In this document: positions 1-56,468 of the stretch, piece after piece
Layout: every line of letters begins with the position of its first letter
Numbering within the stretch: the stretch's first letter is position 1
Translations under genes and position numbers: made by a program
Notes under the pieces: generated by a model
What the model was told of the DNA's origin: nothing
Database searches by the model: none
Seen by the model: only the letters and a program-made list of their open reading frames with translations
Source: a virus
Lineage: Duplodnaviria; Caudoviricetes
Virus record (IMG/VR): IMGVR_UViG_3300032050_000168
Span: 1 to 56,468 of that record
Reading direction: 5' to 3' (one strand)
Length of the DNA stretch: 56,468 nucleotides

Positions 1-541
1 GATACAGGTTCAACTTTAAGCCGGGGACTGTAAAATCCGTGTCTTCCTTCTGTCGTATTTCATCAAGATCTTCCCGACGTTCTTGTAATTTCGTTAACAA
101 CTTTTCTGCTGACGACGAGAGAGTACTTTGCGGGAAGAGTTTCTTAACCTTGGGAAGATGAACTGCAGGAAACTCCCAACGTTTTTCATCACCATTCCAT
201 TTTCGTCCATCAATCTCATACTTGAATTGTTCTACTAACAGCTTATTATAAGGCATGACAAGATAGGCCGTCTTGGAATCCTTCAGATGGATTTCAATTG
301 GACCTACCTGTTCTTCTTTTTGTTCTTGCGGTTTTTCTGAAAGTTTCGTACGTGGGAGGGATAGATCACTAACATCATCGCCGACAAGGGCACGTTTTGC
401 TGCTTCTACCCATACGTCGGGTAACCCAGGAGTCGTACTAATCCACTGTAGATATTGTGGATCAATTCTCCGCACACTCCCCAACGTAGTTCCTTTATAT
501 TTTCCCCACGTAAATAATACATTATCCAGTGACGGATGCAT
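1..541 (-). CDS. 5' part of a probable SNF2/SMARCAL1(HARP)-like helicase; runs off the window edge and is not in the ORF track
   Basis: Manual translation from ATG at 541 (TAATG overlap with the upstream stop): MHPSLDNVLFTWGKYKGTTL...DPQYLQW...MPYNKLLVEQFKYEIDGRKWNGDEKRWEFP...TVPGLKLNLY. It has an (F/W)GKYKG..L...DP.YL.W domain, a HARP-like 'R.W....K.W' segment, and ends where an SNF2 'LYPYQ' motif would begin. Confidence 0.65.
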   Translation of the reverse strand, partial: MHPSLDNVLFTWGKYKGTTLGSVRRIDPQYLQWISTTPGLPDVWVEAAKRALVGDDVSDLSLPRTKLSEKPQEQKEEQVGPIEIHLKDSKTAYLVMPYNKLLVEQFKYEIDGRKWNGDEKRWEFPAVHLPKVKKLFPQSTLSSSAEKLLTKLQERREDLDEIRQKEDTDFTVPGLKLNLY

Positions 542-765
542 TATTCCTCAACGACTGTCTCGGATGGACGAACATACATCATATTTTCCATGTCTAACTT
601 CCATCCGGCATCTGGATTTAACTTCAGTATCTGCATCATTTGTGCATTGGCGTCTTCTATTTCTTGCATTAACTGTCGTTGATAGGTTTTTAACAACGTA
701 TTATTTGCTTTAATTAAGTTCTGTAAGGCTAACGGAACGTCTAATGTAACTTGTTTAGTAGTCAT
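541..765 (-). CDS. small hypothetical protein (helical, short C-terminal hairpin)
   Basis: 74 aa ORF in the operon, translationally coupled to the helicase gene. Confidence 0.6.
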   Translation of the reverse strand: MTTKQVTLDVPLALQNLIKANNTLLKTYQRQLMQEIEDANAQMMQILKLNPDAGWKLDMENMMYVRPSETVVEE

Positions 766-774
766 AAATAAATT

Positions 775-3708
775 TTAATACATATTATCAAAAGGTGTTG
801 CAAATGTTGAGTAACTAGTTACCGTACCAATGGTGGGCATATAGGAACCTGGATACGCAGTGATTGCAGGCAATGGTGCTGTATTTAAATTAAATGCAAA
901 TGTGTAGTCCTGTGCAAGCCACGATGTTAATTGTGAAAATACGAAAGTCGTGTTACGGGTTGCTGAACCACCATCCCATTTGTGAGTTGTTACTTTGTGT
1001 GCACTACTCGATGATCCTGGGTATGTGTTATATAATGGTAACGCCATGTGCCAGTGAGTTGATGTTCTATGTGCAAGTGGTCCGGTAAAAATATTATATA
1101 ATGCATCCGAAGTGTTTAATCCGCCAGATGGTTCTATTCTGAGTCGTTTACCACCTAGTACCGTTCCATTTAAATCCAGAGTAAAAAATTGCATCGCATT
1201 ATATCGTCGGTCGAAATTGTCCAGTATAACGTTAAACGAAACTTCTATGACACCATTTACGTATTGTAACGATTGTTGTCGTCTTCCTTGCAAGGCTGCT
1301 CCGCCAGACGAGACATATCCAGCTTCGTCAGAGGCGTGATAAGTACTTATAAGGGTTGCCCAAGCACATTGCATTCCTCCTTCAAACGCATATGCACCTG
1401 CTGGATTATAAAACTTTGCTACTATAACTCCACTATCCTGATCAGCATTGCCATAGAGTGACTCACCTCGTCTGAATACTACATACAACTCCGATCCTAT
1501 CATTTTCGTAACTCGGGGTATCCATCCTGTCATCGTTGGATTATACCAACAAGTATGAAAATTTCCGTATCCTAGATAATAATCTCCAAATGCGGGATAG
1601 AAGGTATTAACACCATCCCCCAACATGCCAGCCACCCATAATGTAGCAGGTGCATATACGCCCACTCCGTATGGACGAAACGGCTGGTTATTAGAATTTT
1701 TTCCGAACATAACAACTGCACCACTATTATTTCCAGGATAATCAGATATTTCACTTGTACCCGATCCCCAGTTAATATACCCCCACCCATATCTAACACC
1801 ACCTTGACTCCAATTTGTGAGTCCTGTACGGAACGTATTTTGTCCATCATACAATATTGAAGTTGGATTTGCGGGAGTTCCTCTTGACATAAATGTTTCT
1901 ACGTCTGCATACACTACTCCACTTGTTACATTATAATTAAATCGGAAGGTTACATAAGACAGTCCAACTGTATCATACACTTTTATATGACCAAATATTT
2001 CTGTTCCTGCAATCGGAATCATCGACGTGGATTCATTCTTCTCGTGGTCAAATGTTTGTTCGTTTATAAAAAAGCCTGTAGGTAAGGTTATTCTTGTAGT
2101 TCTCACCAATGTACCATTTGACGTATTCTGTACGACTAATTCAAGAATACTTGCATATTCAATGTAATACGTTGCCGTCACCATATAGTTTCCAACAACG
2201 CAGGTACCTAGTACACGGGAATCTAGATCTCCTTGTGTTCCAAACCCTTTCCCCCAATTTGCAAACACAATTTCCGATGGCGACGGTGTAATTGATGGGG
2301 TAACTGTACGTGTTGGTGTAACTGTAGGAGTAACAGACGGCGTTGTAGTAACCGATGGCGTAGTAGTTGGTGTAAAACTTGGAGTGACCGGTGGGGTAAC
2401 AGACGGCGTTGTAGTAACCGATGGCGTAGTAGTTGGTGTAAAACTTGGAGTGACCGGAGGTGTGATAGATGGTGTGGTTGTAACGGACGGCGTAGTAGTT
2501 GGTGTAAAACTTGGAGTGACCTGTGGGGTAACAGATGGCGTTGTGGTAACGGATGGTGTATTAGTTGGTGTAAATGTAGGAGTAACAGACGGCGTTGGTG
2601 TAAATGTTGGCGTATTAGTTGGTGTAAATGTAGGAGTGACGGTTGGCGTTGGTGTAACGGTACTGGTAATTGTGTATGTAGGGGTTACCGTTGGCGTAGT
2701 CGTGGTAGTTGGTGTATTGGTAGGGGTTGCTGACGGACACTGCTGTACCGTTGGACTAATAATACCCACGGATGATGTATATGCGTAAGGATATAATACA
2801 CTTCCGCTTTCAAAAAATCCAGTAAATCCGGTAGTACAATTACTCTGTAAATAAATTTTACCAAAGCAATCTTTATAAAACTTGGTATTGTTTGTTGGGG
2901 TGTTACAATAATCGGTAAGCGTACCACCGCTACTTTTATATAATCCTGGAACTTCTACGCACGGACACGGTGTTACTGTTGGCGATCTAGTAATCGTCGG
3001 GGTTGTCGTTGGTGTAAATGTCGGCGTAATTGTTGGAGTTGGTGTAAATGTTGGCGTACGAGTAAGGGTGGGAGTAACCGTAGAGGTTGGTGTTACCGTA
3101 AACGTTGGGGTAAATGTTGGCGTAAAGGTTGGTGTTACCGTAAACGTTGGGGTAAGCGTTGGGGTTACTGTTGGAGTTACCGTTGGAGTCGGTGTGTTTG
3201 TGGGTGTATTTGTAGACGTAAATGTCGGAGTTGTCGTTGTGGTTGGGGTAAACGTTGGGGTAAATGTTGGCGTAAAGGTTGGTGTTACCGTAAACGTTGG
3301 GGTAAATGTTGGCGTAAAGGTTGGTGTTACCGTAAACGTTGGGGTAAGCGTTGGGGTAAACGTTGGGGTTACTGTGCTAGATGGTGTGGTGGTTTTAGTA
3401 TGTGTTGGCGTCAACGTAGTTGTTGGCGTAACGGTTGGACTGAATGTACTCGTAGGTGTTGGTGTTGGACTTGGCCCTTTATAACACAGTACATAATTTC
3501 TAACCTTCGGTGCCAGTGATGCGGTATCGGCAAGAAAATATCCCGGTGGACATCCAGTTGCAGCTAATCCTGGAGTTCCGGGGGGAGCGTAATTGGCAAC
3601 TAATGCATGTGCGGCAGTTCCAGCAGGAGCAATTACCTCATGTGCGTAACTGGATGACTCTACATATGAACTTGTTGATGGTATACCAAAAGGAAAAAAT
3701 GTACTCAC
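775..3708 (-). CDS. mucin-like Thr/Pro-repeat protein with a Cys-rich insert and a C-terminal probable beta-propeller domain; likely virion-associated
   Basis: 977 aa with two long (TPT[F/V/N])n tracts separated by a Cys-containing domain, an aromatic beta-rich C-terminal half, and an SD-like GGAG upstream of the GTG start. Confidence 0.7.
2330..2530. repeat. 66-bp tandem repeat ([22 protein letters not shown] units)
   Basis: gtaacagacggcgttgtagtaaccgatggcgtagtagttggtgtaaaacttggagtgaccgg occurs at about 2330 and 2396, followed by a more degenerate third copy. Confidence 0.85.
3084..3357. repeat. 42-bp tandem units and an 82-bp exact duplication within the Thr/Pro tract
   Basis: 3084-3165 is identical to 3276-3357; the unit is ggttggtgttaccgtaaacgttggggtaaatgttggcgtaaa. 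Confidence 0.85.
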
Positions 3709-3724
3709 ACAAAACTCCGATTAT

Positions 3725-3934
3725 TTACACATTAATAATTTGTACTTTAGTTGTATCGTATCCGTCGCCGATAATTTTATATGGAGGGCCTTGCGGTCCT
3801 ATACTTTCACTTGCAAATTGAGCAAATGATGCAGTAATTGGCTTACCACCGGGCGAAGTAGTCATAGTCAATCGTGAACCTATTGAATAAGAACCACTTA
3901 TATAAGTACCACCGGGAGTAAATTCAATCGTCAT
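3725..3934 (-). CDS. small hypothetical protein with a TASFA motif and a GPQGPP triplet
   Basis: 69 aa ORF in the operon; shares the TASFA motif with the fibre proteins. Confidence 0.6.
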   Translation of the reverse strand: MTIEFTPGGTYISGSYSIGSRLTMTTSPGGKPITASFAQFASESIGPQGPPYKIIGDGYDTTKVQIINV

Positions 3935-3945
3935 ATTTTATACTC

Positions 3946-4185
3946 TTAATCTGAAAAGTCGCACAATTCTACACGGGTTGCTGAGCCAGAAATTTGATAA
4001 TATTGTTCTGTACTAAGAAGACAGATTCCTATTCCTCGTGATCCTGATTGAGGATATAGTACTCGGTCTGCTTTTGATGCTGTAACTACGTTATTTATGA
4101 AACTTGCGGATATTGCATATGATGATGTTATTGCAAATGATGAAGTGTACAGTGAACCGGATGCATACGGGTATACATTAATCAT
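3946..4185 (-). CDS. small hypothetical protein with (T/S)(A/S)S(F/Y)A repeats
   Basis: 79 aa; contains YTSSFAITSSYAISASF. Confidence 0.6.
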   Translation of the reverse strand: MINVYPYASGSLYTSSFAITSSYAISASFINNVVTASKADRVLYPQSGSRGIGICLLSTEQYYQISGSATRVELCDFSD

Positions 4186-4186
4186 A

Positions 4187-5047
4187 TCAACTCTCTAGAG
4201 AAAATACGTGCAACGATACTTTAATATTGGTAGTACCGGGAGTTGATGCAAGATTTTCAAGTATATAATACATTTCATTTTCTCCCATGATTGCCGCTTC
4301 ATTACTTCTAATTGCAACTAGATCGGATCCGATTGTATCTAAATTTGAACCTACAATTTTTGGAACAAAATAGGTAGTTTGACTACCAGATAATATTGCA
4401 TCAATAATTAATCCAGTACTTCCCAAAGATTCTGTGGCAAATGATCTGGAAATTTCTGTAGTATTTGAAAACACATTTGATCTACTATATAGACGTATTC
4501 TTGCTCGGGTTCCCGACCCCGATAGAGATGCACTCACCAATAAATAGGTTCGTGGAACTGTAGGATCACTTAAAGTTCCCGTTACAAATGTTCCCGTGGT
4601 TACCAACGATTGTATATAGGGGACTGTTATCCGATTGATGGTATTTACCGTAGAATCTTCCAATAAATATCTATTAAATACTATTGTTGGAGTACTTGTA
4701 TTATTATCTATTCTATAATAAGTTAATTTATTACTGGCGGTGGCAACCACGCCGTATGTAGCTGGATCAATTTTATATGTTCCTGCTACACTCATACTAA
4801 AATCGCCGATTAGTGCAATATTGTTTGGTACAAAATTGGTGGTAAACGGTCTTATTTTTTCAGTAGCGTCATCCCTACTCTGTAAATTATCGTATAAACG
4901 CAATCTACATGGAATATTTGACTGTAAGGTTAGTAACATATACGCGGAACCTAATTCAATGGATCCTGAATTAGATGCGTTTGCTTGTAATGTTACGTTC
5001 TCTCTAATTAATGAAGCGCCATCCCTAATATGATCTGCTAATCCCAT
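4187..5047 (-). CDS. probable structural protein with an internal two-domain duplication
   Basis: Two related halves: YMLLT...CRLRLY....DATEKIRPFTT and YLLVS...ARIRLY....NTTEISRSFAT. AAGGA SD and the upstream promoter motif are present. Confidence 0.6.
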   Translation of the reverse strand: MGLADHIRDGASLIRENVTLQANASNSGSIELGSAYMLLTLQSNIPCRLRLYDNLQSRDDATEKIRPFTTNFVPNNIALIGDFSMSVAGTYKIDPATYGVVATASNKLTYYRIDNNTSTPTIVFNRYLLEDSTVNTINRITVPYIQSLVTTGTFVTGTLSDPTVPRTYLLVSASLSGSGTRARIRLYSRSNVFSNTTEISRSFATESLGSTGLIIDAILSGSQTTYFVPKIVGSNLDTIGSDLVAIRSNEAAIMGENEMYYILENLASTPGTTNIKVSLHVFSLES

Positions 5048-5071
5048 AATGTCCTTTAAAAAGTATACCTA

Positions 5072-5079
5072 TATAAATA
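5072..5079 (-). promoter_or_regulatory. putative late promoter motif TATTTATA
   Basis: Motif 25 nt upstream of the ATG at 5047; recurs at similar spacing before other late genes. Confidence 0.6.
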
Positions 5080-5089
5080 TTTTGTATGT

Positions 5090-7435
5090 TTAGTTTTCTC
5101 TACGTTCTTCTGCCGGATAAAACTCTACTCGGTCGTGGGTGATTGGACTTGCCACCAATATACCAGGATTAATATTCCCATTTAATGTTTCTTGAAAAAT
5201 GTGACTCATCCACGTTTGTTCATACGGAAATGCCCATCGTGTTTCTAAAAACATCTTTCTATTTCCTTCTTTACTAACAATTTGAGGCCAATTGCTATAG
5301 TATACTTCTCCTGTTGCATAAGCAACCCCGTCTAATACTTTTATATTGTAAAAACGTGTATATGGTGAATTTGGATCCAATCCTGTCTCTGGTAATTTAT
5401 CGTACGATGGCCACGTCTGTGTTCTGATTTCTTGCGGCACATTATACCACGCCCATTGCTTACTGTTATCCCCATAAAATTCTGAAAATGAGAATTTTAA
5501 GAAATCAAACTTTTCTTTGAGCATGATCTTTACAATTGAGGTATACAGATTAGGAACATATTGTGTCAATCCGCACTTACATAATTTATCGGCAGTGTCT
5601 TTGCCATTGACGTGCATATCGTCTTCAAAAAACATAGAAAAATCCGCGTCAGATTCATCAAAGTGTTCTGCAGCAAATTGTCGTCCACCGCACACACCCA
5701 AATTTTCTCTATGAATTTCTTCAAATCCATACATGGTACATAATTCATCATATTCTGGAAATAGTGTCGTGTCAATAGAATTGTTTATTAGTATCTTTCT
5801 ACTTAAGACGAACATATCAGGATCGTTCTGTTTTATTGATTCACACACTGATTTAAACTGATTCGGTGAATTGAATCCCAATACGTATAAATTTGTTTTT
5901 GCTGTTTTTGGTGTAATAACTCTATGAATGCTGTTGGTTAGTTCTTTTACATCTTTTAATTTTTCAAAAAATCTCCAAACTAATCCATCTTCCAGCAATT
6001 CATAACAATATATGAACTCCGGATATTGATGTGCCAGAATAGTAAATATACTTTCTTCTGTCCCCATCAATTGTTTTTGTAAAGTATCTGTCAATACTGC
6101 ATAATATAATCCATTAATTTTGTTGATAAGAGATTTTTTACCACCAAAAAATCCACCACGACACACATAGTTAACGTGGGTTACTTCACAATATTTTGTA
6201 ATTTCTTTTCTGTCAAATCCATGAATCTCGGTTCCATCCGTATATGGATATGACAAAAATAAAAATTGATTTAAGCTCTCCACATAAGTTGATAAATTAT
6301 TTAATACTTTGTCATGTGTAAAATATCCAGGATGTACAGTTGATGTAATTCCCGCATCAAGCCAAAAGAAATATTCCGTGTCAAACGGATTAAATATCGT
6401 GGCATTGTTTAACATAAACATCTTACTCATAACAACAGGATTGTAATACTCCAACGTTGCTTGCGGGGATTCTTTAAGCCAACTTGCTTGAGAATACCAA
6501 GATTCCGTTTTTCTTATCTGTTGTACCGAGTTAAAATGTTCAAACCAAAGTTTAAATTCTTTTAATTCTAATATCTTGACCATAGTATTACTACGTGATC
6601 TATGTTTCCAGATAAACTCTTCGTCTTCCGGTGCAACAAATATAATCATATTGACGGGAGTTTTCAATAGTTCTGCAAATTTTTCTTTGTAATGTTCGTA
6701 TGACCGTTTAAATGCGGCTGATATACTTTCCCTACCCAAATCCCATAACGCAGTAACTATCGTAACATTTTGAGGTATTTCCTCTGTAAATATTTCATCA
6801 ATCGTATGTAATGTAACTTGTTTATAAGTGTCAATTAATTTTTTATATGGAAATGCCAACTGCAATTTTTCAATTATAGTATCTTCAATTTGATCATAAA
6901 ATACAGGTGTATATTCGGTACGTTTAGTATTTTTTATAAAAACCCCATAATCATATCTAACGCACAATGGAATAAGTTTTTTATGTGTTCTTAAGAAGGA
7001 AGTTAATGTAAGTTTTGGTTGCAAATGAATTTCATGCACGTTTTCATTTACTGTACCCTGCGGTGCGTTAAATGGGACTGTAATAATCAATTCAGCCGAA
7101 GTATTTAGAAGTTTTTGTATAAGACTTCGTGAATCGTTTAAATTCAGATGCTCCAGTATATCTCCCAGAATAATAAAGTCATACTGGGAAAAATCTACCG
7201 AGGTGTGCATTACGTTTTCTATAAACACATTTTTATATTTTTCCCGTAAATTATACTGCTCTACGTAGGGAAAAAATACTTCCATTGCATCAATATTAGT
7301 AAACTGCGGGGATAGTAAATCTGCATAGGTACCACATCCCGCACCAATGTCTAATATTTTAACATCTGTATTGTTGGCCGATTTTGTTATGAACTCTAAA
7401 ATTTGTTGTTTAAAAATTGTAGTACTAAATGGCAT
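5090..7435 (-). CDS. fusion of class I SAM methyltransferase, HtrL/YibB-like glycosyltransferase and GT-A (GT2-like) domains
   Basis: ILDIGAGCG and GDILEHL (MTase); TIVTALWDLGRE, SKMFML..A...NPFDTEYFFWLDAG, GGFFGG, GTEESIF (HtrL-like); ENLGVCGGRQ...FFEDD (GT-A). Confidence 0.8.
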   Translation of the reverse strand: MPFSTTIFKQQILEFITKSANNTDVKILDIGAGCGTYADLLSPQFTNIDAMEVFFPYVEQYNLREKYKNVFIENVMHTSVDFSQYDFIILGDILEHLNLNDSRSLIQKLLNTSAELIITVPFNAPQGTVNENVHEIHLQPKLTLTSFLRTHKKLIPLCVRYDYGVFIKNTKRTEYTPVFYDQIEDTIIEKLQLAFPYKKLIDTYKQVTLHTIDEIFTEEIPQNVTIVTALWDLGRESISAAFKRSYEHYKEKFAELLKTPVNMIIFVAPEDEEFIWKHRSRSNTMVKILELKEFKLWFEHFNSVQQIRKTESWYSQASWLKESPQATLEYYNPVVMSKMFMLNNATIFNPFDTEYFFWLDAGITSTVHPGYFTHDKVLNNLSTYVESLNQFLFLSYPYTDGTEIHGFDRKEITKYCEVTHVNYVCRGGFFGGKKSLINKINGLYYAVLTDTLQKQLMGTEESIFTILAHQYPEFIYCYELLEDGLVWRFFEKLKDVKELTNSIHRVITPKTAKTNLYVLGFNSPNQFKSVCESIKQNDPDMFVLSRKILINNSIDTTLFPEYDELCTMYGFEEIHRENLGVCGGRQFAAEHFDESDADFSMFFEDDMHVNGKDTADKLCKCGLTQYVPNLYTSIVKIMLKEKFDFLKFSFSEFYGDNSKQWAWYNVPQEIRTQTWPSYDKLPETGLDPNSPYTRFYNIKVLDGVAYATGEVYYSNWPQIVSKEGNRKMFLETRWAFPYEQTWMSHIFQETLNGNINPGILVASPITHDRVEFYPAEERREN

Positions 7436-7485
7436 AAACTATTTTGTCCTGTAATAAACGTATGATTTAAATATTACTCCTGGTA

Positions 7486-10077
7486 CTACAAACCTCCCAT
7501 TTTTCTATGAAAATAGAAATCTTCCACATAAACCCCACTCAGTTCGGTGGATTCAAATACTTTAAATGCGTCACCTAACGTTGATAAAATGGGTTTACCG
7601 TCTACGTTAAACGACGTATTCAGTAACACACCAATGCCAGTTAGTTTTTTAAACTCGGTAATTAAATCATATAATTTCTGATTCTGTTCTCGTGTAACTG
7701 TTTGTACCCGCGCAGTTCCATCTACATGAACAATTGCAGGTATGATATTTTTATATTTTTCTTTTACTTTAGGACAAAAACTCATCCACCTGGATTCACC
7801 CTCCCATTCAAAATATTCTGACACATCTTCTAAACGAACTACAGGAGCAAATGGTCTGTACCATTCTCGGTGTTTTACTTTTAAATTCAATGTGTCTTTC
7901 ATATCGGACAGTAACGGACTACATAAAATACTACGATTACCTAACGCACGAGGACCGTGCTCCGACCGTCCGGTAATAAATCCAAGTATTTGACCCTGCA
8001 TAAGTAACGTAGCTAATTTATCTAACTCAATTGATTCTCCAAGATAACGTTCAACATATTCAGATAACCGATGTTTGTCAAGTAATTCTGGTCCTGCGTA
8101 TGTTACGTCAATTGAATCCGGTGGCATGATCATATTTGCCAGCATACCCACCGCTAACCCACAATCATTTGGATTTGGTCCAACAAACACGGGTCTATTA
8201 TATTTTTGGTTTATTTTTGTATTTAATACAATATTCAATCCACACCCACCCGTTATACAAATAGGAAGTTCTGTGTGAGATTGTATTTCCTCGTCCACGT
8301 ACTCAAAAAATAATTCTTCAAATACGTGCTGTGATGTAGCAGCTACATCATATGCAACTTGATCAATCAATCTATTCTGTATATCAAATGGTATAGAAAT
8401 TTCTTCAGATAAAATTTTAAAATGCTCTTCGTAATTCCCGCCAGAAATATTAGAAGTATATAATTTTTTAAATGCATTTACCCAATCTGTTCTTACATTA
8501 CCATATGATTGTAGTCCTAGAATTTTTCCAGCATATACCAAATTACCCAAACTTAGTGCATTTTCTTTTTTAATGTCGCCAAGATATTCACCAAATATCA
8601 TATATGGAAATCCCAAATCCAGTCTATGTTCTCGTAAAACAGTAAGTGGTTTTCCTCGTTCTGCTAGATAAATTTTAAAAAATCCATCATTACCGCCACC
8701 ATCAAACGAGATTACCAATGCTTTTTGAAATGGTGATTGATAAAATGTACCTGCCGCATGTGATTCGTGGTGCTTACACTCAACGTGAATTTTTGCAGGA
8801 AATCCTTCCCAATAGTTAACACTGCCGTGGTGTTCAATTGTTTCACAGTGTTGATGTAAACAATAACCGTATTCGGTGAAACCATATTTATTCTGAAAAT
8901 AGTCTACTATCAGTTTTGATAAGTTTTTTCTTGAATGTGCCACGTAATATTGCGTATAACCTGCGTTCTTTACATTCAAGAATCTTTCAATTTCCAACAC
9001 TTCCAAAATTTTTCCACCATATTCAACTGCAACTGATGCGTTATGGGAGCCATATACTGCTATATTTGGTAAATCAAATTTCTCATATACAAATGGTGCA
9101 GGTGACTTATACACAGGCACCAAATATTTTTCCACGTTAGTTAATCTTGACTCTTTTTCTTCTATTAAATTAAAAAATGATTTATAAAAAGACCGTGCTG
9201 AATTATCTGAGTGTAGAAAATAACATGGATCCGTTGGAACATCGTGATACCAAGTATCAAACGTATTTAAATAAAATAGTTCAGGATGAGTTGTATGTAC
9301 CACGGACATAATTCCTTCTTCCAACGGAACAACATCAGCATTCAATATAGTATCCACGAGTGCATAAAATTTTTCTGCAAACGTATGAATTACACTCGGT
9401 ACTCCTCCAAAAAAACCACCAATTAAACTTGCAGTTAATTCGGTTGGAGCTACTTCTTTAGTCCACTCAACAGGAAGTCGTATCACTTGAGTTGCATATC
9501 CAAATATTTTTGATTCACTGACAAGTAAGTCGTATAACTTATCACCCAAGTCTTCATTAAATTTTGCTGTACTTTTATTTGGATAATAGTTTTCCAAATC
9601 AAATCTTGCCAATTCAACACCACCCAATGTTTCTGGAAACAACGCATGGTGAAACAGTCCCGCATCAATCCATACTACAGGAGTTTCTTCTATTTGACGA
9701 TGTTTAATAGTATCCAGTAAAAACCATAACTTTGACAAGCACAGAATATGTAACCTATTATTATGTTTATATAATTCTGATGCGTCATTATTGAATAAAT
9801 TAACATATCGTTCTTTTAAAGAATAAACTTTTTGATAGTTTGGAAGATCTTCTAATTCCACGTGTCGTAATTCAAAATTTATTAAGTTATATTCTTGAAC
9901 GAATTTTGTTAATTCCGGTTCTTGAAATTTATCGTGATAAACCACAACTTTTTGCGTACCCAATCGTGAAATTGCATATAATGTTGGTTTATAATAAGAA
10001 AAATTCCATCCTCTACCGCCCATTATAGATAAAGGATTTGAGTAATATACTGCAGTAACTATTGTTGTATTATTCAT
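7486..10077 (-). CDS. HtrL-like glycosyltransferase domain fused to a NodU/CmcH/TobZ-family O-carbamoyltransferase
   Basis: N-terminal TIVTA, WIDAG, IGGFFGG, EE. C-terminal HHESHAA, DGGG, GGCGLN, PNDCGLAVG, GRSEHGPRALGNRS, KHREWYRPFAP, HVDGTARVQTV, LLNTSFN. Confidence 0.9.
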   Translation of the reverse strand: MNNTTIVTAVYYSNPLSIMGGRGWNFSYYKPTLYAISRLGTQKVVVYHDKFQEPELTKFVQEYNLINFELRHVELEDLPNYQKVYSLKERYVNLFNNDASELYKHNNRLHILCLSKLWFLLDTIKHRQIEETPVVWIDAGLFHHALFPETLGGVELARFDLENYYPNKSTAKFNEDLGDKLYDLLVSESKIFGYATQVIRLPVEWTKEVAPTELTASLIGGFFGGVPSVIHTFAEKFYALVDTILNADVVPLEEGIMSVVHTTHPELFYLNTFDTWYHDVPTDPCYFLHSDNSARSFYKSFFNLIEEKESRLTNVEKYLVPVYKSPAPFVYEKFDLPNIAVYGSHNASVAVEYGGKILEVLEIERFLNVKNAGYTQYYVAHSRKNLSKLIVDYFQNKYGFTEYGYCLHQHCETIEHHGSVNYWEGFPAKIHVECKHHESHAAGTFYQSPFQKALVISFDGGGNDGFFKIYLAERGKPLTVLREHRLDLGFPYMIFGEYLGDIKKENALSLGNLVYAGKILGLQSYGNVRTDWVNAFKKLYTSNISGGNYEEHFKILSEEISIPFDIQNRLIDQVAYDVAATSQHVFEELFFEYVDEEIQSHTELPICITGGCGLNIVLNTKINQKYNRPVFVGPNPNDCGLAVGMLANMIMPPDSIDVTYAGPELLDKHRLSEYVERYLGESIELDKLATLLMQGQILGFITGRSEHGPRALGNRSILCSPLLSDMKDTLNLKVKHREWYRPFAPVVRLEDVSEYFEWEGESRWMSFCPKVKEKYKNIIPAIVHVDGTARVQTVTREQNQKLYDLITEFKKLTGIGVLLNTSFNVDGKPILSTLGDAFKVFESTELSGVYVEDFYFHRKMGGL

Positions 10078-10107
10078 CTGAATCCCGTGGTGTGTTTGTA
10101 AGATAAC

Positions 10108-11031
10108 TTATTTTATAACTTCTTGAATTTTATTTAGTATGTTGTATTTTTCCAAAAATATATTTTTATTTTCTAGCATGTACGGGAACATTTCGTCATA
10201 CAATTTTTCTGCGTTGTTATTTATGTCTAATATAAGAGAACGCACGGCATCCAAGTCATCCAAGTCTGGCATCTGTATATATCCTCGGGAATCATAATAT
10301 TCCGCAATATTCGTACTTCCATAATAGATCGGAATTGTGTTAGTTAACAAATTATCTGTAAATTTTTCTGTGGTATAAAATGGTTCCGCTGTATTTTCTA
10401 TTCCTATAGAAAACCGATATGATTTAAGTGCAATGTATTTATTCCATGCTTCCCCTTTACATCTACCGGTGGCGGTCCATTGTTTACCGTATACATCAAC
10501 CGGTAAATCATTGTCTATAATTAGATTTGCCACGTTCATACGTTTACGATAAATGTGAGGTGCGTCAGAAGGAACCCACCACATATTATCCGGGGAGTTT
10601 GATACCACCATACTAATATTTTCTGTTTTGGACAAGTCCCACTGATTTATGTGTTCAAGTCCCCACTCAGAATCACCACCGCCACCATACAGCATATAAT
10701 TTGGACCTTCAATTACTTTCTCATTATCATGATCAAAAATATTACGGTTTTGAACGAATACCCAATCAGAATAATCAACCGCATTGCGATCTATATTATG
10801 TGACCACGACGGTTCCATTCCAAAAAATATGGTGTGTTGTTTATCGGTTTTAAGTACGTTGTCACCCAACCTACCGAATACTATTGCCCATTCATAAGAA
10901 TCGTCGGTAACAAATTCAAAATTTTCAAAATGGTACTCATTTAATTTTAATTGTGCTAATACTCGTCCAATAATACTAACAGAAGGTTGATCGTGTGTCC
11001 ACCAGCAAAAAATTCTAATTTTAGTTTTCAT
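10108..11031 (-). CDS. GT10-family (alpha-1,3/4-fucosyltransferase-like) glycosyltransferase
   Basis: K...LKSYRFSIGIENTAEPFYTTEKFTDNLLTNTIPIYYG matches the GT10 fucosyltransferase motif. Confidence 0.85.
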   Translation of the reverse strand: MKTKIRIFCWWTHDQPSVSIIGRVLAQLKLNEYHFENFEFVTDDSYEWAIVFGRLGDNVLKTDKQHTIFFGMEPSWSHNIDRNAVDYSDWVFVQNRNIFDHDNEKVIEGPNYMLYGGGGDSEWGLEHINQWDLSKTENISMVVSNSPDNMWWVPSDAPHIYRKRMNVANLIIDNDLPVDVYGKQWTATGRCKGEAWNKYIALKSYRFSIGIENTAEPFYTTEKFTDNLLTNTIPIYYGSTNIAEYYDSRGYIQMPDLDDLDAVRSLILDINNNAEKLYDEMFPYMLENKNIFLEKYNILNKIQEVIK

Positions 11032-11801
11032 AATTTATCTCTGTTTATTAAATAAAAATGTTCGTACGGATACTGCGGCAAATCTTCCATTACTTTGGTA
11101 TAAGGTTGTCCAAACATACCAACAATAGTAGAAGATTCAGTTTGTATATATTTTCCAGTTCCATGATTCCAAAATCCAATAAATTCTCTATTAAATCTTG
11201 AATATTTTCCAACGCCAGGTGTTATATTATCATCACGAACGTCGGATACAATATTATGAATTCCTGGTAAATAATACTCTGGGAATGCTTCATTATATTT
11301 GTCGATGTACCTATACGTTATGTCCCCGTCTTCTTCTCCAATACCCAGCAATCGTTCATCCAACCATCCTATATCAATCATTCCGTCCTTTGTATAACAT
11401 GCATGACTAAATGAACCATTGAATTTACACATTCGTGTGATGGACGAATTTATAGACTCAAACGTATCAAAAAAACTTTCATTTAAAATATCAACATCAT
11501 CGTTTAAACATAATAATAAATTAGTGGGTGAATGAATTACCAACGTATTGACTAATTTAGCGTATCCACGAAATGATGGGAAAAATATAGGATATACATT
11601 ATTTGTAGTTCCAATCAATTCCAATACCGATGTACGATACGTTTCATCAAATTCCGTATTATTTAGTCCATTTATTGCTACTAGTATAGGTATATTTTTC
11701 CTATATTCACGAATAGCTAATAATGTTTTCTTAAACATATCAAATCGTTTAGAAAACGTTGTAATACCAATACTATACGGCAAGATTGTTGTTTCTGACA
11801 T
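11028..11801 (-). CDS. GT-A fold (GT2-like) glycosyltransferase
   Basis: SIGITTF, LLCLNDDV (DxD-like), IGWLDERLLGIGEEDGD. Start moved to MSETT (11801) on the basis of an upstream AGAGAAG. Confidence 0.75.
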   Translation of the reverse strand: MSETTILPYSIGITTFSKRFDMFKKTLLAIREYRKNIPILVAINGLNNTEFDETYRTSVLELIGTTNNVYPIFFPSFRGYAKLVNTLVIHSPTNLLLCLNDDVDILNESFFDTFESINSSITRMCKFNGSFSHACYTKDGMIDIGWLDERLLGIGEEDGDITYRYIDKYNEAFPEYYLPGIHNIVSDVRDDNITPGVGKYSRFNREFIGFWNHGTGKYIQTESSTIVGMFGQPYTKVMEDLPQYPYEHFYLINRDKL

Positions 11802-12471
11802 ATTCTTCTCTATTAAAATATAAAATGTTTTCTCTGTCTTGAAAATGCGGTAGATGTAATGGCAACACACGATCCTCACTGACCCCGGTTCGTATGAATT
11901 TATAATTCCATCTATCCATCAAATGTCCATCTTCCCCTCCCCACGTAGTAAATTTTTCATCAAAAAATCCAATGTCTTTTATAGATTTGATTGATGTTAA
12001 ATGAAATCCACCGAATCCACCAACACATCCTTTTGTAAATACTAATGGATGTGTTCCGTGCGGATCAACTTGATCTAATGGTATATTTCCATCGTCAAGT
12101 TTTGCAAAATTAAAGAAAAACCCAATTTCATATGTTACGTTTGATGCGAGAGTGGCTAACGCATCCCATTGTGTCCGATGTATAAATACATCGCAGTCCA
12201 TCAAACAAATGTTATCTTCCTCTGGAAATGTATTTATTATTCCGTTAAGTTTTTCTGATCGTTTATATGTTCCAATTGGGTATGGAATATGTGTTGCGTC
12301 GTCAATTATTTTTTCTGGTGAATAGTCAAATATATTGGCAGTAGCGGGTACCGACTTACTGTTTAGATATCGTACCATATCCTTTAAATATGGCCACGTT
12401 AAGTGTACATTTCGTTCTCTGCTACTATTTTCTTGGCCATCTGTCCAAAAAGCCATGCAGAAATGTATCAT
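11773..12471 (-). CDS. GT-A glycosyltransferase with a GT7 (galactosyltransferase) C-terminal-like motif
   Basis: YKRSEKLN, LMDCDV (DxD), IGFFDEKFTTWGGEDG, HLPH. Confidence 0.75.
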   Translation of the reverse strand: MIHFCMAFWTDGQENSSRERNVHLTWPYLKDMVRYLNSKSVPATANIFDYSPEKIIDDATHIPYPIGTYKRSEKLNGIINTFPEEDNICLMDCDVFIHRTQWDALATLASNVTYEIGFFFNFAKLDDGNIPLDQVDPHGTHPLVFTKGCVGGFGGFHLTSIKSIKDIGFFDEKFTTWGGEDGHLMDRWNYKFIRTGVSEDRVLPLHLPHFQDRENILYFNREEYVRNNNLAV

Positions 12472-13391
12472 AACCTAATGGTTCCCGTTTCATAATGTTG
12501 AGTAAACCAAGAAATTGTTTGAGATAATCCGATTGGTAACTCTGTGTATTTTATAGGATATACTAGTTGGAGTTTACTCGTATCACTTGGTTTTCTTTCT
12601 TGTCCGTTATGTTGTGTACTATCTTCAAACACAATCTTTCCCGTGAAATTCATTTCCTTTGCAATTAGATGTACCACATCACGTATTTCGTACTGAGTCG
12701 GTGATGATACTACCAATGGTTCTACATCTTCATAATTAAATATTGCCCATGCAATAACTTTTGCTAAATCTTCGGCATAAATAAATTCACGATACACTTT
12801 TCCATTTCCCATCACATTTAATGGAGTATTATTTATTTTTGCCAAATAACATTTATGAATTAATGCAGGAATTACGTGAGCAGATTCTAAATTAAATTGA
12901 TCATATTTACCATATACATTTGTAGGTATTATGGTTGTCCATTTTTTATTATATTGTGTTTGATATGCCCGAGTTTGAACTTCTAACATTCTTTTTGCAT
13001 AAGCATATCCAAAATTTGAATCATGAGGTTCTCCATCGTGGATTTTATGTGGCTGTAATGGATACGTTGTTTTATCGGGAAATATGCAAGTTGACATCAT
13101 CCCTAGTAATCGGTTCACATTGTATTGATGAGCATATTGCAATACATACGTATTCATTATGACGTTTTGTTCGTAAAATCCTACGGGATCTCTACTATTA
13201 GCCATTACCCCACCAACCTTGGACGCTAAGTGAATAACATGTGTTGGATTGTATATAGAAAACATACTTTCTACATCAGTTTTATTTGTTAAATTAAATT
13301 GAGTAGACGATATGTAGTTGGCAGAGGGTAAATATTTCTGTAAGTTTCTACCCACTAAACCCGACCCCCCAGTTACCAATATTTTGTTCAT
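12468..13391 (-). CDS. fcl: GDP-L-fucose synthase (GDP-4-keto-6-deoxymannose epimerase/reductase)
   Basis: ILVTGGSGLVG, HLASKVGG, STCIFP, N.GYAYAKR, PTNVYG.YDQF....AHVIPALI, REFIYAEDLA. Confidence 0.9.
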   Translation of the reverse strand: MNKILVTGGSGLVGRNLQKYLPSANYISSTQFNLTNKTDVESMFSIYNPTHVIHLASKVGGVMANSRDPVGFYEQNVIMNTYVLQYAHQYNVNRLLGMMSTCIFPDKTTYPLQPHKIHDGEPHDSNFGYAYAKRMLEVQTRAYQTQYNKKWTTIIPTNVYGKYDQFNLESAHVIPALIHKCYLAKINNTPLNVMGNGKVYREFIYAEDLAKVIAWAIFNYEDVEPLVVSSPTQYEIRDVVHLIAKEMNFTGKIVFEDSTQHNGQERKPSDTSKLQLVYPIKYTELPIGLSQTISWFTQHYETGTIRL

Positions 13392-14629
13392 AGTTCTCCT
13401 GTCAACCGTTCACCCCATCCATGTTCTCTTGAGTGTGGCCACACAATCCATCGTTTTGGCTGGTCTAATGTGTGAAATATTCTCCAGAGTTTACAATATC
13501 CGGCGGAGTCGTTTTTCATCATCAAAATTTCTTGTTCATTGGCATCTTCTCTATGAATTTCTACCCCTTCTTTATTTTCAAATGCCACTGCCCATACATC
13601 ATAATCATTGTACGGTACCCATGATATTGGTATATCAATACAATGTTTGAATACACGTAGATATGGTTCTCCTGGAGGATTAGGAGGTTCTTTGTGATCT
13701 AACGTATATTGTTGCACAGATCGTGTATCAAATTTAATACCTGCATAATTTTCATAATCTTCAAGCGTTCTAATAGTTCCAAATCCAAAATCACCGAAAT
13801 CTTCTGCCGGATCATGTTCTCCGTCAATGCGGAGTAATCGTCTATTTCTTGCCAAAGAAGCATTATCCCAACGTCCCCATTCTGCTATATCATCCCACGA
13901 CTTTCGTGGACGATGTTCCCGAGAATATTCATGATATACTACTGGTTTATGAGGAGAAAACAAATCATAACCCCATGTATAGGCTCGGGCAGCAATAGAA
14001 ATTTCTTCGCCATGAAATAAATAATTGGGATCGTGAGGAACTTCTTTACAGAATTGTCCAAGGGTAAATCCAAAGTGTGCTGAATAGAATCGACTCGGAT
14101 ATGGAAGTGTTCTATTTTGCCAATCTGGAATTACGGATGGAATAAAAAATACTGCTCCCTGTGGCGTAAATCTGTCAAATGTCAAAAACCACGGATCTGT
14201 TGCTCTACCAGTAGGATCATTGTGTGGTTCGTAACTTGATACATATGCAGTCAGTAATGGCTTTTTGTGTCCTACTTTTTGTAAATCCTTTACCATTTTA
14301 ATTAGTGTATCATCCCAATCTTTTGCAAATCGGTGATGTGAATCTAACTGTAACGTGTAAGCTTCATCAGTCCAATGCTTTTGAATTTGGTATCGTGCCC
14401 AACACGTTCCTCTAGTTTGTAAATGAGGTATATCAAGAATTTTAAAACGAGCATCGTTTTTAAATTCATCTAACGTATCCCAATCATCCTCGGTTGCATG
14501 TTGCCACGCAATACAAAAACGTAAATTTTTGGGTTTCTTTGCATTTGCAATACAACTACGAATCGTTGGTAATAATTCTGGATCTCGGTATGCGGCAATT
14601 TGAATAAAAATGTTTTGATTCTTTTTCAT
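13388..14629 (-). CDS. GT60-type polypeptide GlcNAc transferase (Skp1 Gnt1 / trypanosome OGNT-like), copy 2
   Basis: IFIQIAAYRDPEL, GTCWAR, YTLQLDSHHRF..DWD, FHGEEISIAARAYTWGYDLF.P. Confidence 0.85.
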   Translation of the reverse strand: MKKNQNIFIQIAAYRDPELLPTIRSCIANAKKPKNLRFCIAWQHATEDDWDTLDEFKNDARFKILDIPHLQTRGTCWARYQIQKHWTDEAYTLQLDSHHRFAKDWDDTLIKMVKDLQKVGHKKPLLTAYVSSYEPHNDPTGRATDPWFLTFDRFTPQGAVFFIPSVIPDWQNRTLPYPSRFYSAHFGFTLGQFCKEVPHDPNYLFHGEEISIAARAYTWGYDLFSPHKPVVYHEYSREHRPRKSWDDIAEWGRWDNASLARNRRLLRIDGEHDPAEDFGDFGFGTIRTLEDYENYAGIKFDTRSVQQYTLDHKEPPNPPGEPYLRVFKHCIDIPISWVPYNDYDVWAVAFENKEGVEIHREDANEQEILMMKNDSAGYCKLWRIFHTLDQPKRWIVWPHSREHGWGERLTGEL

Positions 14630-15903
14630 ATGTTAAACTCTCCAGATAATCTAGTCATCCATCCTTTACTCAAACTATGAGGCCATACTATCCATTTTGC
14701 TGGTAGGTCGTCGTGATAAAAATTTCTCCAGATGTGTGAAAATTTATCTTGTTCATACGGAACACTTAAAATTCTCTGAATTTCCTGTTCATATGCGTCT
14801 TCTCTATGAATTTCTACCCCTTCTTTATTTTCAAATGCAATTACCCAAACATTATAATCATTTTCTGTAAATTCTGGTCTATGTACGTCTATACACATTC
14901 TATGGTATTTTGCCAATCCCTGTGCATGATATACTTCATCTATTGACACGGGAGGTAATTTCTTGGTAATCGTATCTCTATGTACTTGTCGTGTACTAAA
15001 CTTTAATCCCGCATACAATTCATATTGTTCTAATGATCTAACTTGTTTTTTTACTAATTTATTTGATGGTGAGATTACATCAATACCTAGTAAAGTTCTA
15101 TTATGTTTGTGGGATGTAGTATCTAATTCTTTCCAATCAGTATGGTCATCCCAATGTTTCTTTTTACCTTCTCGTGTATATTCATGCCAAATAACTGGTC
15201 TATGTGGAGCAAATAAATCATACCCCGCCATATACGCTCGTACAGACAGATTGATCTCTTCTCCATGAAAATAGTACGTGGGGTCATATTCCACTTCTTT
15301 ACAAAATTTCCCATCGGCAAAAATAAAATGACCCGAAATAAATCGTGACGGCATTGGACGATCTAGTTCTTTAAAATTATCTATGGTGTGCGGTAAAAAG
15401 TGTACGGGCCCTTCAGGAGCAAACCGGTCAAATTCCATAATCCACGGTATCATCATTCTACCAGCGGGATCGTTTTTTGGATCAAAACTGGGAAGATAGG
15501 AACTTAATAGTGGTTTTGGGCAATCTTTTGAACGAAGACTTTCCAGCATCTCAATAACTGTAGTATCCCATCCCTTACTAAACCTGTGATGGGAATCTAA
15601 CTGCATTGTATACGTTTCTTTATTATAGGCTTTATTTAGTTGATGTCTCGCCCAACACGGACCCTTCGCATCACGATAATCAATATCAATAATATCAAAA
15701 CGAGAATCATCTTTAAACTCGTCTAAGTTATCCCACTCTTCGTATGGGGAATGTTGCCAGGCAATACCAAATCGTAATCTATCAGGATGATCAGCATTTG
15801 CTAAACAATCCCGTAATGTATTTAATAATTCAGGATCTCGGTATGCGGCAATTTGTATATAAATCGTTGGATTAGAAACTTTTTTCTTTTTTCTTGGAGC
15901 CAT
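14626..15903 (-). CDS. GT60-type polypeptide GlcNAc transferase, copy 1
   Basis: IYIQIAAYRDPEL, GPCWAR, YTMQLDSHHRF..GWD, FHGEEINLSVRAYMAGYDLF.P; GAGGG SD. Confidence 0.85.
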   Translation of the reverse strand: MAPRKKKKVSNPTIYIQIAAYRDPELLNTLRDCLANADHPDRLRFGIAWQHSPYEEWDNLDEFKDDSRFDIIDIDYRDAKGPCWARHQLNKAYNKETYTMQLDSHHRFSKGWDTTVIEMLESLRSKDCPKPLLSSYLPSFDPKNDPAGRMMIPWIMEFDRFAPEGPVHFLPHTIDNFKELDRPMPSRFISGHFIFADGKFCKEVEYDPTYYFHGEEINLSVRAYMAGYDLFAPHRPVIWHEYTREGKKKHWDDHTDWKELDTTSHKHNRTLLGIDVISPSNKLVKKQVRSLEQYELYAGLKFSTRQVHRDTITKKLPPVSIDEVYHAQGLAKYHRMCIDVHRPEFTENDYNVWVIAFENKEGVEIHREDAYEQEIQRILSVPYEQDKFSHIWRNFYHDDLPAKWIVWPHSLSKGWMTRLSGEFNI

Positions 15904-15969
15904 ATAACCCTCGTGAGGAAACCTTTAACTTACCAATATACATATTATTCACTTTGTTGTCAAGTGGGT

Positions 15970-16179
15970 TTAATACGGTGTTACCGTCCACTGAGTTCCA
16001 TCCCAATACTTGACGGGTTTTATTACCCATGCAGCACCCGTCCACACTTTCATGGGTTTTGCCGTCCATGCAGCACCTGTCCAGACTTTAATTTGTCCAG
16101 TGTTTCCTGCCGCCGACGATAGTGCAACGTCAAAGGTACCGGCTCCACCGTCTCGTAGTACAATTGTATCAAACGCCAT
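15970..16179 (-). CDS. small fibre-associated protein with three K(V/Y)W(T/D)GxxW repeats
   Basis: IKVWTGAAW / MKVWTGAAW / VKYWDGTQW; translationally coupled to the upstream gene. Confidence 0.7.
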   Translation of the reverse strand: MAFDTIVLRDGGAGTFDVALSSAAGNTGQIKVWTGAAWTAKPMKVWTGAAWVIKPVKYWDGTQWTVTPY

Positions 16180-18107
16180 TATGGACTACCCGTTGCAGTT
16201 CCATTACCCGACCGTCCGACCAACGCATCAGTTTCACGGGCCTCAACAAACACTTCGTCCACATTATCATACCATGTAAATGTGACATCACCATTTCCGA
16301 CACGAGTTGTGCTCTTGAGTAAGGTTCCATCCGAGACGCGACACAATCTTGCCGTAACCGTTCCACCAGACGACCCAGAAATAGTTGAGGTGACGGTGTA
16401 GATGATATTATGTACCGTTGTCCACACTGCCAATGGAAGAGTAGAAGTCACTCCATTGATAATACGCCATCTACGTGACGCAGTAAGACTCATTCTGGTC
16501 GTGTCTGGGTCATCGGTCCATCGGTCCCAATCGTTCGGGGATTGTAATCCGACATTGGTTGACGCTGGATACCAACCCAATTCCGTTTCTGCAACCAACG
16601 GAATGGCTCCTTGATTTTCCCAGCCACCTCCCGACAATTCCCCTACAGCCGATTCACATTCAAACTGCGTAAAAGTAATTGACGGAGCATTTATAACTTG
16701 ATTACTCAAAAACCCGAGATTAGAACGGAACCAGTGTGTTGATGGTAAGAAGATGAATTGTGCGGCAGTGATGTTACTTTGGTTACCCGCTGCTTGACTA
16801 TTCTGGATACCGAACAATAGAGATTGATTGTGCGCACCCACTCCCAATGCAGATTGGTCAGATTCGTAATTGAGATACATCATTCCACCAAAGTTACTAG
16901 GTGAAGTGCCTAGTGTACCAATAGATACACCGAAATTGAAGGTATTCTTTCCTCGCGCAAGCGTAATACCCGCACCTTGCGCACCACCACTGTCTACTCG
17001 CTGACACACGAAGGTTACCCCACAATTTAACACGTTGGTATCCGTATACGAACGTTCTGCTTGTGCGCCGAATGCAATACGAGGACCAACTGCGGCGGTC
17101 TGTGAATAGTATATAACTGCTCCCGATTGTCGTAATGTAATGGTTCCAGGTTCTTGCACCCATAAATCAAATGTCTGTTCGTTTGAATCGTTAGCGGTAG
17201 TACCACCCGGTGTGAAGATTGGGGGAAGCACCAATGCCACGGAATTCAATACGCGAGTCGTTGTTGCGGGGTCAAACGTATAGGTGACACATAACAAAAA
17301 GGCAATGTGATTAAATGCTGCACCGTTCGTTACGGCAGATGTACGAGCTTGAATGTTCTGTGCCGTGTTAGTCGCCCAAACTGGCGTTGCCCCTTGGTCA
17401 TACATGTATACCATTGCACGAGCAGATGCAAGGTCGGTAAAGTGAGCACCTGACAACTGTTCTGCACCACCTGCCACGCTGATACCTAACGTAGGGTCGT
17501 TAGTAGCACCCGTGGCTTGGTCGTTGTAGATTGCTTCAATCCATACACGACGATATGTTTTAGATGCTTCTGGAAGGAACGTATCCAATGCAGGAATTTG
17601 CGTGGTACCAATGTTTGCCAACGTGGTCGTTAAGGCACCAGTATTTGATTCAATGGGAATACGCACCGTCTTTACGTGTTCAGTAGACGCATCATCATAT
17701 TCATATGTGATAATAATTTTGGCAGAATGATTAATCGTGGTTGGACCGGTGAACTGCACTCCAGCCCCGACGTTATGTACTTGTGTCGTAAAGTTTGTTG
17801 TAAAATATGCTGTAACATCTCGTTCAAATATATATGCTCCATGTTCACCCGAGTTGGCTGGTGGGTTACCAAGCGTTGCATTACTGAATGCCACTGCCCC
17901 AATCTGAATACCGAGTACTGGGTTTGTCATGGTTGCTGCAGTCGTCTGCGCATCCATCACATGTACGATAAGACGTACCGAACGGAATACTTTTGATGTT
18001 TCTGGTAGACGAACTGCCACTTGTGTAAAGTCACGACGAGTGTTTGATGCCAGTGTCGTGTTACTACCTCCCAGCCAATATTCTACGGTTTTAATTCTTG
18101 TTGCCAT
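16179..18107 (-). CDS. probable virion structural or receptor-binding protein (beta-rich, multi-domain)
   Basis: 642 aa; repeated (R/H)(I/V)KTV(E/R) domain starts; AAGGA SD. Confidence 0.6.
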   Translation of the reverse strand: MATRIKTVEYWLGGSNTTLASNTRRDFTQVAVRLPETSKVFRSVRLIVHVMDAQTTAATMTNPVLGIQIGAVAFSNATLGNPPANSGEHGAYIFERDVTAYFTTNFTTQVHNVGAGVQFTGPTTINHSAKIIITYEYDDASTEHVKTVRIPIESNTGALTTTLANIGTTQIPALDTFLPEASKTYRRVWIEAIYNDQATGATNDPTLGISVAGGAEQLSGAHFTDLASARAMVYMYDQGATPVWATNTAQNIQARTSAVTNGAAFNHIAFLLCVTYTFDPATTTRVLNSVALVLPPIFTPGGTTANDSNEQTFDLWVQEPGTITLRQSGAVIYYSQTAAVGPRIAFGAQAERSYTDTNVLNCGVTFVCQRVDSGGAQGAGITLARGKNTFNFGVSIGTLGTSPSNFGGMMYLNYESDQSALGVGAHNQSLLFGIQNSQAAGNQSNITAAQFIFLPSTHWFRSNLGFLSNQVINAPSITFTQFECESAVGELSGGGWENQGAIPLVAETELGWYPASTNVGLQSPNDWDRWTDDPDTTRMSLTASRRWRIINGVTSTLPLAVWTTVHNIIYTVTSTISGSSGGTVTARLCRVSDGTLLKSTTRVGNGDVTFTWYDNVDEVFVEARETDALVGRSGNGTATGSP

Positions 18108-18119
18108 AATTTATTCCTT

Positions 18120-20207
18120 TTAGTTCGTGTCTACCCATAAGTCATTGACTGCGGGACTGCCTGGTGCGGTAGTTCCTACGGTAAGTTTTAGTGAGACGGG
18201 ATTAAATTGTGCGAGAGAACCCGTAATACCAGCCGATGCGGAAACGATGGATGCAGTTACTTGGTTCACTATTAATCGGTTCCATCTATTACTTGTACTT
18301 CCTAAATTTTCTTCATCAGTTGTTTCAGGATACAGTGATAATCCGTCCCACGCAAATCCGTTAAATCCCAACCCCCCAAATCGGAGTTGTGTATTATTAG
18401 TTTTCAAGAACGATGACCCCTGACCATCGTTTCCAATATATAAAACTTGATTAGATCCAGTAACACGGAGGGTTATTCCTGAAGTCTGTCCAGGCAATTG
18501 ATCAACAGTTAATGACCCGGTGTTTATGGAAATTGAACCAGTGTTTATTGTTAAGGAACTTGATAACAGAGTGAGTGATCCTGTGGCAGTTATTGCTCGT
18601 GATCCAGATACGGTCAATGACCCTGAAATTACTTGATTCCCTGCAACAACCAACCGTTCGTTTGGCGTTGCTGTTCCAATTCCTACATTTCCACTGGCAC
18701 TAATAAATACCCGTGTGTTTGCGGTACTGTTTGGTCCATTGGTAAATAATCGGATATTACTATTTGCGCCAGGATGCGCATGACCGATATCCAATTCACC
18801 GACACTGGAGGTTACATACAAATACGCATCACTTGCCCCACCGACCAACGGACCATTAAACGTAGTACTATTAATACCAAATGACGCATAGTTTCCAAAA
18901 TCCGTGGTATTATTTGATGAAACTACCACATCAGCACTTGCATTGTTTCCCGCAGACGCATTGACAACTTCTAATTCAAAGAAATCATTCACACTACCAC
19001 TAATTGTTACTGGACTATTATTGGAACTAGAAACAATCAACGATCCTGAAAGTGTTGTTGGTCCGTTGACGTTTAATGCTCCTGATACATGTATATTTTT
19101 TTTATTATCTATTTTAAAAATGTCTATACTTGCCGACGAAATGGTAAAGAGTTCACCAGAAGCACTGTCAATCACTTCAAAGAGTGCACCCAAACTTCCT
19201 GACACAGAAAATACTGTAGATCCGCTTCCAATTGCTCGTAATACGTTAGATGATCCTGATACAAGTAGCGAACCGGTGATAACCGCTGACCCGTTAAAGG
19301 GGAACCCTGCTCCACTTCCACCACCGGTTCCCACCGATGAAGTAGTATGAATTTGGTTAGTTGCCGTGTTCAAGACCAAAATTTTATTTGTTGCTGTCGT
19401 ATCCACAATATTCGTTAACTGAGCGTTTGATGCAGTTAATTGGGTTACTGCAATATTCGTTAACTGAGCGTTTGACGCCGTTAACTGTCCCACCGTCAAT
19501 CCATCGGGGAACGATACACTTCCAGAAAAATAAGATGCGGATATTGCGGTTTGTGCGAAACTTGCCGATATTGCTCGTGACGAAGAAACGGCAAAACTTG
19601 AAGTACCAAAGAATCCGACTTGGTTATTGAGGGAACTGGTGTAGGAGGATGCTAACACACTACCACTAACTGCCAATCGGTTAGTTTGGCTTGATTGTAT
19701 TCCAATGCCTACGGACCCCCCATACACGTTAATTGTTGATCTAATATCATTAGCCCAAAATCCAGTTAAATCTTCTGCGCCAACATAGGGAGTTTCACCT
19801 AATATAAAATAATCACCAGTGCCAACGTAAAAGACATCGTTAGTAGTAATACTTGATCCGAAAGCACCACCAGGAGTCTTTTCTATTGTTAATTTATTAC
19901 CTTGATTTTCTAACGTAAAAGAAGATGCTGTAACATTTATTCCGCTCCCACTCACCAACAACGATCCCGTAATAACTGCTGATCCACTGAATGGGAATGC
20001 GGGAGTAGACACAGCATTTGTTGCATACGAGGCGGTTAACGCATAGGACGCACTATCTGCATAACTGGCAGTTCCAAACAACGATCCTGTCAATCCCGAA
20101 GGACCGAAATTGGTCGCACCCGATACAATCAACGAGCCGGAAAGAATCGTACTGCCGGTGACTTCTAAATTGTTAAAACTTCCAGAATCGGTATAAAAAA
20201 ATGGCAT
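18120..20207 (-). CDS. Ser/Gly/Thr-rich tail-fibre-like protein
   Basis: Many xSGS and ASYA repeats, a GNVGIGT.TP fibre motif, and C-terminal TAPGSPAVNDLWVDT. Confidence 0.7.
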   Translation of the reverse strand: MPFFYTDSGSFNNLEVTGSTILSGSLIVSGATNFGPSGLTGSLFGTASYADSASYALTASYATNAVSTPAFPFSGSAVITGSLLVSGSGINVTASSFTLENQGNKLTIEKTPGGAFGSSITTNDVFYVGTGDYFILGETPYVGAEDLTGFWANDIRSTINVYGGSVGIGIQSSQTNRLAVSGSVLASSYTSSLNNQVGFFGTSSFAVSSSRAISASFAQTAISASYFSGSVSFPDGLTVGQLTASNAQLTNIAVTQLTASNAQLTNIVDTTATNKILVLNTATNQIHTTSSVGTGGGSGAGFPFNGSAVITGSLLVSGSSNVLRAIGSGSTVFSVSGSLGALFEVIDSASGELFTISSASIDIFKIDNKKNIHVSGALNVNGPTTLSGSLIVSSSNNSPVTISGSVNDFFELEVVNASAGNNASADVVVSSNNTTDFGNYASFGINSTTFNGPLVGGASDAYLYVTSSVGELDIGHAHPGANSNIRLFTNGPNSTANTRVFISASGNVGIGTATPNERLVVAGNQVISGSLTVSGSRAITATGSLTLLSSSLTINTGSISINTGSLTVDQLPGQTSGITLRVTGSNQVLYIGNDGQGSSFLKTNNTQLRFGGLGFNGFAWDGLSLYPETTDEENLGSTSNRWNRLIVNQVTASIVSASAGITGSLAQFNPVSLKLTVGTTAPGSPAVNDLWVDTN

Positions 20208-20237
20208 AATGTTATTCTCTTCAAGTTTCCGTCAATC

Positions 20238-20245
20238 TATAAATA
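20238..20245 (-). promoter_or_regulatory. putative late promoter motif TATTTATA
   Basis: 31 nt upstream of the ATG at 20207. Confidence 0.55.
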
Positions 20246-20291
20246 GAGTCTAAAAATAGGTTGTGGTGTAAAAACCATTTCATAAATAATA

Positions 20292-21485
20292 TTAAGTAGT
20301 AACAATTTGAGTATTTTGTAATTGAATTGATGTTGCGTCTATACTACCATCCGCATTTAACCGAATTATTTTTTCAGCGGTGATTGATTTATATGAGCTG
20401 AAAGTTCCACCGACGTATAATTTTCCGCTTGAGTCAATCGCGAGAGATGTAACACTACTATCAAACGCTATAGAATTATCAAAATTGGTATCTTTCGTTC
20501 CATCGGCATTTAATCTGATAATATTATTTGCCGTAACTCCTTTATACGTAGTAAAACTACCACCAACATATAGTTTTTCATTAGTATCAAGAATCAAAGA
20601 ATATACAAGTTCTAAATTTCCAAACGCCGTTGAGTTATCAAACGCTGTGTCTTTGGTTCCATCTGCATTGAGTCTGATGATACTATTTGCTTGAACTCCT
20701 TTATATAATTCAAAAATTCCACCAACATACAGCTTTCCACTAGAATTTAAAATTAATCTTAAAACGGAACCATCAAACCCTGTTGAATTATCAAACCCCG
20801 TATCTTTGGTTCCATTCGGATTCAGACGAATTATACTATTTGCTTCCACTCCTTTATATAAAATAAAATTTCCACCAACATATATTTTTCCGTTGGAGTC
20901 AATCTCAATAGAATTTACTTCCGCGTCAAACCCAGTTGAGTTATCAAACGCTGTGTCTTTGGTTCCGTCTGCGTTGAGTCTAATAATATAATTTGCTTGA
21001 ACTCCTTTGTATGAAGTAAAAAATCCACCAACATATATTTTTCCGTTGGAATCAATTTTTGTGATATAAACCGACGCAGTATCTGCTGGAATAGTAAACC
21101 CTGTTGAATTATCAAACGCTGTGTCTTTGGTTCCATCTGCGTTGAGTCGGATAATACCGTTTGCTGCAACGCCTTTATAACTAGTAAAACTTCCACCAAC
21201 ATATATTTTTCCGTTGGAGTCAATCTCAATAGAATAAACTCCTCCATTAAACCCTGTTGAGTTATCAAACGCTGTGTCTTTGGTTCCGTCTGCGTTGAGT
21301 CTAATAATATAATTTGCTGTAACGCCTTGGTACGAAGTAAAAAATCCACCAACATATATTTTTCCGTTGGAATCTATTACAACTACTTGCACGGTGTTGT
21401 TGAATGCACCTAATATATTACTTCGTAATTTATTAGTAATAATAATTGAGTTAGTTCCCTCTGGTTTAATAACCATCATATTCAT
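20292..21485 (-). CDS. delta-60 repeat (DUF5122-like) beta-propeller protein
   Basis: Seven repeats of IDSNGKIYVGG.FTSYKGV.AN.IIRLNADGTKDTAFDNSTGF. Confidence 0.85.
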   Translation of the reverse strand: MNMMVIKPEGTNSIIITNKLRSNILGAFNNTVQVVVIDSNGKIYVGGFFTSYQGVTANYIIRLNADGTKDTAFDNSTGFNGGVYSIEIDSNGKIYVGGSFTSYKGVAANGIIRLNADGTKDTAFDNSTGFTIPADTASVYITKIDSNGKIYVGGFFTSYKGVQANYIIRLNADGTKDTAFDNSTGFDAEVNSIEIDSNGKIYVGGNFILYKGVEANSIIRLNPNGTKDTGFDNSTGFDGSVLRLILNSSGKLYVGGIFELYKGVQANSIIRLNADGTKDTAFDNSTAFGNLELVYSLILDTNEKLYVGGSFTTYKGVTANNIIRLNADGTKDTNFDNSIAFDSSVTSLAIDSSGKLYVGGTFSSYKSITAEKIIRLNADGSIDATSIQLQNTQIVTT

Positions 21486-21502
21486 GGATCTATATTCTCC
21501 AT

Positions 21503-22267
21503 TTAACGATAACTGATACGAATTAGTCCTTGTGCTCCAACGCCACCAGAACGATTTCCTCCACCTGTTTTAAATGCTCCACTTCCACCGCCGCCATATA
21601 CAGAACCAGGTAGCCCTGTAAAGCTTACTGCCCCATGTCCGTTTGCACCGTTTCCACCATTTTCCGTGGTTCCTAATCCACCCTCAACACCAGCATCACC
21701 ACCATCGCCAGTTGATCCTGCGCCGCCACCACCGGCCCCGTTTAAATTAGATCCTATTCCACCTGCACCAGGACGAGCTCTACCACCACGATACGTTGTG
21801 TCACCTACGTTGGCAGGTCTACTAAAGTCAATATCGCCGCCACCCCGACCAGAGGTTCCTCCGTTAGCCGCAGATATTCCCCCTTGTCCACCTCTACCAA
21901 TTACGTCCGTAGTATTCCAGGTAGTATCACCACCGTCAGTTCCATCACCAGTGCTTGCCGTTCCGCCAGTACCGATTGAATACGATATATTTTGTGATGG
22001 TGATGAATAAAAAATAGTTTTTTTGGCGTATCCTCCTCCTCCACCACCGCCGCCACCTGCGTTATTAACCGTACATCCACCACCTGCACCACCACCACCC
22101 CAACATTCCACCACCACTTCCGTGATTCCTACCGGCTTGGTCCAATTTCCTGCACCGGTCGTAGTAAATGTTTGCACCGTAAATGGAACTTCGGGAACTA
22201 CTACGGGATCAGCAAATCGTATTGTTCCACCTGAAAATTTCACCCCTTGTAAAAACCTGACTGCCAT
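21503..22267 (-). CDS. glycine-rich domain virion protein
   Basis: FTTTGAGNWTKPVGITEVVVECWGGGGAGG...GGGGSG...GAQGLIRISY, typical of the phage glycine-rich domain. Confidence 0.8.
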   Translation of the reverse strand: MAVRFLQGVKFSGGTIRFADPVVVPEVPFTVQTFTTTGAGNWTKPVGITEVVVECWGGGGAGGGCTVNNAGGGGGGGGGYAKKTIFYSSPSQNISYSIGTGGTASTGDGTDGGDTTWNTTDVIGRGGQGGISAANGGTSGRGGGDIDFSRPANVGDTTYRGGRARPGAGGIGSNLNGAGGGGAGSTGDGGDAGVEGGLGTTENGGNGANGHGAVSFTGLPGSVYGGGGSGAFKTGGGNRSGGVGAQGLIRISYR

Positions 22268-22270
22268 ATC

Positions 22271-25087
22271 TTATGTCTCCCCGTATGTCATCGCGGTCCA
22301 ATAGGTCGTTCCTGTCAAGTTCGTATTACTATTAGCGTTGATTACGAAACTTCCTGCTGCCTTACTTTCAATCGTCCAACTTCGTGCATCTTCACCCGTC
22401 ACTGTGACTGCGTACGATGTGTTGGGGAAAGCGGTTGCAAAATTGACTGTAGCTTTTCTTGGATTACCAGCAAACGAGGTATTTGCAACACTTCCTGCTT
22501 TGGTTCGTAATCCCGCGTAGGGTGCGAAACTTGCGGAAGTTGCGAATGATGCGGTAGTAGCAAATGACGCAGATGTTGCAAACGATGACGTGGTTGCAAA
22601 AGACGCCGAGACACCAGTTAACTCATTAATTTGCGTTGAACTGGATAGTATTCCCGAAGGAACGTTGGTAATTCCCGTATATGAGATTTGTCCCGAACTT
22701 GATACCAACGCCGGTTTATTAGCGACATTATTATATTCTACGTAAGACGCAGTTTCTATCGTCGTAGGCTTATTTTGAATCTGCGTATAATCTACTTGTA
22801 AGGAACTACTAAAGATTCCGCTAGGAAGGATTGTGGGTGCGTATGAGGCAGATGTAGCAAATGATGCGGTACTTGGTGTAAACGTGATAGATGTAGCAGC
22901 ACTTGCAGTTGTAGCAAAAGAACTTGTCGTACTAAAGGACGCCGTTGCTGGTGTAAATGTTATACTCGTGGCCGCACTTGAAGTTGTTGCAAATGACGCC
23001 GATGTTGGTATAAACGTAATAGACGTTGCTGCCGATGAAGTGGTTGCAAAAGACGCTGAGACACCAGTTAACTCATTAATTTGTGCTGAACTGGATATTA
23101 ATGCGGGTTTGTTCGCAACATTTACATATTCTACGTAGGATGCAGTTTCTATCGTTGTCGGTTTGTTTTGGATTTGTGTATAGTCAACTTGTAAGGAACT
23201 ACTGAAGATTCCGTCAGGAAGGATCGTCGGTGCATAAGACGCAGAGGTTGCAAAGGACGCAGTAACCGTATAGGATCCTGACGTTGCATACGAAGCAGAC
23301 GTTGCGTTTGCTGGTGTTCCATTAATCCAATTTCCCGAACTATAAATGAGTGCTTGTCCGTTAGATGGTGACGTAACCGTCACATCACTCAAATCATTCA
23401 ACAATTGTGCTGCCGCTCCTCCGCCCACACTACCCGCTGACGTATTACGGAATAATCCCGCACTAATAATATCATTACTTCCCGTATCTGCCAAATTCGT
23501 GGTGTCGCCCTTCATCACCAGATAGCCAACAAACACGGTAAAGAGTGTAGTGGCTGGACCTTCTGCAAATGGATCCGTTAAAATATTGGAAACTGCATTT
23601 GCAAGTGACGTATACTTTGCTTGTCCGAAATAAATGTAGTGAATACCCGTCACCGGTTCTATGAAGACCCGTTGAATACTCCATTCGTTGGACGCAAGTG
23701 AGGCAGTCGTAAGTCCACCATTATCATACCAACCTGGCTTCAAATCAGTATAGAAATTGTTATTATTTGCATCTACCGTATATGCAGATCCCGACCGATA
23801 GATGTAAGCAAGACTTCCTGTACTAACGGAGGGAGATTGATAATCTGACGGGGTTTCGGGATTTTGACTGTAGAATCCCCCGTAAATAAATGCGTTACCT
23901 GCTGCACGAGTAAACTTCAACGATCCCGATTGTGCCGTGATCCCATAACCACCCACTTTGATTGGACCGAAGTTACGTGCAAAGTCGGTGAGTTGGGCTG
24001 TTTGACTATATTGGGTATTGACTTGTTCACCTTTTGCCGCAATGGCTTGTTGATTGAAATGTCCAACGGCACCTAATGGAATCTTGTCATGATAGTCCAG
24101 TGAGGTAAATTTCGTAGAGGAACTTTCCAGAATTCCATTTGCGTTAATAGCAAGATAGGTAACAAATCCTTGAGTGACATCAATACTACCCGTGATTACC
24201 GGCCAGTTTACATATGTAACGGTTGGTGAAGAGGCAGATCCAGTATTTGCTCCGTGGTTGACAATAATACCCGAGCCTGACCGAATATGAACTTCACTAC
24301 CATTAAATCCATTGATTCCACCATGTATTAATCCCGTTTCCAATACGCCTTCAATCCAATCAAAGTTGACCGTGGAATCGGTTTTATGGGTATACCAGAG
24401 ATCGTTACTAGATCCACTGATATAGAAATATGCGGAATCAGGATCGGGACTGATTGCAATGTCAGTGGGATATAATTCCAACCAACGATGAGCCATTAAT
24501 GTTTGTGCATGAATATCACTACCAGATACTTCTGCGGGAGTGATAATTGCACCATTAATACTTGCAGTTACTTGTGCGGAACTACTGATTACACCACTTG
24601 GTAATATTGTCGGTGCATATGAGGCCGATGTAGTAAACGAAGCAGTTCCAATAAACTCACCCGTAAACGATCCTGTGAACGATCCCGTAAATGGTTCGGT
24701 GATATTAGTAAATTGTGTAGAACTGGAAATCAGTGTTGGTTTGTTTGCTATATTGCTAAATTGTACGTATGAAGCAGTTTCAATCGTGGTAGGTTTATTT
24801 TGTATATCAGTATAATCTACTTGTAATGAACTACTAAACAATCCATTCGGTAAAATGGTTGGTGCATAGGAAGCAGTTGTCGCAAAGGACGCAGTTCCAA
24901 TCAATTCTCCAGTAAACGATCCCGTAAACGATCCGGTATTGTCATTTAATATTACAATTGCGGATCCACTTCTCGTATAGAGTTTCCGATCCGCAACGTT
25001 AATAGCAAGTTCTCCCACCGACAAGGATTCTGTCGTGGGGGCAACTCCTGGTGTTAAATTACGTTTGTGTAGTATCGTATCTGGCAT
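22271..25087 (-). CDS. tail-fibre protein with an Mtd-N-like N-terminal docking domain
   Basis: ILHKR....P....L..GELAIN.AD.KLY N-terminus, LNDLSDV fibre repeat, three QVDYT.IQNKPTTIETASYV modules, small C-terminal beta domain. Confidence 0.75.
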   Translation of the reverse strand: MPDTILHKRNLTPGVAPTTESLSVGELAINVADRKLYTRSGSAIVILNDNTGSFTGSFTGELIGTASFATTASYAPTILPNGLFSSSLQVDYTDIQNKPTTIETASYVQFSNIANKPTLISSSTQFTNITEPFTGSFTGSFTGEFIGTASFTTSASYAPTILPSGVISSSAQVTASINGAIITPAEVSGSDIHAQTLMAHRWLELYPTDIAISPDPDSAYFYISGSSNDLWYTHKTDSTVNFDWIEGVLETGLIHGGINGFNGSEVHIRSGSGIIVNHGANTGSASSPTVTYVNWPVITGSIDVTQGFVTYLAINANGILESSSTKFTSLDYHDKIPLGAVGHFNQQAIAAKGEQVNTQYSQTAQLTDFARNFGPIKVGGYGITAQSGSLKFTRAAGNAFIYGGFYSQNPETPSDYQSPSVSTGSLAYIYRSGSAYTVDANNNNFYTDLKPGWYDNGGLTTASLASNEWSIQRVFIEPVTGIHYIYFGQAKYTSLANAVSNILTDPFAEGPATTLFTVFVGYLVMKGDTTNLADTGSNDIISAGLFRNTSAGSVGGGAAAQLLNDLSDVTVTSPSNGQALIYSSGNWINGTPANATSASYATSGSYTVTASFATSASYAPTILPDGIFSSSLQVDYTQIQNKPTTIETASYVEYVNVANKPALISSSAQINELTGVSASFATTSSAATSITFIPTSASFATTSSAATSITFTPATASFSTTSSFATTASAATSITFTPSTASFATSASYAPTILPSGIFSSSLQVDYTQIQNKPTTIETASYVEYNNVANKPALVSSSGQISYTGITNVPSGILSSSTQINELTGVSASFATTSSFATSASFATTASFATSASFAPYAGLRTKAGSVANTSFAGNPRKATVNFATAFPNTSYAVTVTGEDARSWTIESKAAGSFVINANSNTNLTGTTYWTAMTYGET

Positions 25088-25113
25088 CTATTACTCTCTT
25101 GATATGAACTGTA

Positions 25114-25121
25114 TATAACTA
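25114..25121 (-). promoter_or_regulatory. variant late promoter motif TAGTTATA
   Basis: One mismatch to TATTTATA, 27 nt upstream of the ATG at 25087. Confidence 0.45.
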
Positions 25122-25136
25122 TTTTGTGATGATTGG

Positions 25137-25940
25137 TTATATTCCAAAACGGTCACGTAACGAAATATAATTTTTAAAAACTTCACCTGCCGTTAAACCA
25201 CGATTATATATTTTTACTGCCGCAATTCTTCCATCCATATAAAACGGTGATGCCGCAGGTGATCGTCTTCCAATTTTTATAGGAACTGCTGGTTCTCCTC
25301 CATATGCTTCAGCCGTGGTAGGTGAGTTGGTTCCAGGTATTTCCACACCATTTAAATATACTTTTGCAGTATTTGATGCTACCGTTGTGGTATTTGTAGT
25401 AATAATTGACGTTAAGTTATACCACGTGTTACTATTCAATAAAGAATTTCCAGAAAACCAATTTAATGGATATCCTCCCGTAGTTCCATTTTTTGCCCCC
25501 ACGAATATTTGTCCATTAAGACCTCCATACACCGCCCAACCCCCAACGTCTAATGCTTTAGTAACAAGCATTCTATTAAAAGTCAACGATGTGAAATTAA
25601 ACCACACATCCACCGTAAATGTTGTATTTGCAAAATCAAATGTAGAATTGGCAGTATTTGCTATATCCGCATAATGTGAACTTGCTGATGTAAACAGTAT
25701 ACTTCCACCGTTTGCACTGTTAAACGTTGGTCCGTTGATTAATGTTGCATTTCTTGAATTTCCTGTCAGGTCTGTCCATGTAGTTCCACTACCGGGGTAT
25801 GATGCTCTATTTCCTGCGTCTAAATTAATAACCAATCCCGCCGTAGTTATTTGTGGAACAGCAACCATACCCCCAGGATTACCCGATGATGCCCCAGAAA
25901 ATCCGCCAGGATTTCCACTACTCGTAAATGACCACGGCAT
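25137..25940 (-). CDS. LamG/concanavalin A-like lectin domain protein
   Basis: GLVINLDAGN..SYPGSGTTWTDLTGN.RNATLINGPTF...GRIAAVKIYNRGLTAGEV..NY...RDRFGI. Confidence 0.85.
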   Translation of the reverse strand: MPWSFTSSGNPGGFSGASSGNPGGMVAVPQITTAGLVINLDAGNRASYPGSGTTWTDLTGNSRNATLINGPTFNSANGGSILFTSASSHYADIANTANSTFDFANTTFTVDVWFNFTSLTFNRMLVTKALDVGGWAVYGGLNGQIFVGAKNGTTGGYPLNWFSGNSLLNSNTWYNLTSIITTNTTTVASNTAKVYLNGVEIPGTNSPTTAEAYGGEPAVPIKIGRRSPAASPFYMDGRIAAVKIYNRGLTAGEVFKNYISLRDRFGI

Positions 25941-28900
25941 TAGTAGAATCCTCCGTCAATGAAACTGGCACTTAATGCATAGGATGATGTTGCGGGAGTA
26001 AAGGTGATGGAGGTTGCCGCTGACGCTGTTGTTGCGAAAGATGCTGTAGTTGGCGTAAACGTAATACTAGTTGCCGCAGATGCAGTGGTAGCGAATGATG
26101 CACTAGTTGGAGTAAACGTGATAGACGTGGCAGCAGAAGCGGTAGTGGCAAATGAGGCAGTTGTTGTTCTTACTGCCCAACTACTAGTTCCAAAAAATCC
26201 TACTGCATTATCTAGTGAACTTGTATAAGATGATGCTGATACGTTACCTTGGACTTGAAGAGTTGCATTAATCGTTGTTGTTGTTCCAATACCAACATTA
26301 CCTGCTTGCATCCATATATCATAGGCAACTCTATTATAATCAAAAAATCCCCAACCAGTTGAAGTGCCAGGAGAAACTTCTATACCAACATTATTAGTTC
26401 CCCGTTCAATTCTAAATGCACGTGATGCCGTAGATAATACATGTAAATGACTAAGCGGTACTGTTGTACCAATACCAATATTACTTCCAGCTTGAAATAG
26501 ATTACTGGAACTTTGTGCGGTTGCACTACTCCAGAGTGGAACGTAGTTTACGGTACCACCATTTAAACTATTTGCTCTTGTTGCAAATGATGCCGTCGTA
26601 CTGAATGATGCTGAAGCCGGTGTAAAGGTAATGGACGTAGCTGCAGAGGCTGTTGTCGCAAACGAACTAGATATTACATTATTTGCCCAGCTACTCGTTC
26701 CAAATAATGACCCCGTGATTCCATTCGTGACACCCAAACTACCCGATATTGCAAATGATCCTGACGTAGTAAACGATCCACTAAAGACTACGATGTCGGT
26801 AGTTAGTAGTAATGATCCAGTAATTGTCTGGGTTCCATTAAAGGAGTTGGATCCCGTTGTGGCAAATACTGCCGATGATGTATTGTTTAATAATTGTGCG
26901 TTTTGTGCAAACGATGCGGTTGACGGTGTAAACGTAATACTAGTTGCTGCCGAAGCCGTGGTTGCAAATGACGAACTTACAGTAAACGAAGATGTTTGTG
27001 AAAAACTCGCAGTAGTAGCAAACGATGCAGTCGTTATAGAACCACTAAACGATCCCGTATTGATTTGTAGAGAACTGGAGATTAACGTCGGTTTGTTTAC
27101 AACATTATTGTATTCTACATAAGAGGCAGTTGCAATTGTTGTGGGTTTGTTTTGTATTCCATTATAATCTACTTGTGCCGAACTACTAACGGTTCCTATA
27201 GGTAATACCAAACTTCCACTAATTGTACCTAGAACACTTAGTGATCCCGTAAATTGATGTGTGTCATCTGTACTATCACCAAACTTTGTAGAGCCACTTT
27301 CATATATTACCGATGATGATATAAATTCAATATTAAATTGTTGCGCGGTAATCGTGTCGGTGACAATTAAACTACCCGTAATAGTTTGTGATGCTTTAAA
27401 TGCATTGGATCCGGTAGTAGTAAATATATTGTAATTTTGAACTTGTGTAGAACTAGAAACTATTCCGTCTGGTTTATTTGCTAATGTACTCCAATCACTT
27501 GCCGCTCCTTCAACATAACTTGCCGTGATTGCAAATGAAGCCGTTAAATTATTTACCACATTTTGTAGTACATTTAAACTACCAGTGACATTTAATGAAC
27601 CGGATAGTTCGTGTTGATTGTTATCTCGTAATGTTAATTTGGTGGTCATCATCACATCTTCGCCACCAACGAACAACATGATTTCTTCGCCAGGGTCAAT
27701 TGCACCTAAATGTAAATGCCCACCCGTAGAATACACATACGAGTCATTCGGTCCACCAATGGTTCCAGTATACGTTTCACCATTAATTCCCATGTTGACG
27801 AAGTTCGTATTTTCGTCACCATTATTGGCAGTTGCTACGATGTCACTGGATACGGAGTTACCGGTCCCCGTATTTTTCATATTAATTTGTGCGTAATCGT
27901 CTGTTAGACCAAGTGCCGTAATAACGTTAAAGGTTGCAACAGATGGTACTGCTTTTACACGTAGTGCATCTGGAGCACCTGCTATCACTTCTGATGTATT
28001 GATTCCCACACTACCAGACGGGTCAATAAACACCCGAGCATTATTATCGGCATCTCCAGGACCCGTGAATAAAATAATACGTTTGTCTGGAGATAGATTT
28101 CCAATTAGTAAGTCACTTCCTGTGGTGAATAGATATGCGTCTAATGGGTCACCAATTTCGTCAGTTCGCGAATATGTGCTAGAATTGATACCCATGCGAA
28201 TATATCCACCGTCATCAGTACCTGCGTCAGCAGTAGCAATGAAGTTGGTGGACGCAGATACTCCACTACTAATATTCCGAATATTTACACGATACGAATC
28301 ATCAGATGAACCGTGAGCATAGATAACATTTTTAACACCCGTCTCGCCCGAGTGAACGGCAAGAGTTTCACCTACTGCGGAATGAAAATGCGGCGCAGTA
28401 TCATATCCAATAAAAACACCTTTAGTGGTTTGATATATGATACTGGACGTGAGTTCGTTTGCCCCCGAGCCCGTCCACATTGGAATATATCGGGAGGTTC
28501 CGCCCGTTACCTTATCTGCTATTGATGCAGTTCCAATAAATGATCCGCTAAATGATCCCGTATTAATTTGTTGTGAACTAGACACCAGTGCTGGTTTATT
28601 TGCGACATTATTATATTCTACGTAGGACGCGGTTTCAATCGTGGTGGGTTTATTTTGGATCTGCGTGTAATCTATTTGCGTGGAACTACTCACGAGATTT
28701 GGTGGAAGTTCCGTAGAATTTAGTGCATAACTTGCCGTTACTGCAAACGATGAGGTGGTCGCAAAAGATGCAGTACTTGGAATGAACGTAATAGATGTAG
28801 CAGCAGATGCAGTAGTTGCAAATGACGCAGATATTACATTACTTGCCCAACTTGCGGTTCCAAACAAAGATCCCGTTAAAGGTACTGATCCAGAAGAAAA

Positions 28901-29371
28901 TCCTTTTGCGCCAACATATTTATAAAACGAAATATTTGGTGGCATGTTTCCTGGGACCGTACTATAAAACGTTACCAGACCTGCATCCGTATCTACAATC
29001 CAATCACCTTCACCGAATGCAATAGTTCCTCCAATATTATTACGAATGACATAATTATAAGACGACCCATCGCCATAGTTGAATGGAATTGCATCAATTA
29101 ATAAAGAACTCGTAAATGCGTTGGTAGTACCAGGAACAGCACCAAGAGGAGCATTTTGCCAATACTGGACGACGCCACTCGTTTGTCCATTACTTAACGC
29201 AGGTGCAGTACTAGGTATAAGATCGGCTTGAGTCCATATTTGATTCGTATATACCGCAGAACGACCAGGAAACGAAGTTTCATTAAAAAACTCACGTGAA
29301 GAAGTCGTTTGTCCTAATCCTAACCATTTTTTAAATAGTAGTAATGCTTGTTGTGCAGTAGTTAGTGCCAT
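25940..29371 (-). CDS. large tail-fibre-like protein
   Basis: 1143 aa; SGS..FGDS.DDTHQFTGS, GNVGIGT motifs, TASFATTASAATSITFTP repeats, C-terminal IDGGFY. Confidence 0.75.
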   Translation of the reverse strand: MALTTAQQALLLFKKWLGLGQTTSSREFFNETSFPGRSAVYTNQIWTQADLIPSTAPALSNGQTSGVVQYWQNAPLGAVPGTTNAFTSSLLIDAIPFNYGDGSSYNYVIRNNIGGTIAFGEGDWIVDTDAGLVTFYSTVPGNMPPNISFYKYVGAKGFSSGSVPLTGSLFGTASWASNVISASFATTASAATSITFIPSTASFATTSSFAVTASYALNSTELPPNLVSSSTQIDYTQIQNKPTTIETASYVEYNNVANKPALVSSSQQINTGSFSGSFIGTASIADKVTGGTSRYIPMWTGSGANELTSSIIYQTTKGVFIGYDTAPHFHSAVGETLAVHSGETGVKNVIYAHGSSDDSYRVNIRNISSGVSASTNFIATADAGTDDGGYIRMGINSSTYSRTDEIGDPLDAYLFTTGSDLLIGNLSPDKRIILFTGPGDADNNARVFIDPSGSVGINTSEVIAGAPDALRVKAVPSVATFNVITALGLTDDYAQINMKNTGTGNSVSSDIVATANNGDENTNFVNMGINGETYTGTIGGPNDSYVYSTGGHLHLGAIDPGEEIMLFVGGEDVMMTTKLTLRDNNQHELSGSLNVTGSLNVLQNVVNNLTASFAITASYVEGAASDWSTLANKPDGIVSSSTQVQNYNIFTTTGSNAFKASQTITGSLIVTDTITAQQFNIEFISSSVIYESGSTKFGDSTDDTHQFTGSLSVLGTISGSLVLPIGTVSSSAQVDYNGIQNKPTTIATASYVEYNNVVNKPTLISSSLQINTGSFSGSITTASFATTASFSQTSSFTVSSSFATTASAATSITFTPSTASFAQNAQLLNNTSSAVFATTGSNSFNGTQTITGSLLLTTDIVVFSGSFTTSGSFAISGSLGVTNGITGSLFGTSSWANNVISSSFATTASAATSITFTPASASFSTTASFATRANSLNGGTVNYVPLWSSATAQSSSNLFQAGSNIGIGTTVPLSHLHVLSTASRAFRIERGTNNVGIEVSPGTSTGWGFFDYNRVAYDIWMQAGNVGIGTTTTINATLQVQGNVSASSYTSSLDNAVGFFGTSSWAVRTTTASFATTASAATSITFTPTSASFATTASAATSITFTPTTASFATTASAATSITFTPATSSYALSASFIDGGFY
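25985..26165. repeat. 57-bp (19 aa) tandem repeat TASFATTASAATSITFTPT, three copies
   Basis: Visible in the translation of the C-terminus of 25940..29371; synonymously diverged at DNA level. Confidence 0.8.
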
Positions 29372-29379
29372 ATATAATC

Positions 29380-31095
29380 CTATACTTGCGTAATAGTTAC
29401 GCCAGAGAACGATCTAGTACTACCAGCCAATGATGATGATGGAATACCCACTCTAATAAATACTCTTCCAGTTCGTGGAGTGCCGCCGAAAGTAACAACT
29501 TTGGTAGTTGCTGTACTACTTCCCACCACTAATGCAGGATCTCCATTGTTGGTGGGGGTTCCGGTTCCAGGATATGCAGTTGAACCATCAATCCACCCAT
29601 TAGTAGGTATTGATCCGGACACTCGTACATATAATCGCATTGATCCAGAAGTTATCACTCCAGTAAATGCAGCATTTGTTCCCGTAAACGCCACACTTAC
29701 GTTTGATGCGGCAGTTACTGAACCACTAAATGTAACCCAACGAACTGCTTCTCCTGGGAATGATGCTGTAGTGTCCCCCGCCAATCCTCTATAATCGGGT
29801 CCGGCTAATGGGTAATTGGATACATAACTACTACCACTTGGATAATGATAGACATTATTACTCATTTGTAATTCTCTACTACCCGTCAAGTTTACCGATG
29901 CAGTCCATAAATTTCCTGCCCCAGAAATATCAGTGGCAATATTTGGATACCAACCAATACCCGAACGACACCGTGCCGTTTCATTACTAATTGTATCTAC
30001 TCTAATTGGTAATGTAGGAGTCCACGTTGCCGTTGCCGTAGTTCCCGCGGAGTTATATGCAGTAACCGTATAAGTACTGGCAACCGTATATACGTTTGTT
30101 GCAACGGTTAATGTGATAGACGAACTAACCAGAGAAGCAGATGTCGGAGGTACTGATGGTAGCGTTGCGTTTACTGACGGTGCTACCGAATTATTTCCTA
30201 CCGCAGAAAATATTCGTGTACCATTATAAAATTGACTAACTGCATTAGACGCAGTTGTGGCAATGAGTACAGTTTCTCCCGTTGCCAACGTAGGAACGCC
30301 AGACACAAATCGGGTAGATCCGCCCGTTGAAGAACCCGTCACTACGGTAACTACTGGGGTTGATGGGTTATCCAAATACCACGTGAATACTGGCGTGTTA
30401 CCTGTGGTGGAATGTAATAATCGGTAGGTGTGTGGTCCAAGTGCTAAACTTCTGGTTGCTGCGACAGATGCAAGAAATCCTTTCCAGAATCCTTGCTGAC
30501 CAAACGTTCCATTATATGGGTCTAAATCGGCGGTCACAATTAAATCACCAAACGTACCAACATCTGATGCAGTTGTAAAGACATCTTGTGATAGAGGTGC
30601 AACCACTCCATCAACTTCTGCTTGTAACGTTCCCGAATCAGCATCAAATGATAAGGTAGTTCCAGATCCACTGGTTGCCGCGGCAAATGTCCAACTTGCT
30701 GTAGGACGTGCGGTTACCGTAATATTACTAAATGATGACGGAGTTGCACCACTTGCAGTAAATGCTGTATATGTGGTTGCGTTCGTCGTTAATGTACGGG
30801 TACTTAAATTAGCAGGCTTTGCTGGAGCTAGTCTTCCCAAAATAGTTTCAATTTTATCAAACGCATCTTCTGCTTTATCGCCAGAGCCAATGCCTGATAC
30901 GTTTCCAGCTGCCCCGCCATATGCCCCATCAGTAGGCAATCCAATTATTACTATTCCGCCTGATATATAGGAGGCTGTTACTGCCAGGGACGCGAATGAT
31001 GCTGTGCCAAAAAATCCACTTGCGGTAACAGATCCAGATACTTCAATACTACCGCTTGATATTAACCCTTTACGGGCAATAAATTCATTCGCCAT
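29380..31095 (-). CDS. virion structural protein (MANEFIARKGLI N-terminus)
   Basis: 571 aa, Thr/Ser-rich; N-terminal 12 aa identical to those of 31177..33336. Confidence 0.7.
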   Translation of the reverse strand: MANEFIARKGLISSGSIEVSGSVTASGFFGTASFASLAVTASYISGGIVIIGLPTDGAYGGAAGNVSGIGSGDKAEDAFDKIETILGRLAPAKPANLSTRTLTTNATTYTAFTASGATPSSFSNITVTARPTASWTFAAATSGSGTTLSFDADSGTLQAEVDGVVAPLSQDVFTTASDVGTFGDLIVTADLDPYNGTFGQQGFWKGFLASVAATRSLALGPHTYRLLHSTTGNTPVFTWYLDNPSTPVVTVVTGSSTGGSTRFVSGVPTLATGETVLIATTASNAVSQFYNGTRIFSAVGNNSVAPSVNATLPSVPPTSASLVSSSITLTVATNVYTVASTYTVTAYNSAGTTATATWTPTLPIRVDTISNETARCRSGIGWYPNIATDISGAGNLWTASVNLTGSRELQMSNNVYHYPSGSSYVSNYPLAGPDYRGLAGDTTASFPGEAVRWVTFSGSVTAASNVSVAFTGTNAAFTGVITSGSMRLYVRVSGSIPTNGWIDGSTAYPGTGTPTNNGDPALVVGSSTATTKVVTFGGTPRTGRVFIRVGIPSSSLAGSTRSFSGVTITQV

Positions 31096-31124
31096 ATTAT
31101 CCCTTTTTCACATTTCCAAAGGTT

Positions 31125-31161
31125 AAAAAAAAGGGGTGGGTAGGATTAGTACCCACCCCTT
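31125..31161 (-). terminator. rho-independent terminator
   Basis: AAGGGGTGGGTA-CTAATCC-TACCCACCCC followed by T8 on the minus strand. Confidence 0.85.
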
Positions 31162-31176
31162 ATATGTAAGTAGTTC

Positions 31177-33336
31177 TTAGAGTAACTTCGTTGATGTTTT
31201 AATCGTCCACGTGCCGGAGGTAACAGTAAACTTTAATCGCACATTTCCAGAGTTGGTATCTACAGTGAAATCTGCATTTCTAGTATTTCCGATATCGTTT
31301 GTTGATGTATCGGTAAATTCTATTGAACCACCCGTCCATATTGACATGACCGTTCCTGTACGGAGATTTGCTCCACTCTTGAGAACATAATCAAAATGTG
31401 CTGCATCAAAACTTCCGGTGGCCAAACTTAATACAACTTCATTTGTTGTGGGACCGGCAGCAACATAAGTACTAGACGTTTGAAATGCACTTCCAATGGT
31501 TGCTCCACCACTTAACGTGACTGCATCAGTGGTAGTTGCACCTTGTGTTGTAATTTGTGCAAGAGTAATGTTACGTGTACCACCAAGTGTAACGGTTCCG
31601 CCATTGATGGTAATATTGTTGGATGTAACTTCACCACCAGTAACCGTAAAGTTTGTACTGTTAAATGATGCAACACCCTTTGTTGTTGTTGTTGCATTAC
31701 TACCACTGATGGTGAGAGTTTGTCCATTGGCGGTTGCTACAACGCCGTTGGTTCCACTGACAATTAATCCTTGTGTTTTAAGATTAATTGTACCGGTACC
31801 ACTTTCTGATCCTGTGACACTTAATGTACTAACAACACCGGTAAGATTACTACCATCCCCAGAGAATCCCACCGAAGACGTAATTGCTCCAGTAACATAT
31901 AATCCCGCTTCAACGTGTGTCCGTCGTGAAGGAAATTCCACATACATGGAACTTGAGGCAAGACCCGTATCAATATGATCACCGCCTGATGCTACTGGAA
32001 TACGACCTGTTATTAATTCTGCTTCGTTTCCTAAAGCACCCGTATTTTTTGGACCCGCTATAATTACTGCGCTATTGTATGCCGATCCACTAAGATTTTC
32101 GTAAATGAAGTGATGCGCTAAACTATCCCAGTATATGGATGCAGTGGTCGGAGAAGAGGATCCCGAGTCAATTACCGACAATCCACCGAATCGTACTAAA
32201 TCATTCGTATTAACAACAATCTTATTATCTGCTACATTTAATTGCGATGAGGTTACGTATTGTACCGACGTTGATACTGCGGTGAGTAATCCCGTGACGG
32301 TTAAACTACCCGAAATATTTACGTCTTTAGCAATTCCTACTCCACCTGCGACAATTAATGCACCATTATTAAATACAGTACTATTTGTCGTGTTGGATAT
32401 AGTTTGTACACCAGTAAAGGTATTAGACCCAGTTGTTGCAATAGTAGCAATTCCTGTTGTGTTACGTACATCAACTTGTACCGAACTACTGAAGACACCT
32501 TCTGTATTAAGTTTGGTTTTTACACCGTTTGTAAAATGGGTTGATCCCGTATCAAGAGATAATGTACGGGTAGTTGTAATATCGCCACCACCACTTAAAC
32601 CATTACCGGCACTAATTGATACGGAACTGTGATCAATGTGTTCGTTTGCTACGAAGTTGGTTGTTAAATCGTGATCAATTTGACTTGATGCGGATACTAA
32701 TGCTGGTTTATTAAGAACATTTGCATATTCTACGTTTGTTGCAGCAACGCCGGTTAATTGACTACCGTCTCCCTTAAATGACCCTGTAAATGATCCTGTA
32801 AATGGTGCGGCAAGATTGGTGAATTGTGTAGAACTGGATACTATGCCGTCTGGGATGTTTGATAATCCCGAATATGATATTTGACTTGATTGTGAAACAA
32901 GACCCGATACTCCAATCGTAACAGTATTATTTGTTACAGTTGCCGTAACATTACTGGATCCACTGAATACCAATCCTTCCGTTTTAAGGTTTACCGAATC
33001 AGTTCCTGATGTAGAACCCGTGACCGATAGTGTGGTAGCAATGCCTGTTAGTTGACTACCATCTCCAGTAAATGAACCCGTAAATGATCCGGTGAATGGA
33101 TCCGTGATCGTATTAAACTGCGTTGATGATGAAACTAATGTTGGTTTATTTAAAACGTTTGCAAATTGTACACTGTCTGCTGCTATATTTGTGAGGTACT
33201 GACCACTACCTCGGAAATTCACTGCTACGACATCGCCGGAAGCAGTAATATCACCATTGACACTAGTAGACCCAGTGGCTACTATACCATTGGCTAATAC
33301 TATTAAACCTTTTCTAGCTATAAATTCATTCGCCAT
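31177..33336 (-). CDS. tail-fibre-like virion protein (MANEFIARKGLI N-terminus)
   Basis: 719 aa; FTGSF.GDGSQLTG repeats, AGNGLSGGG fibre motif, GALIVAGGVGIAKD; GGAG SD. Confidence 0.75.
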   Translation of the reverse strand: MANEFIARKGLIVLANGIVATGSTSVNGDITASGDVVAVNFRGSGQYLTNIAADSVQFANVLNKPTLVSSSTQFNTITDPFTGSFTGSFTGDGSQLTGIATTLSVTGSTSGTDSVNLKTEGLVFSGSSNVTATVTNNTVTIGVSGLVSQSSQISYSGLSNIPDGIVSSSTQFTNLAAPFTGSFTGSFKGDGSQLTGVAATNVEYANVLNKPALVSASSQIDHDLTTNFVANEHIDHSSVSISAGNGLSGGGDITTTRTLSLDTGSTHFTNGVKTKLNTEGVFSSSVQVDVRNTTGIATIATTGSNTFTGVQTISNTTNSTVFNNGALIVAGGVGIAKDVNISGSLTVTGLLTAVSTSVQYVTSSQLNVADNKIVVNTNDLVRFGGLSVIDSGSSSPTTASIYWDSLAHHFIYENLSGSAYNSAVIIAGPKNTGALGNEAELITGRIPVASGGDHIDTGLASSSMYVEFPSRRTHVEAGLYVTGAITSSVGFSGDGSNLTGVVSTLSVTGSESGTGTINLKTQGLIVSGTNGVVATANGQTLTISGSNATTTTKGVASFNSTNFTVTGGEVTSNNITINGGTVTLGGTRNITLAQITTQGATTTDAVTLSGGATIGSAFQTSSTYVAAGPTTNEVVLSLATGSFDAAHFDYVLKSGANLRTGTVMSIWTGGSIEFTDTSTNDIGNTRNADFTVDTNSGNVRLKFTVTSGTWTIKTSTKLL

Positions 33337-33361
33337 AGCAGAATCTCCAAAAGAATATATC

Positions 33362-33369
33362 TATAAATA
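33362..33369 (-). promoter_or_regulatory. putative late promoter motif TATTTATA
   Basis: 26 nt upstream of the ATG at 33336. Confidence 0.6.
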
Positions 33370-34425
33370 TTATAATAGGTTAGGAAACAGTTTAAATAAG
33401 AATTGAATACTCCAAGTTCCAGTTCCGGATCCTATACTTAATGCTCGCAATCTTATATTATCTCCTATTCTAATAAGATTAAACGATAAATCTTCAGTAC
33501 TTCCTATATCTGTGTTAGAAACGTCGGTATATGTCGTAGTACTTCCGCTCCATGATCCTATGATGAATCCAGACCGAATTCCCGATGTTCTCTGAGCGGT
33601 ATATTCAATTGATACACCTGAAAAGCTCTGTACTGATATTGGTGGATCAATTACTCTGGTTTCGTCATATACTCCGGTGACTACCGACGAACTTAGATAC
33701 ACATTTGATGTATCTGATTTTACTTGAATTTGCGTTGACTGAATTGATGCGGTTACACTTGATGGAGTTATTATCTGATTGTTGATATACTCTACCGTTT
33801 GCACCGAACTTGACACAATTCCTGTCGGTTTATTAATAACCTCATTCCATCCAACGATAGCTCCACTTACATACGAAGCCGTTATTGCATATGACGAAGT
33901 TATTGCTTCTGTTACGGAACCCGTGATGGACGGGATAGTTGCCGAAGTTCCTACCGTTAGATTATTACCAACAAATAAATCATTTGATGCACTTAAATTA
34001 GTATATACCGAAGAAGCACTTGCCGCCACACTTAATGCAAATAATGCATATGACGCAGTATTTGCTGTATTAGAATTTAACGCAAGTGATGATGTAACTG
34101 CTCTTGTTGCAAAACTTGATGTAGTTGCTTTTAATGCGTATGAAGCACTGATTGTAGATTGTGCTGTTTGTACATATGAGGCAGTGTTTGCTGTGTCTGC
34201 TGTTTGTACATATGAAGCAGAATATGCAGATATAGCAATTGCAGGTAACGAGCCTGTTCTATATACTACCAAATCCGGTGGTTGTATTTCTACAGTATAG
34301 TTATTTCCCTGCTGAACATTGACACTTACATCAGGAAGTGCTAATGCAATTTTATTTGTGTCAGTATTTTCTCTGACAACAACCGTTATATTTGGTATTC
34401 CTAGATTAAGTGAACCACTCATCAA
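33370..34425 (-). CDS. fibre or decoration protein with hexapeptide ASYA repeats
   Basis: SASYVQ/TASYVQ/SASYAL repeats; C-terminal domain paralogous to that of 31177..33336. Confidence 0.7.
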   Translation of the reverse strand: MMSGSLNLGIPNITVVVRENTDTNKIALALPDVSVNVQQGNNYTVEIQPPDLVVYRTGSLPAIAISAYSASYVQTADTANTASYVQTAQSTISASYALKATTSSFATRAVTSSLALNSNTANTASYALFALSVAASASSVYTNLSASNDLFVGNNLTVGTSATIPSITGSVTEAITSSYAITASYVSGAIVGWNEVINKPTGIVSSSVQTVEYINNQIITPSSVTASIQSTQIQVKSDTSNVYLSSSVVTGVYDETRVIDPPISVQSFSGVSIEYTAQRTSGIRSGFIIGSWSGSTTTYTDVSNTDIGSTEDLSFNLIRIGDNIRLRALSIGSGTGTWSIQFLFKLFPNLL

Positions 34426-34775
34426 TCATTTCTCGTAGCAGTAGGACGGACGGTCAACGTACCTTCTAATATTCTTCGTGTTATTGGTGCAACGGATCCG
34501 CTAGTCATATTTACATCGTACACGTATTTTCTTGAACCGAGATTCATTGTTTGCGTTGGTGTTAATTCCACCATAATACTACCAGACGTATACGGTAAAT
34601 ATTTTGTAATATTTAATGTAGCTGCAATTTCTTCCGTTGTATAATTTTCTCTTACTTGACCAATAAATGTATAATCTGTTATATTGAATGCCGTAATTCC
34701 GTCATCGCTAATAATTGTGGCAGCAAACCGAAACGTTTCACCTTGGCCAAATTGAAAATCTGTAAATTCTGCCAT
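34422..34775 (-). CDS. small BppU-like / fibre-adaptor protein
   Basis: QGETF....., G.I..ELTPTQT..L....YVYDV........RILEG.LTVRP pattern. Confidence 0.65.
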   Translation of the reverse strand: MAEFTDFQFGQGETFRFAATIISDDGITAFNITDYTFIGQVRENYTTEEIAATLNITKYLPYTSGSIMVELTPTQTMNLGSRKYVYDVNMTSGSVAPITRRILEGTLTVRPTATRND

Positions 34776-34800
34776 ATATTTCTCGTTACAAGGACTCTAG

Positions 34801-34808
34801 TATAAATA
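34801..34808 (-). promoter_or_regulatory. putative late promoter motif TATTTATA
   Basis: 26 nt upstream of the ATG at 34775 and immediately downstream of a terminator. Confidence 0.65.
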
Positions 34809-34830
34809 TCAAAAGTTATGTTATTAATAT

Positions 34831-34863
34831 AAAAAAACTCCCGCAGGTTAATGCGGGAGTTTT
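34831..34863 (-). terminator. rho-independent terminator after the tail tube gene (possibly bidirectional)
   Basis: AAAACTCCCGCA-TTAACC-TGCGGGAGTTTTTTT. Confidence 0.9.
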
Positions 34864-34881
34864 AATACAACTAATATAATA

Positions 34882-35370
34882 TTAGTAGTTGAGTACGCAG
34901 TAATCTGGTTGGATTGTTACGGTAAATTCTACTTGTTCATCTGCTCCCCAATCCATTTCAGCAAAATTAACTTCTGTAATTTGTGCTCCTTTAATGATCC
35001 ATTCTTCTACCTTATCACCTACTGGTCCAAGAACGTTGAGAGTTAAATCCTTTTTATAGAACTCAAGGTAACCATCACGGCCAGTTACTGATTCATGGTG
35101 AAGACGAACCCATTCCATCACTGCTTGTGCACCAGAAGGAACGATTGGATCATATAGTGTCATCTGCATGGTACCCCACTTACTTTTGCCCTTTACATAT
35201 CTTTGAACATTGATATGATCAAGTGGCTTTGCTTCTTGTGTTAATGTAGGACGAGCAACCTTTTTGACGATATATGAAGGAATTCCATCCATGTATAGGA
35301 TGAAACGATTCTTCATCTTTGGTTCAAATGCTGTGAAGAACAGCTCTTGTTCAGTTACTAGATTTGCCAT
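34882..35370 (-). CDS. tail tube protein (T4 gp19-like)
   Basis: FEPK..NRF, YVKGKSKW, EWVRLHHESVTGRDGY..FYKKD, LGPVGDKVEEW; adjacent to the sheath gene. Confidence 0.9.
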   Translation of the reverse strand: MANLVTEQELFFTAFEPKMKNRFILYMDGIPSYIVKKVARPTLTQEAKPLDHINVQRYVKGKSKWGTMQMTLYDPIVPSGAQAVMEWVRLHHESVTGRDGYLEFYKKDLTLNVLGPVGDKVEEWIIKGAQITEVNFAEMDWGADEQVEFTVTIQPDYCVLNY

Positions 35371-35396
35371 GTATAATCTCCGAAAGGATTTCTAAC

Positions 35397-35404
35397 TATA
35401 AATA
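35397..35404 (-). promoter_or_regulatory. putative late promoter motif TATTTATA
   Basis: 27 nt upstream of the tube ATG; GGAG SD. Confidence 0.65.
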
Positions 35405-35421
35405 TGTAATATTTTGAAATT

Positions 35422-35449
35422 GTGGAGGGAGGTTTTACGCTCCCTCCAC
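35422..35449. terminator. strong hairpin between the sheath and tube genes (terminator or RNA stabiliser)
   Basis: GTGGAGGGAG-N8-CTCCCTCCAC; the U-tract is weak on the minus strand. Confidence 0.6.
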
Positions 35450-35458
35450 GTTTTCAAT

Positions 35459-38113
35459 TTATGCCGTTGGGAATGTAGCGCCCGTTGGAAGTACGTTGAA
35501 ATCAAGGATGATGAATTCAGCGGTACGGGTTGGTTGGAGATAGAGTTGTCCGTAAAGGATATTTCTATCAATCAAGTCCGGTGTATTATTGGTTTCATCC
35601 ATAATGACACGGAATGCGTACAAACCAGAACGTTCTTGGACACTTGCCAAATATGGGTTGACGATGTTCAAGAAACGATTGCGTGTGGATTCTACGTTTT
35701 GTTCAAACACGAGGTAACGTGAAGCACTTGCAATATATTTCTTCACAGCAATTAACAACCGGCGGACATTGACACGATCAAGTGCTGATGGACGACGTTG
35801 TAGTGTCTTTTGACCCCACACACAGATGCCCTGTCCAGGGAACTGTGCGATTGGGTTAACCTTACCTTCATAGAGAGTATCACGACTTGCTTGTGGGAGA
35901 CGGACCTTCACACCCACTGCACTTGCAATACCACCACGGTTCAACCCTGCTGGTGCAAACCATTCTGCTGCAACGTTGTCGTTGTATGCATAGATTTCCG
36001 GAAGGATAACTGACGGTGGTACCCAAATTAATTTATTGGTATTAACATCAATTACTCTCAACCACGGATAATAAGTTGCTGCATAGTTACTATCAATTTC
36101 CCCTGCTTTTGCTGTTGCCGTTGCAAGTGTAGCATTTAATCCAGTCGTGTCCATGATGTAGAATGCGTCACCACGATCTTCACAAAGACTTAACGCTTCA
36201 TTTGCAACATATGAATGGAAATCATAGATAACACCAGGTAATACCAAGAGGTTAAAATCCCATTGATCTGGATTACTGATAGCGTTTAGTGCTTTCTTAT
36301 ATGCCTTTGATCCGGCTGCAACCGACGTTGATAAATCAAATCCTTGTGAATTATTTGACAATATGTCACCACCTAACTTAATATCACGTGCTGGATTTAG
36401 TCCGTCAAACCCGCCAAAGAACGGTACAGAAAATTTACGGTAAATGAACGAATTATCATCGGTAAGTGAAATTGATGCAGAGAACTGTGATGATGATCCA
36501 CTTGGAACTTCAACCAAATTTTCTAAGTTAAACGCAGTTCCAACTATAATTGGGTTGGTGTTATTTGGATCCGATACTGGATTTAAATACGATTCGTTTG
36601 TACCATTTGCTACAGAGAAATCCCATCCATAATAATATCTCTTATCAATAGACTCCGTAGTATATCCTTCCGTTGTACCACTAAGCCAACGTGATGTTAC
36701 ATAATTTGGTGATGCAAGATTTATTGCAGGTAGTCTTATACTTGATTCCAATGTTCCAAATCCAAATGGGAGAGCACTATCTGGAATTACCGAATCATTC
36801 ATTTCTACGTATACGTACTGTGAATTATTTGGGAAATCACCTTGATAATACATTTCACCCGTGACTTGATCTTCTGTTGGCGCACTATTACCAATCACTC
36901 GTGCAATATATTGTGGACTATCTGGGTCCAGTGTTAGATTATCGTATTGTTCAAGTATTTCTTGACGTGCATCCGTATCATCATATTTACGGATTACAAG
37001 AGAAAATGTTCCCCACGCATATTCAACATCGCTACTTGGTTTCATGTTTAACAAGGATACTTTAATTTCTCTGTTTGCACTGTTTCCATCACCCAATGTA
37101 TGAAGTTTAAATAGATCAACATTTAAATTTGCAATTGTTTGTGATTGAATCCAAGGTGTATGTGCGTTAGAATATCCCGCATCAAGAAAGTTTAATGCCG
37201 TACTGGACGTAGTTGCGGATACTATAACATCTTGAAATACCCCAGTTGATGTTTTTGGATATGTGGTTACTGTCGTAAGTGTTCCCGTTGAACTTGAACT
37301 TACGATAAACATGATATTTGATGCAGACGTTGCCGTATATTGTGTTAGTAACAATGAGGCAAAATTTACACCAGATCCAGTAACAGCTACGCTAGATAAC
37401 TTAGTAGTATCTAGATTGGAAAATGATGTAGTTGGTATAACATACTTAACAAGACTTCCCGTAGAAACACCAGCCGGAACGTCACTTGCATTCAATGATT
37501 GTGATGCAACTGATAATCCCCCTATAGTACCGTATGATCCTACTTCTGTAACTGCATCTGGGAATATTGCGTAGATATAGGAGTTTTTCGTTGTAACGGG
37601 ACTGTATCCCAGTAAATTTCCTAGATATCCATTTGAATCAGGATTGACACTCAATCCTGATTGGTTTGAAATATCCGTTCCTGCTGCAGTATCTACCGAT
37701 AATGTGAAACTAGTTCCAGATCCAGTTGCAGTAACACTGTTGATTGTATTCCCAGTACTACTTGGGTGGATAACTGCAAATAATTTATTTCCACCGGATC
37801 CTGACACATAAACAAGTGCGGGGATTGTGGTTGTATTACTGTATCCTTCCGTTCCAAGAACACGAACGATGGTTGCTACACCAGATTCACGTAGATAATT
37901 TTTTACCGTTAACCCTGTGTAGTGATTTGCATCGGCTTCACCAAAACGGGTAACATATTCTTGTTGACTTCTTACAATTGTCGGGATAAATGCTGGACCC
38001 TTTGGTGTTGGTCCAATAAATGCGCCCCCAATTTCACTGATACCCTGGGTTAAGAAACTTAAGTCTCTTTCCCGTGTGAAAACTCCAGGGGAAACAATTC
38101 TTTCATTTGCCAT
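35459..38113 (-). CDS. contractile tail sheath protein (T4 gp18-like)
   Basis: SPGVFTRERD, WFAPAGLNRG, VWGQKTLQ...SALDRVNVRRLLI, VFEQN, LQPTRTAEFI; GGAGG SD. Confidence 0.95.
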   Translation of the reverse strand: MANERIVSPGVFTRERDLSFLTQGISEIGGAFIGPTPKGPAFIPTIVRSQQEYVTRFGEADANHYTGLTVKNYLRESGVATIVRVLGTEGYSNTTTIPALVYVSGSGGNKLFAVIHPSSTGNTINSVTATGSGTSFTLSVDTAAGTDISNQSGLSVNPDSNGYLGNLLGYSPVTTKNSYIYAIFPDAVTEVGSYGTIGGLSVASQSLNASDVPAGVSTGSLVKYVIPTTSFSNLDTTKLSSVAVTGSGVNFASLLLTQYTATSASNIMFIVSSSSTGTLTTVTTYPKTSTGVFQDVIVSATTSSTALNFLDAGYSNAHTPWIQSQTIANLNVDLFKLHTLGDGNSANREIKVSLLNMKPSSDVEYAWGTFSLVIRKYDDTDARQEILEQYDNLTLDPDSPQYIARVIGNSAPTEDQVTGEMYYQGDFPNNSQYVYVEMNDSVIPDSALPFGFGTLESSIRLPAINLASPNYVTSRWLSGTTEGYTTESIDKRYYYGWDFSVANGTNESYLNPVSDPNNTNPIIVGTAFNLENLVEVPSGSSSQFSASISLTDDNSFIYRKFSVPFFGGFDGLNPARDIKLGGDILSNNSQGFDLSTSVAAGSKAYKKALNAISNPDQWDFNLLVLPGVIYDFHSYVANEALSLCEDRGDAFYIMDTTGLNATLATATAKAGEIDSNYAATYYPWLRVIDVNTNKLIWVPPSVILPEIYAYNDNVAAEWFAPAGLNRGGIASAVGVKVRLPQASRDTLYEGKVNPIAQFPGQGICVWGQKTLQRRPSALDRVNVRRLLIAVKKYIASASRYLVFEQNVESTRNRFLNIVNPYLASVQERSGLYAFRVIMDETNNTPDLIDRNILYGQLYLQPTRTAEFIILDFNVLPTGATFPTA

Positions 38114-38136
38114 ACGAATCCTCCAAATGGGTTATA

Positions 38137-38397
38137 TTATTCTGTTATTTCTCCGGTATCAAAATCAATATCACCGGTTCCATATTTTTGCTGCAACTTT
38201 TCGTATAAAACCCTTTCTTTTTCTTGGAATTCTGTAAACCGATTTTCTTGCGTTTCAACAAGTAGGGATAACTCTTTTAGATTATTTTCTAGTATTTTTT
38301 TACTTAAATGAAGTTCACCCAGTGTGGTTATTATTTCCAAGTATGTTTCCCGAAGACTCTTCAATTCTTGTAATTCTTCATCCAAAACCTTTTTCAT
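38137..38397 (-). CDS. small coiled-coil protein
   Basis: Heptad-rich, ends KYGTGDIDFDTGEI; ATG 38397 chosen from SD spacing. Confidence 0.7.
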   Translation of the reverse strand: MKKVLDEELQELKSLRETYLEIITTLGELHLSKKILENNLKELSLLVETQENRFTEFQEKERVLYEKLQQKYGTGDIDFDTGEITE

Positions 38398-38427
38398 AAA
38401 CACTCTCTTTTAAAGTTCTATACATAT

Positions 38428-38435
38428 CATAAATA
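38428..38435 (-). promoter_or_regulatory. variant late promoter motif TATTTATG
   Basis: 31 nt upstream of the ATG at 38397; would head the sheath transcript. Confidence 0.5.
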
Positions 38436-38456
38436 TACAAAACAAATCTCAAAATA

Positions 38457-39251
38457 TCATTTATTTATTGGACCCGTGATGACTTCGGTGTCAAATACAA
38501 CCTTTTTTGGCGAGTATTGCAGTTTTGTGGTTTGTTCTCGGTTGCCGTTTTTATCTAACGTACTCTGTGGAAGTATATATGCTTTTACGTCAACGGTAAA
38601 TTTACTTCTGACCAATCGTGAACTATCCGCCGGTAATTGAACCGTATTTTCAAATTGACCAATCTTTGAAATAAATTTATAGTTATTTATCTCGCCCCAA
38701 TATTCGTTGCTTTCAAACGACAAATTTTCTATTACTTTATTCATTTGTTCTGTGAATTCTGTCCACACAACCCCTTCATATGTTATATCATAAAAATCTG
38801 GCATGACCGATGAGTGATACACCTGACTAGGAGTTATGCCATTTACTAACGCAAACCTGTCATAAATATTTCTTGAGTTCCATCCGGTTTTAAATGTATA
38901 TGTTTGATATTTGTTTGTTGGATTATTGATGCTATTTTCTTTTAGTCCTGTTCGTGCAATCATCATGATAGGTAACATAATCATCCCGTTCTTATCTCGC
39001 AACGCTCCATCTTGTTGTGCACTTTTCCATCGTTCTGGATTTCCATATATGACTGGAACGGGTATTTGTTTACCTTGTTGTGACACCACTGGTTTTATAT
39101 TATTTTGCAGATACCGTAATATTGCAGTATCTATTGTTTGTAATCCAATCTCAACTTGTTTACTCACTCCCGGTTCGTGTTTTGTATCAAACCCACGATT
39201 ATATCTGTTACGTACTGTAGAATTGTTTACGTCAAATGTTGGACGGTTCAT
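38457..39251 (-). CDS. tail completion / sheath terminator protein (T4 gp15-like)
   Basis: VPVIYGNPERW, LP.M...RTG, P.FYDITYE..VWT...EQMN.VIE; synteny. Confidence 0.7.
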   Translation of the reverse strand: MNRPTFDVNNSTVRNRYNRGFDTKHEPGVSKQVEIGLQTIDTAILRYLQNNIKPVVSQQGKQIPVPVIYGNPERWKSAQQDGALRDKNGMIMLPIMMIARTGLKENSINNPTNKYQTYTFKTGWNSRNIYDRFALVNGITPSQVYHSSVMPDFYDITYEGVVWTEFTEQMNKVIENLSFESNEYWGEINNYKFISKIGQFENTVQLPADSSRLVRSKFTVDVKAYILPQSTLDKNGNREQTTKLQYSPKKVVFDTEVITGPINK

Positions 39252-39709
39252 ATATGCGTATCCTCAAGATTAATATTACTTTTACGAGTTAAGTGCGATT
39301 GGCATATAATGGCTTGATTATATTCTGGTCTACCGGCAATTAGTTGTGCCTCGTTAATATTATCAATTGTATAATAATTTTCATTATATTTGATGATATC
39401 TCCAACATCAGGATATACATTTACATCTTGTAATATTTGTCTTACAAACCTAAATTCAACGTTTTTTTGGGTAATATCATATCCAAATCCATCGTCAGTT
39501 GCTGCAGTCTTTTTTGGGTATTTAATTAATCCATTCAAACTAATGCCTTTGTAATATGTTTTTTCAGTTGATTCCCCGTATATGTTTACGTTGACTACAT
39601 CATTTATTATTTTATATAATATGACTTCAACGTCAATAACATCAACTACGATTTCTCGGTTGATATGTTGAAAAAATTGATAATCTCTTGCAGAAACGAA
39701 TCTTGGCAT
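39248..39709 (-). CDS. neck / head-closure protein (T4 gp14-like)
   Basis: NIYGES..K, P.VGDII; position between the gp13-like and gp15-like genes. Confidence 0.7.
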   Translation of the reverse strand: MPRFVSARDYQFFQHINREIVVDVIDVEVILYKIINDVVNVNIYGESTEKTYYKGISLNGLIKYPKKTAATDDGFGYDITQKNVEFRFVRQILQDVNVYPDVGDIIKYNENYYTIDNINEAQLIAGRPEYNQAIICQSHLTRKSNINLEDTHI

Positions 39710-39710
39710 G

Positions 39711-40895
39711 TTATCCTATAAAAATTTGAGTAGGAACGTGTACAAAAATACTTTGCATTGCTTGTGCATTTTCCATCTGTTTTTTCAACTGTGCTTGCAT
39801 ACCAGTTTGTTCTAAGGTTTCACGAATTTCTTCTATCAATCCTTTCTTTTCTTCAGACGCTTCTCGGCGAAGTGTTTCTCCATCCATTCGTATTGTTGCG
39901 TCTGGTATTGGAATTTCTTGATATTTTGATCGTACGTTACCTAGTAATTCTTTTGCCAAAGCTAGTGTGTACCGATAAATCCACAACCGTCCAATGCTAT
40001 TGATATTTTTATATTGAATGTTTTCATATGGAATATTAGATAAATCTGAAACCACACTATTTTCTGATCCCGATTGAATTACTCCGCCAATTCCATTATT
40101 AGACGATCCATTTTGTTTATCACCTACTACCATATAATCAAACCAAATAGTTGTATTTTTTGTAAATATGGGGGTAAATTTAACAACGTTATTGGATACA
40201 CTAAAACTATATTGACTTTTACGAATCATATCATTCACTTCAATTGCTTGAATACGGAGTAAATCTTCGTATGCAGGCATCATCACGAATGTCACGGGCG
40301 GTGAATATCCATCAAATCCAAATTCACTCATCAAGTTAGTTAATCCAAGACCCGTCGTTGCAAATGGGTCATAGTAACGAGCAATGGCAGGTGGCATATA
40401 GTGATAGATACGACGAATTTCTATAGCAGACCCGCTTTCATATGGATCTGCCCACAATGACTTCAAATCATATGTTTGTTGATACGCAGACGCACTGATA
40501 TATCCTCGTTTTATTGTAACATTTCCACCGCTTTCTGCTTCTGTTCCGTATTGAGCGGATAATTTAACCAATTGAGGTAGTGGCGTTGCTAATATATTTC
40601 TTTGAGTAATATTAATACTTGTGTTCATTCCCTGCAAAGCAAACATATGTTCACGTGCATTGAATTGATTTACCTGATTACTGTATGTTGTAATTGCTTC
40701 CTCTAAGCATGCATAAATTTGCTTATGTGTTAATTCTACATCAACGACAGGATATCCCAGTCGTCTAGCAACAAACGTGGCAACTTCTGGCGCTTCTTGT
40801 TGAAATTCCACATCCCCGTCATAAAAACCAAACGGAGTTGCATTAACAGGACTAATTCGTGTTTCTTCAAATATTATAGGTTCACGATTCTGCAT
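39711..40895 (-). CDS. neck protein (T4 gp13-like)
   Basis: RRLGYPVVDVEL...QIYACLEEA, W..RYTLALAKELLG.VRSKY..IP. Confidence 0.8.
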   Translation of the reverse strand: MQNREPIIFEETRISPVNATPFGFYDGDVEFQQEAPEVATFVARRLGYPVVDVELTHKQIYACLEEAITTYSNQVNQFNAREHMFALQGMNTSINITQRNILATPLPQLVKLSAQYGTEAESGGNVTIKRGYISASAYQQTYDLKSLWADPYESGSAIEIRRIYHYMPPAIARYYDPFATTGLGLTNLMSEFGFDGYSPPVTFVMMPAYEDLLRIQAIEVNDMIRKSQYSFSVSNNVVKFTPIFTKNTTIWFDYMVVGDKQNGSSNNGIGGVIQSGSENSVVSDLSNIPYENIQYKNINSIGRLWIYRYTLALAKELLGNVRSKYQEIPIPDATIRMDGETLRREASEEKKGLIEEIRETLEQTGMQAQLKKQMENAQAMQSIFVHVPTQIFIG

Positions 40896-40918
40896 ACATG
40901 CCCTCTATTAGAGACATA

Positions 40919-40926
40919 TATAAATA
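40919..40926 (-). promoter_or_regulatory. putative late promoter motif TATTTATA
   Basis: 24 nt upstream of the ATG at 40895 and downstream of the capsid terminator. Confidence 0.65.
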
Positions 40927-40962
40927 TCAAATACCACATGTTAACCATGACTTATAGATAAT

Positions 40963-40987
40963 AAAAAGGGTGGTCCGAAGACCACCC
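40963..40987 (-). terminator. rho-independent terminator with a C(UUCG)G tetraloop after the major capsid gene
   Basis: GGGTGGTC-TTCG-GACCACCC-TTTTT. Confidence 0.95.
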
Positions 40988-41014
40988 AATTTATTAACCA
41001 CGTTACGAATTGTA

Positions 41015-42589
41015 TTAGACTTGTGCAAGCTTGTCGATGTAGATCTTGCCGAAGAATTCTGGACGGACGATCTTCTTTGCGTAACGTGTCATCACACCAC
41101 GGCGTGGCGTGAAGTTGTTTGGATCGTACACAAGTGGTGTCATGATCAATGGAATGTATGGGGCATAGACTGCACCAGTTTCCAAGAATTGTGAACCACG
41201 GAAGCCCATAAGAAGAACATTTTCCTTCATATATGGGTTCTTGTATACGGTGTAACGGTTTTGGAATGAACCAATCTTGGTTACACCAGCAGCAAATTCC
41301 ATCTTGTCACCATCTGTTCCAGCTTGGAAGCCAGGGATGGTTTCGAGAATTGTTGCAACCGTTGGTGAAACCACTGCAAAGTTTGCACCACCACGCATTG
41401 TGAGTTGGTGGATACGGTTACTGACCTTTTGCATCTTCTGACCAAGTGTTTGGAACCAGGTCATGTTGGTCCATGCTGTTCCTGTGAAGGATGAAGCGGC
41501 AAATGCTGAACCGTTCCATGTTGAACCGATTTCTGCTGACCAGTATTCGGTTGTTTGTGCTGCATTGATCAACATGTCAAGAATTTCAAGGTCAATTTCT
41601 GTTGCAACATAGTCTGACAACATACTGGTCAATTCTGCTTCTGCATCAACTGAGTGGTATGCATTCAAGTCTTGTGCAAGTTCTGGTGACCATACCGCCT
41701 TCAACTTACGTGTCTTGGCAACGATGGTTTCACTCTTGAGTTCCAAATCAATTTGTGGAATGTTCAAATCAGTTGAACCATCACGATCTTCAAAATCACC
41801 ACGTGTTGTATCGGTTGGTTGCTTGACCCATGTTACTGCTTGGAGAGGGGCAACACCACCGAATGAACTATTGACGATGAAGGTTACGTTTGTTCCATCA
41901 TACTTGGTAAATTCAGGAAGAACCAATGCACCAAAATCAATTCCTGAACCACTTGGTACGAATGTACGTACTGCTAACCAATCAGCATTTGGTAATACAC
42001 CTGCACTTACTGTGTATTTCTTCAATGAACCGGTTGCAACGTATGTATCGTTGAAATTTACATCAGCAAATGAAACCGATGCTGAAGTTACTGCAAGTGA
42101 ACTTGTTGTTGCGTTGTTAATGGAGTATCCAAACCGTCCTGCACCATACAAACCACCCGCATCCGTGTTTCCAAATCCACCCCACGTTGAACTTGCAGCT
42201 GTTCCATAGAGTGATGTAGCAGACGTTTGTCCGTTACGTGTGTTGCCATACTTGAAATCCATGTAGAAAACAAGTCCGGCTGGGAGGTTCATTGGTTGAA
42301 CTGAGACGAAGTTCTTACTTGCAATGCTTCCGAAAACCTTACGAACTAATGGAAGTGCAACACCTGCCCATTGTTCACCACTTGTTCCGGCTGAGTTTGT
42401 CTTACTGTTTTCTTGGAGAAGTTGCGTTGCTTGGTTTTCCAACATAACCGCCATACCTTGACGATCATATCCCTTCAACCCTTCCAAAAGACCTGAACGT
42501 TCCCACTTACCTGCTAATTTGCGGGTTTGATCAATGACGTGCTTATGTGCACTACCTGCTTCGTTGATAAATTCTTGTACATCTGACAT
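41015..42589 (-). CDS. major capsid protein (T4 gp23-like)
   Basis: LPLVRKVF, VQPM..P.GLVFY.DF, AKTRKLKAVWSPELAQDLNAYHSVDAEAEL, YAPYIPL, F.P..GVMTRYA; AGGAG SD. Confidence 0.97.
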   Translation of the reverse strand: MSDVQEFINEAGSAHKHVIDQTRKLAGKWERSGLLEGLKGYDRQGMAVMLENQATQLLQENSKTNSAGTSGEQWAGVALPLVRKVFGSIASKNFVSVQPMNLPAGLVFYMDFKYGNTRNGQTSATSLYGTAASSTWGGFGNTDAGGLYGAGRFGYSINNATTSSLAVTSASVSFADVNFNDTYVATGSLKKYTVSAGVLPNADWLAVRTFVPSGSGIDFGALVLPEFTKYDGTNVTFIVNSSFGGVAPLQAVTWVKQPTDTTRGDFEDRDGSTDLNIPQIDLELKSETIVAKTRKLKAVWSPELAQDLNAYHSVDAEAELTSMLSDYVATEIDLEILDMLINAAQTTEYWSAEIGSTWNGSAFAASSFTGTAWTNMTWFQTLGQKMQKVSNRIHQLTMRGGANFAVVSPTVATILETIPGFQAGTDGDKMEFAAGVTKIGSFQNRYTVYKNPYMKENVLLMGFRGSQFLETGAVYAPYIPLIMTPLVYDPNNFTPRRGVMTRYAKKIVRPEFFGKIYIDKLAQV

Positions 42590-42610
42590 AATGGTAAATC
42601 TCCTATAATA

Positions 42611-43735
42611 TTAGATAATTCCTGCGAGTTCTTGTAAACGACGAGCTACCGTATTTTCAACGATAACTTCTTTCTTTGGTGCCGTTGTTGGAGTTGCCTT
42701 AGAGGCTAATCCTTCGGTAACAACTTTCTTGCGTGATGTGTTGAACGTCTTTGCTGCTGTTGCAAGATTTTCAACTAATGCTGTGTATACTAACTTCACT
42801 TCACGAACCGTTGTTGCACGATCAAATGATTCCACAATGCGAATCTTTTGTTCGTTGGTCAAAGAGTCCTTACGGAACATCTTGTTTGTGAAGAGTAACT
42901 TAGCATTTAATAAGTTAACTTCTTGTAAACGGCCTCGGAGAATATTGACTGCTTCCCGATATTGTGCCAATTCGTTCTTGAGTCCCGCAAGTTTAGCAGC
43001 CATTGCTTTTTTGGCGTCATGAGCATCTGGCTTTGCGCCCATTTCGTCTTCGTCGGCTTCAAGTTCTGCAAGAATTGCTTCAAGATCAAGTTCTTCTTCA
43101 CCTTCTTCACCAGCTTCCATATCGTCTTCAACGACTGGTGCTTTGGCAAACTTTGATGGATCTGCATCTTGAGTTTCGTGTGAAACTTCATTTTTCTTCC
43201 ATCCTTCCTTCTTCATTTCTTCCTCTGCTTCTGGAGCCTTTTCAGCTTCTGGAGCTTCTTCCTTCTCTTCTGCTTCGTCTTCGTGTTCTGCTTCTGAAAG
43301 ACGTGCAATATCTTCTTCTAATTCCTTGATTACTTCGTCAAGGTCAAAATCACTTTCGGACCAATCATCGTACCAATCCGTGTGACTATCTTCTTTATTT
43401 TCACCACCGTCGCCAATTGCCGATGTGTCAAATGCATCATCAGATGGTTCCTTGTTATCGGAAGCGCCAACTGTTGATGAATCGGCTGGGAAGTCTGCAC
43501 CTCCTTCTGCCTCAGCGTCTTGGTGTGGAAGTTCTTTTACTGATTCTTCTTTCACTTCTTCCTTTTCTTCCTCGCCTTCCATTGCTTCAACACGAAGACG
43601 ACGGGCAATCATATCACGAATTTGTGGTGTAATTGCTTCTTCTAAAACGAGCTTTGCGTTCGCAACAGCAGTTTCACGAACTGCTTCTGCGTCGGCAATG
43701 GCTTCTTTTAAAAGCTTGTTGGTAATTTGTGCCAT
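42611..43735 (-). CDS. prohead scaffolding protein (T4 gp22-like)
   Basis: Very acidic middle, L.EVNLLNAKLLF.NK, C-terminal RRLQELAGI; directly upstream of the capsid gene. Confidence 0.8.
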   Translation of the reverse strand: MAQITNKLLKEAIADAEAVRETAVANAKLVLEEAITPQIRDMIARRLRVEAMEGEEEKEEVKEESVKELPHQDAEAEGGADFPADSSTVGASDNKEPSDDAFDTSAIGDGGENKEDSHTDWYDDWSESDFDLDEVIKELEEDIARLSEAEHEDEAEEKEEAPEAEKAPEAEEEMKKEGWKKNEVSHETQDADPSKFAKAPVVEDDMEAGEEGEEELDLEAILAELEADEDEMGAKPDAHDAKKAMAAKLAGLKNELAQYREAVNILRGRLQEVNLLNAKLLFTNKMFRKDSLTNEQKIRIVESFDRATTVREVKLVYTALVENLATAAKTFNTSRKKVVTEGLASKATPTTAPKKEVIVENTVARRLQELAGII

Positions 43736-43832
43736 ATTATGTTACTCCTATAAGGATTAGAAACAGATATTAGGATCTGTTATTAAAATGTAATAAAATA
43801 CCACCAATATTAAAAAATTAGTGTTTTACTAT

Positions 43833-43840
43833 TATAAATA
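43833..43840 (-). promoter_or_regulatory. putative late promoter motif TATTTATA for the scaffold-capsid operon
   Basis: Exact motif, 98 nt upstream of the scaffold ATG. Confidence 0.55.
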
Positions 43841-43861
43841 TATAGTTGGATTTTTAAAATA

Positions 43862-44077
43862 TCAATTATCGTAATGTTTTTGTCGTGCCGCTCGTCTTTC
43901 TTCACGTTTTCTGCGGCGTAATGCTTCTTGGCGTTTAAAAATACGCTTCTTAGAGGGTTTTAAGAAATGTTCACGATTTCTGAGTTCTTGTATTAACTCT
44001 GACTTTTTTACCATTTTAGTAAACTGTTTTAATGCCTTTCCTAATTCATCCTTTCCTTCATTGACCTTTACGTACAT
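43862..44077 (-). CDS. rpsU: phage-encoded 30S ribosomal protein bS21
   Basis: 71 aa, basic: VKV......L.KALKQF.KMVKKS.LIQELR.REHF.KPS.KR..K...A.RR; AAGGGGGT SD. Confidence 0.9.
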   Translation of the reverse strand: MYVKVNEGKDELGKALKQFTKMVKKSELIQELRNREHFLKPSKKRIFKRQEALRRRKREERRAARQKHYDN

Positions 44078-44086
44078 GTAACCCCC

Positions 44087-44476
44087 TTAATACGTTAATA
44101 TTTTATATGAAATTGCCACCATTTCAGTCAGTGGCTTTTGTAACAACATAGTTTTATTATGTTCATTTAACTTCTTGAGTACAGTTGTAAGCATTTGTGC
44201 AGTAAATGTATCTACCAATTCTCCCTTCACATAGGTTGGCGTTTTCGTATTCACAATTTCTTGTAATGTTTCGTGAACATATGTTGGTGAATTAAATACT
44301 TTTTTTACTTCATCAATACTAACACGAGAAGACGCAAACTTTTTTGCGTCCTCTGGTGAGATACTCTTGGCAATTTTTTTAATTTTATCGTTCACTTTAT
44401 CAGAAGAAACTTTTCCCATCTGATACGCGTGAACTAGTCCAAATAGTTTTTGTTGTTGCTTACTAACTGCTGGCAT
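44087..44476 (-). CDS. hypothetical protein (MPA.SK.QQ..FG N-terminus, DUF3008-like)
   Basis: MPAVSKQQQKLFGLVHA...KIAKSIS..DAKKFAS. Confidence 0.65.
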   Translation of the reverse strand: MPAVSKQQQKLFGLVHAYQMGKVSSDKVNDKIKKIAKSISPEDAKKFASSRVSIDEVKKVFNSPTYVHETLQEIVNTKTPTYVKGELVDTFTAQMLTTVLKKLNEHNKTMLLQKPLTEMVAISYKILTY

Positions 44477-44479
44477 GTG

Positions 44480-44755
44480 TTAATCCGTTTTCTTTTTACG
44501 GCCACGTGTCTTCTTAACCTTTTCTACTACCGTCTTTGCTACCTTCTTTGTCTTTTTAGCGACAATTTTAGCGTCGGCAACAGTGACTACTCCGTCTTTA
44601 TTGACATCGGCAACTTTTTCAACTACCGTTTCAACTTTATCTTCTACTTTCTTTGCAGCAGTTGCAAGTTTATCTGCCAGTGGTTGATTCATATCTTTAA
44701 TGACAAACCATGCAATAACACATGCAACGACAAGAACTACCGATAATAGTAACAT
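44480..44755 (-). CDS. small membrane-anchored protein with an EF-hand/dockerin-like loop and a Lys-rich tail
   Basis: N-terminal hydrophobic helix, DVNKDGVVTVADAK, basic C-terminus; AGGAG SD. Confidence 0.65.
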   Translation of the reverse strand: MLLLSVVLVVACVIAWFVIKDMNQPLADKLATAAKKVEDKVETVVEKVADVNKDGVVTVADAKIVAKKTKKVAKTVVEKVKKTRGRKKKTD

Positions 44756-44765
44756 ATAATTCTCC

Positions 44766-45350
44766 TTATTTAACTTCGCTTAAGAAATCGTGAACCAATT
44801 TATCAATTGCATCATATGGTGTAACAATCTTAGACTGTACATTTTCGTTAATGAATGCCCCAATTGTTGAGGGATTACTTACAATATCAAAGCAAATTAG
44901 TGAGAAATCTTCTTGAACTTCTACCGTATTTTCTCCCATTTGGCGCACCGATCCCATACCTCTGGATGATACTCCGAGACGAATATTGTTCTTGATGAGT
45001 TCCCGTACAATATTACCGGTTGGTGTGGTCAAAATTTCAATGTCGCCTTTAACATCATCACCGTCCGTCCACAACCCCACCACGTTACAGCACACATTCT
45101 TGAGGTTGACGACGGGACTTTCAGGATGGTCCAGTTCACCTAATGCACGACGACTATCTACGAAGTTTTTCTTGTAAACTGCTGCCTCACGCATCAATAC
45201 TTCTTTTGGATACACACGACCATTTTGATTTTTTGCATTAGCCCGTTGTAATACGACGTTTTTTAGGATGAAAGGTTTACTTCCATCTAACGCTTCCGTT
45301 AGAATGTTACGGTCATAATGTAATTCGGTATATTCACAGAGAAGTCCCAT
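44766..45350 (-). CDS. prohead core protease (T4 gp21-like)
   Basis: N.NGRVYP, ALGELDHP, TPTGNI, LGVSSRGMGS, FDIVSNPST; start reassigned to MGLLCE. Confidence 0.95.
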   Translation of the reverse strand: MGLLCEYTELHYDRNILTEALDGSKPFILKNVVLQRANAKNQNGRVYPKEVLMREAAVYKKNFVDSRRALGELDHPESPVVNLKNVCCNVVGLWTDGDDVKGDIEILTTPTGNIVRELIKNNIRLGVSSRGMGSVRQMGENTVEVQEDFSLICFDIVSNPSTIGAFINENVQSKIVTPYDAIDKLVHDFLSEVK

Positions 45351-45351
45351 A

Positions 45352-45816
45352 TTATCCTCGCATCTCACGAAGGCGACGAGCCATTTCCATGAGTCGTGCT
45401 TCTAATTTAGTCATTTGATGTTGTGTTCGTTTCCACAACGATTCGTTACTGATACCATATTCGTTTTTTAAACGTGTGTTGTAATGTAACGCCTTTTCCA
45501 TTAACTTTAATTGTTTATTAATTGCGGAAATGGCTTCTCCAATCTTTTGATGTGGAAGTTTATTGGGATCGTTACGGTAAGTATAATAATTTTCGTTTAA
45601 CTTATCACCTTTGCCCGTAGCTTCTGCGCCACGCTTAGTTAATGTATATCCAATACGTTTGGCCATTTGTTTGATGTGATCAGTATTTGCTTTCTTATCA
45701 CCAACAAATGCTTTAGGTGTTAAATATCCCGCAACACCAGCAGTGGTACTGATTTCATTCAATTCTTGTTCAATTAATTCCCGAATCATTTCACGAAGTT
45801 TTTCTTCTCTATTCAT
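45352..45816 (-). CDS. probable internal head / prohead core protein
   Basis: LREMIRELIEQELNE followed by ISTTAGVAGYLTPKAF. Confidence 0.6.
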   Translation of the reverse strand: MNREEKLREMIRELIEQELNEISTTAGVAGYLTPKAFVGDKKANTDHIKQMAKRIGYTLTKRGAEATGKGDKLNENYYTYRNDPNKLPHQKIGEAISAINKQLKLMEKALHYNTRLKNEYGISNESLWKRTQHQMTKLEARLMEMARRLREMRG

Positions 45817-45819
45817 ATA

Positions 45820-46698
45820 TTAACTCAACGAATCAAGTTGATGTGAAATTTCGTAGGCAATTAATAACGCAGTAATATAATTGTCTTTTATTGCGGTTTT
45901 TGTTTGAATATTTTGTAATTGAGAAGTGACTTCATTTATTTTAATTCTCGTAACGTCATTTTTAATTTTATGGGAATTTTTCTTGATTCGTTGAGTTAAT
46001 TCTTTTGCTTCTTGAACAACGTACGTACCGAACTTTTCAAGGTCAGTCCCGTTATTAATATATTCACGTAATAATGCTTTCTGCTTATCACTGAAATTAC
46101 TATATTTTTCGTTAAATCGTTCTAATAAGAATTTGTATGAAAGATACCGAATTTCTTCTGGTTGCTCTTTTAATGCCTCCGAATAGTTACTTTCCTTGAC
46201 AATCTTTTCTTCTTTAATTTCACCCTTTAAGTGCTCCACAACAACAAACCGTGCGTTCACCATTTCGTCTATTTGCATAAACATAGATGGGTCAGAATCA
46301 GCACGGGTCATGGATTCAAATAGTTTATATACGGACGCATACACTTTATACGAAGGAACTCGTCCTGACATAAATTGCTTTAAGTCACAGTGTTGTTTGA
46401 TTTCTTTAATTAACAAGAATTTTTGTACGTCCAACATTTTTTCATTTAATGTTTTACGTTTTGCCAATACTAAATCTAACATATCAAGTGCTTTTGTTTC
46501 TGATAATTTAGTGGCGTTAAAAAACGAACGGTATAATTGGAGTTCTTTTCCAAGTTCCGATTTTGAATGAAAATGTTCTCGCATAAGTCTAACCGCAAAG
46601 CTGTCAGATTTATTATCAAGGACATCTGAGGCTACTTTTCTTACCAATAGTTCAAAAAGAATGCCTGTATTACGTAGTTTATTATGTTTGATGTTCAT
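45820..46698 (-). CDS. head-module protein between portal and protease (function unknown)
   Basis: MNIKHNKLRNTGILFELL; helical; position in the head gene block. Confidence 0.65.
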   Translation of the reverse strand: MNIKHNKLRNTGILFELLVRKVASDVLDNKSDSFAVRLMREHFHSKSELGKELQLYRSFFNATKLSETKALDMLDLVLAKRKTLNEKMLDVQKFLLIKEIKQHCDLKQFMSGRVPSYKVYASVYKLFESMTRADSDPSMFMQIDEMVNARFVVVEHLKGEIKEEKIVKESNYSEALKEQPEEIRYLSYKFLLERFNEKYSNFSDKQKALLREYINNGTDLEKFGTYVVQEAKELTQRIKKNSHKIKNDVTRIKINEVTSQLQNIQTKTAIKDNYITALLIAYEISHQLDSLS

Positions 46699-46759
46699 AT
46701 GTTATCCGTATTAGACGAGTAAACAACCACCATATATAAGTAAATATCTTGAAACATCA

Positions 46760-48634
46760 TTAACCTTCTAATTTTTCATCACTTAGAATATTTTCGGAGA
46801 TCATTTGTCTGTATTTACTCACTCCTTTTTTCTGTAGTACGTCCAAAAATGTCTTAGTTTCAGCAGAAAGTGTTCTTTTCATGGCTTTTTTATTTTCTTT
46901 ATGTCCCAATGGATCACGTCCCAACGGATGTTTGTCGGTTCCAAACTTTAATCCTTCACGGGGACGACCTCCTTTGTTTTTCATCAACATTTCTTCCAAT
47001 TCAGATTCATCATCTTCCATATCTTCTAGACTAGAAAGGATTTGATCTACGTCATCAATTTGTTGTTCTCCGTCTCCTTCTGGCGGTTGTTCTTCAGACG
47101 GAGTTTCTTCGGGAGGAAGTTCAGCTCCTTCCGGTGGCATTCCTCCGTCCATTCCAGGTTGCCCCGGCATTGGAGGTTGCATTGCCGCCTGTTGTTCCTG
47201 TTGACGTTTCATGTCTTCCATGATCTTTTCACGTTCCTTCACAATTTCTTCATCGGACATTTCCAGGATATTATTATATACCCAGTCTTGTGAGAGAAGA
47301 ACTGCTTGACCACCGGTCATATCCTTGGCAAGAGCAAACTTTTCTTTCCAGATATTAATCTTTTCTTGTTCGTACAGCGTGGATGGATTGGTCAACGATA
47401 ATTCAAAATTGATGAGTTTTTCGTCCGTGAACCCTTGAACATATAGATGGATAATAGCAATCTTCGTGAGTTCCGAAATCATAATCCGTTGGATACGTTC
47501 AATCGTACGAGCAAAACGAACATCTTGTGCCGCTAACGTTGCTTTACCGTTAATATCTTCTTCGTATCCAATAAATGACTTCGGTACTTTGAATGCAGCA
47601 AGGAGTTTCTTACGGAGATATTCAATATCTTCAATAGCATTAAATTGCAGACCTTGCATGGTTTCAATTTCTGTCCCACTGTCCTTACCACGTACCGGGA
47701 GGTAGAAATCTTCCGTAATATTCATCATGTTATAACGGAGATTGTAATCGCCCGTCTTTGGATCCACTAACGGAATCTTCTTCATTCGGTCAATAATCCG
47801 TTGCATGTAAGTTTCCACTTCAGCGGGTGGAATATTTCCGATATCAATCTTGAACTTCCGTTTGTCTGGTGCTCTCATGATACGATGAATTAACATTGCA
47901 TCTTCCATGAGTTGAAGTTGTTTCCATACACGACGACCGCCTTCAATCATTGCTTTGCCATATGGAAGGAAGTTAGTATCGGCTAATAAACGGAAATGGG
48001 CAATTTCATAATTATCAAATTCTGTTTTTCCGAGAGCTAAGAAATCATTTTGAATAGTAAATCTAACGGAAAAAGGATTACCAGGTTCTTCACCTTCTAC
48101 ACGAATCGTTTCATACACGGAGAGTGGAATGGCGTTCACAATTCCGTATTCTGGATCAATGTCCAAGTACAAGAAGAAATCCCCATACTTTGCCATGTTA
48201 CGAATCCACGGCCAAAGATTGAACTCGACGTTCAGAATATCGTAAAATAGGTTATGAAGAATTTCTTGAATTTGTGTGTCGTCGGTTTTAATTGTCAAAA
48301 TACGACTAAATTCGTCCTTTACCGTACTTTCGTCTGCGTAAATATCTAAGATAGAGGCGACAATAGGATCATTATCCATCATGTCATAATCACGGAACAG
48401 TTGAAGTCTAGCCCCTTGAAACGCCGCAGCTGCTTCATAACGACCGTGGTGTGACCCATACCCGCCAGTGCCTGACTGGTATACACGATGATATCGGTCT
48501 ACACCACGACGATTGACAAATGATTGGATTTGATCAGTATCGGCAATTCTTAATTTTTTTCCTCCAACGTTTCTTACAATGGTGTTAGTAGAAAAAAGTT
48601 TTTTAAGTCTTCCGAAAACACTAGTGTCTGCCAT
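46760..48634 (-). CDS. portal protein (T4 gp20-like)
   Basis: Y..MD.DP....LDIYADE, QLQLMEDAMLIHRIMRAP.KR.FKIDIGN, EDFYLPVRG...GTEIET, KVPKSF; long acidic C-terminal tail. Confidence 0.95.
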   Translation of the reverse strand: MADTSVFGRLKKLFSTNTIVRNVGGKKLRIADTDQIQSFVNRRGVDRYHRVYQSGTGGYGSHHGRYEAAAAFQGARLQLFRDYDMMDNDPIVASILDIYADESTVKDEFSRILTIKTDDTQIQEILHNLFYDILNVEFNLWPWIRNMAKYGDFFLYLDIDPEYGIVNAIPLSVYETIRVEGEEPGNPFSVRFTIQNDFLALGKTEFDNYEIAHFRLLADTNFLPYGKAMIEGGRRVWKQLQLMEDAMLIHRIMRAPDKRKFKIDIGNIPPAEVETYMQRIIDRMKKIPLVDPKTGDYNLRYNMMNITEDFYLPVRGKDSGTEIETMQGLQFNAIEDIEYLRKKLLAAFKVPKSFIGYEEDINGKATLAAQDVRFARTIERIQRIMISELTKIAIIHLYVQGFTDEKLINFELSLTNPSTLYEQEKINIWKEKFALAKDMTGGQAVLLSQDWVYNNILEMSDEEIVKEREKIMEDMKRQQEQQAAMQPPMPGQPGMDGGMPPEGAELPPEETPSEEQPPEGDGEQQIDDVDQILSSLEDMEDDESELEEMLMKNKGGRPREGLKFGTDKHPLGRDPLGHKENKKAMKRTLSAETKTFLDVLQKKGVSKYRQMISENILSDEKLEG

Positions 48635-48644
48635 AAAACCTCAC

Positions 48645-48980
48645 TTAATATGTTAATACTTCGTCAAGTGCTTTTACTACAGTCGCCGAATCAATTTTTT
48701 TATCTTCACATACTTTGACTACTTCTTCTTTTAATTCAGTGACTTTTGCCTTAAATGCTGCAGCTAAAATGGTCCATTCAACTAAACTACTCTCTGTTCT
48801 AATATAGGGGATGGTATTCATTTGGGAAGCCATCATATGAACTTCTGTGCACAATTCCATAAGTTTTTTTGATTGGGTATCTGTTAGTTCTGGGTACAAT
48901 TTTTCCATGATGGCTTGAATTTTCATCAAGTTGACCCGACGTTCTGCGTTTTCCATCAATAAATCGGTAAGACGAATCAT
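48645..48980 (-). CDS. putative internal head protein (MIRLTDLLME N-terminus)
   Basis: Start reassigned to ATG 48980; capsid-targeting-like leader. Confidence 0.65.
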   Translation of the reverse strand: MIRLTDLLMENAERRVNLMKIQAIMEKLYPELTDTQSKKLMELCTEVHMMASQMNTIPYIRTESSLVEWTILAAAFKAKVTELKEEVVKVCEDKKIDSATVVKALDEVLTY

Positions 48981-48981
48981 T

Positions 48982-49260
48982 TTATTTCTCCACATATTGT
49001 TTCAACTTTGTATAATAATCAGGAACCTCTCGGAGATGTGCGGCGGAAATCATCGCAGTTTTGATTAAACTCCCGTCCGTCACATCTTGGTGTTCCAGTT
49101 CTACATTCATACCCAAAACAAATTGGTTGAAGTCAAAATCATATCCCATATAATCATAGATACGTTTTGCTTCATCCGTACTAATATAAGTATCCCCACT
49201 CACATACGGAGTGTCTTTTTTGGTATCGGCCTCGGTCAATAAATCACGAAGTAAAATCAT
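48982..49260 (-). CDS. DUF5661-like small protein, copy 2
   Basis: MILLRDLLTEA; GMNVELEH.......AMI.AAHLRE.PDYYTKL. Confidence 0.75.
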   Translation of the reverse strand: MILLRDLLTEADTKKDTPYVSGDTYISTDEAKRIYDYMGYDFDFNQFVLGMNVELEHQDVTDGSLIKTAMISAAHLREVPDYYTKLKQYVEK

Positions 49261-49261
49261 G

Positions 49262-50008
49262 TTAGAACGATGAACCCCCGCCGCCGCCACTGAACCCGCC
49301 TCCGCCGCCGAATCCGCTACCTCCAGAACTTGACGCTCGGGAACCTTTACGGCCCCGGCGCGTACCTAAAACAAATGCGGTAACTAAATCTCTTAAAAAA
49401 GATTTTATCTTACCTTTATCATTGGTACCAGTTTCAGCTGACTTTAGTTTATCAAGCGTAGGTTTTAGTTCCTTTGATAATTTTTTCATAGAACCATCAT
49501 AATCTTTTACAAAATCATATCCTTTCAATGATTTCCCGTTTGCAAATGCGGCTGCAAATGTGTCGTGTGAAAATGATGCTAATTTTCCATCTGGATTTCT
49601 GGCCACGTATGGATTACCCGCTCCTTTTTCATATGTCACTTCGCCAGGAGGAAGTTTTCTATGTTTTATCTCTCGTTCAGAACCCATCACGGGGCCAATT
49701 GCTCTAATTGCTCTACTTGCGTAATTGTACTGACGTAATTCATCGTCAGTAGTAGATAATTTTGGTTTCCAGTTTTTCCATGCACCCGGACGTTTTTCGT
49801 TAGGTAAACCTTCAATGTCTCTAGTTGGTTGGTCTACTTCAGGGTCAAGTTCATCCTTTGGGACATCCACTAGTTTACCATCCACACTTTTGGCTACAAG
49901 TTTACCAGAAGCATCAGCGTAACGTCCCCAACCTATATGGTGAAGATTACGTTTTTTGGCTTCTTCACCCACGTCTTCCGATAGTAATAACGATGTTAAA
50001 TTTACCAT
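49262..50008 (-). CDS. putative internal head protein (variable B' allele)
   Basis: MVNLTSLLLSE..EEAKKRNL.HIGWGRY.D..GK; Gly-rich C-terminus. Confidence 0.65.
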   Translation of the reverse strand: MVNLTSLLLSEDVGEEAKKRNLHHIGWGRYADASGKLVAKSVDGKLVDVPKDELDPEVDQPTRDIEGLPNEKRPGAWKNWKPKLSTTDDELRQYNYASRAIRAIGPVMGSEREIKHRKLPPGEVTYEKGAGNPYVARNPDGKLASFSHDTFAAAFANGKSLKGYDFVKDYDGSMKKLSKELKPTLDKLKSAETGTNDKGKIKSFLRDLVTAFVLGTRRGRKGSRASSSGGSGFGGGGGFSGGGGGSSF

Positions 50009-50178
50009 TTTCTGCAACTCCAATAACGAGCTTTTGTGCGTGGACCAGGGTTTGCACAATTATGACGTGCTCTAAATGACTTCCGACGAGCTGGATTAGA
50101 CTTTTTAATTCTCATATTCGGATCACCAAAATTGACTTTCTTGACATTTCCCGACGATGGATCTTTTAGACGAATCAT
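50002..50178 (-). CDS. 58-aa fusion ORF not in the ORF track: MIRL plus the C-terminal domain of 51304..51726
   Basis: MIRLKDPSSGNVKKVNFGDPNMRIKKSNPARRKSFRARHNCANPGPRTKARYWSCRKW*; ATGA overlap with the upstream stop, AAGGAG upstream. Confidence 0.75.
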   Translation of the reverse strand: MIRLKDPSSGNVKKVNFGDPNMRIKKSNPARRKSFRARHNCANPGPRTKARYWSCRKW

Positions 50179-50585
50179 TGATCTTTCTCCTTATTGAGAT
50201 GCTTCCGCATCTTTTTGACATCTTTGGGTTTTGGTGCTCCATTAATATAACCGCCGGGAAGACTTAATCCGATTCCTCCCGTTGGAGCACCATCTTCGGA
50301 AACTTTTTGTTTTTCTACGTGTTGTTTTAATTTCGTGTAATAGTCTGGAACTTCCCGTAAATGAGCAGCAGCTATCATTGCTGTTTTTACTAAACTCCCG
50401 TCCGTTACATCTTGGTGTTCTAATTCCGTGTTCATGCCCAAAACAAATTGGTTGAAGTCAAAGTCATATTCCATATAATCATAGATACGCTTTGCTTCTT
50501 CCTTACTAATATAAGTATCCCCACTCATGTAGGGAGTGTCTTTTTTAGTCTCTGCTTCGGTCAATAAATCACGGAGACGTATCAT
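50175..50585 (-). CDS. DUF5661-like small protein, copy 1, with a C-terminal extension
   Basis: MIRLRDLLTEA; near-identical to 48982..49260. Confidence 0.75.
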   Translation of the reverse strand: MIRLRDLLTEAETKKDTPYMSGDTYISKEEAKRIYDYMEYDFDFNQFVLGMNTELEHQDVTDGSLVKTAMIAAAHLREVPDYYTKLKQHVEKQKVSEDGAPTGGIGLSLPGGYINGAPKPKDVKKMRKHLNKEKDQ

Positions 50586-50586
50586 A

Positions 50587-51297
50587 TTATTTTTTAAACC
50601 CCCACACATCCTTATTTTTTAATCTACCCGTGCTTCCCACTTCTACTCTATCTCCACGATTAACAAACAACGTTGATCCCAACTTATATACATCATTGTG
50701 TGCGGAAGAACCAAACTGACCTTTAATTTGACCGATTTTCTTGGCACCCGTAGAATCAATATATTGTTGTAGAGACTTTTGTACTACTTGGGGATCTTTT
50801 TCCTTTGCCGAGTCAAATTGTTGCCACTCACTGTTGGGCTCCACGGTTATCCAATCTTTATGTCGTGCTCCATCACCTCTAGACCAACTTTTAGGACTTG
50901 CTGATTTAACAGTCAATGGGACATATCCCTTGTCAAAGGCATCTTTATTACCTAGTCCTGCCGCAGAAATACTACGATATGTTGCGTTATACATTGATTG
51001 TCCGGCATCTTTTTTAAACGACCCCGGAGATTTTATAGTTGGTTGTTGAGAAGTTGCTGGGGTCTGAACTTTATTCATTGGCGTAGGTGTCGTCGTACCT
51101 GCGGTAGGATTAGTACCTACGGCGTTTGTTTTTGCAGGAGTCAGAACTCCGTTTTGTGTTGTGTGGGTAACTTTACCGTCCTTGCCCCAACGACCAAATT
51201 TCATGTAGGTCAATCCCATAGCTTTTGCTTTTTTGGCCGTTTCTGATTCTTCGTCAAGAATTTCTTGTATAAGTTGTGTTAGTGTTAGATCATTCAT
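50587..51297 (-). CDS. putative internal head protein (variable B allele)
   Basis: LTQLIQEILDEESETAKKAKAMGL.YMKFGRWGKDGK. Confidence 0.65.
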   Translation of the reverse strand: MNDLTLTQLIQEILDEESETAKKAKAMGLTYMKFGRWGKDGKVTHTTQNGVLTPAKTNAVGTNPTAGTTTPTPMNKVQTPATSQQPTIKSPGSFKKDAGQSMYNATYRSISAAGLGNKDAFDKGYVPLTVKSASPKSWSRGDGARHKDWITVEPNSEWQQFDSAKEKDPQVVQKSLQQYIDSTGAKKIGQIKGQFGSSAHNDVYKLGSTLFVNRGDRVEVGSTGRLKNKDVWGFKK

Positions 51298-51303
51298 AGT
51301 AGT

Positions 51304-51726
51304 TTACCATTTTTTGCACGACCAAAATCTTGCTTTTGTTCGTGGACCAGGATTAGAACAATTGTGACGTGCTCTGAATGACTTGCGACGAGCAGGATTA
51401 GACTTTTTAATTCTCATAGTCTTATCGCCAAAATTAACCTTTTTGACATTGCCTGTCGAGGGGTCTTTGACAAATACTTTGAATTTTTTTACATCGCCGC
51501 GCATTGGTTTACCTAAAGGAACCTTGCGTCCTTGGTATTCGGCTTCTTCTAAGTATCCTGCTTTTTTGTTTTCTAAGATATACTTGGCAAGACATGCAGG
51601 ACAAAATTCACCGTCATATATACAACTTTCGTCTAAGGGGACACAATTGGGAACCATCTTACCACCCTTTTCTTTCATTCCCACCTGCTTATATCCTTCC
51701 CAACAAGCTTCATTAATATTATCCAT
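51304..51726 (-). CDS. small basic Cys-containing protein made of mini-domains
   Basis: INEACWEGYKQVGMK.KGGKMVPNCVP, CPAC, EAEYQGRKV.L.KP.RG..KKF.V.VKDP..GNVKKVNFG...RRKSFRARHNC; start at 51726. Confidence 0.75.
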   Translation of the reverse strand: MDNINEACWEGYKQVGMKEKGGKMVPNCVPLDESCIYDGEFCPACLAKYILENKKAGYLEEAEYQGRKVPLGKPMRGDVKKFKVFVKDPSTGNVKKVNFGDKTMRIKKSNPARRKSFRARHNCSNPGPRTKARFWSCKKW

Positions 51727-51730
51727 AGTA

Positions 51731-52054
51731 TTAACTCTTTTTATATGTTGCGACCATCGTAGGTTTCCCGCCAGGATTTCCCGCTTTACGTTTACGAACA
51801 ACTGCTGATCGTTTTTCACCCTTGCTCATTGCTGCCGCTGAACGAGCTGGACGACATTTCGGATATTTCGCAGAACCACCCTTCCGTTCCTTTTTACCCG
51901 CAGATGCGCCACACGGTGGATGCTTCCCACTTTTATCTTTACGAGAAATATCCACCCATTTTTGACGAAGCCATTTGCCCAAGTTACCCTTGGTTTTATA
52001 TTTTTCGTCAAGTTCTTCTACTACGTCTTCCAACAATTCAGTGAGACTAATCAT
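51731..52054 (-). CDS. small basic protein
   Basis: MISLTELLEDVVEELDE; L.KW..QKWVDI......HPPCG......YPKCRP. Confidence 0.75.
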   Translation of the reverse strand: MISLTELLEDVVEELDEKYKTKGNLGKWLRQKWVDISRKDKSGKHPPCGASAGKKERKGGSAKYPKCRPARSAAAMSKGEKRSAVVRKRKAGNPGGKPTMVATYKKS

Positions 52055-52206
52055 ACAGATTTGGATTTTGTTGTGCCCCCACGCTTCCGTTTTTTACGAC
52101 CAGCGCAATGAGCTCGTTGGGAAAACCCTTTGGGACTGCTGCAATTAATGGACTTTTTATATTTCTTTGTCCACTTTTCCAAAATAATATCAACTAATTT
52201 AATCAC
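52051..52206 (-). CDS. 51-aa basic protein not in the ORF track
   Basis: GTG start overlapping the upstream stop: MIKLVDIILEKWTKKYKKSINCSSPKGFSQRAHCAGRKKRKRGGTTKSKSV*; its stop overlaps the next ATG. Confidence 0.75.
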   Translation of the reverse strand: MIKLVDIILEKWTKKYKKSINCSSPKGFSQRAHCAGRKKRKRGGTTKSKSV

Positions 52207-52535
52207 TTCTTTCCTTTCTTCCATCCACCACCCATACTTTTATATTTCTTAGCTGCCCAGAGATTGGCGTAAGCGGAAGGGTACACTTTGAATTTAGCAC
52301 GAGCTGCGGCTTTTGCTTTTGCCCATTTATCAGGACTTGTTGGAACATTCTTTTCTAATAATGCTACCAACTCTTCAATTTTCTTTTTATGTGGGTCGGG
52401 ATTGTGTGTTGAATACGTATCAAAATCTGGTTGGGGGGCACTAAACGTATCACCCGTGTATTCATTGGTAGTTTCTTCGCATCCACATCCTTCATCACAC
52501 CGACAGATATCTTCGTAAAATTCTTTGTATTTCAT
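52203..52535 (-). CDS. small protein with a basic C-terminal domain
   Basis: MKYKEFYED; KWAKAKAAARAKFKVYPSAYAN.WAAKKYKSMGGGW. Confidence 0.75.
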   Translation of the reverse strand: MKYKEFYEDICRCDEGCGCEETTNEYTGDTFSAPQPDFDTYSTHNPDPHKKKIEELVALLEKNVPTSPDKWAKAKAAARAKFKVYPSAYANLWAAKKYKSMGGGWKKGKK

Positions 52536-52536
52536 T

Positions 52537-52899
52537 TTACTTGAGGAATTTAAGTTTATATAATGTACTGGATATCAATCCTGAAATTTCATCTACGGTA
52601 TTATTCAATTCACCGTCTTGTGGAAGAGAACCGCGAATACCGTCCACAAACTTCTGCAAACCGCCAAAATATTTAATTGCCGTGTCGTCTTCAAAAATTT
52701 GACCTTGCATGACGTATCCACGAATAATCCCGTACCGACCTTGTGCCATTTCTGCATACGAATCAATCAAGTCAGTAATTTGACTATAATAATCATCTAA
52801 CGCTTTATGTGCAGCAAATGATGGAGTTTGAAGATGAAAGATGTGTGCCTGAGTCCGACTTGACATCAAAGTGCCAAGAAACTTTGCAATCTGTTCCAT
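52537..52899 (-). CDS. ferritin/Dps-like four-helix-bundle protein (DUF5856-like)
   Basis: H.FHLQT.SFA.HKALD.YY......ID...E..QG.YG; L.N..DEI...I..TLYKL.FL. Confidence 0.8.
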   Translation of the reverse strand: MEQIAKFLGTLMSSRTQAHIFHLQTPSFAAHKALDDYYSQITDLIDSYAEMAQGRYGIIRGYVMQGQIFEDDTAIKYFGGLQKFVDGIRGSLPQDGELNNTVDEISGLISSTLYKLKFLK

Positions 52900-52900
52900 A

Positions 52901-53770
52901 TTATTCGCTCTTGTGGGATTTATATCCCTTGGACTTCATGTAATATGCAAGTGCCCAAGGGTTGTCAATTTCTTTATGTTTTTTCATTGCCTTGACAGTA
53001 CCTTCCCAACCTTCTGGAGCCTTTTCGTTCATTGGTTCTTGTTCCAGTTGATCAGGTTGTGGTTGGTCAGGCGTATTGTACTCGTGATAATTATTTGCTG
53101 CTTGTTGAATGAAATTAGCGGCATTTGTGATATGATCTTGAATCCACGCAGGAATATCTTTTTCTTCTTGTCCTAATTTAGTTTTTAATTCATTAGCACT
53201 TTGAATAATAATATCTAATGAATTGTTTGCCATCGACACTTCATGGTCATTAGATGGCTGTGGATTATCGTCTTCAGTAATCGTTTCGTCAAGATCAGCA
53301 CCCCACAAACCACGTTTGTCTCTTTCATATTCAAACTCGTCATCTGTACCAGGTCTAAAATTATATTTACTGGACTTTCTTGGTGGTGCAAATGTTCGTG
53401 CTGGACGTGCTTGTTGTGGATTCTTGGCACGTGCGTAAATTTGGTCTGCTGCACGACGAGCTGGAGATCCCTTTGGATACGTTTGTGGGCTACCGTAGAT
53501 GGATTTTAATGTTGCTTCATGATCTTTTCCATCTTCGCCCTTCCACTTCACTATCGTTGCCATTAGTTGGTTACGGGCAGAATCTTCGTCAACGTTCTTG
53601 GAAATTGCATCACGACGATTCTTTAAATATTCGTCTGACTTATCCGTATCTCCATCATTATCAACATCACTATCTTCTTTTCCAACCGGATCCAACGCTT
53701 CTTCAATATCTACGGTACTTCGTAATGTTTTTATAGGACGTAAGTCCACTAATCCCATCATTCTAATCAT
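52901..53770 (-). CDS. putative internal head protein composed of several mini-domains
   Basis: EALDPVGKEDSDVDNDGDTDKSDEYL.NRR (DxDxDG), DHEVSMA...WIQDHIT, EKAPEGWEGTVKAMKKH.EIDNPWALA. Confidence 0.7.
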   Translation of the reverse strand: MIRMMGLVDLRPIKTLRSTVDIEEALDPVGKEDSDVDNDGDTDKSDEYLKNRRDAISKNVDEDSARNQLMATIVKWKGEDGKDHEATLKSIYGSPQTYPKGSPARRAADQIYARAKNPQQARPARTFAPPRKSSKYNFRPGTDDEFEYERDKRGLWGADLDETITEDDNPQPSNDHEVSMANNSLDIIIQSANELKTKLGQEEKDIPAWIQDHITNAANFIQQAANNYHEYNTPDQPQPDQLEQEPMNEKAPEGWEGTVKAMKKHKEIDNPWALAYYMKSKGYKSHKSE

Positions 53771-53772
53771 AT

Positions 53773-54063
53773 TTATTCTCCGCCCTTAATGGCGTTATGC
53801 GTTGCGGTTGCCCATAAATAATCTATCCATTCACTACCATATTGCTTTTTAAATTTTGCAACAATTTTTTTATTTTTCTTCATAGCTTTTCCTATCTTGT
53901 CTCTACGAAGAATTTGTGATCTATTCATTCTACGACGATTTTTTCTATCATATGGTTCTGGAACGGATTTTTCGTCAAGTACATGTTCGTTCATAAGACG
54001 TTCTTCGTGCAGTGTCTTATAAATTTCTTCCATAATAATTTCTTCTAATTCACTACGTTTCAT
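53773..54063 (-). CDS. small basic protein (MKRSELEEIIMEEI N-terminus)
   Basis: Start reassigned to ATG 54063 (GGAG SD); RDKIGKAMK......FKKQYG......LWATAT. Confidence 0.7.
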   Translation of the reverse strand: MKRSELEEIIMEEIYKTLHEERLMNEHVLDEKSVPEPYDRKNRRRMNRSQILRRDKIGKAMKKNKKIVAKFKKQYGSEWIDYLWATATHNAIKGGE

Positions 54064-54098
54064 ACAAATCTCCGTAGAGTAGATAAAGTATATCAATA

Positions 54099-54106
54099 TA
54101 TAAATA
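54099..54106 (-). promoter_or_regulatory. putative late promoter motif TATTTATA
   Basis: 36 nt upstream of the ATG at 54063, heading the small-gene cluster. Confidence 0.6.
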
Positions 54107-54132
54107 TAACTCTGTTTCCTAATACTACAAAA

Positions 54133-55710
54133 TTATCCAATCAACCAACTGATATTTTCTGTCCGGTCGTCACCGATGGGCATTTCATAGGGATTTTCTT
54201 GTAATCCACCACGTTGTACGAAGGGAACAGTGTTATACGATGTTTTATCCAACGCCATTTTTGTCAATTCTATTCCTTCCATTCGTAATCGTAAGGCTGT
54301 ATCACGAACCCATAGTCCAATACACAACGCCAACACTAAATCGTCATTATATCCCTGCAATGCTTCTGGACGACCGTTTTTCCAAATAAATGTTTCTAGT
54401 TCAGCAATCATCCGTCCAGACCGAATTGTAAACGAGTTATCCAACATATATTCTTTTAGTCGAGCGATGATTAATGGACGAGTGCGTTGGGAAATCATGA
54501 AGCCTGGTACCATGTTTCGTTCATCACGAGCATATCTACCCGTTACCTGATGTTCTACGTCTACATATTGTAAATCTCGTGACATGTAAAAAAGATTTCT
54601 GTATCCCCGATCAATAATTTGTTGAATACAGTTCCATCCAATAGAACTATTATCAGGTATTAATAGTGCATCATTGTATTCTGTGGCGATAGATACCAAC
54701 ATATTACCGAATTGTTTTGTTTCCACCTTTCCTTTGTATTCGGCAACTTGTACAGATTTTTCAACGTCAATAACATGGAAAGTAGAATAATCTTCGCCGT
54801 CACCTCGTGCAACGTCAGCACATACTACATACGATTTTCCAGCCAACGGATATTCCCAGATCCATAAGTTCCCATCAAATCCTTGTTTGGAGATGGGTTC
54901 TTGCACATAAGTCTTTTTATAAAACTCAATAATATCCGGCGGTATAACTGTGTTACCCGAGAAAATAAAGGATGCATCGTGTTCTTGAGATGCTTCCATT
55001 TCACCCATTAATTCTGTTTGACGATCACGCCATGCTTGATCACGTTCTGGATGGACCCGCCAATCTAGGAGAATGGGATTAAATCCATTTGATTTATTTT
55101 CTGCTTGTTGCCACATCTTATGAAAAAAATTACCAATGCCATTTGGGGTGGATAAAAGAATGGCTTTACCACCCGTAGATAACGTACTGGATGCAGCTGT
55201 CCAAATAATTTCTGCATCGTCAATGAATGCGGCCTCGTCAAGAATAAGGAGAGACAGTGCCTCAGAACGACCCGCATCTTTACTACTTGCCACTGCTTTA
55301 ATTTGTGATCCGTTTGCGAACTGTAAGGAGAGTTTATTATCAGTAGTTACACTTCCCCGTAGCCACACAGGAAGATTTTGATGCATGAATCGTACTTTCG
55401 TTACCAAGTTCTTTGCAGTTTCTTGTTTGGTGGCAATAACGAGAATATTTTTGTCTCGGTGAAATAACAAGAGCCACAGTGAGTATCCAGCAACCAATGT
55501 AGAAATACCAATCTGCCGACCCTTGAGTACAATATTATAATCATGATTGTCAAAATCTTTCAGTGCATCTTTTTGGTAATGGTACAAATCAAACAACATC
55601 CGACCACGGGTTGGATGTTGAATGTAAGAATACTTAGACAAAAAATATGCAGGATTGGTTGCACATTTTTTGTATTCTTGTTTAATAATTTCTTTTAAAT
55701 CTTGCGACAT
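54133..55710 (-). CDS. terminase large subunit (T4 gp17-like)
   Basis: LKGRQIGIST (Walker A), LLILDEAAF (Walker B), LSTPNG.GNFFH, ADVARGDGEDYS, G.NDDLV; start at MSQDL (55710). Confidence 0.95.
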   Translation of the reverse strand: MSQDLKEIIKQEYKKCATNPAYFLSKYSYIQHPTRGRMLFDLYHYQKDALKDFDNHDYNIVLKGRQIGISTLVAGYSLWLLLFHRDKNILVIATKQETAKNLVTKVRFMHQNLPVWLRGSVTTDNKLSLQFANGSQIKAVASSKDAGRSEALSLLILDEAAFIDDAEIIWTAASSTLSTGGKAILLSTPNGIGNFFHKMWQQAENKSNGFNPILLDWRVHPERDQAWRDRQTELMGEMEASQEHDASFIFSGNTVIPPDIIEFYKKTYVQEPISKQGFDGNLWIWEYPLAGKSYVVCADVARGDGEDYSTFHVIDVEKSVQVAEYKGKVETKQFGNMLVSIATEYNDALLIPDNSSIGWNCIQQIIDRGYRNLFYMSRDLQYVDVEHQVTGRYARDERNMVPGFMISQRTRPLIIARLKEYMLDNSFTIRSGRMIAELETFIWKNGRPEALQGYNDDLVLALCIGLWVRDTALRLRMEGIELTKMALDKTSYNTVPFVQRGGLQENPYEMPIGDDRTENISWLIG

Positions 55711-55711
55711 C

Positions 55712-56371
55712 TCATCTCCCTGCCAACCGATCTCCAATAATGACACCTGCTGCAAATGAAATCATACCAGCGGTCTTCTTACTAATCCATTGACGTGGTG
55801 GTTTTGGCATAGTAATCAATTTAGTAACAACTGTTTGTAAACTATCGCCACGCTGTGTTGCAATTGCTACGGCACTGTCTAACTTGGTGATTTTAAATTG
55901 TTGTGCCGTTATAACTTCTTTTTGTTGTCCGATAACCGATTCTGCGTTGGACACTTGTTCTTTTAAGTTATAAATAATTCCTTCTTGTATTGCTACCATT
56001 TGTGCTGTGTCTTTGGTTACCTCTAAACTATCCTCTAATCTGGAAAGGCTTCCCTTGAGAATAGATCGTTGCTTATTTGTAACATCTATAGTGACCGTCA
56101 ATGATGCAATTTGTTTATCTTTTTGCTGTGATTCTGTTGTTAAGCGAATGACTATATTATTGGTGCTATCCGCAAATTGTTTTGCCGTGTTTGCTTCTTT
56201 TTGTAGTTTTGCAAATTCTTGTCTAAATTGATTAAGTTTGGAATCACTGTTACATTGACCAGTACTAAATGCAGCAACAACCAACACGCACGCCACTATT
56301 AGTTGTGTTGGTTGTGGCATCTTGGCAAAATCTTTTATCAATTTTCTAAATGCATCAATCACTTTGTCCAT
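55712..56371 (-). CDS. membrane-anchored coiled-coil protein (spanin-like candidate)
   Basis: N-terminal hydrophobic segment ending ...STGQC, a long coiled coil, and a C-terminal hydrophobic segment. Confidence 0.5.
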   Translation of the reverse strand: MDKVIDAFRKLIKDFAKMPQPTQLIVACVLVVAAFSTGQCNSDSKLNQFRQEFAKLQKEANTAKQFADSTNNIVIRLTTESQQKDKQIASLTVTIDVTNKQRSILKGSLSRLEDSLEVTKDTAQMVAIQEGIIYNLKEQVSNAESVIGQQKEVITAQQFKITKLDSAVAIATQRGDSLQTVVTKLITMPKPPRQWISKKTAGMISFAAGVIIGDRLAGR

Positions 56372-56468
56372 ACATCATCTCCGCTTCACACTCTGCGAGG
56401 TGTTTTGTTAACTCTTCAATATCTTTTTGAAGATCCGTTTTTATTTTGTTTATATCAACATCCCATTT
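56355..56468 (-). CDS. 3' end of a hypothetical protein (truncated by the window)
   Basis: Open frame ...KWDVDINKIKTDLQKDIEELTKHLAECEAEMMYGQSD* overlapping the next start. Confidence 0.5.
   Translation of the reverse strand, partial: KWDVDINKIKTDLQKDIEELTKHLAECEAEMMYGQSD

Follow-up and report, generated by a model that had tools for sequence, protein, structure and literature searches.

A phage gene block with two GT60 enzymes probably O-glycosylates Thr-Pro tracts of phage structural proteins

Introduction

Several systems are known in which glycans are built on long repetitive or mucin-like stretches of protein. The serine-rich repeat adhesins handled by GtfA/GtfB receive HexNAc from a soluble initiating enzyme on their repeats in the cytoplasm, before export, and the glycan is then elongated; LARGE1 decorates dystroglycan with a disaccharide repeat in its mucin-like region, and the protist GT60 enzyme acts in the eukaryotic secretory pathway. 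To our knowledge, neither the GtfA/GtfB system nor the SgtA system of spores has a phage or injection-machine context, and the enzyme families of both are unlike those of the phage block described here. In the SgtA system, as described, the long Ser/Thr-rich repeats of the spore protein BclA3 are modified before assembly by a soluble HexNAc transferase, which starts the glycan, and several elongating glycosyltransferases (GTs) follow.

The members of family GT60 include Gnt1, which adds alpha-GlcNAc to a hydroxyproline of Skp1, and the Trypanosoma cruzi polypeptide alpha-GlcNAc-transferase (PMC6939170), which begins mucin O-glycans on Thr (PMC3769586), and the GT60 activities described in these two sources all have a polypeptide acceptor. 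In T. cruzi, GlcNAc is placed on a long mucin-like tract that is rich in Thr and contains Pro, and GlcNAc-Thr is then elongated by further transferases (PMC3769586). In the Skp1 pathway of Dictyostelium and Toxoplasma (PhyA, Gnt1/GT60, PgtA, and further enzymes), a cytoplasmic GT60 initiator is followed by a two-domain bifunctional GT, and the glycan includes fucose (PMC6939170). Among phages, mycobacteriophages are reported to modify their own structural proteins with phage-encoded GTs at the C termini of capsid and tail-tube proteins (Freeman et al. 2023, cited in PMC12619734 and PMC12691614). Further, the virions of phage XacN1 contain "at least two glycoproteins," for which its authors proposed phage GTs as the cause; the main text of that paper names two GTs, does not call ORF334 a GT60 enzyme, and draws no link to Thr-Pro tracts (PMC5852040).

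Results

A block of eight enzyme genes adjoins a gene for a Thr-Pro-rich protein

The window analyzed here is an IMG/VR fragment of 56,468 bases with a completeness estimate of 26%, i.e. part of a larger genome. Judged from its sequence, its source is a large uncultured phage, a distant T4-like myovirus; the window carries genes for terminase, portal, prohead protease, capsid, sheath, and tube, and the capsid protein shares 55% identity with its counterpart in Flavobacterium phage immuto. As the original prediction had it, eight genes for sugar-adding or sugar-modifying enzymes adjoin one another, and just downstream lies the gene for a protein of 977 aa that contains two Thr-Pro tracts; ORF calling, Pfam searches, and translation confirmed this arrangement, with the enzyme genes at positions 5090-15903 and all genes on the minus strand (Table 1). 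The block, which sits between tail-fibre genes and the 977-aa protein gene, has a G+C content of 33-36% compared with 38-47% in its flanks. Pfam searches and a transmembrane (TM) scan found no membrane protein, flippase, polymerase, or initiating phosphoglycosyltransferase in the block, and Pfam found no DNA-base-modifying enzyme in it, in agreement with the earlier claim that these are not enzymes acting on DNA or host LPS. None of the nine proteins scanned contains a TM-like segment (maximum KD19 = 1.29). The sigma-70-like site before GT60a is one of three 11/12 matches and has the top score within positions 1-17000; such sites are overall not in excess (65 versus 69.9 ± 9.2 in shuffles), and we take this candidate promoter-like site as a lead only.

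Table 1. Features of the enzyme block and its downstream neighbours, by position in the window
Feature	Position	Strand	Evidence and details
977-aa mucin-like protein, proposed acceptor	775..3708	-	Translation; no signal peptide or TM segment
Thr-Pro-Ser tract 2, residues ~316-483	2260..2763	-	68 T, 39 P, 18 S in 168 residues
Thr-Pro tract 1, residues ~72-254	2947..3495	-	85 T, 40 P in 183 residues
79-aa ORF, stand-alone paralog of N-terminal domain of Thr-Pro protein	3946..4185	-	ORF list
286-aa protein, possibly fibre-like	4187..5047	-	Atlas structural likeness; kept beside Thr-Pro protein
SAM methyltransferase + putative tandem GT-A/GT-A fusion	5090..7435	-	Methyltransf_23 (18-121); HtrL_YibB (223-474, 1.1e-18)
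HtrL-like (residues 1-340) + NodU/CmcH-type O-carbamoyltransferase (342-857) fusion	7486..10077	-	Pfam, NCBIfam, PHROG
GT10 fucosyltransferase-like	10108..11031	-	Glyco_transf_10 1.1e-12, 48 bits vs cut-off 23.9
GT2-like glycosyltransferase	11028..11879	-	Atlas feature score 0.99 to viral GT2 clusters
Small GT-A enzyme, GT7-like	11773..12471	-	Glyco_transf_7C 5.4e-5, 23.2 bits vs cut-off 23
SDR epimerase/reductase, Fcl-like	12468..13391	-	Pfam Epimerase 3.2e-47, GDP_Man_Dehyd; NCBIfam Fcl 7.8e-57
GT60b, PF11397, 413 aa	13388..14629	-	Pfam E 2.5e-71, 241 bits; no TM segment
GT60a, PF11397 GlcNAc-transferase-like, 425 aa	14626..15903	-	Pfam E 2.1e-69, 235 bits; phrog_24687 1.2e-149
Sigma-70-like site	15935..15963	-	TTGACA-17-TATATT, 11/12; in 275-base gap before GT60a

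Both GT60 enzymes score far above the PF11397 cut-off of 21 bits, and a DSHH motif is invariant in 20/20 aligned GT60 sequences. GT60b is the ortholog of the sole GT60 of most related phages, with relatives at 45 viral loci (45-78% identity), and we propose it as the initiating polypeptide GlcNAc-transferase. GT60a is an extra paralog found in a sub-clade only (orthologs confined to loci L007-L012, L011, L386, and L387). The likeness to the T. cruzi enzyme is at the level of the Pfam/CAZy family; however, the phage enzymes differ from it in having no membrane anchor and would therefore act in the bacterial cytoplasm.

The domain calls of the original prediction were upheld, although several profile matches lie at or below threshold. 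The top NCBIfam match of the SDR enzyme is GDP-L-fucose synthase Fcl, at 193 bits below the equivalog cut-off of 500, and the GT7-like enzyme is at its cut-off, so that both assignments are weak; no GDP-mannose dehydratase was found in the window. The GT2-like ORF, which probably starts at its residue 27, near base 11801, has no Pfam match, and its assignment comes from the Atlas feature search only. Homologs of the GT7-like and GT2-like enzymes each occur in 3/27 GT60 locus groups, and those of the GT10-like enzyme in 5/27. In the carbamoyltransferase fusion, residues 434-857 match Carbam_trans_C (2.3e-62) and Carbam_trans_N (4.2e-25), with further matches to NodU-like proteins (3.5e-58) and phrog_1601 (2e-121); the match of its N-terminal 340 aa to HtrL_YibB is weak (1.2e-3 and 6.9e-5 in two profile searches). 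This HtrL-like stretch is a stand-alone ORF in other phages, and in XacN1 each half of the fusion has a gene of its own.

The predicted methyltransferase-HtrL-GT fusion was borne out by Pfam and, for its C-terminal GT, by structure modelling. Its AF2 model (12 sequences, pLDDT 83) retrieved with Foldseek the tandem GT-A enzymes LH3 (8e-12), LARGE1 (1e-9), K4CP, PmHS2, ColGalT1, and Mimivirus R699, and an EDD motif in the C-terminal half is invariant in the aligned sequences. Residues 220-781, for which LARGE1, K4CP, PmHS2, and LH3/ColGalT1 are the best fold matches, are accordingly modelled as a bifunctional tandem GT-A/GT-A glycosyltransferase, with the C-terminal GT confirmed by predicted fold. 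Sequence identity to these enzymes is 9-12%, and TM scores over the whole chain are 0.2-0.3, low because the domain arrangements differ; LH3 and ColGalT1 act on protein hydroxylysines. The tandem GT-A gene is the conserved partner of GT60, being present in 17/27 GT60 locus groups, in XacN1, in RAS14, and in bacteria, and this pair mirrors Gnt1 and PgtA of the Skp1 pathway, although PgtA is GT74 plus GT2 and the phage partner is HtrL-like plus GT-A.

The 977-aa protein is the proposed acceptor

The 977-aa protein begins with a conserved domain (residues 1-75), which is followed by tract 1, a small module containing Cys, tract 2, and a C-terminal region of ~500 aa. The N-terminal domain is common to loci L019, L386, and L387, and the C-terminal domain is an orphan, with one distant relative among 1.84 billion representatives. 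The neighbouring genes are conserved with it: in L386 and L387, the order is GT60a, GT60b, further genes, tandem GT-A, 286-aa protein, small ORF, and Thr-Pro protein, and in L019 it is 286-aa protein, Thr-Pro protein, and GT60. Counterparts of the 79-aa ORF in L386 and L387 align with the N termini of Thr-Pro proteins, and the 286-aa protein adjoins a Thr-Pro protein in all three loci. We rejected the 286-aa protein as an enzyme of the block because family profile searches gave no match and its Atlas fold likeness, itself weak, is to phage collagen and gp9/10-N-like proteins (TM 0.38-0.39). The 16 Thr-Pro proteins of phage loci that were scanned showed no recognised structural domain, their matches being limited to the low-complexity families phrog_15511 and phrog_38559 (unknown function) and one InlB B-repeat.

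We propose the 977-aa protein as the acceptor of the block's enzymes, with a mucin-like tract of the T. cruzi kind as its target. The phage tracts offer hundreds of sites, compared with one in Skp1, and no prolyl hydroxylase (PF13640), on whose product Gnt1 depends through PhyA, was found in the window or in any of 5 near-complete GT60-positive phage genomes, which favours Thr over hydroxyproline as the acceptor. The original prediction also counted 18 kb of Ser/Thr-rich fibre genes upstream among the substrates. These genes (16179-34425) include some with tail-fibre-type matches, but their Ser+Thr content of 17-29%, compared with 8-19% in the head and tail core proteins of the window, is moderate and ordinary for fibres, and lends this part of the claim no support.

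GT60 enzymes and Thr-Pro tracts occur together across viruses

Co-occurrence of GT60 with (TPT)n proteins had been set beforehand as the decisive genomic test. Viral contigs of at least 20 kb were chosen solely by a (TPTx)3TPT DNA pattern, and control contigs by an arbitrary 14-mer. PF11397 was present in 26/84 tract contigs (15/47 and 11/37) compared with 0/40 controls (Fisher p = 1e-5), in counts whose contigs are phylogenetically non-independent (G076 and G098, for example, look like one lineage). Similarly, GT60 was found in 16/24 tract contigs of at least 90 kb versus 0/9 controls (p = 9e-4) and in 6/17 versus 0/12 records that were at least 90% complete. The enrichment is not confined to GT60, as GT2 (PF00535) was present in 16/47 tract contigs and 3/40 controls.

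The link is also positional. A Thr-Pro-rich ORF lies within 10 kb of GT60 in 13/27 dereplicated locus groups, in all 13 of them upstream and on the same strand and in 8 within 1.5 kb; likewise, when coordinates were compared by hand, no more than 8 kb separated GT60 from the sampled tract in 14 of the 26 tract contigs that encode GT60. Within the window's capsid clade, tracts occur in 5/6 GT60-positive records (79, 32, 64, 3, 3, and 0 hits) and in 0/9 GT60-negative contigs of at least 39 kb (up to 99 kb), a contrast that may reflect a single gain or loss. Overall, 19/44 GT60-bearing records, many of them fragments, contain a tract. The test was strongly positive in four settings, namely viral contigs, gene order, XacN1, and bacterial genomes (the last two described below), but the association is not general: in the remaining 14/27 locus groups, GT60 has no Thr-Pro ORF closer than 10 kb, and tracts are entirely absent from one group (L042-L051, genomes of ~60 kb, contigs as much as 84% complete), whose GT60 enzymes would have other acceptors.

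The association recurs in XacN1 and in bacterial genomes

XacN1, a cultured Xanthomonas phage that belongs to another lineage (Rak2-like jumbo phages), shares the core of the block. GT60, carbamoyltransferase, HtrL-like, and tandem GT-A genes (ORF334 with ORF333-330) lie side by side between replication and baseplate genes, with identities to the window proteins of 43% (GT60b and ORF334), 45% (carbamoyltransferase), and 41% (tandem GT-A). The 154 tract hits in its genome are spread over at least 10 ORFs, several of which lie directly downstream of tail sheath genes.

Among bacterial GT60 loci, 21/78 have a Thr-Pro ORF (a count without matched control). In Burkholderiales, the Thr-Pro ORF 4-6 kb from GT60 encodes a VgrG spike in 5/5 loci tested; one 8-Mb genome has no (TP)n tract besides that of VgrG, and a 7.2-Mb genome has only one more. 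At L419, the sole locus with neighbours scanned, a nearby TssF gene places VgrG in a T6SS cluster. The Thr-Pro proteins of L400 and L428 carry crAss muzzle domains, and the GT60-tract association is also found in chromosomal operons of Cytophagales.

Discussion

Overall, the interpretation put forward originally is supported in part: the domains, the co-occurrence of GT60 with tracts, and the content of the block stand, the fibre genes as substrates are unsupported, and the glycan, its role as a glycocalyx, and a place of the 977-aa protein in the virion are proposals. We consider it probable that the block is a cytoplasmic, GT60-initiated system for protein O-glycosylation with Thr-Pro tracts of phage structural proteins as acceptors. 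Because GT60 and these tracts are found together across many phages, such phages probably coat their own fibre-like proteins with sugars, and we propose long Thr-Pro (TxT) tracts, here those of the 977-aa protein, as the preferred acceptors.

Two other readings, both unlikely, deserve more weight than the rest. First, the block could remodel a host surface glycan (LPS/LOS, capsule, or exopolysaccharide), e.g. to block superinfection or alter adsorption. This is the usual reading of GT clusters in large aquatic phages, as for a cyanomyovirus whose 13 GTs were read as modifying the host cell wall (PMC12801897); by family description, polysaccharide/LPS pathways are where GT10, GT2, Fcl, and NodU-type enzymes typically occur, HtrL_YibB proteins are, according to PMC4172580, known only from LOS/LPS loci, and the lower G+C of the block resembles an acquired auxiliary module. 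However, the block has no initiating phosphoglycosyltransferase, flippase, polymerase, or membrane protein, the GT60 activities in PMC6939170 and PMC3769586 are on polypeptides, and modification of host glycans leaves both the tract enrichment (26/84 versus 0/40) and the 13/13 upstream tract genes unexplained.

Second, and with a similarly small chance of being right, the glycans could sit on virion proteins outside the Thr-Pro tracts (capsid, tail tube, or Ser/Thr-rich fibres), the tract link being due to shared location in fibre modules and shared ancestry. Consistent with this, capsid and tail-tube C termini are reported to carry glycans in mycobacteriophages (Freeman et al. 2023, cited in PMC12619734), whose acceptors thus differ from the separate mucin-like proteins with a GT60 initiator proposed here; nearby tracts are missing from 14/27 GT60 groups, in the group with ~60-kb genomes GT60 sits amid giant tail proteins that have no tracts, and at L015, the gene immediately before GT60 encodes a Phage_base_V spike protein without a tract. 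Against it, the capsid (524 aa) and tube (162 aa) proteins of the window have no Thr/Pro-rich extension (TP60 0.20 and 0.15), the nine GT60-negative clade relatives have fibre modules yet no tract hits, and the link recurs in bacteria in the different settings of VgrG and Cytophagales operons.

It is less probable still that the block hypermodifies phage DNA (sugared, carbamoylated, or methylated 5-hydroxymethyl-pyrimidines) to evade restriction. Phage GT-A and GT-B enzymes do make di- and oligosaccharides on DNA (10.1101/2023.12.21.572611), the GT60 module adjoins DNA polymerase genes in XacN1 and L036, and base-hydroxymethylating enzymes could lie elsewhere, as the window covers 26% of the genome. 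However, such pathways are usually clustered according to the same source, which mentions neither GT60 nor carbamoyl, and the window contains no thymidylate-synthase-like, TET/5mYOX, or C5-methyltransferase gene; further, the methyltransferase of the block shares a polypeptide with glycosyltransferase domains, and DNA modification does not account for the tract association. We give equally little credence to the enzymes acting on host proteins or small molecules during host takeover, with Thr-Pro proteins as plain flexible linkers needing no modification, because, although PT linkers are widespread without known glycosylation, 58/84 tract contigs have no GT60, and NodU-type carbamoyltransferases have small molecules among their substrates (family description), many of those 58 contigs are fragments, gene order and the 14/26 proximity cases argue for a functional link, and XacN1 virions do contain glycoproteins (PMC5852040).

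If the block does glycosylate Thr-Pro tracts, the following course may be envisaged, in which the donors, the linkage, and the order of steps are those we infer. Late in infection, soluble GT60 enzymes would use host UDP-GlcNAc to attach GlcNAc to Thr hydroxyls in the tracts, and the tandem GT-A enzyme would extend this by two sugars or by a repeating disaccharide. Branches would come from the lineage-specific GT7-like, GT2-like, and GT10 enzymes, with GDP-fucose completed by the Fcl-like reductase as the donor for GT10, and the carbamoyltransferase and methyltransferase domains would cap the sugars. Going by family names only, such a glycan would start with GlcNAc and carry fucose, carbamoyl, and methyl groups. 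The 977-aa protein would be part of the virion, where its role would be that of a presenter: the tracts would form a stiff, protease-resistant bottle-brush spacer for the fast-evolving C-terminal domain. At the DNA level, tract 1 consists of imperfect tandem repeats with a period of 12-54, and tract 2 contains 66-base repeats (3.7 copies, 88% matches).

The glycosylation cluster and its gene context

The window has an estimated completeness of 26%, which for an IMG/VR contig of 56,468 bases implies that the whole genome measures at least some 200 kb, and all of its real genes lie on the minus strand. Its capsid protein has 550 relatives in IMG/VR and shares 55% identity with its counterpart in Flavobacterium phage vB_FspM_immuto and 51% with that in Microcystis phage Mel-JY01. 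Domain scans bore out the original prediction of an enzyme cluster beside a Thr/Pro-tract protein: eight closely packed enzyme genes follow the fibre genes in the direction of transcription. The same prediction described the fibre genes as very Ser/Thr-rich; their Ser plus Thr content of 17–29% is unremarkable. The G+C content of the enzyme block (positions 4000–16000) is 33–36%, compared with 38–47% in the structural genes and 40–44% in the gene for the Thr/Pro-tract (TP) protein, consistent with a separately acquired accessory module. The sigma-70-like site in the gap before the enzymes, one of three 11-of-12 matches (the best in positions 1–17000), hints that they may form their own transcription unit; in total, such sites are no more numerous in positions 1–17000 than in shuffled sequence. 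The gene order of the window is repeated in two of the fetched loci (L386 and L387), and L387 also carries a long ORF after its TP gene, in the place taken in the window by the ORF at the contig end, which marks this point as the end of the structural and glycosylation block.

Features of the window, in order of transcription
Feature	Position	Strand	Basis or remark
Large terminase, T4-type portal, prohead protease, major capsid, tail sheath, tail tube, several fibre-type proteins	window	-	PHROG and Pfam scans
DUF5856 protein	52537-52899	-	between terminase and portal genes; PHROG label "starvation-inducible regulator"
Two DUF5661 proteins	48982-49290 and 50175-50609	-	between terminase and portal genes
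Capsid protein	41015-42589	-	
Tail tube protein	34882-35370	-	
Fibre genes	34425 down to 16179	-	first in transcription order, then a 275-base gap, then the enzymes
Sigma-70-like site	15935-15963	-	just upstream of GT60a
GT60a	14626-15903	-	PF11397, about 1e-70
GT60b	13388-14629	-	PF11397, about 1e-70
SDR	12468-13391	-	GDP-L-fucose synthase the best named relative
Small GT-A, GT7-like	11773-12471	-	weak assignment
GT2-like protein	11028-11879	-	Atlas only
GT10	10108-11031	-	Pfam
HtrL-like domain fused to NodU-type O-carbamoyltransferase	7486-10077	-	HtrL part weak
Methyltransferase, HtrL_YibB domain and further GT domain in one fusion (tandem GT-A enzyme)	5090-7435	-	Pfam, AF2/Foldseek
286-aa protein	4187-5047	-	no sign of an enzyme; weakly resembles phage fibre proteins
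79-aa ORF	3946-4185	-	in the 478-base stretch separating the 286-aa and TP genes
69-aa ORF	3725-3934	-	in the same 478-base stretch
TP protein, 977 aa	775-3708	-	two Thr-Pro tracts, residues ~72-254 and ~316-483
ORF running off the contig end	2-541	-	C-terminal motif ExoX-like (PF20600, 1.4e-7)

The predicted family assignments stood firm for the GT60, GT10 and carbamoyltransferase genes; those of Fcl (GDP-L-fucose synthase), GT7, GT2 and the first HtrL domain are weak. GT60b and GT60a scored 241 and 235 bits against PF11397 (cut-off 21), covering positions 2–45 and 97–350 of the 352-position model. The conserved GT-A metal/nucleotide motif of GT60 is of the DxH type, and its candidate here, D96-S97-H98-H99, was invariant in 20 of 20 phage GT60 sequences, both window paralogs included. 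Their putative activity is transfer of GlcNAc from UDP-GlcNAc to a polypeptide hydroxyl (Thr or hydroxyproline). PDB sequence searches with GT60, as a single sequence and as a 20-sequence profile, gave no significant match; fatty-acid-binding proteins, at E values of 0.04 or above, were set aside. Both domains of the carbamoyltransferase are present (Carbam_trans_N, 4.2e-25; Carbam_trans_C, 2.3e-62), with a NodU-like match (3.5e-58) that lies under the NCBIfam equivalog cut-off, and the GT10 gene product matched the catalytic C-terminal domain of its family with 48.4 bits (cut-off 23.9; model positions 9–136 of 182). For the SDR, the best NCBIfam match was Fcl (7.8e-57, positions 2–301 of 307) at 193 bits compared with an equivalog cut-off of 500, and domain scans of the window ORFs found no Gmd gene.

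The tandem GT-A enzyme matches HtrL_YibB (1.1e-18) in its N-terminal half and has an invariant EDD in its C-terminal half, the half examined for an acidic motif. Modelling of residues 220–781 with AF2 and 11 homologs gave a pLDDT of 83, and Foldseek returned 472 PDB matches at E ≤0.001 with two-domain glycosyltransferases ranked at the top (the best being LH3, LARGE1, K4CP, PmHS2, ColGalT1 and Mimivirus R699); the predicted model shows a tandem GT-A/GT-A glycosyltransferase. Pfam searches at E values up to 10 on the unassigned parts yielded a weak HtrL match and nothing else, and the proteins of 775–15903 have no TM-like segment (maximum of the hydropathy measure KD19, 1.29).

A conserved GT60 core in phage genomes

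In a metagenomic protein collection, 5032 of 6157 candidates were GT60 relatives at E ≤0.001, on contigs of up to 264 kb, and 4 of 50,697 GenBank phage records, those of the jumbo phages XacN1, Xoo-sp13, CM1 and RAS14 (the last two from Stenotrophomonas), carry GT60. In XacN1 and RAS14, the GT60 gene is directly followed by carbamoyltransferase, HtrL-like and tandem GT-A genes whose products are 39–45% identical to the window proteins. We fetched 45 GT60 loci from IMG/VR and dereplicated them at 90% GT60 identity into 27 groups, among which the partner genes were tandem GT-A (17 groups), HtrL-like (12), GT10 (5), GT2-like (3), GT7-like (3), Fcl (1) and carbamoyltransferase (1), with a second GT60 copy in 5. 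These counts point to a conserved core of GT60 plus tandem GT-A enzyme, the remainder being lineage-specific decoration. The single-copy GT60 of the relatives is the ortholog of GT60b, and GT60a is an additional paralog of the sub-clade to which the window belongs. Two clade relatives (contigs G012 and G014, behind loci L008 and L010) contain four PF11397-like genes, paired at about 52.7–55 kb and 71.6–74.5 kb with some 18 kb separating the pairs; one of these genes is inside a 933-aa ORF.

GT60 genes and Thr-Pro tracts occur together

Co-occurrence of GT60 with (TPT)n proteins, the check that the original prediction proposed, was borne out. With a TP-rich ORF defined by a Thr plus Pro fraction of at least 0.6 over 60 aa, 13 of the 27 GT60 groups had such an ORF within 10 kb of GT60, in all 13 upstream and on the same strand and in 8 within 1.5 kb; the other 14 groups had none within 10 kb. 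Approached from the tracts, a scan of IMG/VR for the (TPTx)3TPT codon pattern gave at least 137 stretches, from which 27 contigs below 20 kb and 18 same-contig repeat loci were left out, leaving 92 contigs, of which 84 were searched. Contigs matching an arbitrary 14-mer (at least 115 stretches; 74 contigs below 20 kb left out, 40 searched) served as the control. Among the matches listed, PF11397 was present in 26/84 tract contigs (15/47 and 11/37) and, above the cut-off, in 0/40 control contigs, where there was one sub-threshold match (Fisher p = 1e-5 overall); both samples, being the matches listed, are no random draws, many contigs are fragmentary, and not every contig stands for a lineage of its own (G076 and G098 clearly share one). 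The difference was seen, again among the matches listed, both in contigs of 90 kb or more (16/24 compared with 0/9, p = 9e-4) and in those of 20–90 kb (10/60 compared with 0/31, p = 0.014), and by hand comparison of coordinates 14 of the 26 GT60-positive tract contigs listed have the sampled tract no further than 8 kb from GT60. GT2 (PF00535) was also more frequent, in 16/47 tract contigs compared with 3/40 controls among the matches listed, which indicates that tract-bearing phages are rich in glycosyltransferases in general, with the sharpest contrast for GT60. The GT2 match of one tract-bearing viral contig (G075:C1:21311-21709) is interrupted by 4 in-frame TGA codons; the gene could be disrupted, or the genetic code could be an alternative one.

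Among relatives of the window's capsid protein, 33 of 80 fetched loci (contigs of at least 21 kb) were chosen and 32 contigs were searched, 5 of which, besides the window, carry GT60. The six GT60-positive records hold 79, 32, 64, 3, 3 and 0 tract matches. Five of the 27 GT60-negative contigs also contain tracts: in two (G003 and G032), these lie at the contig end and are identical in sequence to tracts of the GT60-positive contigs G002 and G001, and the others have 14 matches (G004) or one each (G015 and G021). None of the nine GT60-negative contigs with a length of at least 39 kb has a tract. The contrast within this clade may reflect a single event. Among whole records selected by GT60, 19/44 contain tracts, with 168 and 237 matches in the two 100%-complete genomes, 154 in XacN1 and 6 in RAS14. 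In one group with genomes of about 60 kb (L042–L051), there is no tract at all; its GT60 has giant tail proteins as neighbours, of which one carries a crAss muzzle C-domain and one has just a short PT linker.

The tract proteins as candidate acceptors

Tracts in GT60 neighbourhoods range from about 100 to about 2000 residues and alternate with small Cys-rich or orphan modules, an arrangement that resembles mucins ("beads on a string"). The N-terminal domain of the window's TP protein recurs in the TP protein of another locus (L019), where the 286-aa protein and the TP protein are encoded directly upstream of GT60, and the 79-aa ORF, kept in L386 and L387, is a stand-alone paralog of it; such repetition suggests that this domain may be a shared attachment module. 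The C-terminal domain had no match in a word-based homolog search, and an exhaustive search found, besides itself, one relative at 31% identity; the AF2 model of the C-terminal 508 aa, computed as a single sequence without alignment, was unusable (pLDDT 34.6). For 16 TP proteins encoded in related loci, neither Pfam nor PHROG supplied a structural annotation. The 286-aa protein, which as a query found 2 related loci only, gave nothing usable in PDB sequence searches, nor did a 283-aa protein. The predicted complex of the 286-aa protein with the TP N-terminal domain scored 0.01 against a mark of 0.32, which counts neither way, and a prolyl hydroxylase function for it was unsupported by Pfam at E values up to 10, a PDB search or the Atlas structure comparison. 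In a further locus, a 953-aa TP-tract protein encoded 4.6 kb upstream of GT60 (L024:2539-5400) has a HEIAH zinc-protease-like motif in its C-terminal part and is possibly a virion-borne enzyme on a glycosylated stalk.

XacN1 offers a cultured relative. Its GT60 is ORF334, and tracts occur in its ORFs 174, 180, 234, 236, 237, 350, 369, 370, 372 and 384, several of which (ORF369, 370 and 372) are encoded immediately downstream of those for the tail sheath. Its authors reported glycoproteins in the virions, and the tract-bearing ORFs go unnamed in their main text, which gives the identifier of a deposited XacN1 virion proteome (PMC5852040). The predicted glycosylation of virion proteins is supported in part, by quantitative genomic evidence; presence of the 977-aa protein in the virion, the glycan and its role are proposals.

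Proposed pathway and alternatives

We consider it probable, from gene content and family relationships, that the cluster carries out cytoplasmic, GT60-initiated O-glycosylation of the Thr-Pro tracts of phage structural proteins. Within GT60, the cytoplasmic Gnt1 adds alpha-GlcNAc to a hydroxyproline of Skp1, with PgtA, a bifunctional enzyme of two domains, and fucose coming next (PMC6939170), and the polypeptide alpha-GlcNAc-transferase of Trypanosoma cruzi starts mucin glycans on Thr (PMC6939170, PMC3769586). Neither the window nor any of 5 near-complete GT60-positive genomes yielded a prolyl hydroxylase, which makes Thr the likelier acceptor. Going by the family names, the tandem GT-A enzyme would elongate the GT60-started glycan, the GT7-like, GT2-like and GT10 enzymes would add branches, with GDP-fucose, and O-carbamoyl and O-methyl groups would cap it.

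Some viruses are known to glycosylate their structural proteins with enzymes of their own: mycobacteriophages, as cited in PMC12619734 and PMC12691614, and chloroviruses, as cited in PMC5852040; among tailed phages, self-particle glycosylation is documented so far for mycobacteriophages. In these, the phage glycosyltransferases are encoded beside structural genes, and the window cluster likewise lies between fibre and fibre-like genes on the same strand. The mycobacteriophage glycans are placed on C-terminal extensions of capsid and tail-tube subunits, whereas the capsid and tube proteins of the window have no Thr/Pro-rich extension (0.20 and 0.15 by the Thr/Pro content measure TP60). Glycosylation of other virion proteins instead of the tracts is possible though unlikely, and must hold for the tract-less lineages.

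That the cluster instead remodels a host surface glycan is unlikely. The LOS context of HtrL (PMC4172580) would fit such a role, as would the customary reading of glycosyltransferase clusters in large aquatic phages, usually dismissed as host-surface or DNA modification (PMC12619734, PMC12801897), but phosphoglycosyltransferase, flippase/transporter and polymerase families, the parts of a Wzx/Wzy- or ABC-type polysaccharide pathway, are absent from 775–15903, and the tract link would be left unexplained. Hypermodification of phage DNA is highly improbable: the GT60 module does lie beside replication genes in XacN1 and in one other locus (L036), but the base-modifying genes that usually cluster in such pathways (thymidylate-synthase-like, 5mYOX/TET or C5-methyltransferase) are missing from the window ORFs scanned (26% of the genome), and a survey preprint on DNA hypermodification mentions neither GT60 nor carbamoyl (10.1101/2023.12.21.572611).

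The proposed pairing of GT60 with Thr-Pro tracts is specific and testable, with XacN1 as a cultured model. If true, it would explain why many proteins of environmental phages have such long Thr-Pro tracts, imply glycan-coated fibres, with effects on adsorption, particle stability, grazing and antibody recognition, and make soluble enzymes of the bacterial cytoplasm available for producing mucin-like glycoproteins.

GT60 and Thr-Pro tracts in bacteria

In a species-genome collection, GT60 relatives (37–57% identity) occurred in 229 stretches, including ones from Gemmatimonadota, Bacteroidota, Verrucomicrobiota and Burkholderiales; some of the GT60-bearing MAG contigs may be phage. We fetched 78 loci, 21 of which have a TP-rich ORF, a count without a matched control. 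The TxT pattern is noisy in whole bacterial genomes, a backwards control being similar in GC-rich ones, and individual (TP)n places were therefore used instead: a 7.2-Mb genome has two true (TP)n tracts and an 8-Mb genome one, that of a VgrG spike among them in each. In all five Burkholderiales loci tested (L410, L416, L419, L426 and L459), which have one or two GT60 genes, the TP ORF 4–6 kb from GT60 is VgrG, as assigned by its Phage_GPD, Phage_base_V and Gp5_trimer_C domains, with a C-terminal (PT)n tract (e.g. L419:16625-18973(-)). TssF and an RHS-repeat protein near the L419 VgrG, the one locus with neighbours scanned, mark a T6SS cluster. Glycosylated T6SS spikes may be a bacterial counterpart of the phage GT60 system; if the pairing of GT60 with tracts is true, it would extend to these spikes. 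The TP proteins of two other loci (L400 and L428) carry crAss muzzle domains. Taken together, the VgrG and muzzle identities indicate that the nameable acceptor candidates belong to tail-like machines whose assembly is cytoplasmic.

In the texts reached by our literature search, no paper ties GT60 to phages or VgrG, one sponge-virome preprint mentioning both "GT60" and "phage"; a GT60-initiated phage system acting on mucin-like Thr-Pro tracts, with a VgrG counterpart, did not appear there. More tentatively, GT60 might represent a widespread and so far undescribed prokaryotic "mucin-type" O-glycosylation, cytoplasmic and directed at Thr-Pro linkers of cell-assembled, externally exposed proteins. 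Candidate acceptors would be phage fibres, crAss-type muzzle proteins, Burkholderiales T6SS VgrG and small anchored TP proteins of Cytophagales. Such a system would have GT60 and a tandem GT-A elongase as its core, often with a carbamoyltransferase, and variable decorations, and the eukaryotic GT60 pathways (Skp1, trypanosome mucins) would be offshoots of it or parallel to it.

Jiulongibacter and Arcticibacterium have GT60, carbamoyltransferase and the tandem GT-A enzyme together as a chromosomal core (L394:8953-15157, L430:8651-14477), where a small, divergently transcribed TP-rich protein gene adjoins the GT60 operon. This protein has an N-terminal RR motif followed by a hydrophobic stretch, with a Tat- or anchor-like look.

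Follow-up and report, generated by a model that had tools for sequence, protein, structure and literature searches.

A tail sheath insert that appears to derive from the major capsid protein I-domain of a Far-T4-type myophage

Introduction

The accretion of extra domains by tail sheath proteins is well known, and to our knowledge it is almost never possible to tell where such domains came from. Can a domain of the phage head come to reside in the tail? The question is raised by a stretch of viral DNA of 56,468 nucleotides from a metagenome (the window, i.e., the whole stretch that was analyzed), in which an earlier note, made from the sequence alone, had aligned part of the sheath with part of the major capsid protein (MCP) and proposed that a surface domain was transplanted between the two proteins. 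The window is part of a Far-T4-type myophage; of the named phages, those closest to it are Flavobacterium phage immuto, Microcystis phage Mel-JY01, and Rhodothermus phage RM378. The proposed transplant is supported, and a direction, from MCP to sheath, can now be added to it. As a whole, we consider it likely that the MCP insertion domain (I-domain) was copied once into the sheath, where it is now a polymorphic, folded accessory surface domain.

The sheath and capsid genes

The tail sheath gene (35459..38113, minus strand; 884 amino acids [aa]; P0001) is identified by matches to Pfam Phage_sheath_1 (PF04984; E = 1e-11, 45.4 bits versus a cut-off of 31.4) and Phage_sheath_1C (PF17482; E = 3.2e-11, 43.6 bits versus a cut-off of 26.9), to PHROG 23 (tail sheath; 8.9e-73), and, in its C-terminal part, to T4 gp18 (2.6e-41). 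The tail tube gene (34882..35370, minus strand; PHROG 4542, 1.1e-25) lies directly downstream. About 2.9 kb away, on the same strand, is an MCP gene of the gp23 type (41015..42589, minus strand; 524 aa; P0002), the product of which matches Pfam Gp23 (PF07068; 249.5 bits versus a cut-off of 24.4, E = 9.6e-74, residues 72 to 513), PHROG 138 (major head protein; 7.7e-70), and T4 gp23 (phmmer, 7.7e-31). Scanned in full against Pfam at E values up to 0.1, the two proteins matched the sheath and Gp23 families alone.

The peptides quoted in the earlier note (37253-37516 and 41822-42097) are located at these positions on the minus strand, within the sheath and MCP genes, respectively, and alignments of both proteins place them, as it had described, in variable regions between conserved cores. 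The sheath insert comprises residues 187 to 296 (37226..37555, minus strand) and is homologous to the MCP I-domain. In an alignment of 52 distinct sheaths it is an in-frame insertion of ∼100 to 110 residues with clean edges.

The corresponding part of the MCP lies where T4 gp23 has its I-domain and linkers. Residues 118 to 266 fall between the blocks aligned to residues 25 to 69 and 172 to 413 of mature T4 gp23, and the segment occupies the T4 I-domain site, at the position equivalent to the E-loop, with the conserved N-terminal block on one side and the core of the P and A domains on the other. The I-domain comprises residues 158 to 262 (41804..42118, minus strand). In full-length T4 gp23, linker 1 of the I-domain spans aa 132 to 160, and the I-domain forms protrusions on the capsid surface and rests on the neighboring subunit, as described in the available text of PMC9546572. 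Sequence similarity between the MCP domain and the T4 I-domain itself was not detected. The MCP model has a mean pLDDT of only 50, and at that confidence its C-terminal half matched T4 gp23 chains (Foldseek E of ∼6e-6, probability 1.00) and residues ∼304 to 523 gave VIA Z scores of 10.5 to 6uzc and 9.2 to 1yue; the MCP is therefore predicted, from the model, to carry HK97-like A and P domains resembling those of the solved T4 gp23/gp24 structures. The I-domain is the sole confidently folded part of this model (mean pLDDT of 64 to 86 in 10-residue blocks).

Evidence for a common origin of the segments

The similarity of the two segments is highly significant. The count made by hand in the earlier note, 28 identities in 75 aligned positions, was reproduced exactly, and the similarity also withstood composition correction, the failure of which the note would have taken as refutation: composition-adjusted BLASTP aligned sheath residues 196 to 295 (37229-37528, minus strand) with MCP residues 161 to 268 (41786-42109, minus strand) with 36 of 108 positions identical and 57 of 108 positive (49.3 bits, E = 3e-10). 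Smith-Waterman alignment of the segments scored 135, compared with a mean of 34.3, a standard deviation of 6.2, and a maximum of 71 for composition-keeping shuffles; none of 2,000 shuffles scored as high as the real pair (Gumbel p = 7e-10). With the full-length proteins, the alignment scored 143, versus a shuffle maximum of 81 (n = 300).

Comparisons of families gave a stronger signal. Alignment of five sheath inserts with 31 MCP domains by hhalign gave a probability of 99.4% (E = 3e-21, 88 columns), and 13 alignment columns, including the loop motif SGSG-x-(D/N)-F, are conserved across the sheath and MCP sets. With a profile built from the five sheath inserts alone as query, the only nonrepetitive matches among 1.84 billion representative proteins were two MCP fragments, with library-wide E values of 2.1e-9 and 1.4e-6; three repeat proteins (P0005, P0008, and P0009) were rejected as spurious, their scores being sums of 6 to 13 weak stretches. 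The same sheath-only profile found the MCP I-domain in all five large related records, three of which lack the sheath insert. On these sequence comparisons, the sheath insert can be assigned to the MCP I-domain family of this phage group. A hidden Markov model built from the I-domains of four named relatives gave the sheath insert an E value of 1.5, yet it recovered the MCP of the window at 5.7e-7.

Other carriers of the domain were found neither among the 357 open reading frames of the window nor elsewhere in the record, and a 90%-complete relative contained no third carrier. When residues 187 to 296 were compared with 5.8 billion proteins by a word-based method, only the sheath's own cluster and one other sheath of 880 aa (62% identity) came up; either the insert is rare or it lies outside the reach of that tool. 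In the ESM Atlas, the insert matched nothing but clusters lacking names. Duplication within the sheath was considered and rejected, as segments 96 to 186 and 297 to 420 are unlike the insert (hhalign probability of 1% or less). Weak matches between sheath residues 91 to 201 and MCP residues 133 to 244 (E of ∼0.1) were seen in L016, L018, L050, and L052; the idea that a resident sheath domain is itself I-domain-like was dropped (hhalign probability of 0.2%).

Predicted fold

The two segments were modeled in independent AlphaFold2 runs, one from a sheath-only and the other from an MCP-only alignment. The model of the sheath insert, from five sheath sequences (pLDDT of 77, pTM of 0.69), has strands at residues 195 to 203, 221 to 227, 239 to 247, 266 to 272, and 278 to 286 and a helix at 251 to 254 (full-protein numbering); that of the MCP domain has strands at 158 to 162, 189 to 195, 207 to 214, 234 to 240, and 249 to 256 and a helix at 219 to 222. 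The predicted folds, named in the earlier note as a means of checking the claim, thus agree in the order of their secondary-structure elements: five strands with a short helix between strands 3 and 4, all of which coincide in the BLAST register.

No clear structural relative of the insert model was found by Foldseek in the PDB (best E = 0.82) or BFVD (best E = 0.37) or by VIA-align among 48,161 chains (best Z = 5.6, CusB). Neither segment model significantly matched the T4 gp23 I-domain or any other solved fold; the insert model matched no T4 chain, and T4 chains matched the MCP model over residues ∼300 to 524 only. Rank 10 in BFVD was a 523-residue entry, the length of the RM378 MCP, at a nonsignificant E value of 0.72 (TMq of 0.45). 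Weak matches to ZneB (3lnn) and Helix pomatia agglutinin (2ce6/2ccv) were common to the insert and MCP models and are circumstantial.

Distribution and direction of transfer

The I-domain (∼105 residues) is present in all 35 distinct MCPs compared, including that of the distant phage RM378 (36% overall identity). The insert is found in 5 of 52 distinct related sheaths (6 of 73 full-length sheaths), so that most related sheaths lack it, as the earlier note had asked to be checked; the sheaths of Mel-JY01, LR756508, and RM378 are also without it, and that of immuto was not scored because its alignment at the site is too uncertain. Because the domain is universal in the MCPs but present in few sheaths, the MCP was probably the donor, and an origin of the insert as an MCP-to-sheath copy is supported by distribution and homology together. 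Between sheaths with and without the insert, the flanks are collinear with 80 to 87% nucleotide identity, and the insert is the sole large gap.

The five sheath copies form one clade (support of 100/100). The carrier sheaths do not: the AU test rejects their monophyly (p = 8.65e-5), and at least four changes between presence and absence are required on the sheath backbone tree. Because the copies form one clade and the carriers do not, the history suggested is a single copying event from MCP to sheath, with the insert now polymorphic for presence and absence. In the domain tree, the sheath clade is nested, weakly (80/86), among the in-group MCP domains; its placement outside them is not rejected (AU p = 0.37). 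From one carrier pair to another, dN of the insert relative to that of the backbone varies little (1.9 to 2.6), which is about as compatible with an old, vertically inherited insert lost many times as with lateral spread. One check asked for in the earlier note gave a negative answer: the insert does not covary with the MCP insert of the same genome, as the carrier's own MCP ranked only 13th, 23rd, and 7th of 31 by identity.

We propose that, in the ancestor of one sub-clade, ∼0.3 kb coding for the I-domain entered the sheath gene as an in-frame copy, landing after residue 186 in a variable, peripheral part of the protein. Copying would have occurred only once, followed by rapid divergence to the present ∼35 to 44% identity with MCP domains. 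The insert may since have been spread or removed by homologous recombination, or lost precisely and repeatedly, giving a presence/absence polymorphism among collinear phages with DNA 80 to 87% identical. What persists would be an expressed, folded domain under purifying selection.

Other origins of the similarity can be weighed against this copy. Chance or shared composition might be suspected, as both segments are beta-strand surface regions rich in Ser and Thr (35.5% in the insert versus 19.3% in the whole sheath, and 23.8% in the I-domain versus 16.8% in the whole MCP), but the composition-adjusted E value, the shuffles, and the library-wide E values of the MCP fragments refute this, and the equally Ser/Thr-rich sheath segment 96 to 186 gave nothing with hhalign; the probability that remains is negligible. 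A copy from sheath to MCP, with the domain born in the sheath, has nothing in its favor but the symmetry of pairwise similarity and is contradicted by the distribution, with the domain in every MCP, that of RM378 included, and missing from 47 of the 52 distinct sheaths; we regard it as very improbable. Alternatively, both proteins might have independently taken up a promiscuous third-party domain, neither gene being the donor. Small beta domains, Ig-like ones included, are known to pass from one structural protein of a phage to another, and the extra domains of sheaths are mostly Ig-like (available text of PMC9230969); the unrejected placement of the sheath clade outside the in-group MCP domains is also compatible with this view. 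However, no third carrier was detected in 1.84 billion representatives, the window, or five large related records, no Pfam family, Ig-like or other, was found in the region at E values up to 0.1, and every relative has its MCP domain at the ancestral site of the T4-type I-domain. The sheath copies, moreover, are 35 to 44% identical to in-group MCP domains versus 15 to 28% to out-group ones, and independent uptake is improbable. A gp24-like paralogue as donor was sought in the five large related records and none was found.

Comparison with known systems

The window MCP is a Gp23 member with its domain at the same chain position as the I-domain of T4 gp23/gp24, but that domain has no sequence or significant structural match to the T4 one, and the available text of the T4 papers does not mention a second I-domain copy in the tail sheath. 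[quoted passage not shown] Accessory sheath domains are positioned away from the tube, and large phages have more of them (PMC9230969 and PMC3004832, available text). Unlike for these, a donor can be named here, the phage's own capsid protein; the available text of the sheath survey describes most extra domains as Ig-like and names no capsid-derived one (PMC9230969), and the insert matches no Ig-like Pfam model (e.g., Big_2, I-set, or FN3) at E values up to 0.1. Ig-like domains of Hoc, major tail proteins, and some capsid proteins are similarly small, beta-rich, dispensable virion-surface modules that move between structural genes, with the same proposed roles in adhesion and stability (PMC9230969, available text, quoting other work). 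In contrast, the domain of the window is outside those families by sequence and occurs in just two proteins of a single phage group, without further carriers.

In line with the earlier note, no description of a domain common to an MCP and a sheath was found in the literature searched. The insert, absent from most close relatives, is best read from its sequence as a head-to-tail domain transfer, with the phage's own capsid protein as apparent donor and a unique copy event. It would be a clean example of virion proteins gaining modules by duplication between genes of one genome, and the models suggest that a capsid I-domain may fold and be maintained away from the capsid lattice. Alleles that have the domain and alleles that lack it occur naturally in nearly identical backgrounds, and these matched sheath pairs could be used to probe the roles of peripheral sheath domains.

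Selection and possible function

The insert is under purifying selection. Its dN/dS was 0.19, 0.28, 0.28, and 0.16 in four carrier pairs, versus 0.06 to 0.15 for the rest of the gene; the value of 0.19 for the close pair L009/L010 was obtained at a dS of 0.28. The insert evolves ∼2-fold faster than the sheath backbone, and none of the six carriers has a disrupted reading frame.

Judging from its place in the chain, the insert would protrude on the outer face of every sheath subunit. Residues 88 to 345 of T4 gp18 (domains I and II) are solvent exposed, with domain I protruding (PMC3004832, available text), and extra sheath domains are generally away from the tube and nonessential (PMC9230969, available text). 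We infer that the insert is dispensable for assembly and contraction and is an accessory surface module. The most likely of its putative roles are lateral contacts bracing the extended sheath, which would parallel the bracing of capsomers by the I-domain, or weak adhesion or docking.

The earlier note had gone further, suggesting a shared docking site for decoration fibers or a glycosylation target. On this view, head and tail would display the same binding surface, and one partner (a decoration protein, retracted fiber, or glycosyltransferase) would recognize both. Conservation of the SGSG-x-(D/N)-F loop among 13 columns in both sets would suit such a partner, as would the binding of retracted long tail fibers by the outer sheath domain I of T4 (PMC3004832, available text) and, given a Ser/Thr-rich insert, the sugar-related and other modifying enzymes encoded among the tail genes of the window (two glycosyltransferases, an epimerase, and a carbamoyltransferase). 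Both ideas are nevertheless weakened: the copies are only ∼35% identical, the 13 shared columns look like core or turn positions, insert and MCP domain do not covary within a genome, and the analysis yielded no candidate gene for a partner. Hoc of T4 binds gp23 at residues 326 to 344 and not at the I-domain (PMC10385173, available text). A link between glycosyltransferases and the insert was rejected, as the enzymes occur in carriers and noncarriers alike (two of three records without the insert have them). Common recognition of head and tail is therefore a rather doubtful proposal, and we hold only tentatively that a shared surface and a patchy insert could amount to a switchable tail-surface phenotype traded by recombination among coinfecting phages. 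It is unlikely, too, that the insert is a functionless, nearly neutral passenger on an exposed loop that is being lost. Its absence from close relatives and its rate, about twice that of the backbone, could be read in this way, but the dN/dS values of 0.16 to 0.28 in four carrier pairs, L009/L010 included, the intact frame in six carriers, and the confidently predicted fold argue against it. The exception is the copy in L011, which is possibly decaying, because it has a 10-residue deletion and a dN/dS of 0.54 to 0.74.

Genes and relatives of the window

The window, with an estimated completeness of 26% for the 56,468 bases of its IMG/VR record, carries an ordinary head-and-tail module of terminase, portal, prohead protease, acidic scaffold-like protein, major capsid protein (MCP), adaptor, sheath, tube, and fiber-related proteins; all genes of the sheath-MCP region lie on the minus strand. 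The tail sheath (35459-38113, minus; 884 aa) scores above the cut-offs of the Pfam families Phage_sheath_1 and Phage_sheath_1C and matches PHROG 23 (8.9e-73); its C-terminal part matches T4 gp18 (2.6e-41). The MCP (41015-42589, minus; 524 aa) is of the gp23 type (Pfam Gp23, 9.6e-74; PHROG 138; T4 gp23, 7.7e-31). By MCP, the closest named phage is Flavobacterium phage immuto (54.9% identity), with uncultured phage LR756508 (52.4%), Microcystis phage Mel-JY01 (51.1%), and Rhodothermus phage RM378 (36.2%) also among the closest. We take RM378 to be the cultivated reference phage of the Far-T4 group. It is mentioned in the accessible part of a paper on “Far-T4 phages” (PMC4360716).

Two other genes encode proteins of biased composition. 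A very acidic, Glu/Ala-rich protein of 374 aa without a PHROG match (42611-43735, minus) is encoded between the region of the prohead protease and the MCP gene, and position and composition suggest a putative scaffold protein. Two genes downstream of the tube, with a 117-aa open reading frame (ORF) between, is a Ser/Thr/Ala-rich protein of 351 aa (33370-34425, minus) with repeated motifs TASYVQTA and SSYA.TASY and no PHROG match at 1e-5; it may be a fiber or surface decoration.

Homology of the sheath and capsid segments

The earlier note had claimed, from the sequence alone, that sheath and MCP have a domain in common. Both peptides that it aligned lie where it had placed them, and its manual count, 28 identical residues over 75 aligned positions, was reproduced exactly. 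BLASTP with composition adjustment aligns sheath residues 196 to 295 with MCP residues 161 to 268 (36/108 identical, 49.3 bits, E 3e-10). The two segments reach a Smith-Waterman score of 135, which none of 2,000 shuffles attained (mean 34.3, SD 6.2, maximum 71), so the proposed comparison with shuffled sequences gives a significant result. Three additional tests are independent of this pairwise alignment. A profile of the five sheath inserts (window sheath residues ∼187 to 296; 37226-37555, minus) matches a profile of 31 MCP domains over 88 columns with a probability of 99.4% and an E value of 3e-21. When a profile built from the five sheath inserts only was run over 1.84 billion representative proteins at E values up to 0.001, five matches were obtained, and the two that consist of a single stretch are MCP fragments of this phage group (P0006, 2.1e-9; P0007, 1.4e-6). 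The same sheath-only profile picked up the MCP domain in all five large related records, three of which lack the sheath insert. Because BLASTP, shuffling, profile-profile, and sheath-only profile searches agree, the similarity is homology rather than composition, despite the Ser/Thr richness of both segments (35.5% in the insert and 23.8% in the MCP domain), and the claim of a common domain holds.

The other three profile matches are long tandem-repeat proteins whose scores are the sum of 6 to 13 weak stretches; they were taken as spurious.

Two blocks of the window MCP align with mature T4 gp23 (residues 73 to 117 with T4 25 to 69, and 267 to 504 with T4 172 to 413), and the segment common to the sheath falls between them. 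In T4 gp23 the same stretch holds the insertion domain (I-domain) and its two linkers, and by this position the MCP segment (residues 158 to 262) is assigned as a T4-type I-domain. According to the accessible text of one study, the T4 I-domain forms the surface protrusions of the capsid, is joined by long linkers that replace the HK97 E-loop, and rests atop a neighboring subunit of the same capsomer, which it reinforces (PMC9546572). The segment is present in all 35 distinct full-length MCPs aligned (31 from the window and the related IMG/VR loci, hereafter the in-group, and 4 from named relatives) and is the most variable part of the MCP, with an in-group pairwise identity of 47.5% (median; minimum, 26.5%).

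The MCP alignment contains a second polymorphic indel directly after the I-domain, just past window MCP residue 268. It is a Gly-rich stretch of about 12 to 13 residues (e.g., NPLRGSGTSTGIDAG) found in 6 of the 35 distinct MCPs (those of IMG/VR loci L009, L026, L036, L024, L047, and L044) and absent from that of the window; two of the six loci (L009 and L036) also have the sheath insert.

Predicted fold and selection

The AlphaFold2 model of the insert, made from five sheath-only sequences, is a compact, mostly beta domain (pLDDT 77, pTM 0.69). The model of the full MCP, for which 26 MCP-only sequences were used, is of poor quality as a whole (pLDDT 50), with residues 158 to 256 the best-predicted part (means of 64 to 86 over 10-residue blocks). 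The two predictions, which have no input sequence in common, show an identical order of elements that coincide in the BLAST register: strands at sheath residues 195 to 203, 221 to 227, and 239 to 247 (MCP 158 to 162, 189 to 195, and 207 to 214), a helix at 251 to 254 (219 to 222), and strands at 266 to 272 and 278 to 286 (234 to 240 and 249 to 256). Comparison of the predicted folds, a check that the earlier note had named, thus gives agreement at the level of element order. The insert model has no significant match among solved structures and predicted viral structures. The T4 gp23 I-domain and the window MCP domain are alike in chain position, but T4 gp23 and gp24 match the MCP model over residues about 300 to 524 only.

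The reading frame of the insert is open in all six carrier genes, that is, sheath genes with the insert. Its dN/dS is 0.19 between L009 and L010 (dS 0.28) and 0.16 to 0.28 in three more distant pairs, in which dS is saturated; values for the rest of the sheath gene are 0.06 to 0.15. The insert is thus under purifying selection, though less strongly so than the sheath core, which is what one would expect of an accessory domain that is exposed. The exception is the L011 copy (L011:3198-3476), with a dN/dS of 0.54 to 0.74 versus 0.15 for the rest of its sheath. This copy lacks about 10 residues, is 39 to 48% identical to the other sheath copies, and may be under relaxed selection or decaying.

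Distribution of the insert

A scan of IMG/VR gave 501 matched stretches, 499 of them sheath relatives, from which the 80 best loci were taken. Eight of these were dropped because their sheaths are truncated at the N terminus; the remaining 72, with the window, gave 52 distinct full-length sheaths. In their alignment the insert is a clean block with well-aligned flanks. Among these sheaths from the best 80 loci, the insert is present in 6 of 73 (window, L009, L010, L011, and L012/L036; 5 of 52 distinct), and the earlier note's question of whether related sheaths lack it is answered by the other 47 distinct sequences, all without it. It is also absent from the sheaths of Mel-JY01, LR756508, and RM378; the immuto alignment is too uncertain at the insert site for a call.

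The DNA of carriers is collinear with that of the nearest noncarriers over 5.6 to 8.6 kb upstream and 2.7 to 2.9 kb downstream. L009 differs from noncarrier L047 (80% nucleotide identity) by about 309 nt of extra DNA with about 20 nt of filler, and L036 differs from noncarrier L020 (86 to 87%) by about 340 nt with about 40 nt of filler. In all four pairs compared (these two, L009/L026, and L036/L043), the insert is the sole large gap in the stretch that runs from the MCP gene to shortly beyond the sheath. Of 39 genomes with both genes in full length, own sheath and own MCP match significantly by BLASTP in 4, all carriers (window, L009, L012, and L036; E 1e-11 to 3e-10); in the other 35 the best E value is 0.009 or worse.

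One sheath, that of L045 (L045:1588-4023), is neither the short nor the long form: it measures 812 aa from stop to stop, with several small additions close to the variable N-terminal domain, and is without the I-domain insert.

Origin and patchy presence

The earlier note had proposed a transplant “to or from the sheath”; a transplant is upheld, and the distribution gives its direction as MCP to sheath. Since the domain is universal in the MCPs and rare and derived in the sheaths, we take the MCP to be the donor. A tree built from 40 domain sequences unites the five sheath copies in one clade (100/100) on a long stem of 1.18 substitutions per site; they therefore have one origin. This clade is placed among in-group MCP domains at 80/86, with a position outside not rejected by an AU test (p 0.37). 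Sheath copies are 35 to 44% identical to the nearest in-group MCP domains versus 15 to 28% to those of the four named relatives, and these identities point to a donor within this subgroup. The co-variation of insert and same-genome MCP domain that the earlier note had listed for checking is not seen: the own-genome MCP is never the closest to a sheath copy, ranking 13th, 23rd, and 7th of 31, and nothing therefore suggests that the two copies co-vary or undergo gene conversion.

An internal duplication within the sheath was excluded, as segments 96 to 186 and 297 to 420 are unlike the insert or the MCP domain (probability of 1% or less). No other carrier of the domain was found among the 357 ORFs of at least 50 aa in the window (next best E 0.03, a 54-aa ORF) or in the five large related records, which include one of 90% completeness. 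Nor did these records (G001 to G005, behind L009, L036, L072, L029, and L049) yield a gp24-like MCP paralogue, and the vertices of these phages may be built from the MCP itself or an unrelated protein.

When the insert columns are left out of the sheath tree, at least four changes, forced by strongly supported branches, are needed to account for the five carriers, and a single carrier clade is rejected by an AU test (lnL difference 426, p 8.65e-5). A single origin with scattered carriers therefore implies lateral spread by homologous recombination or repeated loss; by our count on the tree, a single gain basal to the two clades involved would require about 7 to 8 losses. Insert dN is a near-constant multiple of backbone dN over carrier pairs (2.6 for L009-L010, 2.3 for window-L009, 2.4 for window-L036, and 1.9 for L009-L036), which fits an old insert diverging alongside its backbone no less well than it fits recent transfers. 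For this reason the insert is described as a presence/absence polymorphism, spread and loss being alike possible. Replacement of the insert by insert-free alleles through recombination would explain how precise the losses are.

It is already known that sheaths gain peripheral domains and that small beta domains move between structural proteins of phages. The accessible literature yielded no capsid I-domain reused in a sheath and no domain sharing between MCP and sheath; supplementary models (e.g., those of PMC9230969) might hold some. An extra I-domain attached through E-loop-equivalent linkers and sitting on a neighboring subunit is described, in the accessible text of PMC9546572, as previously seen in T4 only. 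In the present case the donor is clear, the event is single, and alleles of both kinds, insert-bearing and insert-free, occur naturally.

Probable position on the virion and possible function

T4 gp18 is nested, with domain I (98 to 188) inside domain II (88 to 97 and 189 to 345) inside domain III; in the accessible text, domains I and II are solution exposed, and domain I protrudes, takes no part in contacts between sheath subunits, and binds both the baseplate and the long tail fibers in their retracted state (PMC3004832). A survey of 112 sheath proteins, as far as accessible, places additional domains away from the tube, finds them not essential for contraction, and suggests roles in adhesion, appendage attachment, or stability (PMC9230969). 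The insert comes after residue 186, just past an 87-residue variable segment of the window sheath that starts at the point (T4 residue 100) up to which the N-terminal part aligns weakly with T4 gp18. From this position relative to T4 gp18, we infer that the insert would add a further outward-facing domain to each sheath subunit.

Our first guess is that the insert would provide extra lateral bracing of the extended sheath, because the capsid domain from which it derives acts by resting on a neighboring subunit; weak adhesion or docking would be the second. The earlier note had suggested that a single partner recognizes both head and tail copies. An SGSG-x-D/N-F loop is conserved and common to both, but the identity between sheath and MCP copies is low, they do not co-vary, no candidate partner was found, and the window's glycosyltransferase genes also occur in relatives without the insert (homologues in four of the five large related records, with and without it), which makes such a shared partner improbable. 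These genes belong to a sugar-modifying block (7486-15903, minus) among the tail and fiber genes, comprising a Nol-like carbamoyltransferase (7486-10077, minus), a nucleotide-sugar epimerase (12468-13391, minus), and two paralogous glycosyltransferases (13388-14629 and 14626-15903, minus; both PHROG 24687, about 1e-149). Judged from this gene content, glycosylation of the virion is possible.
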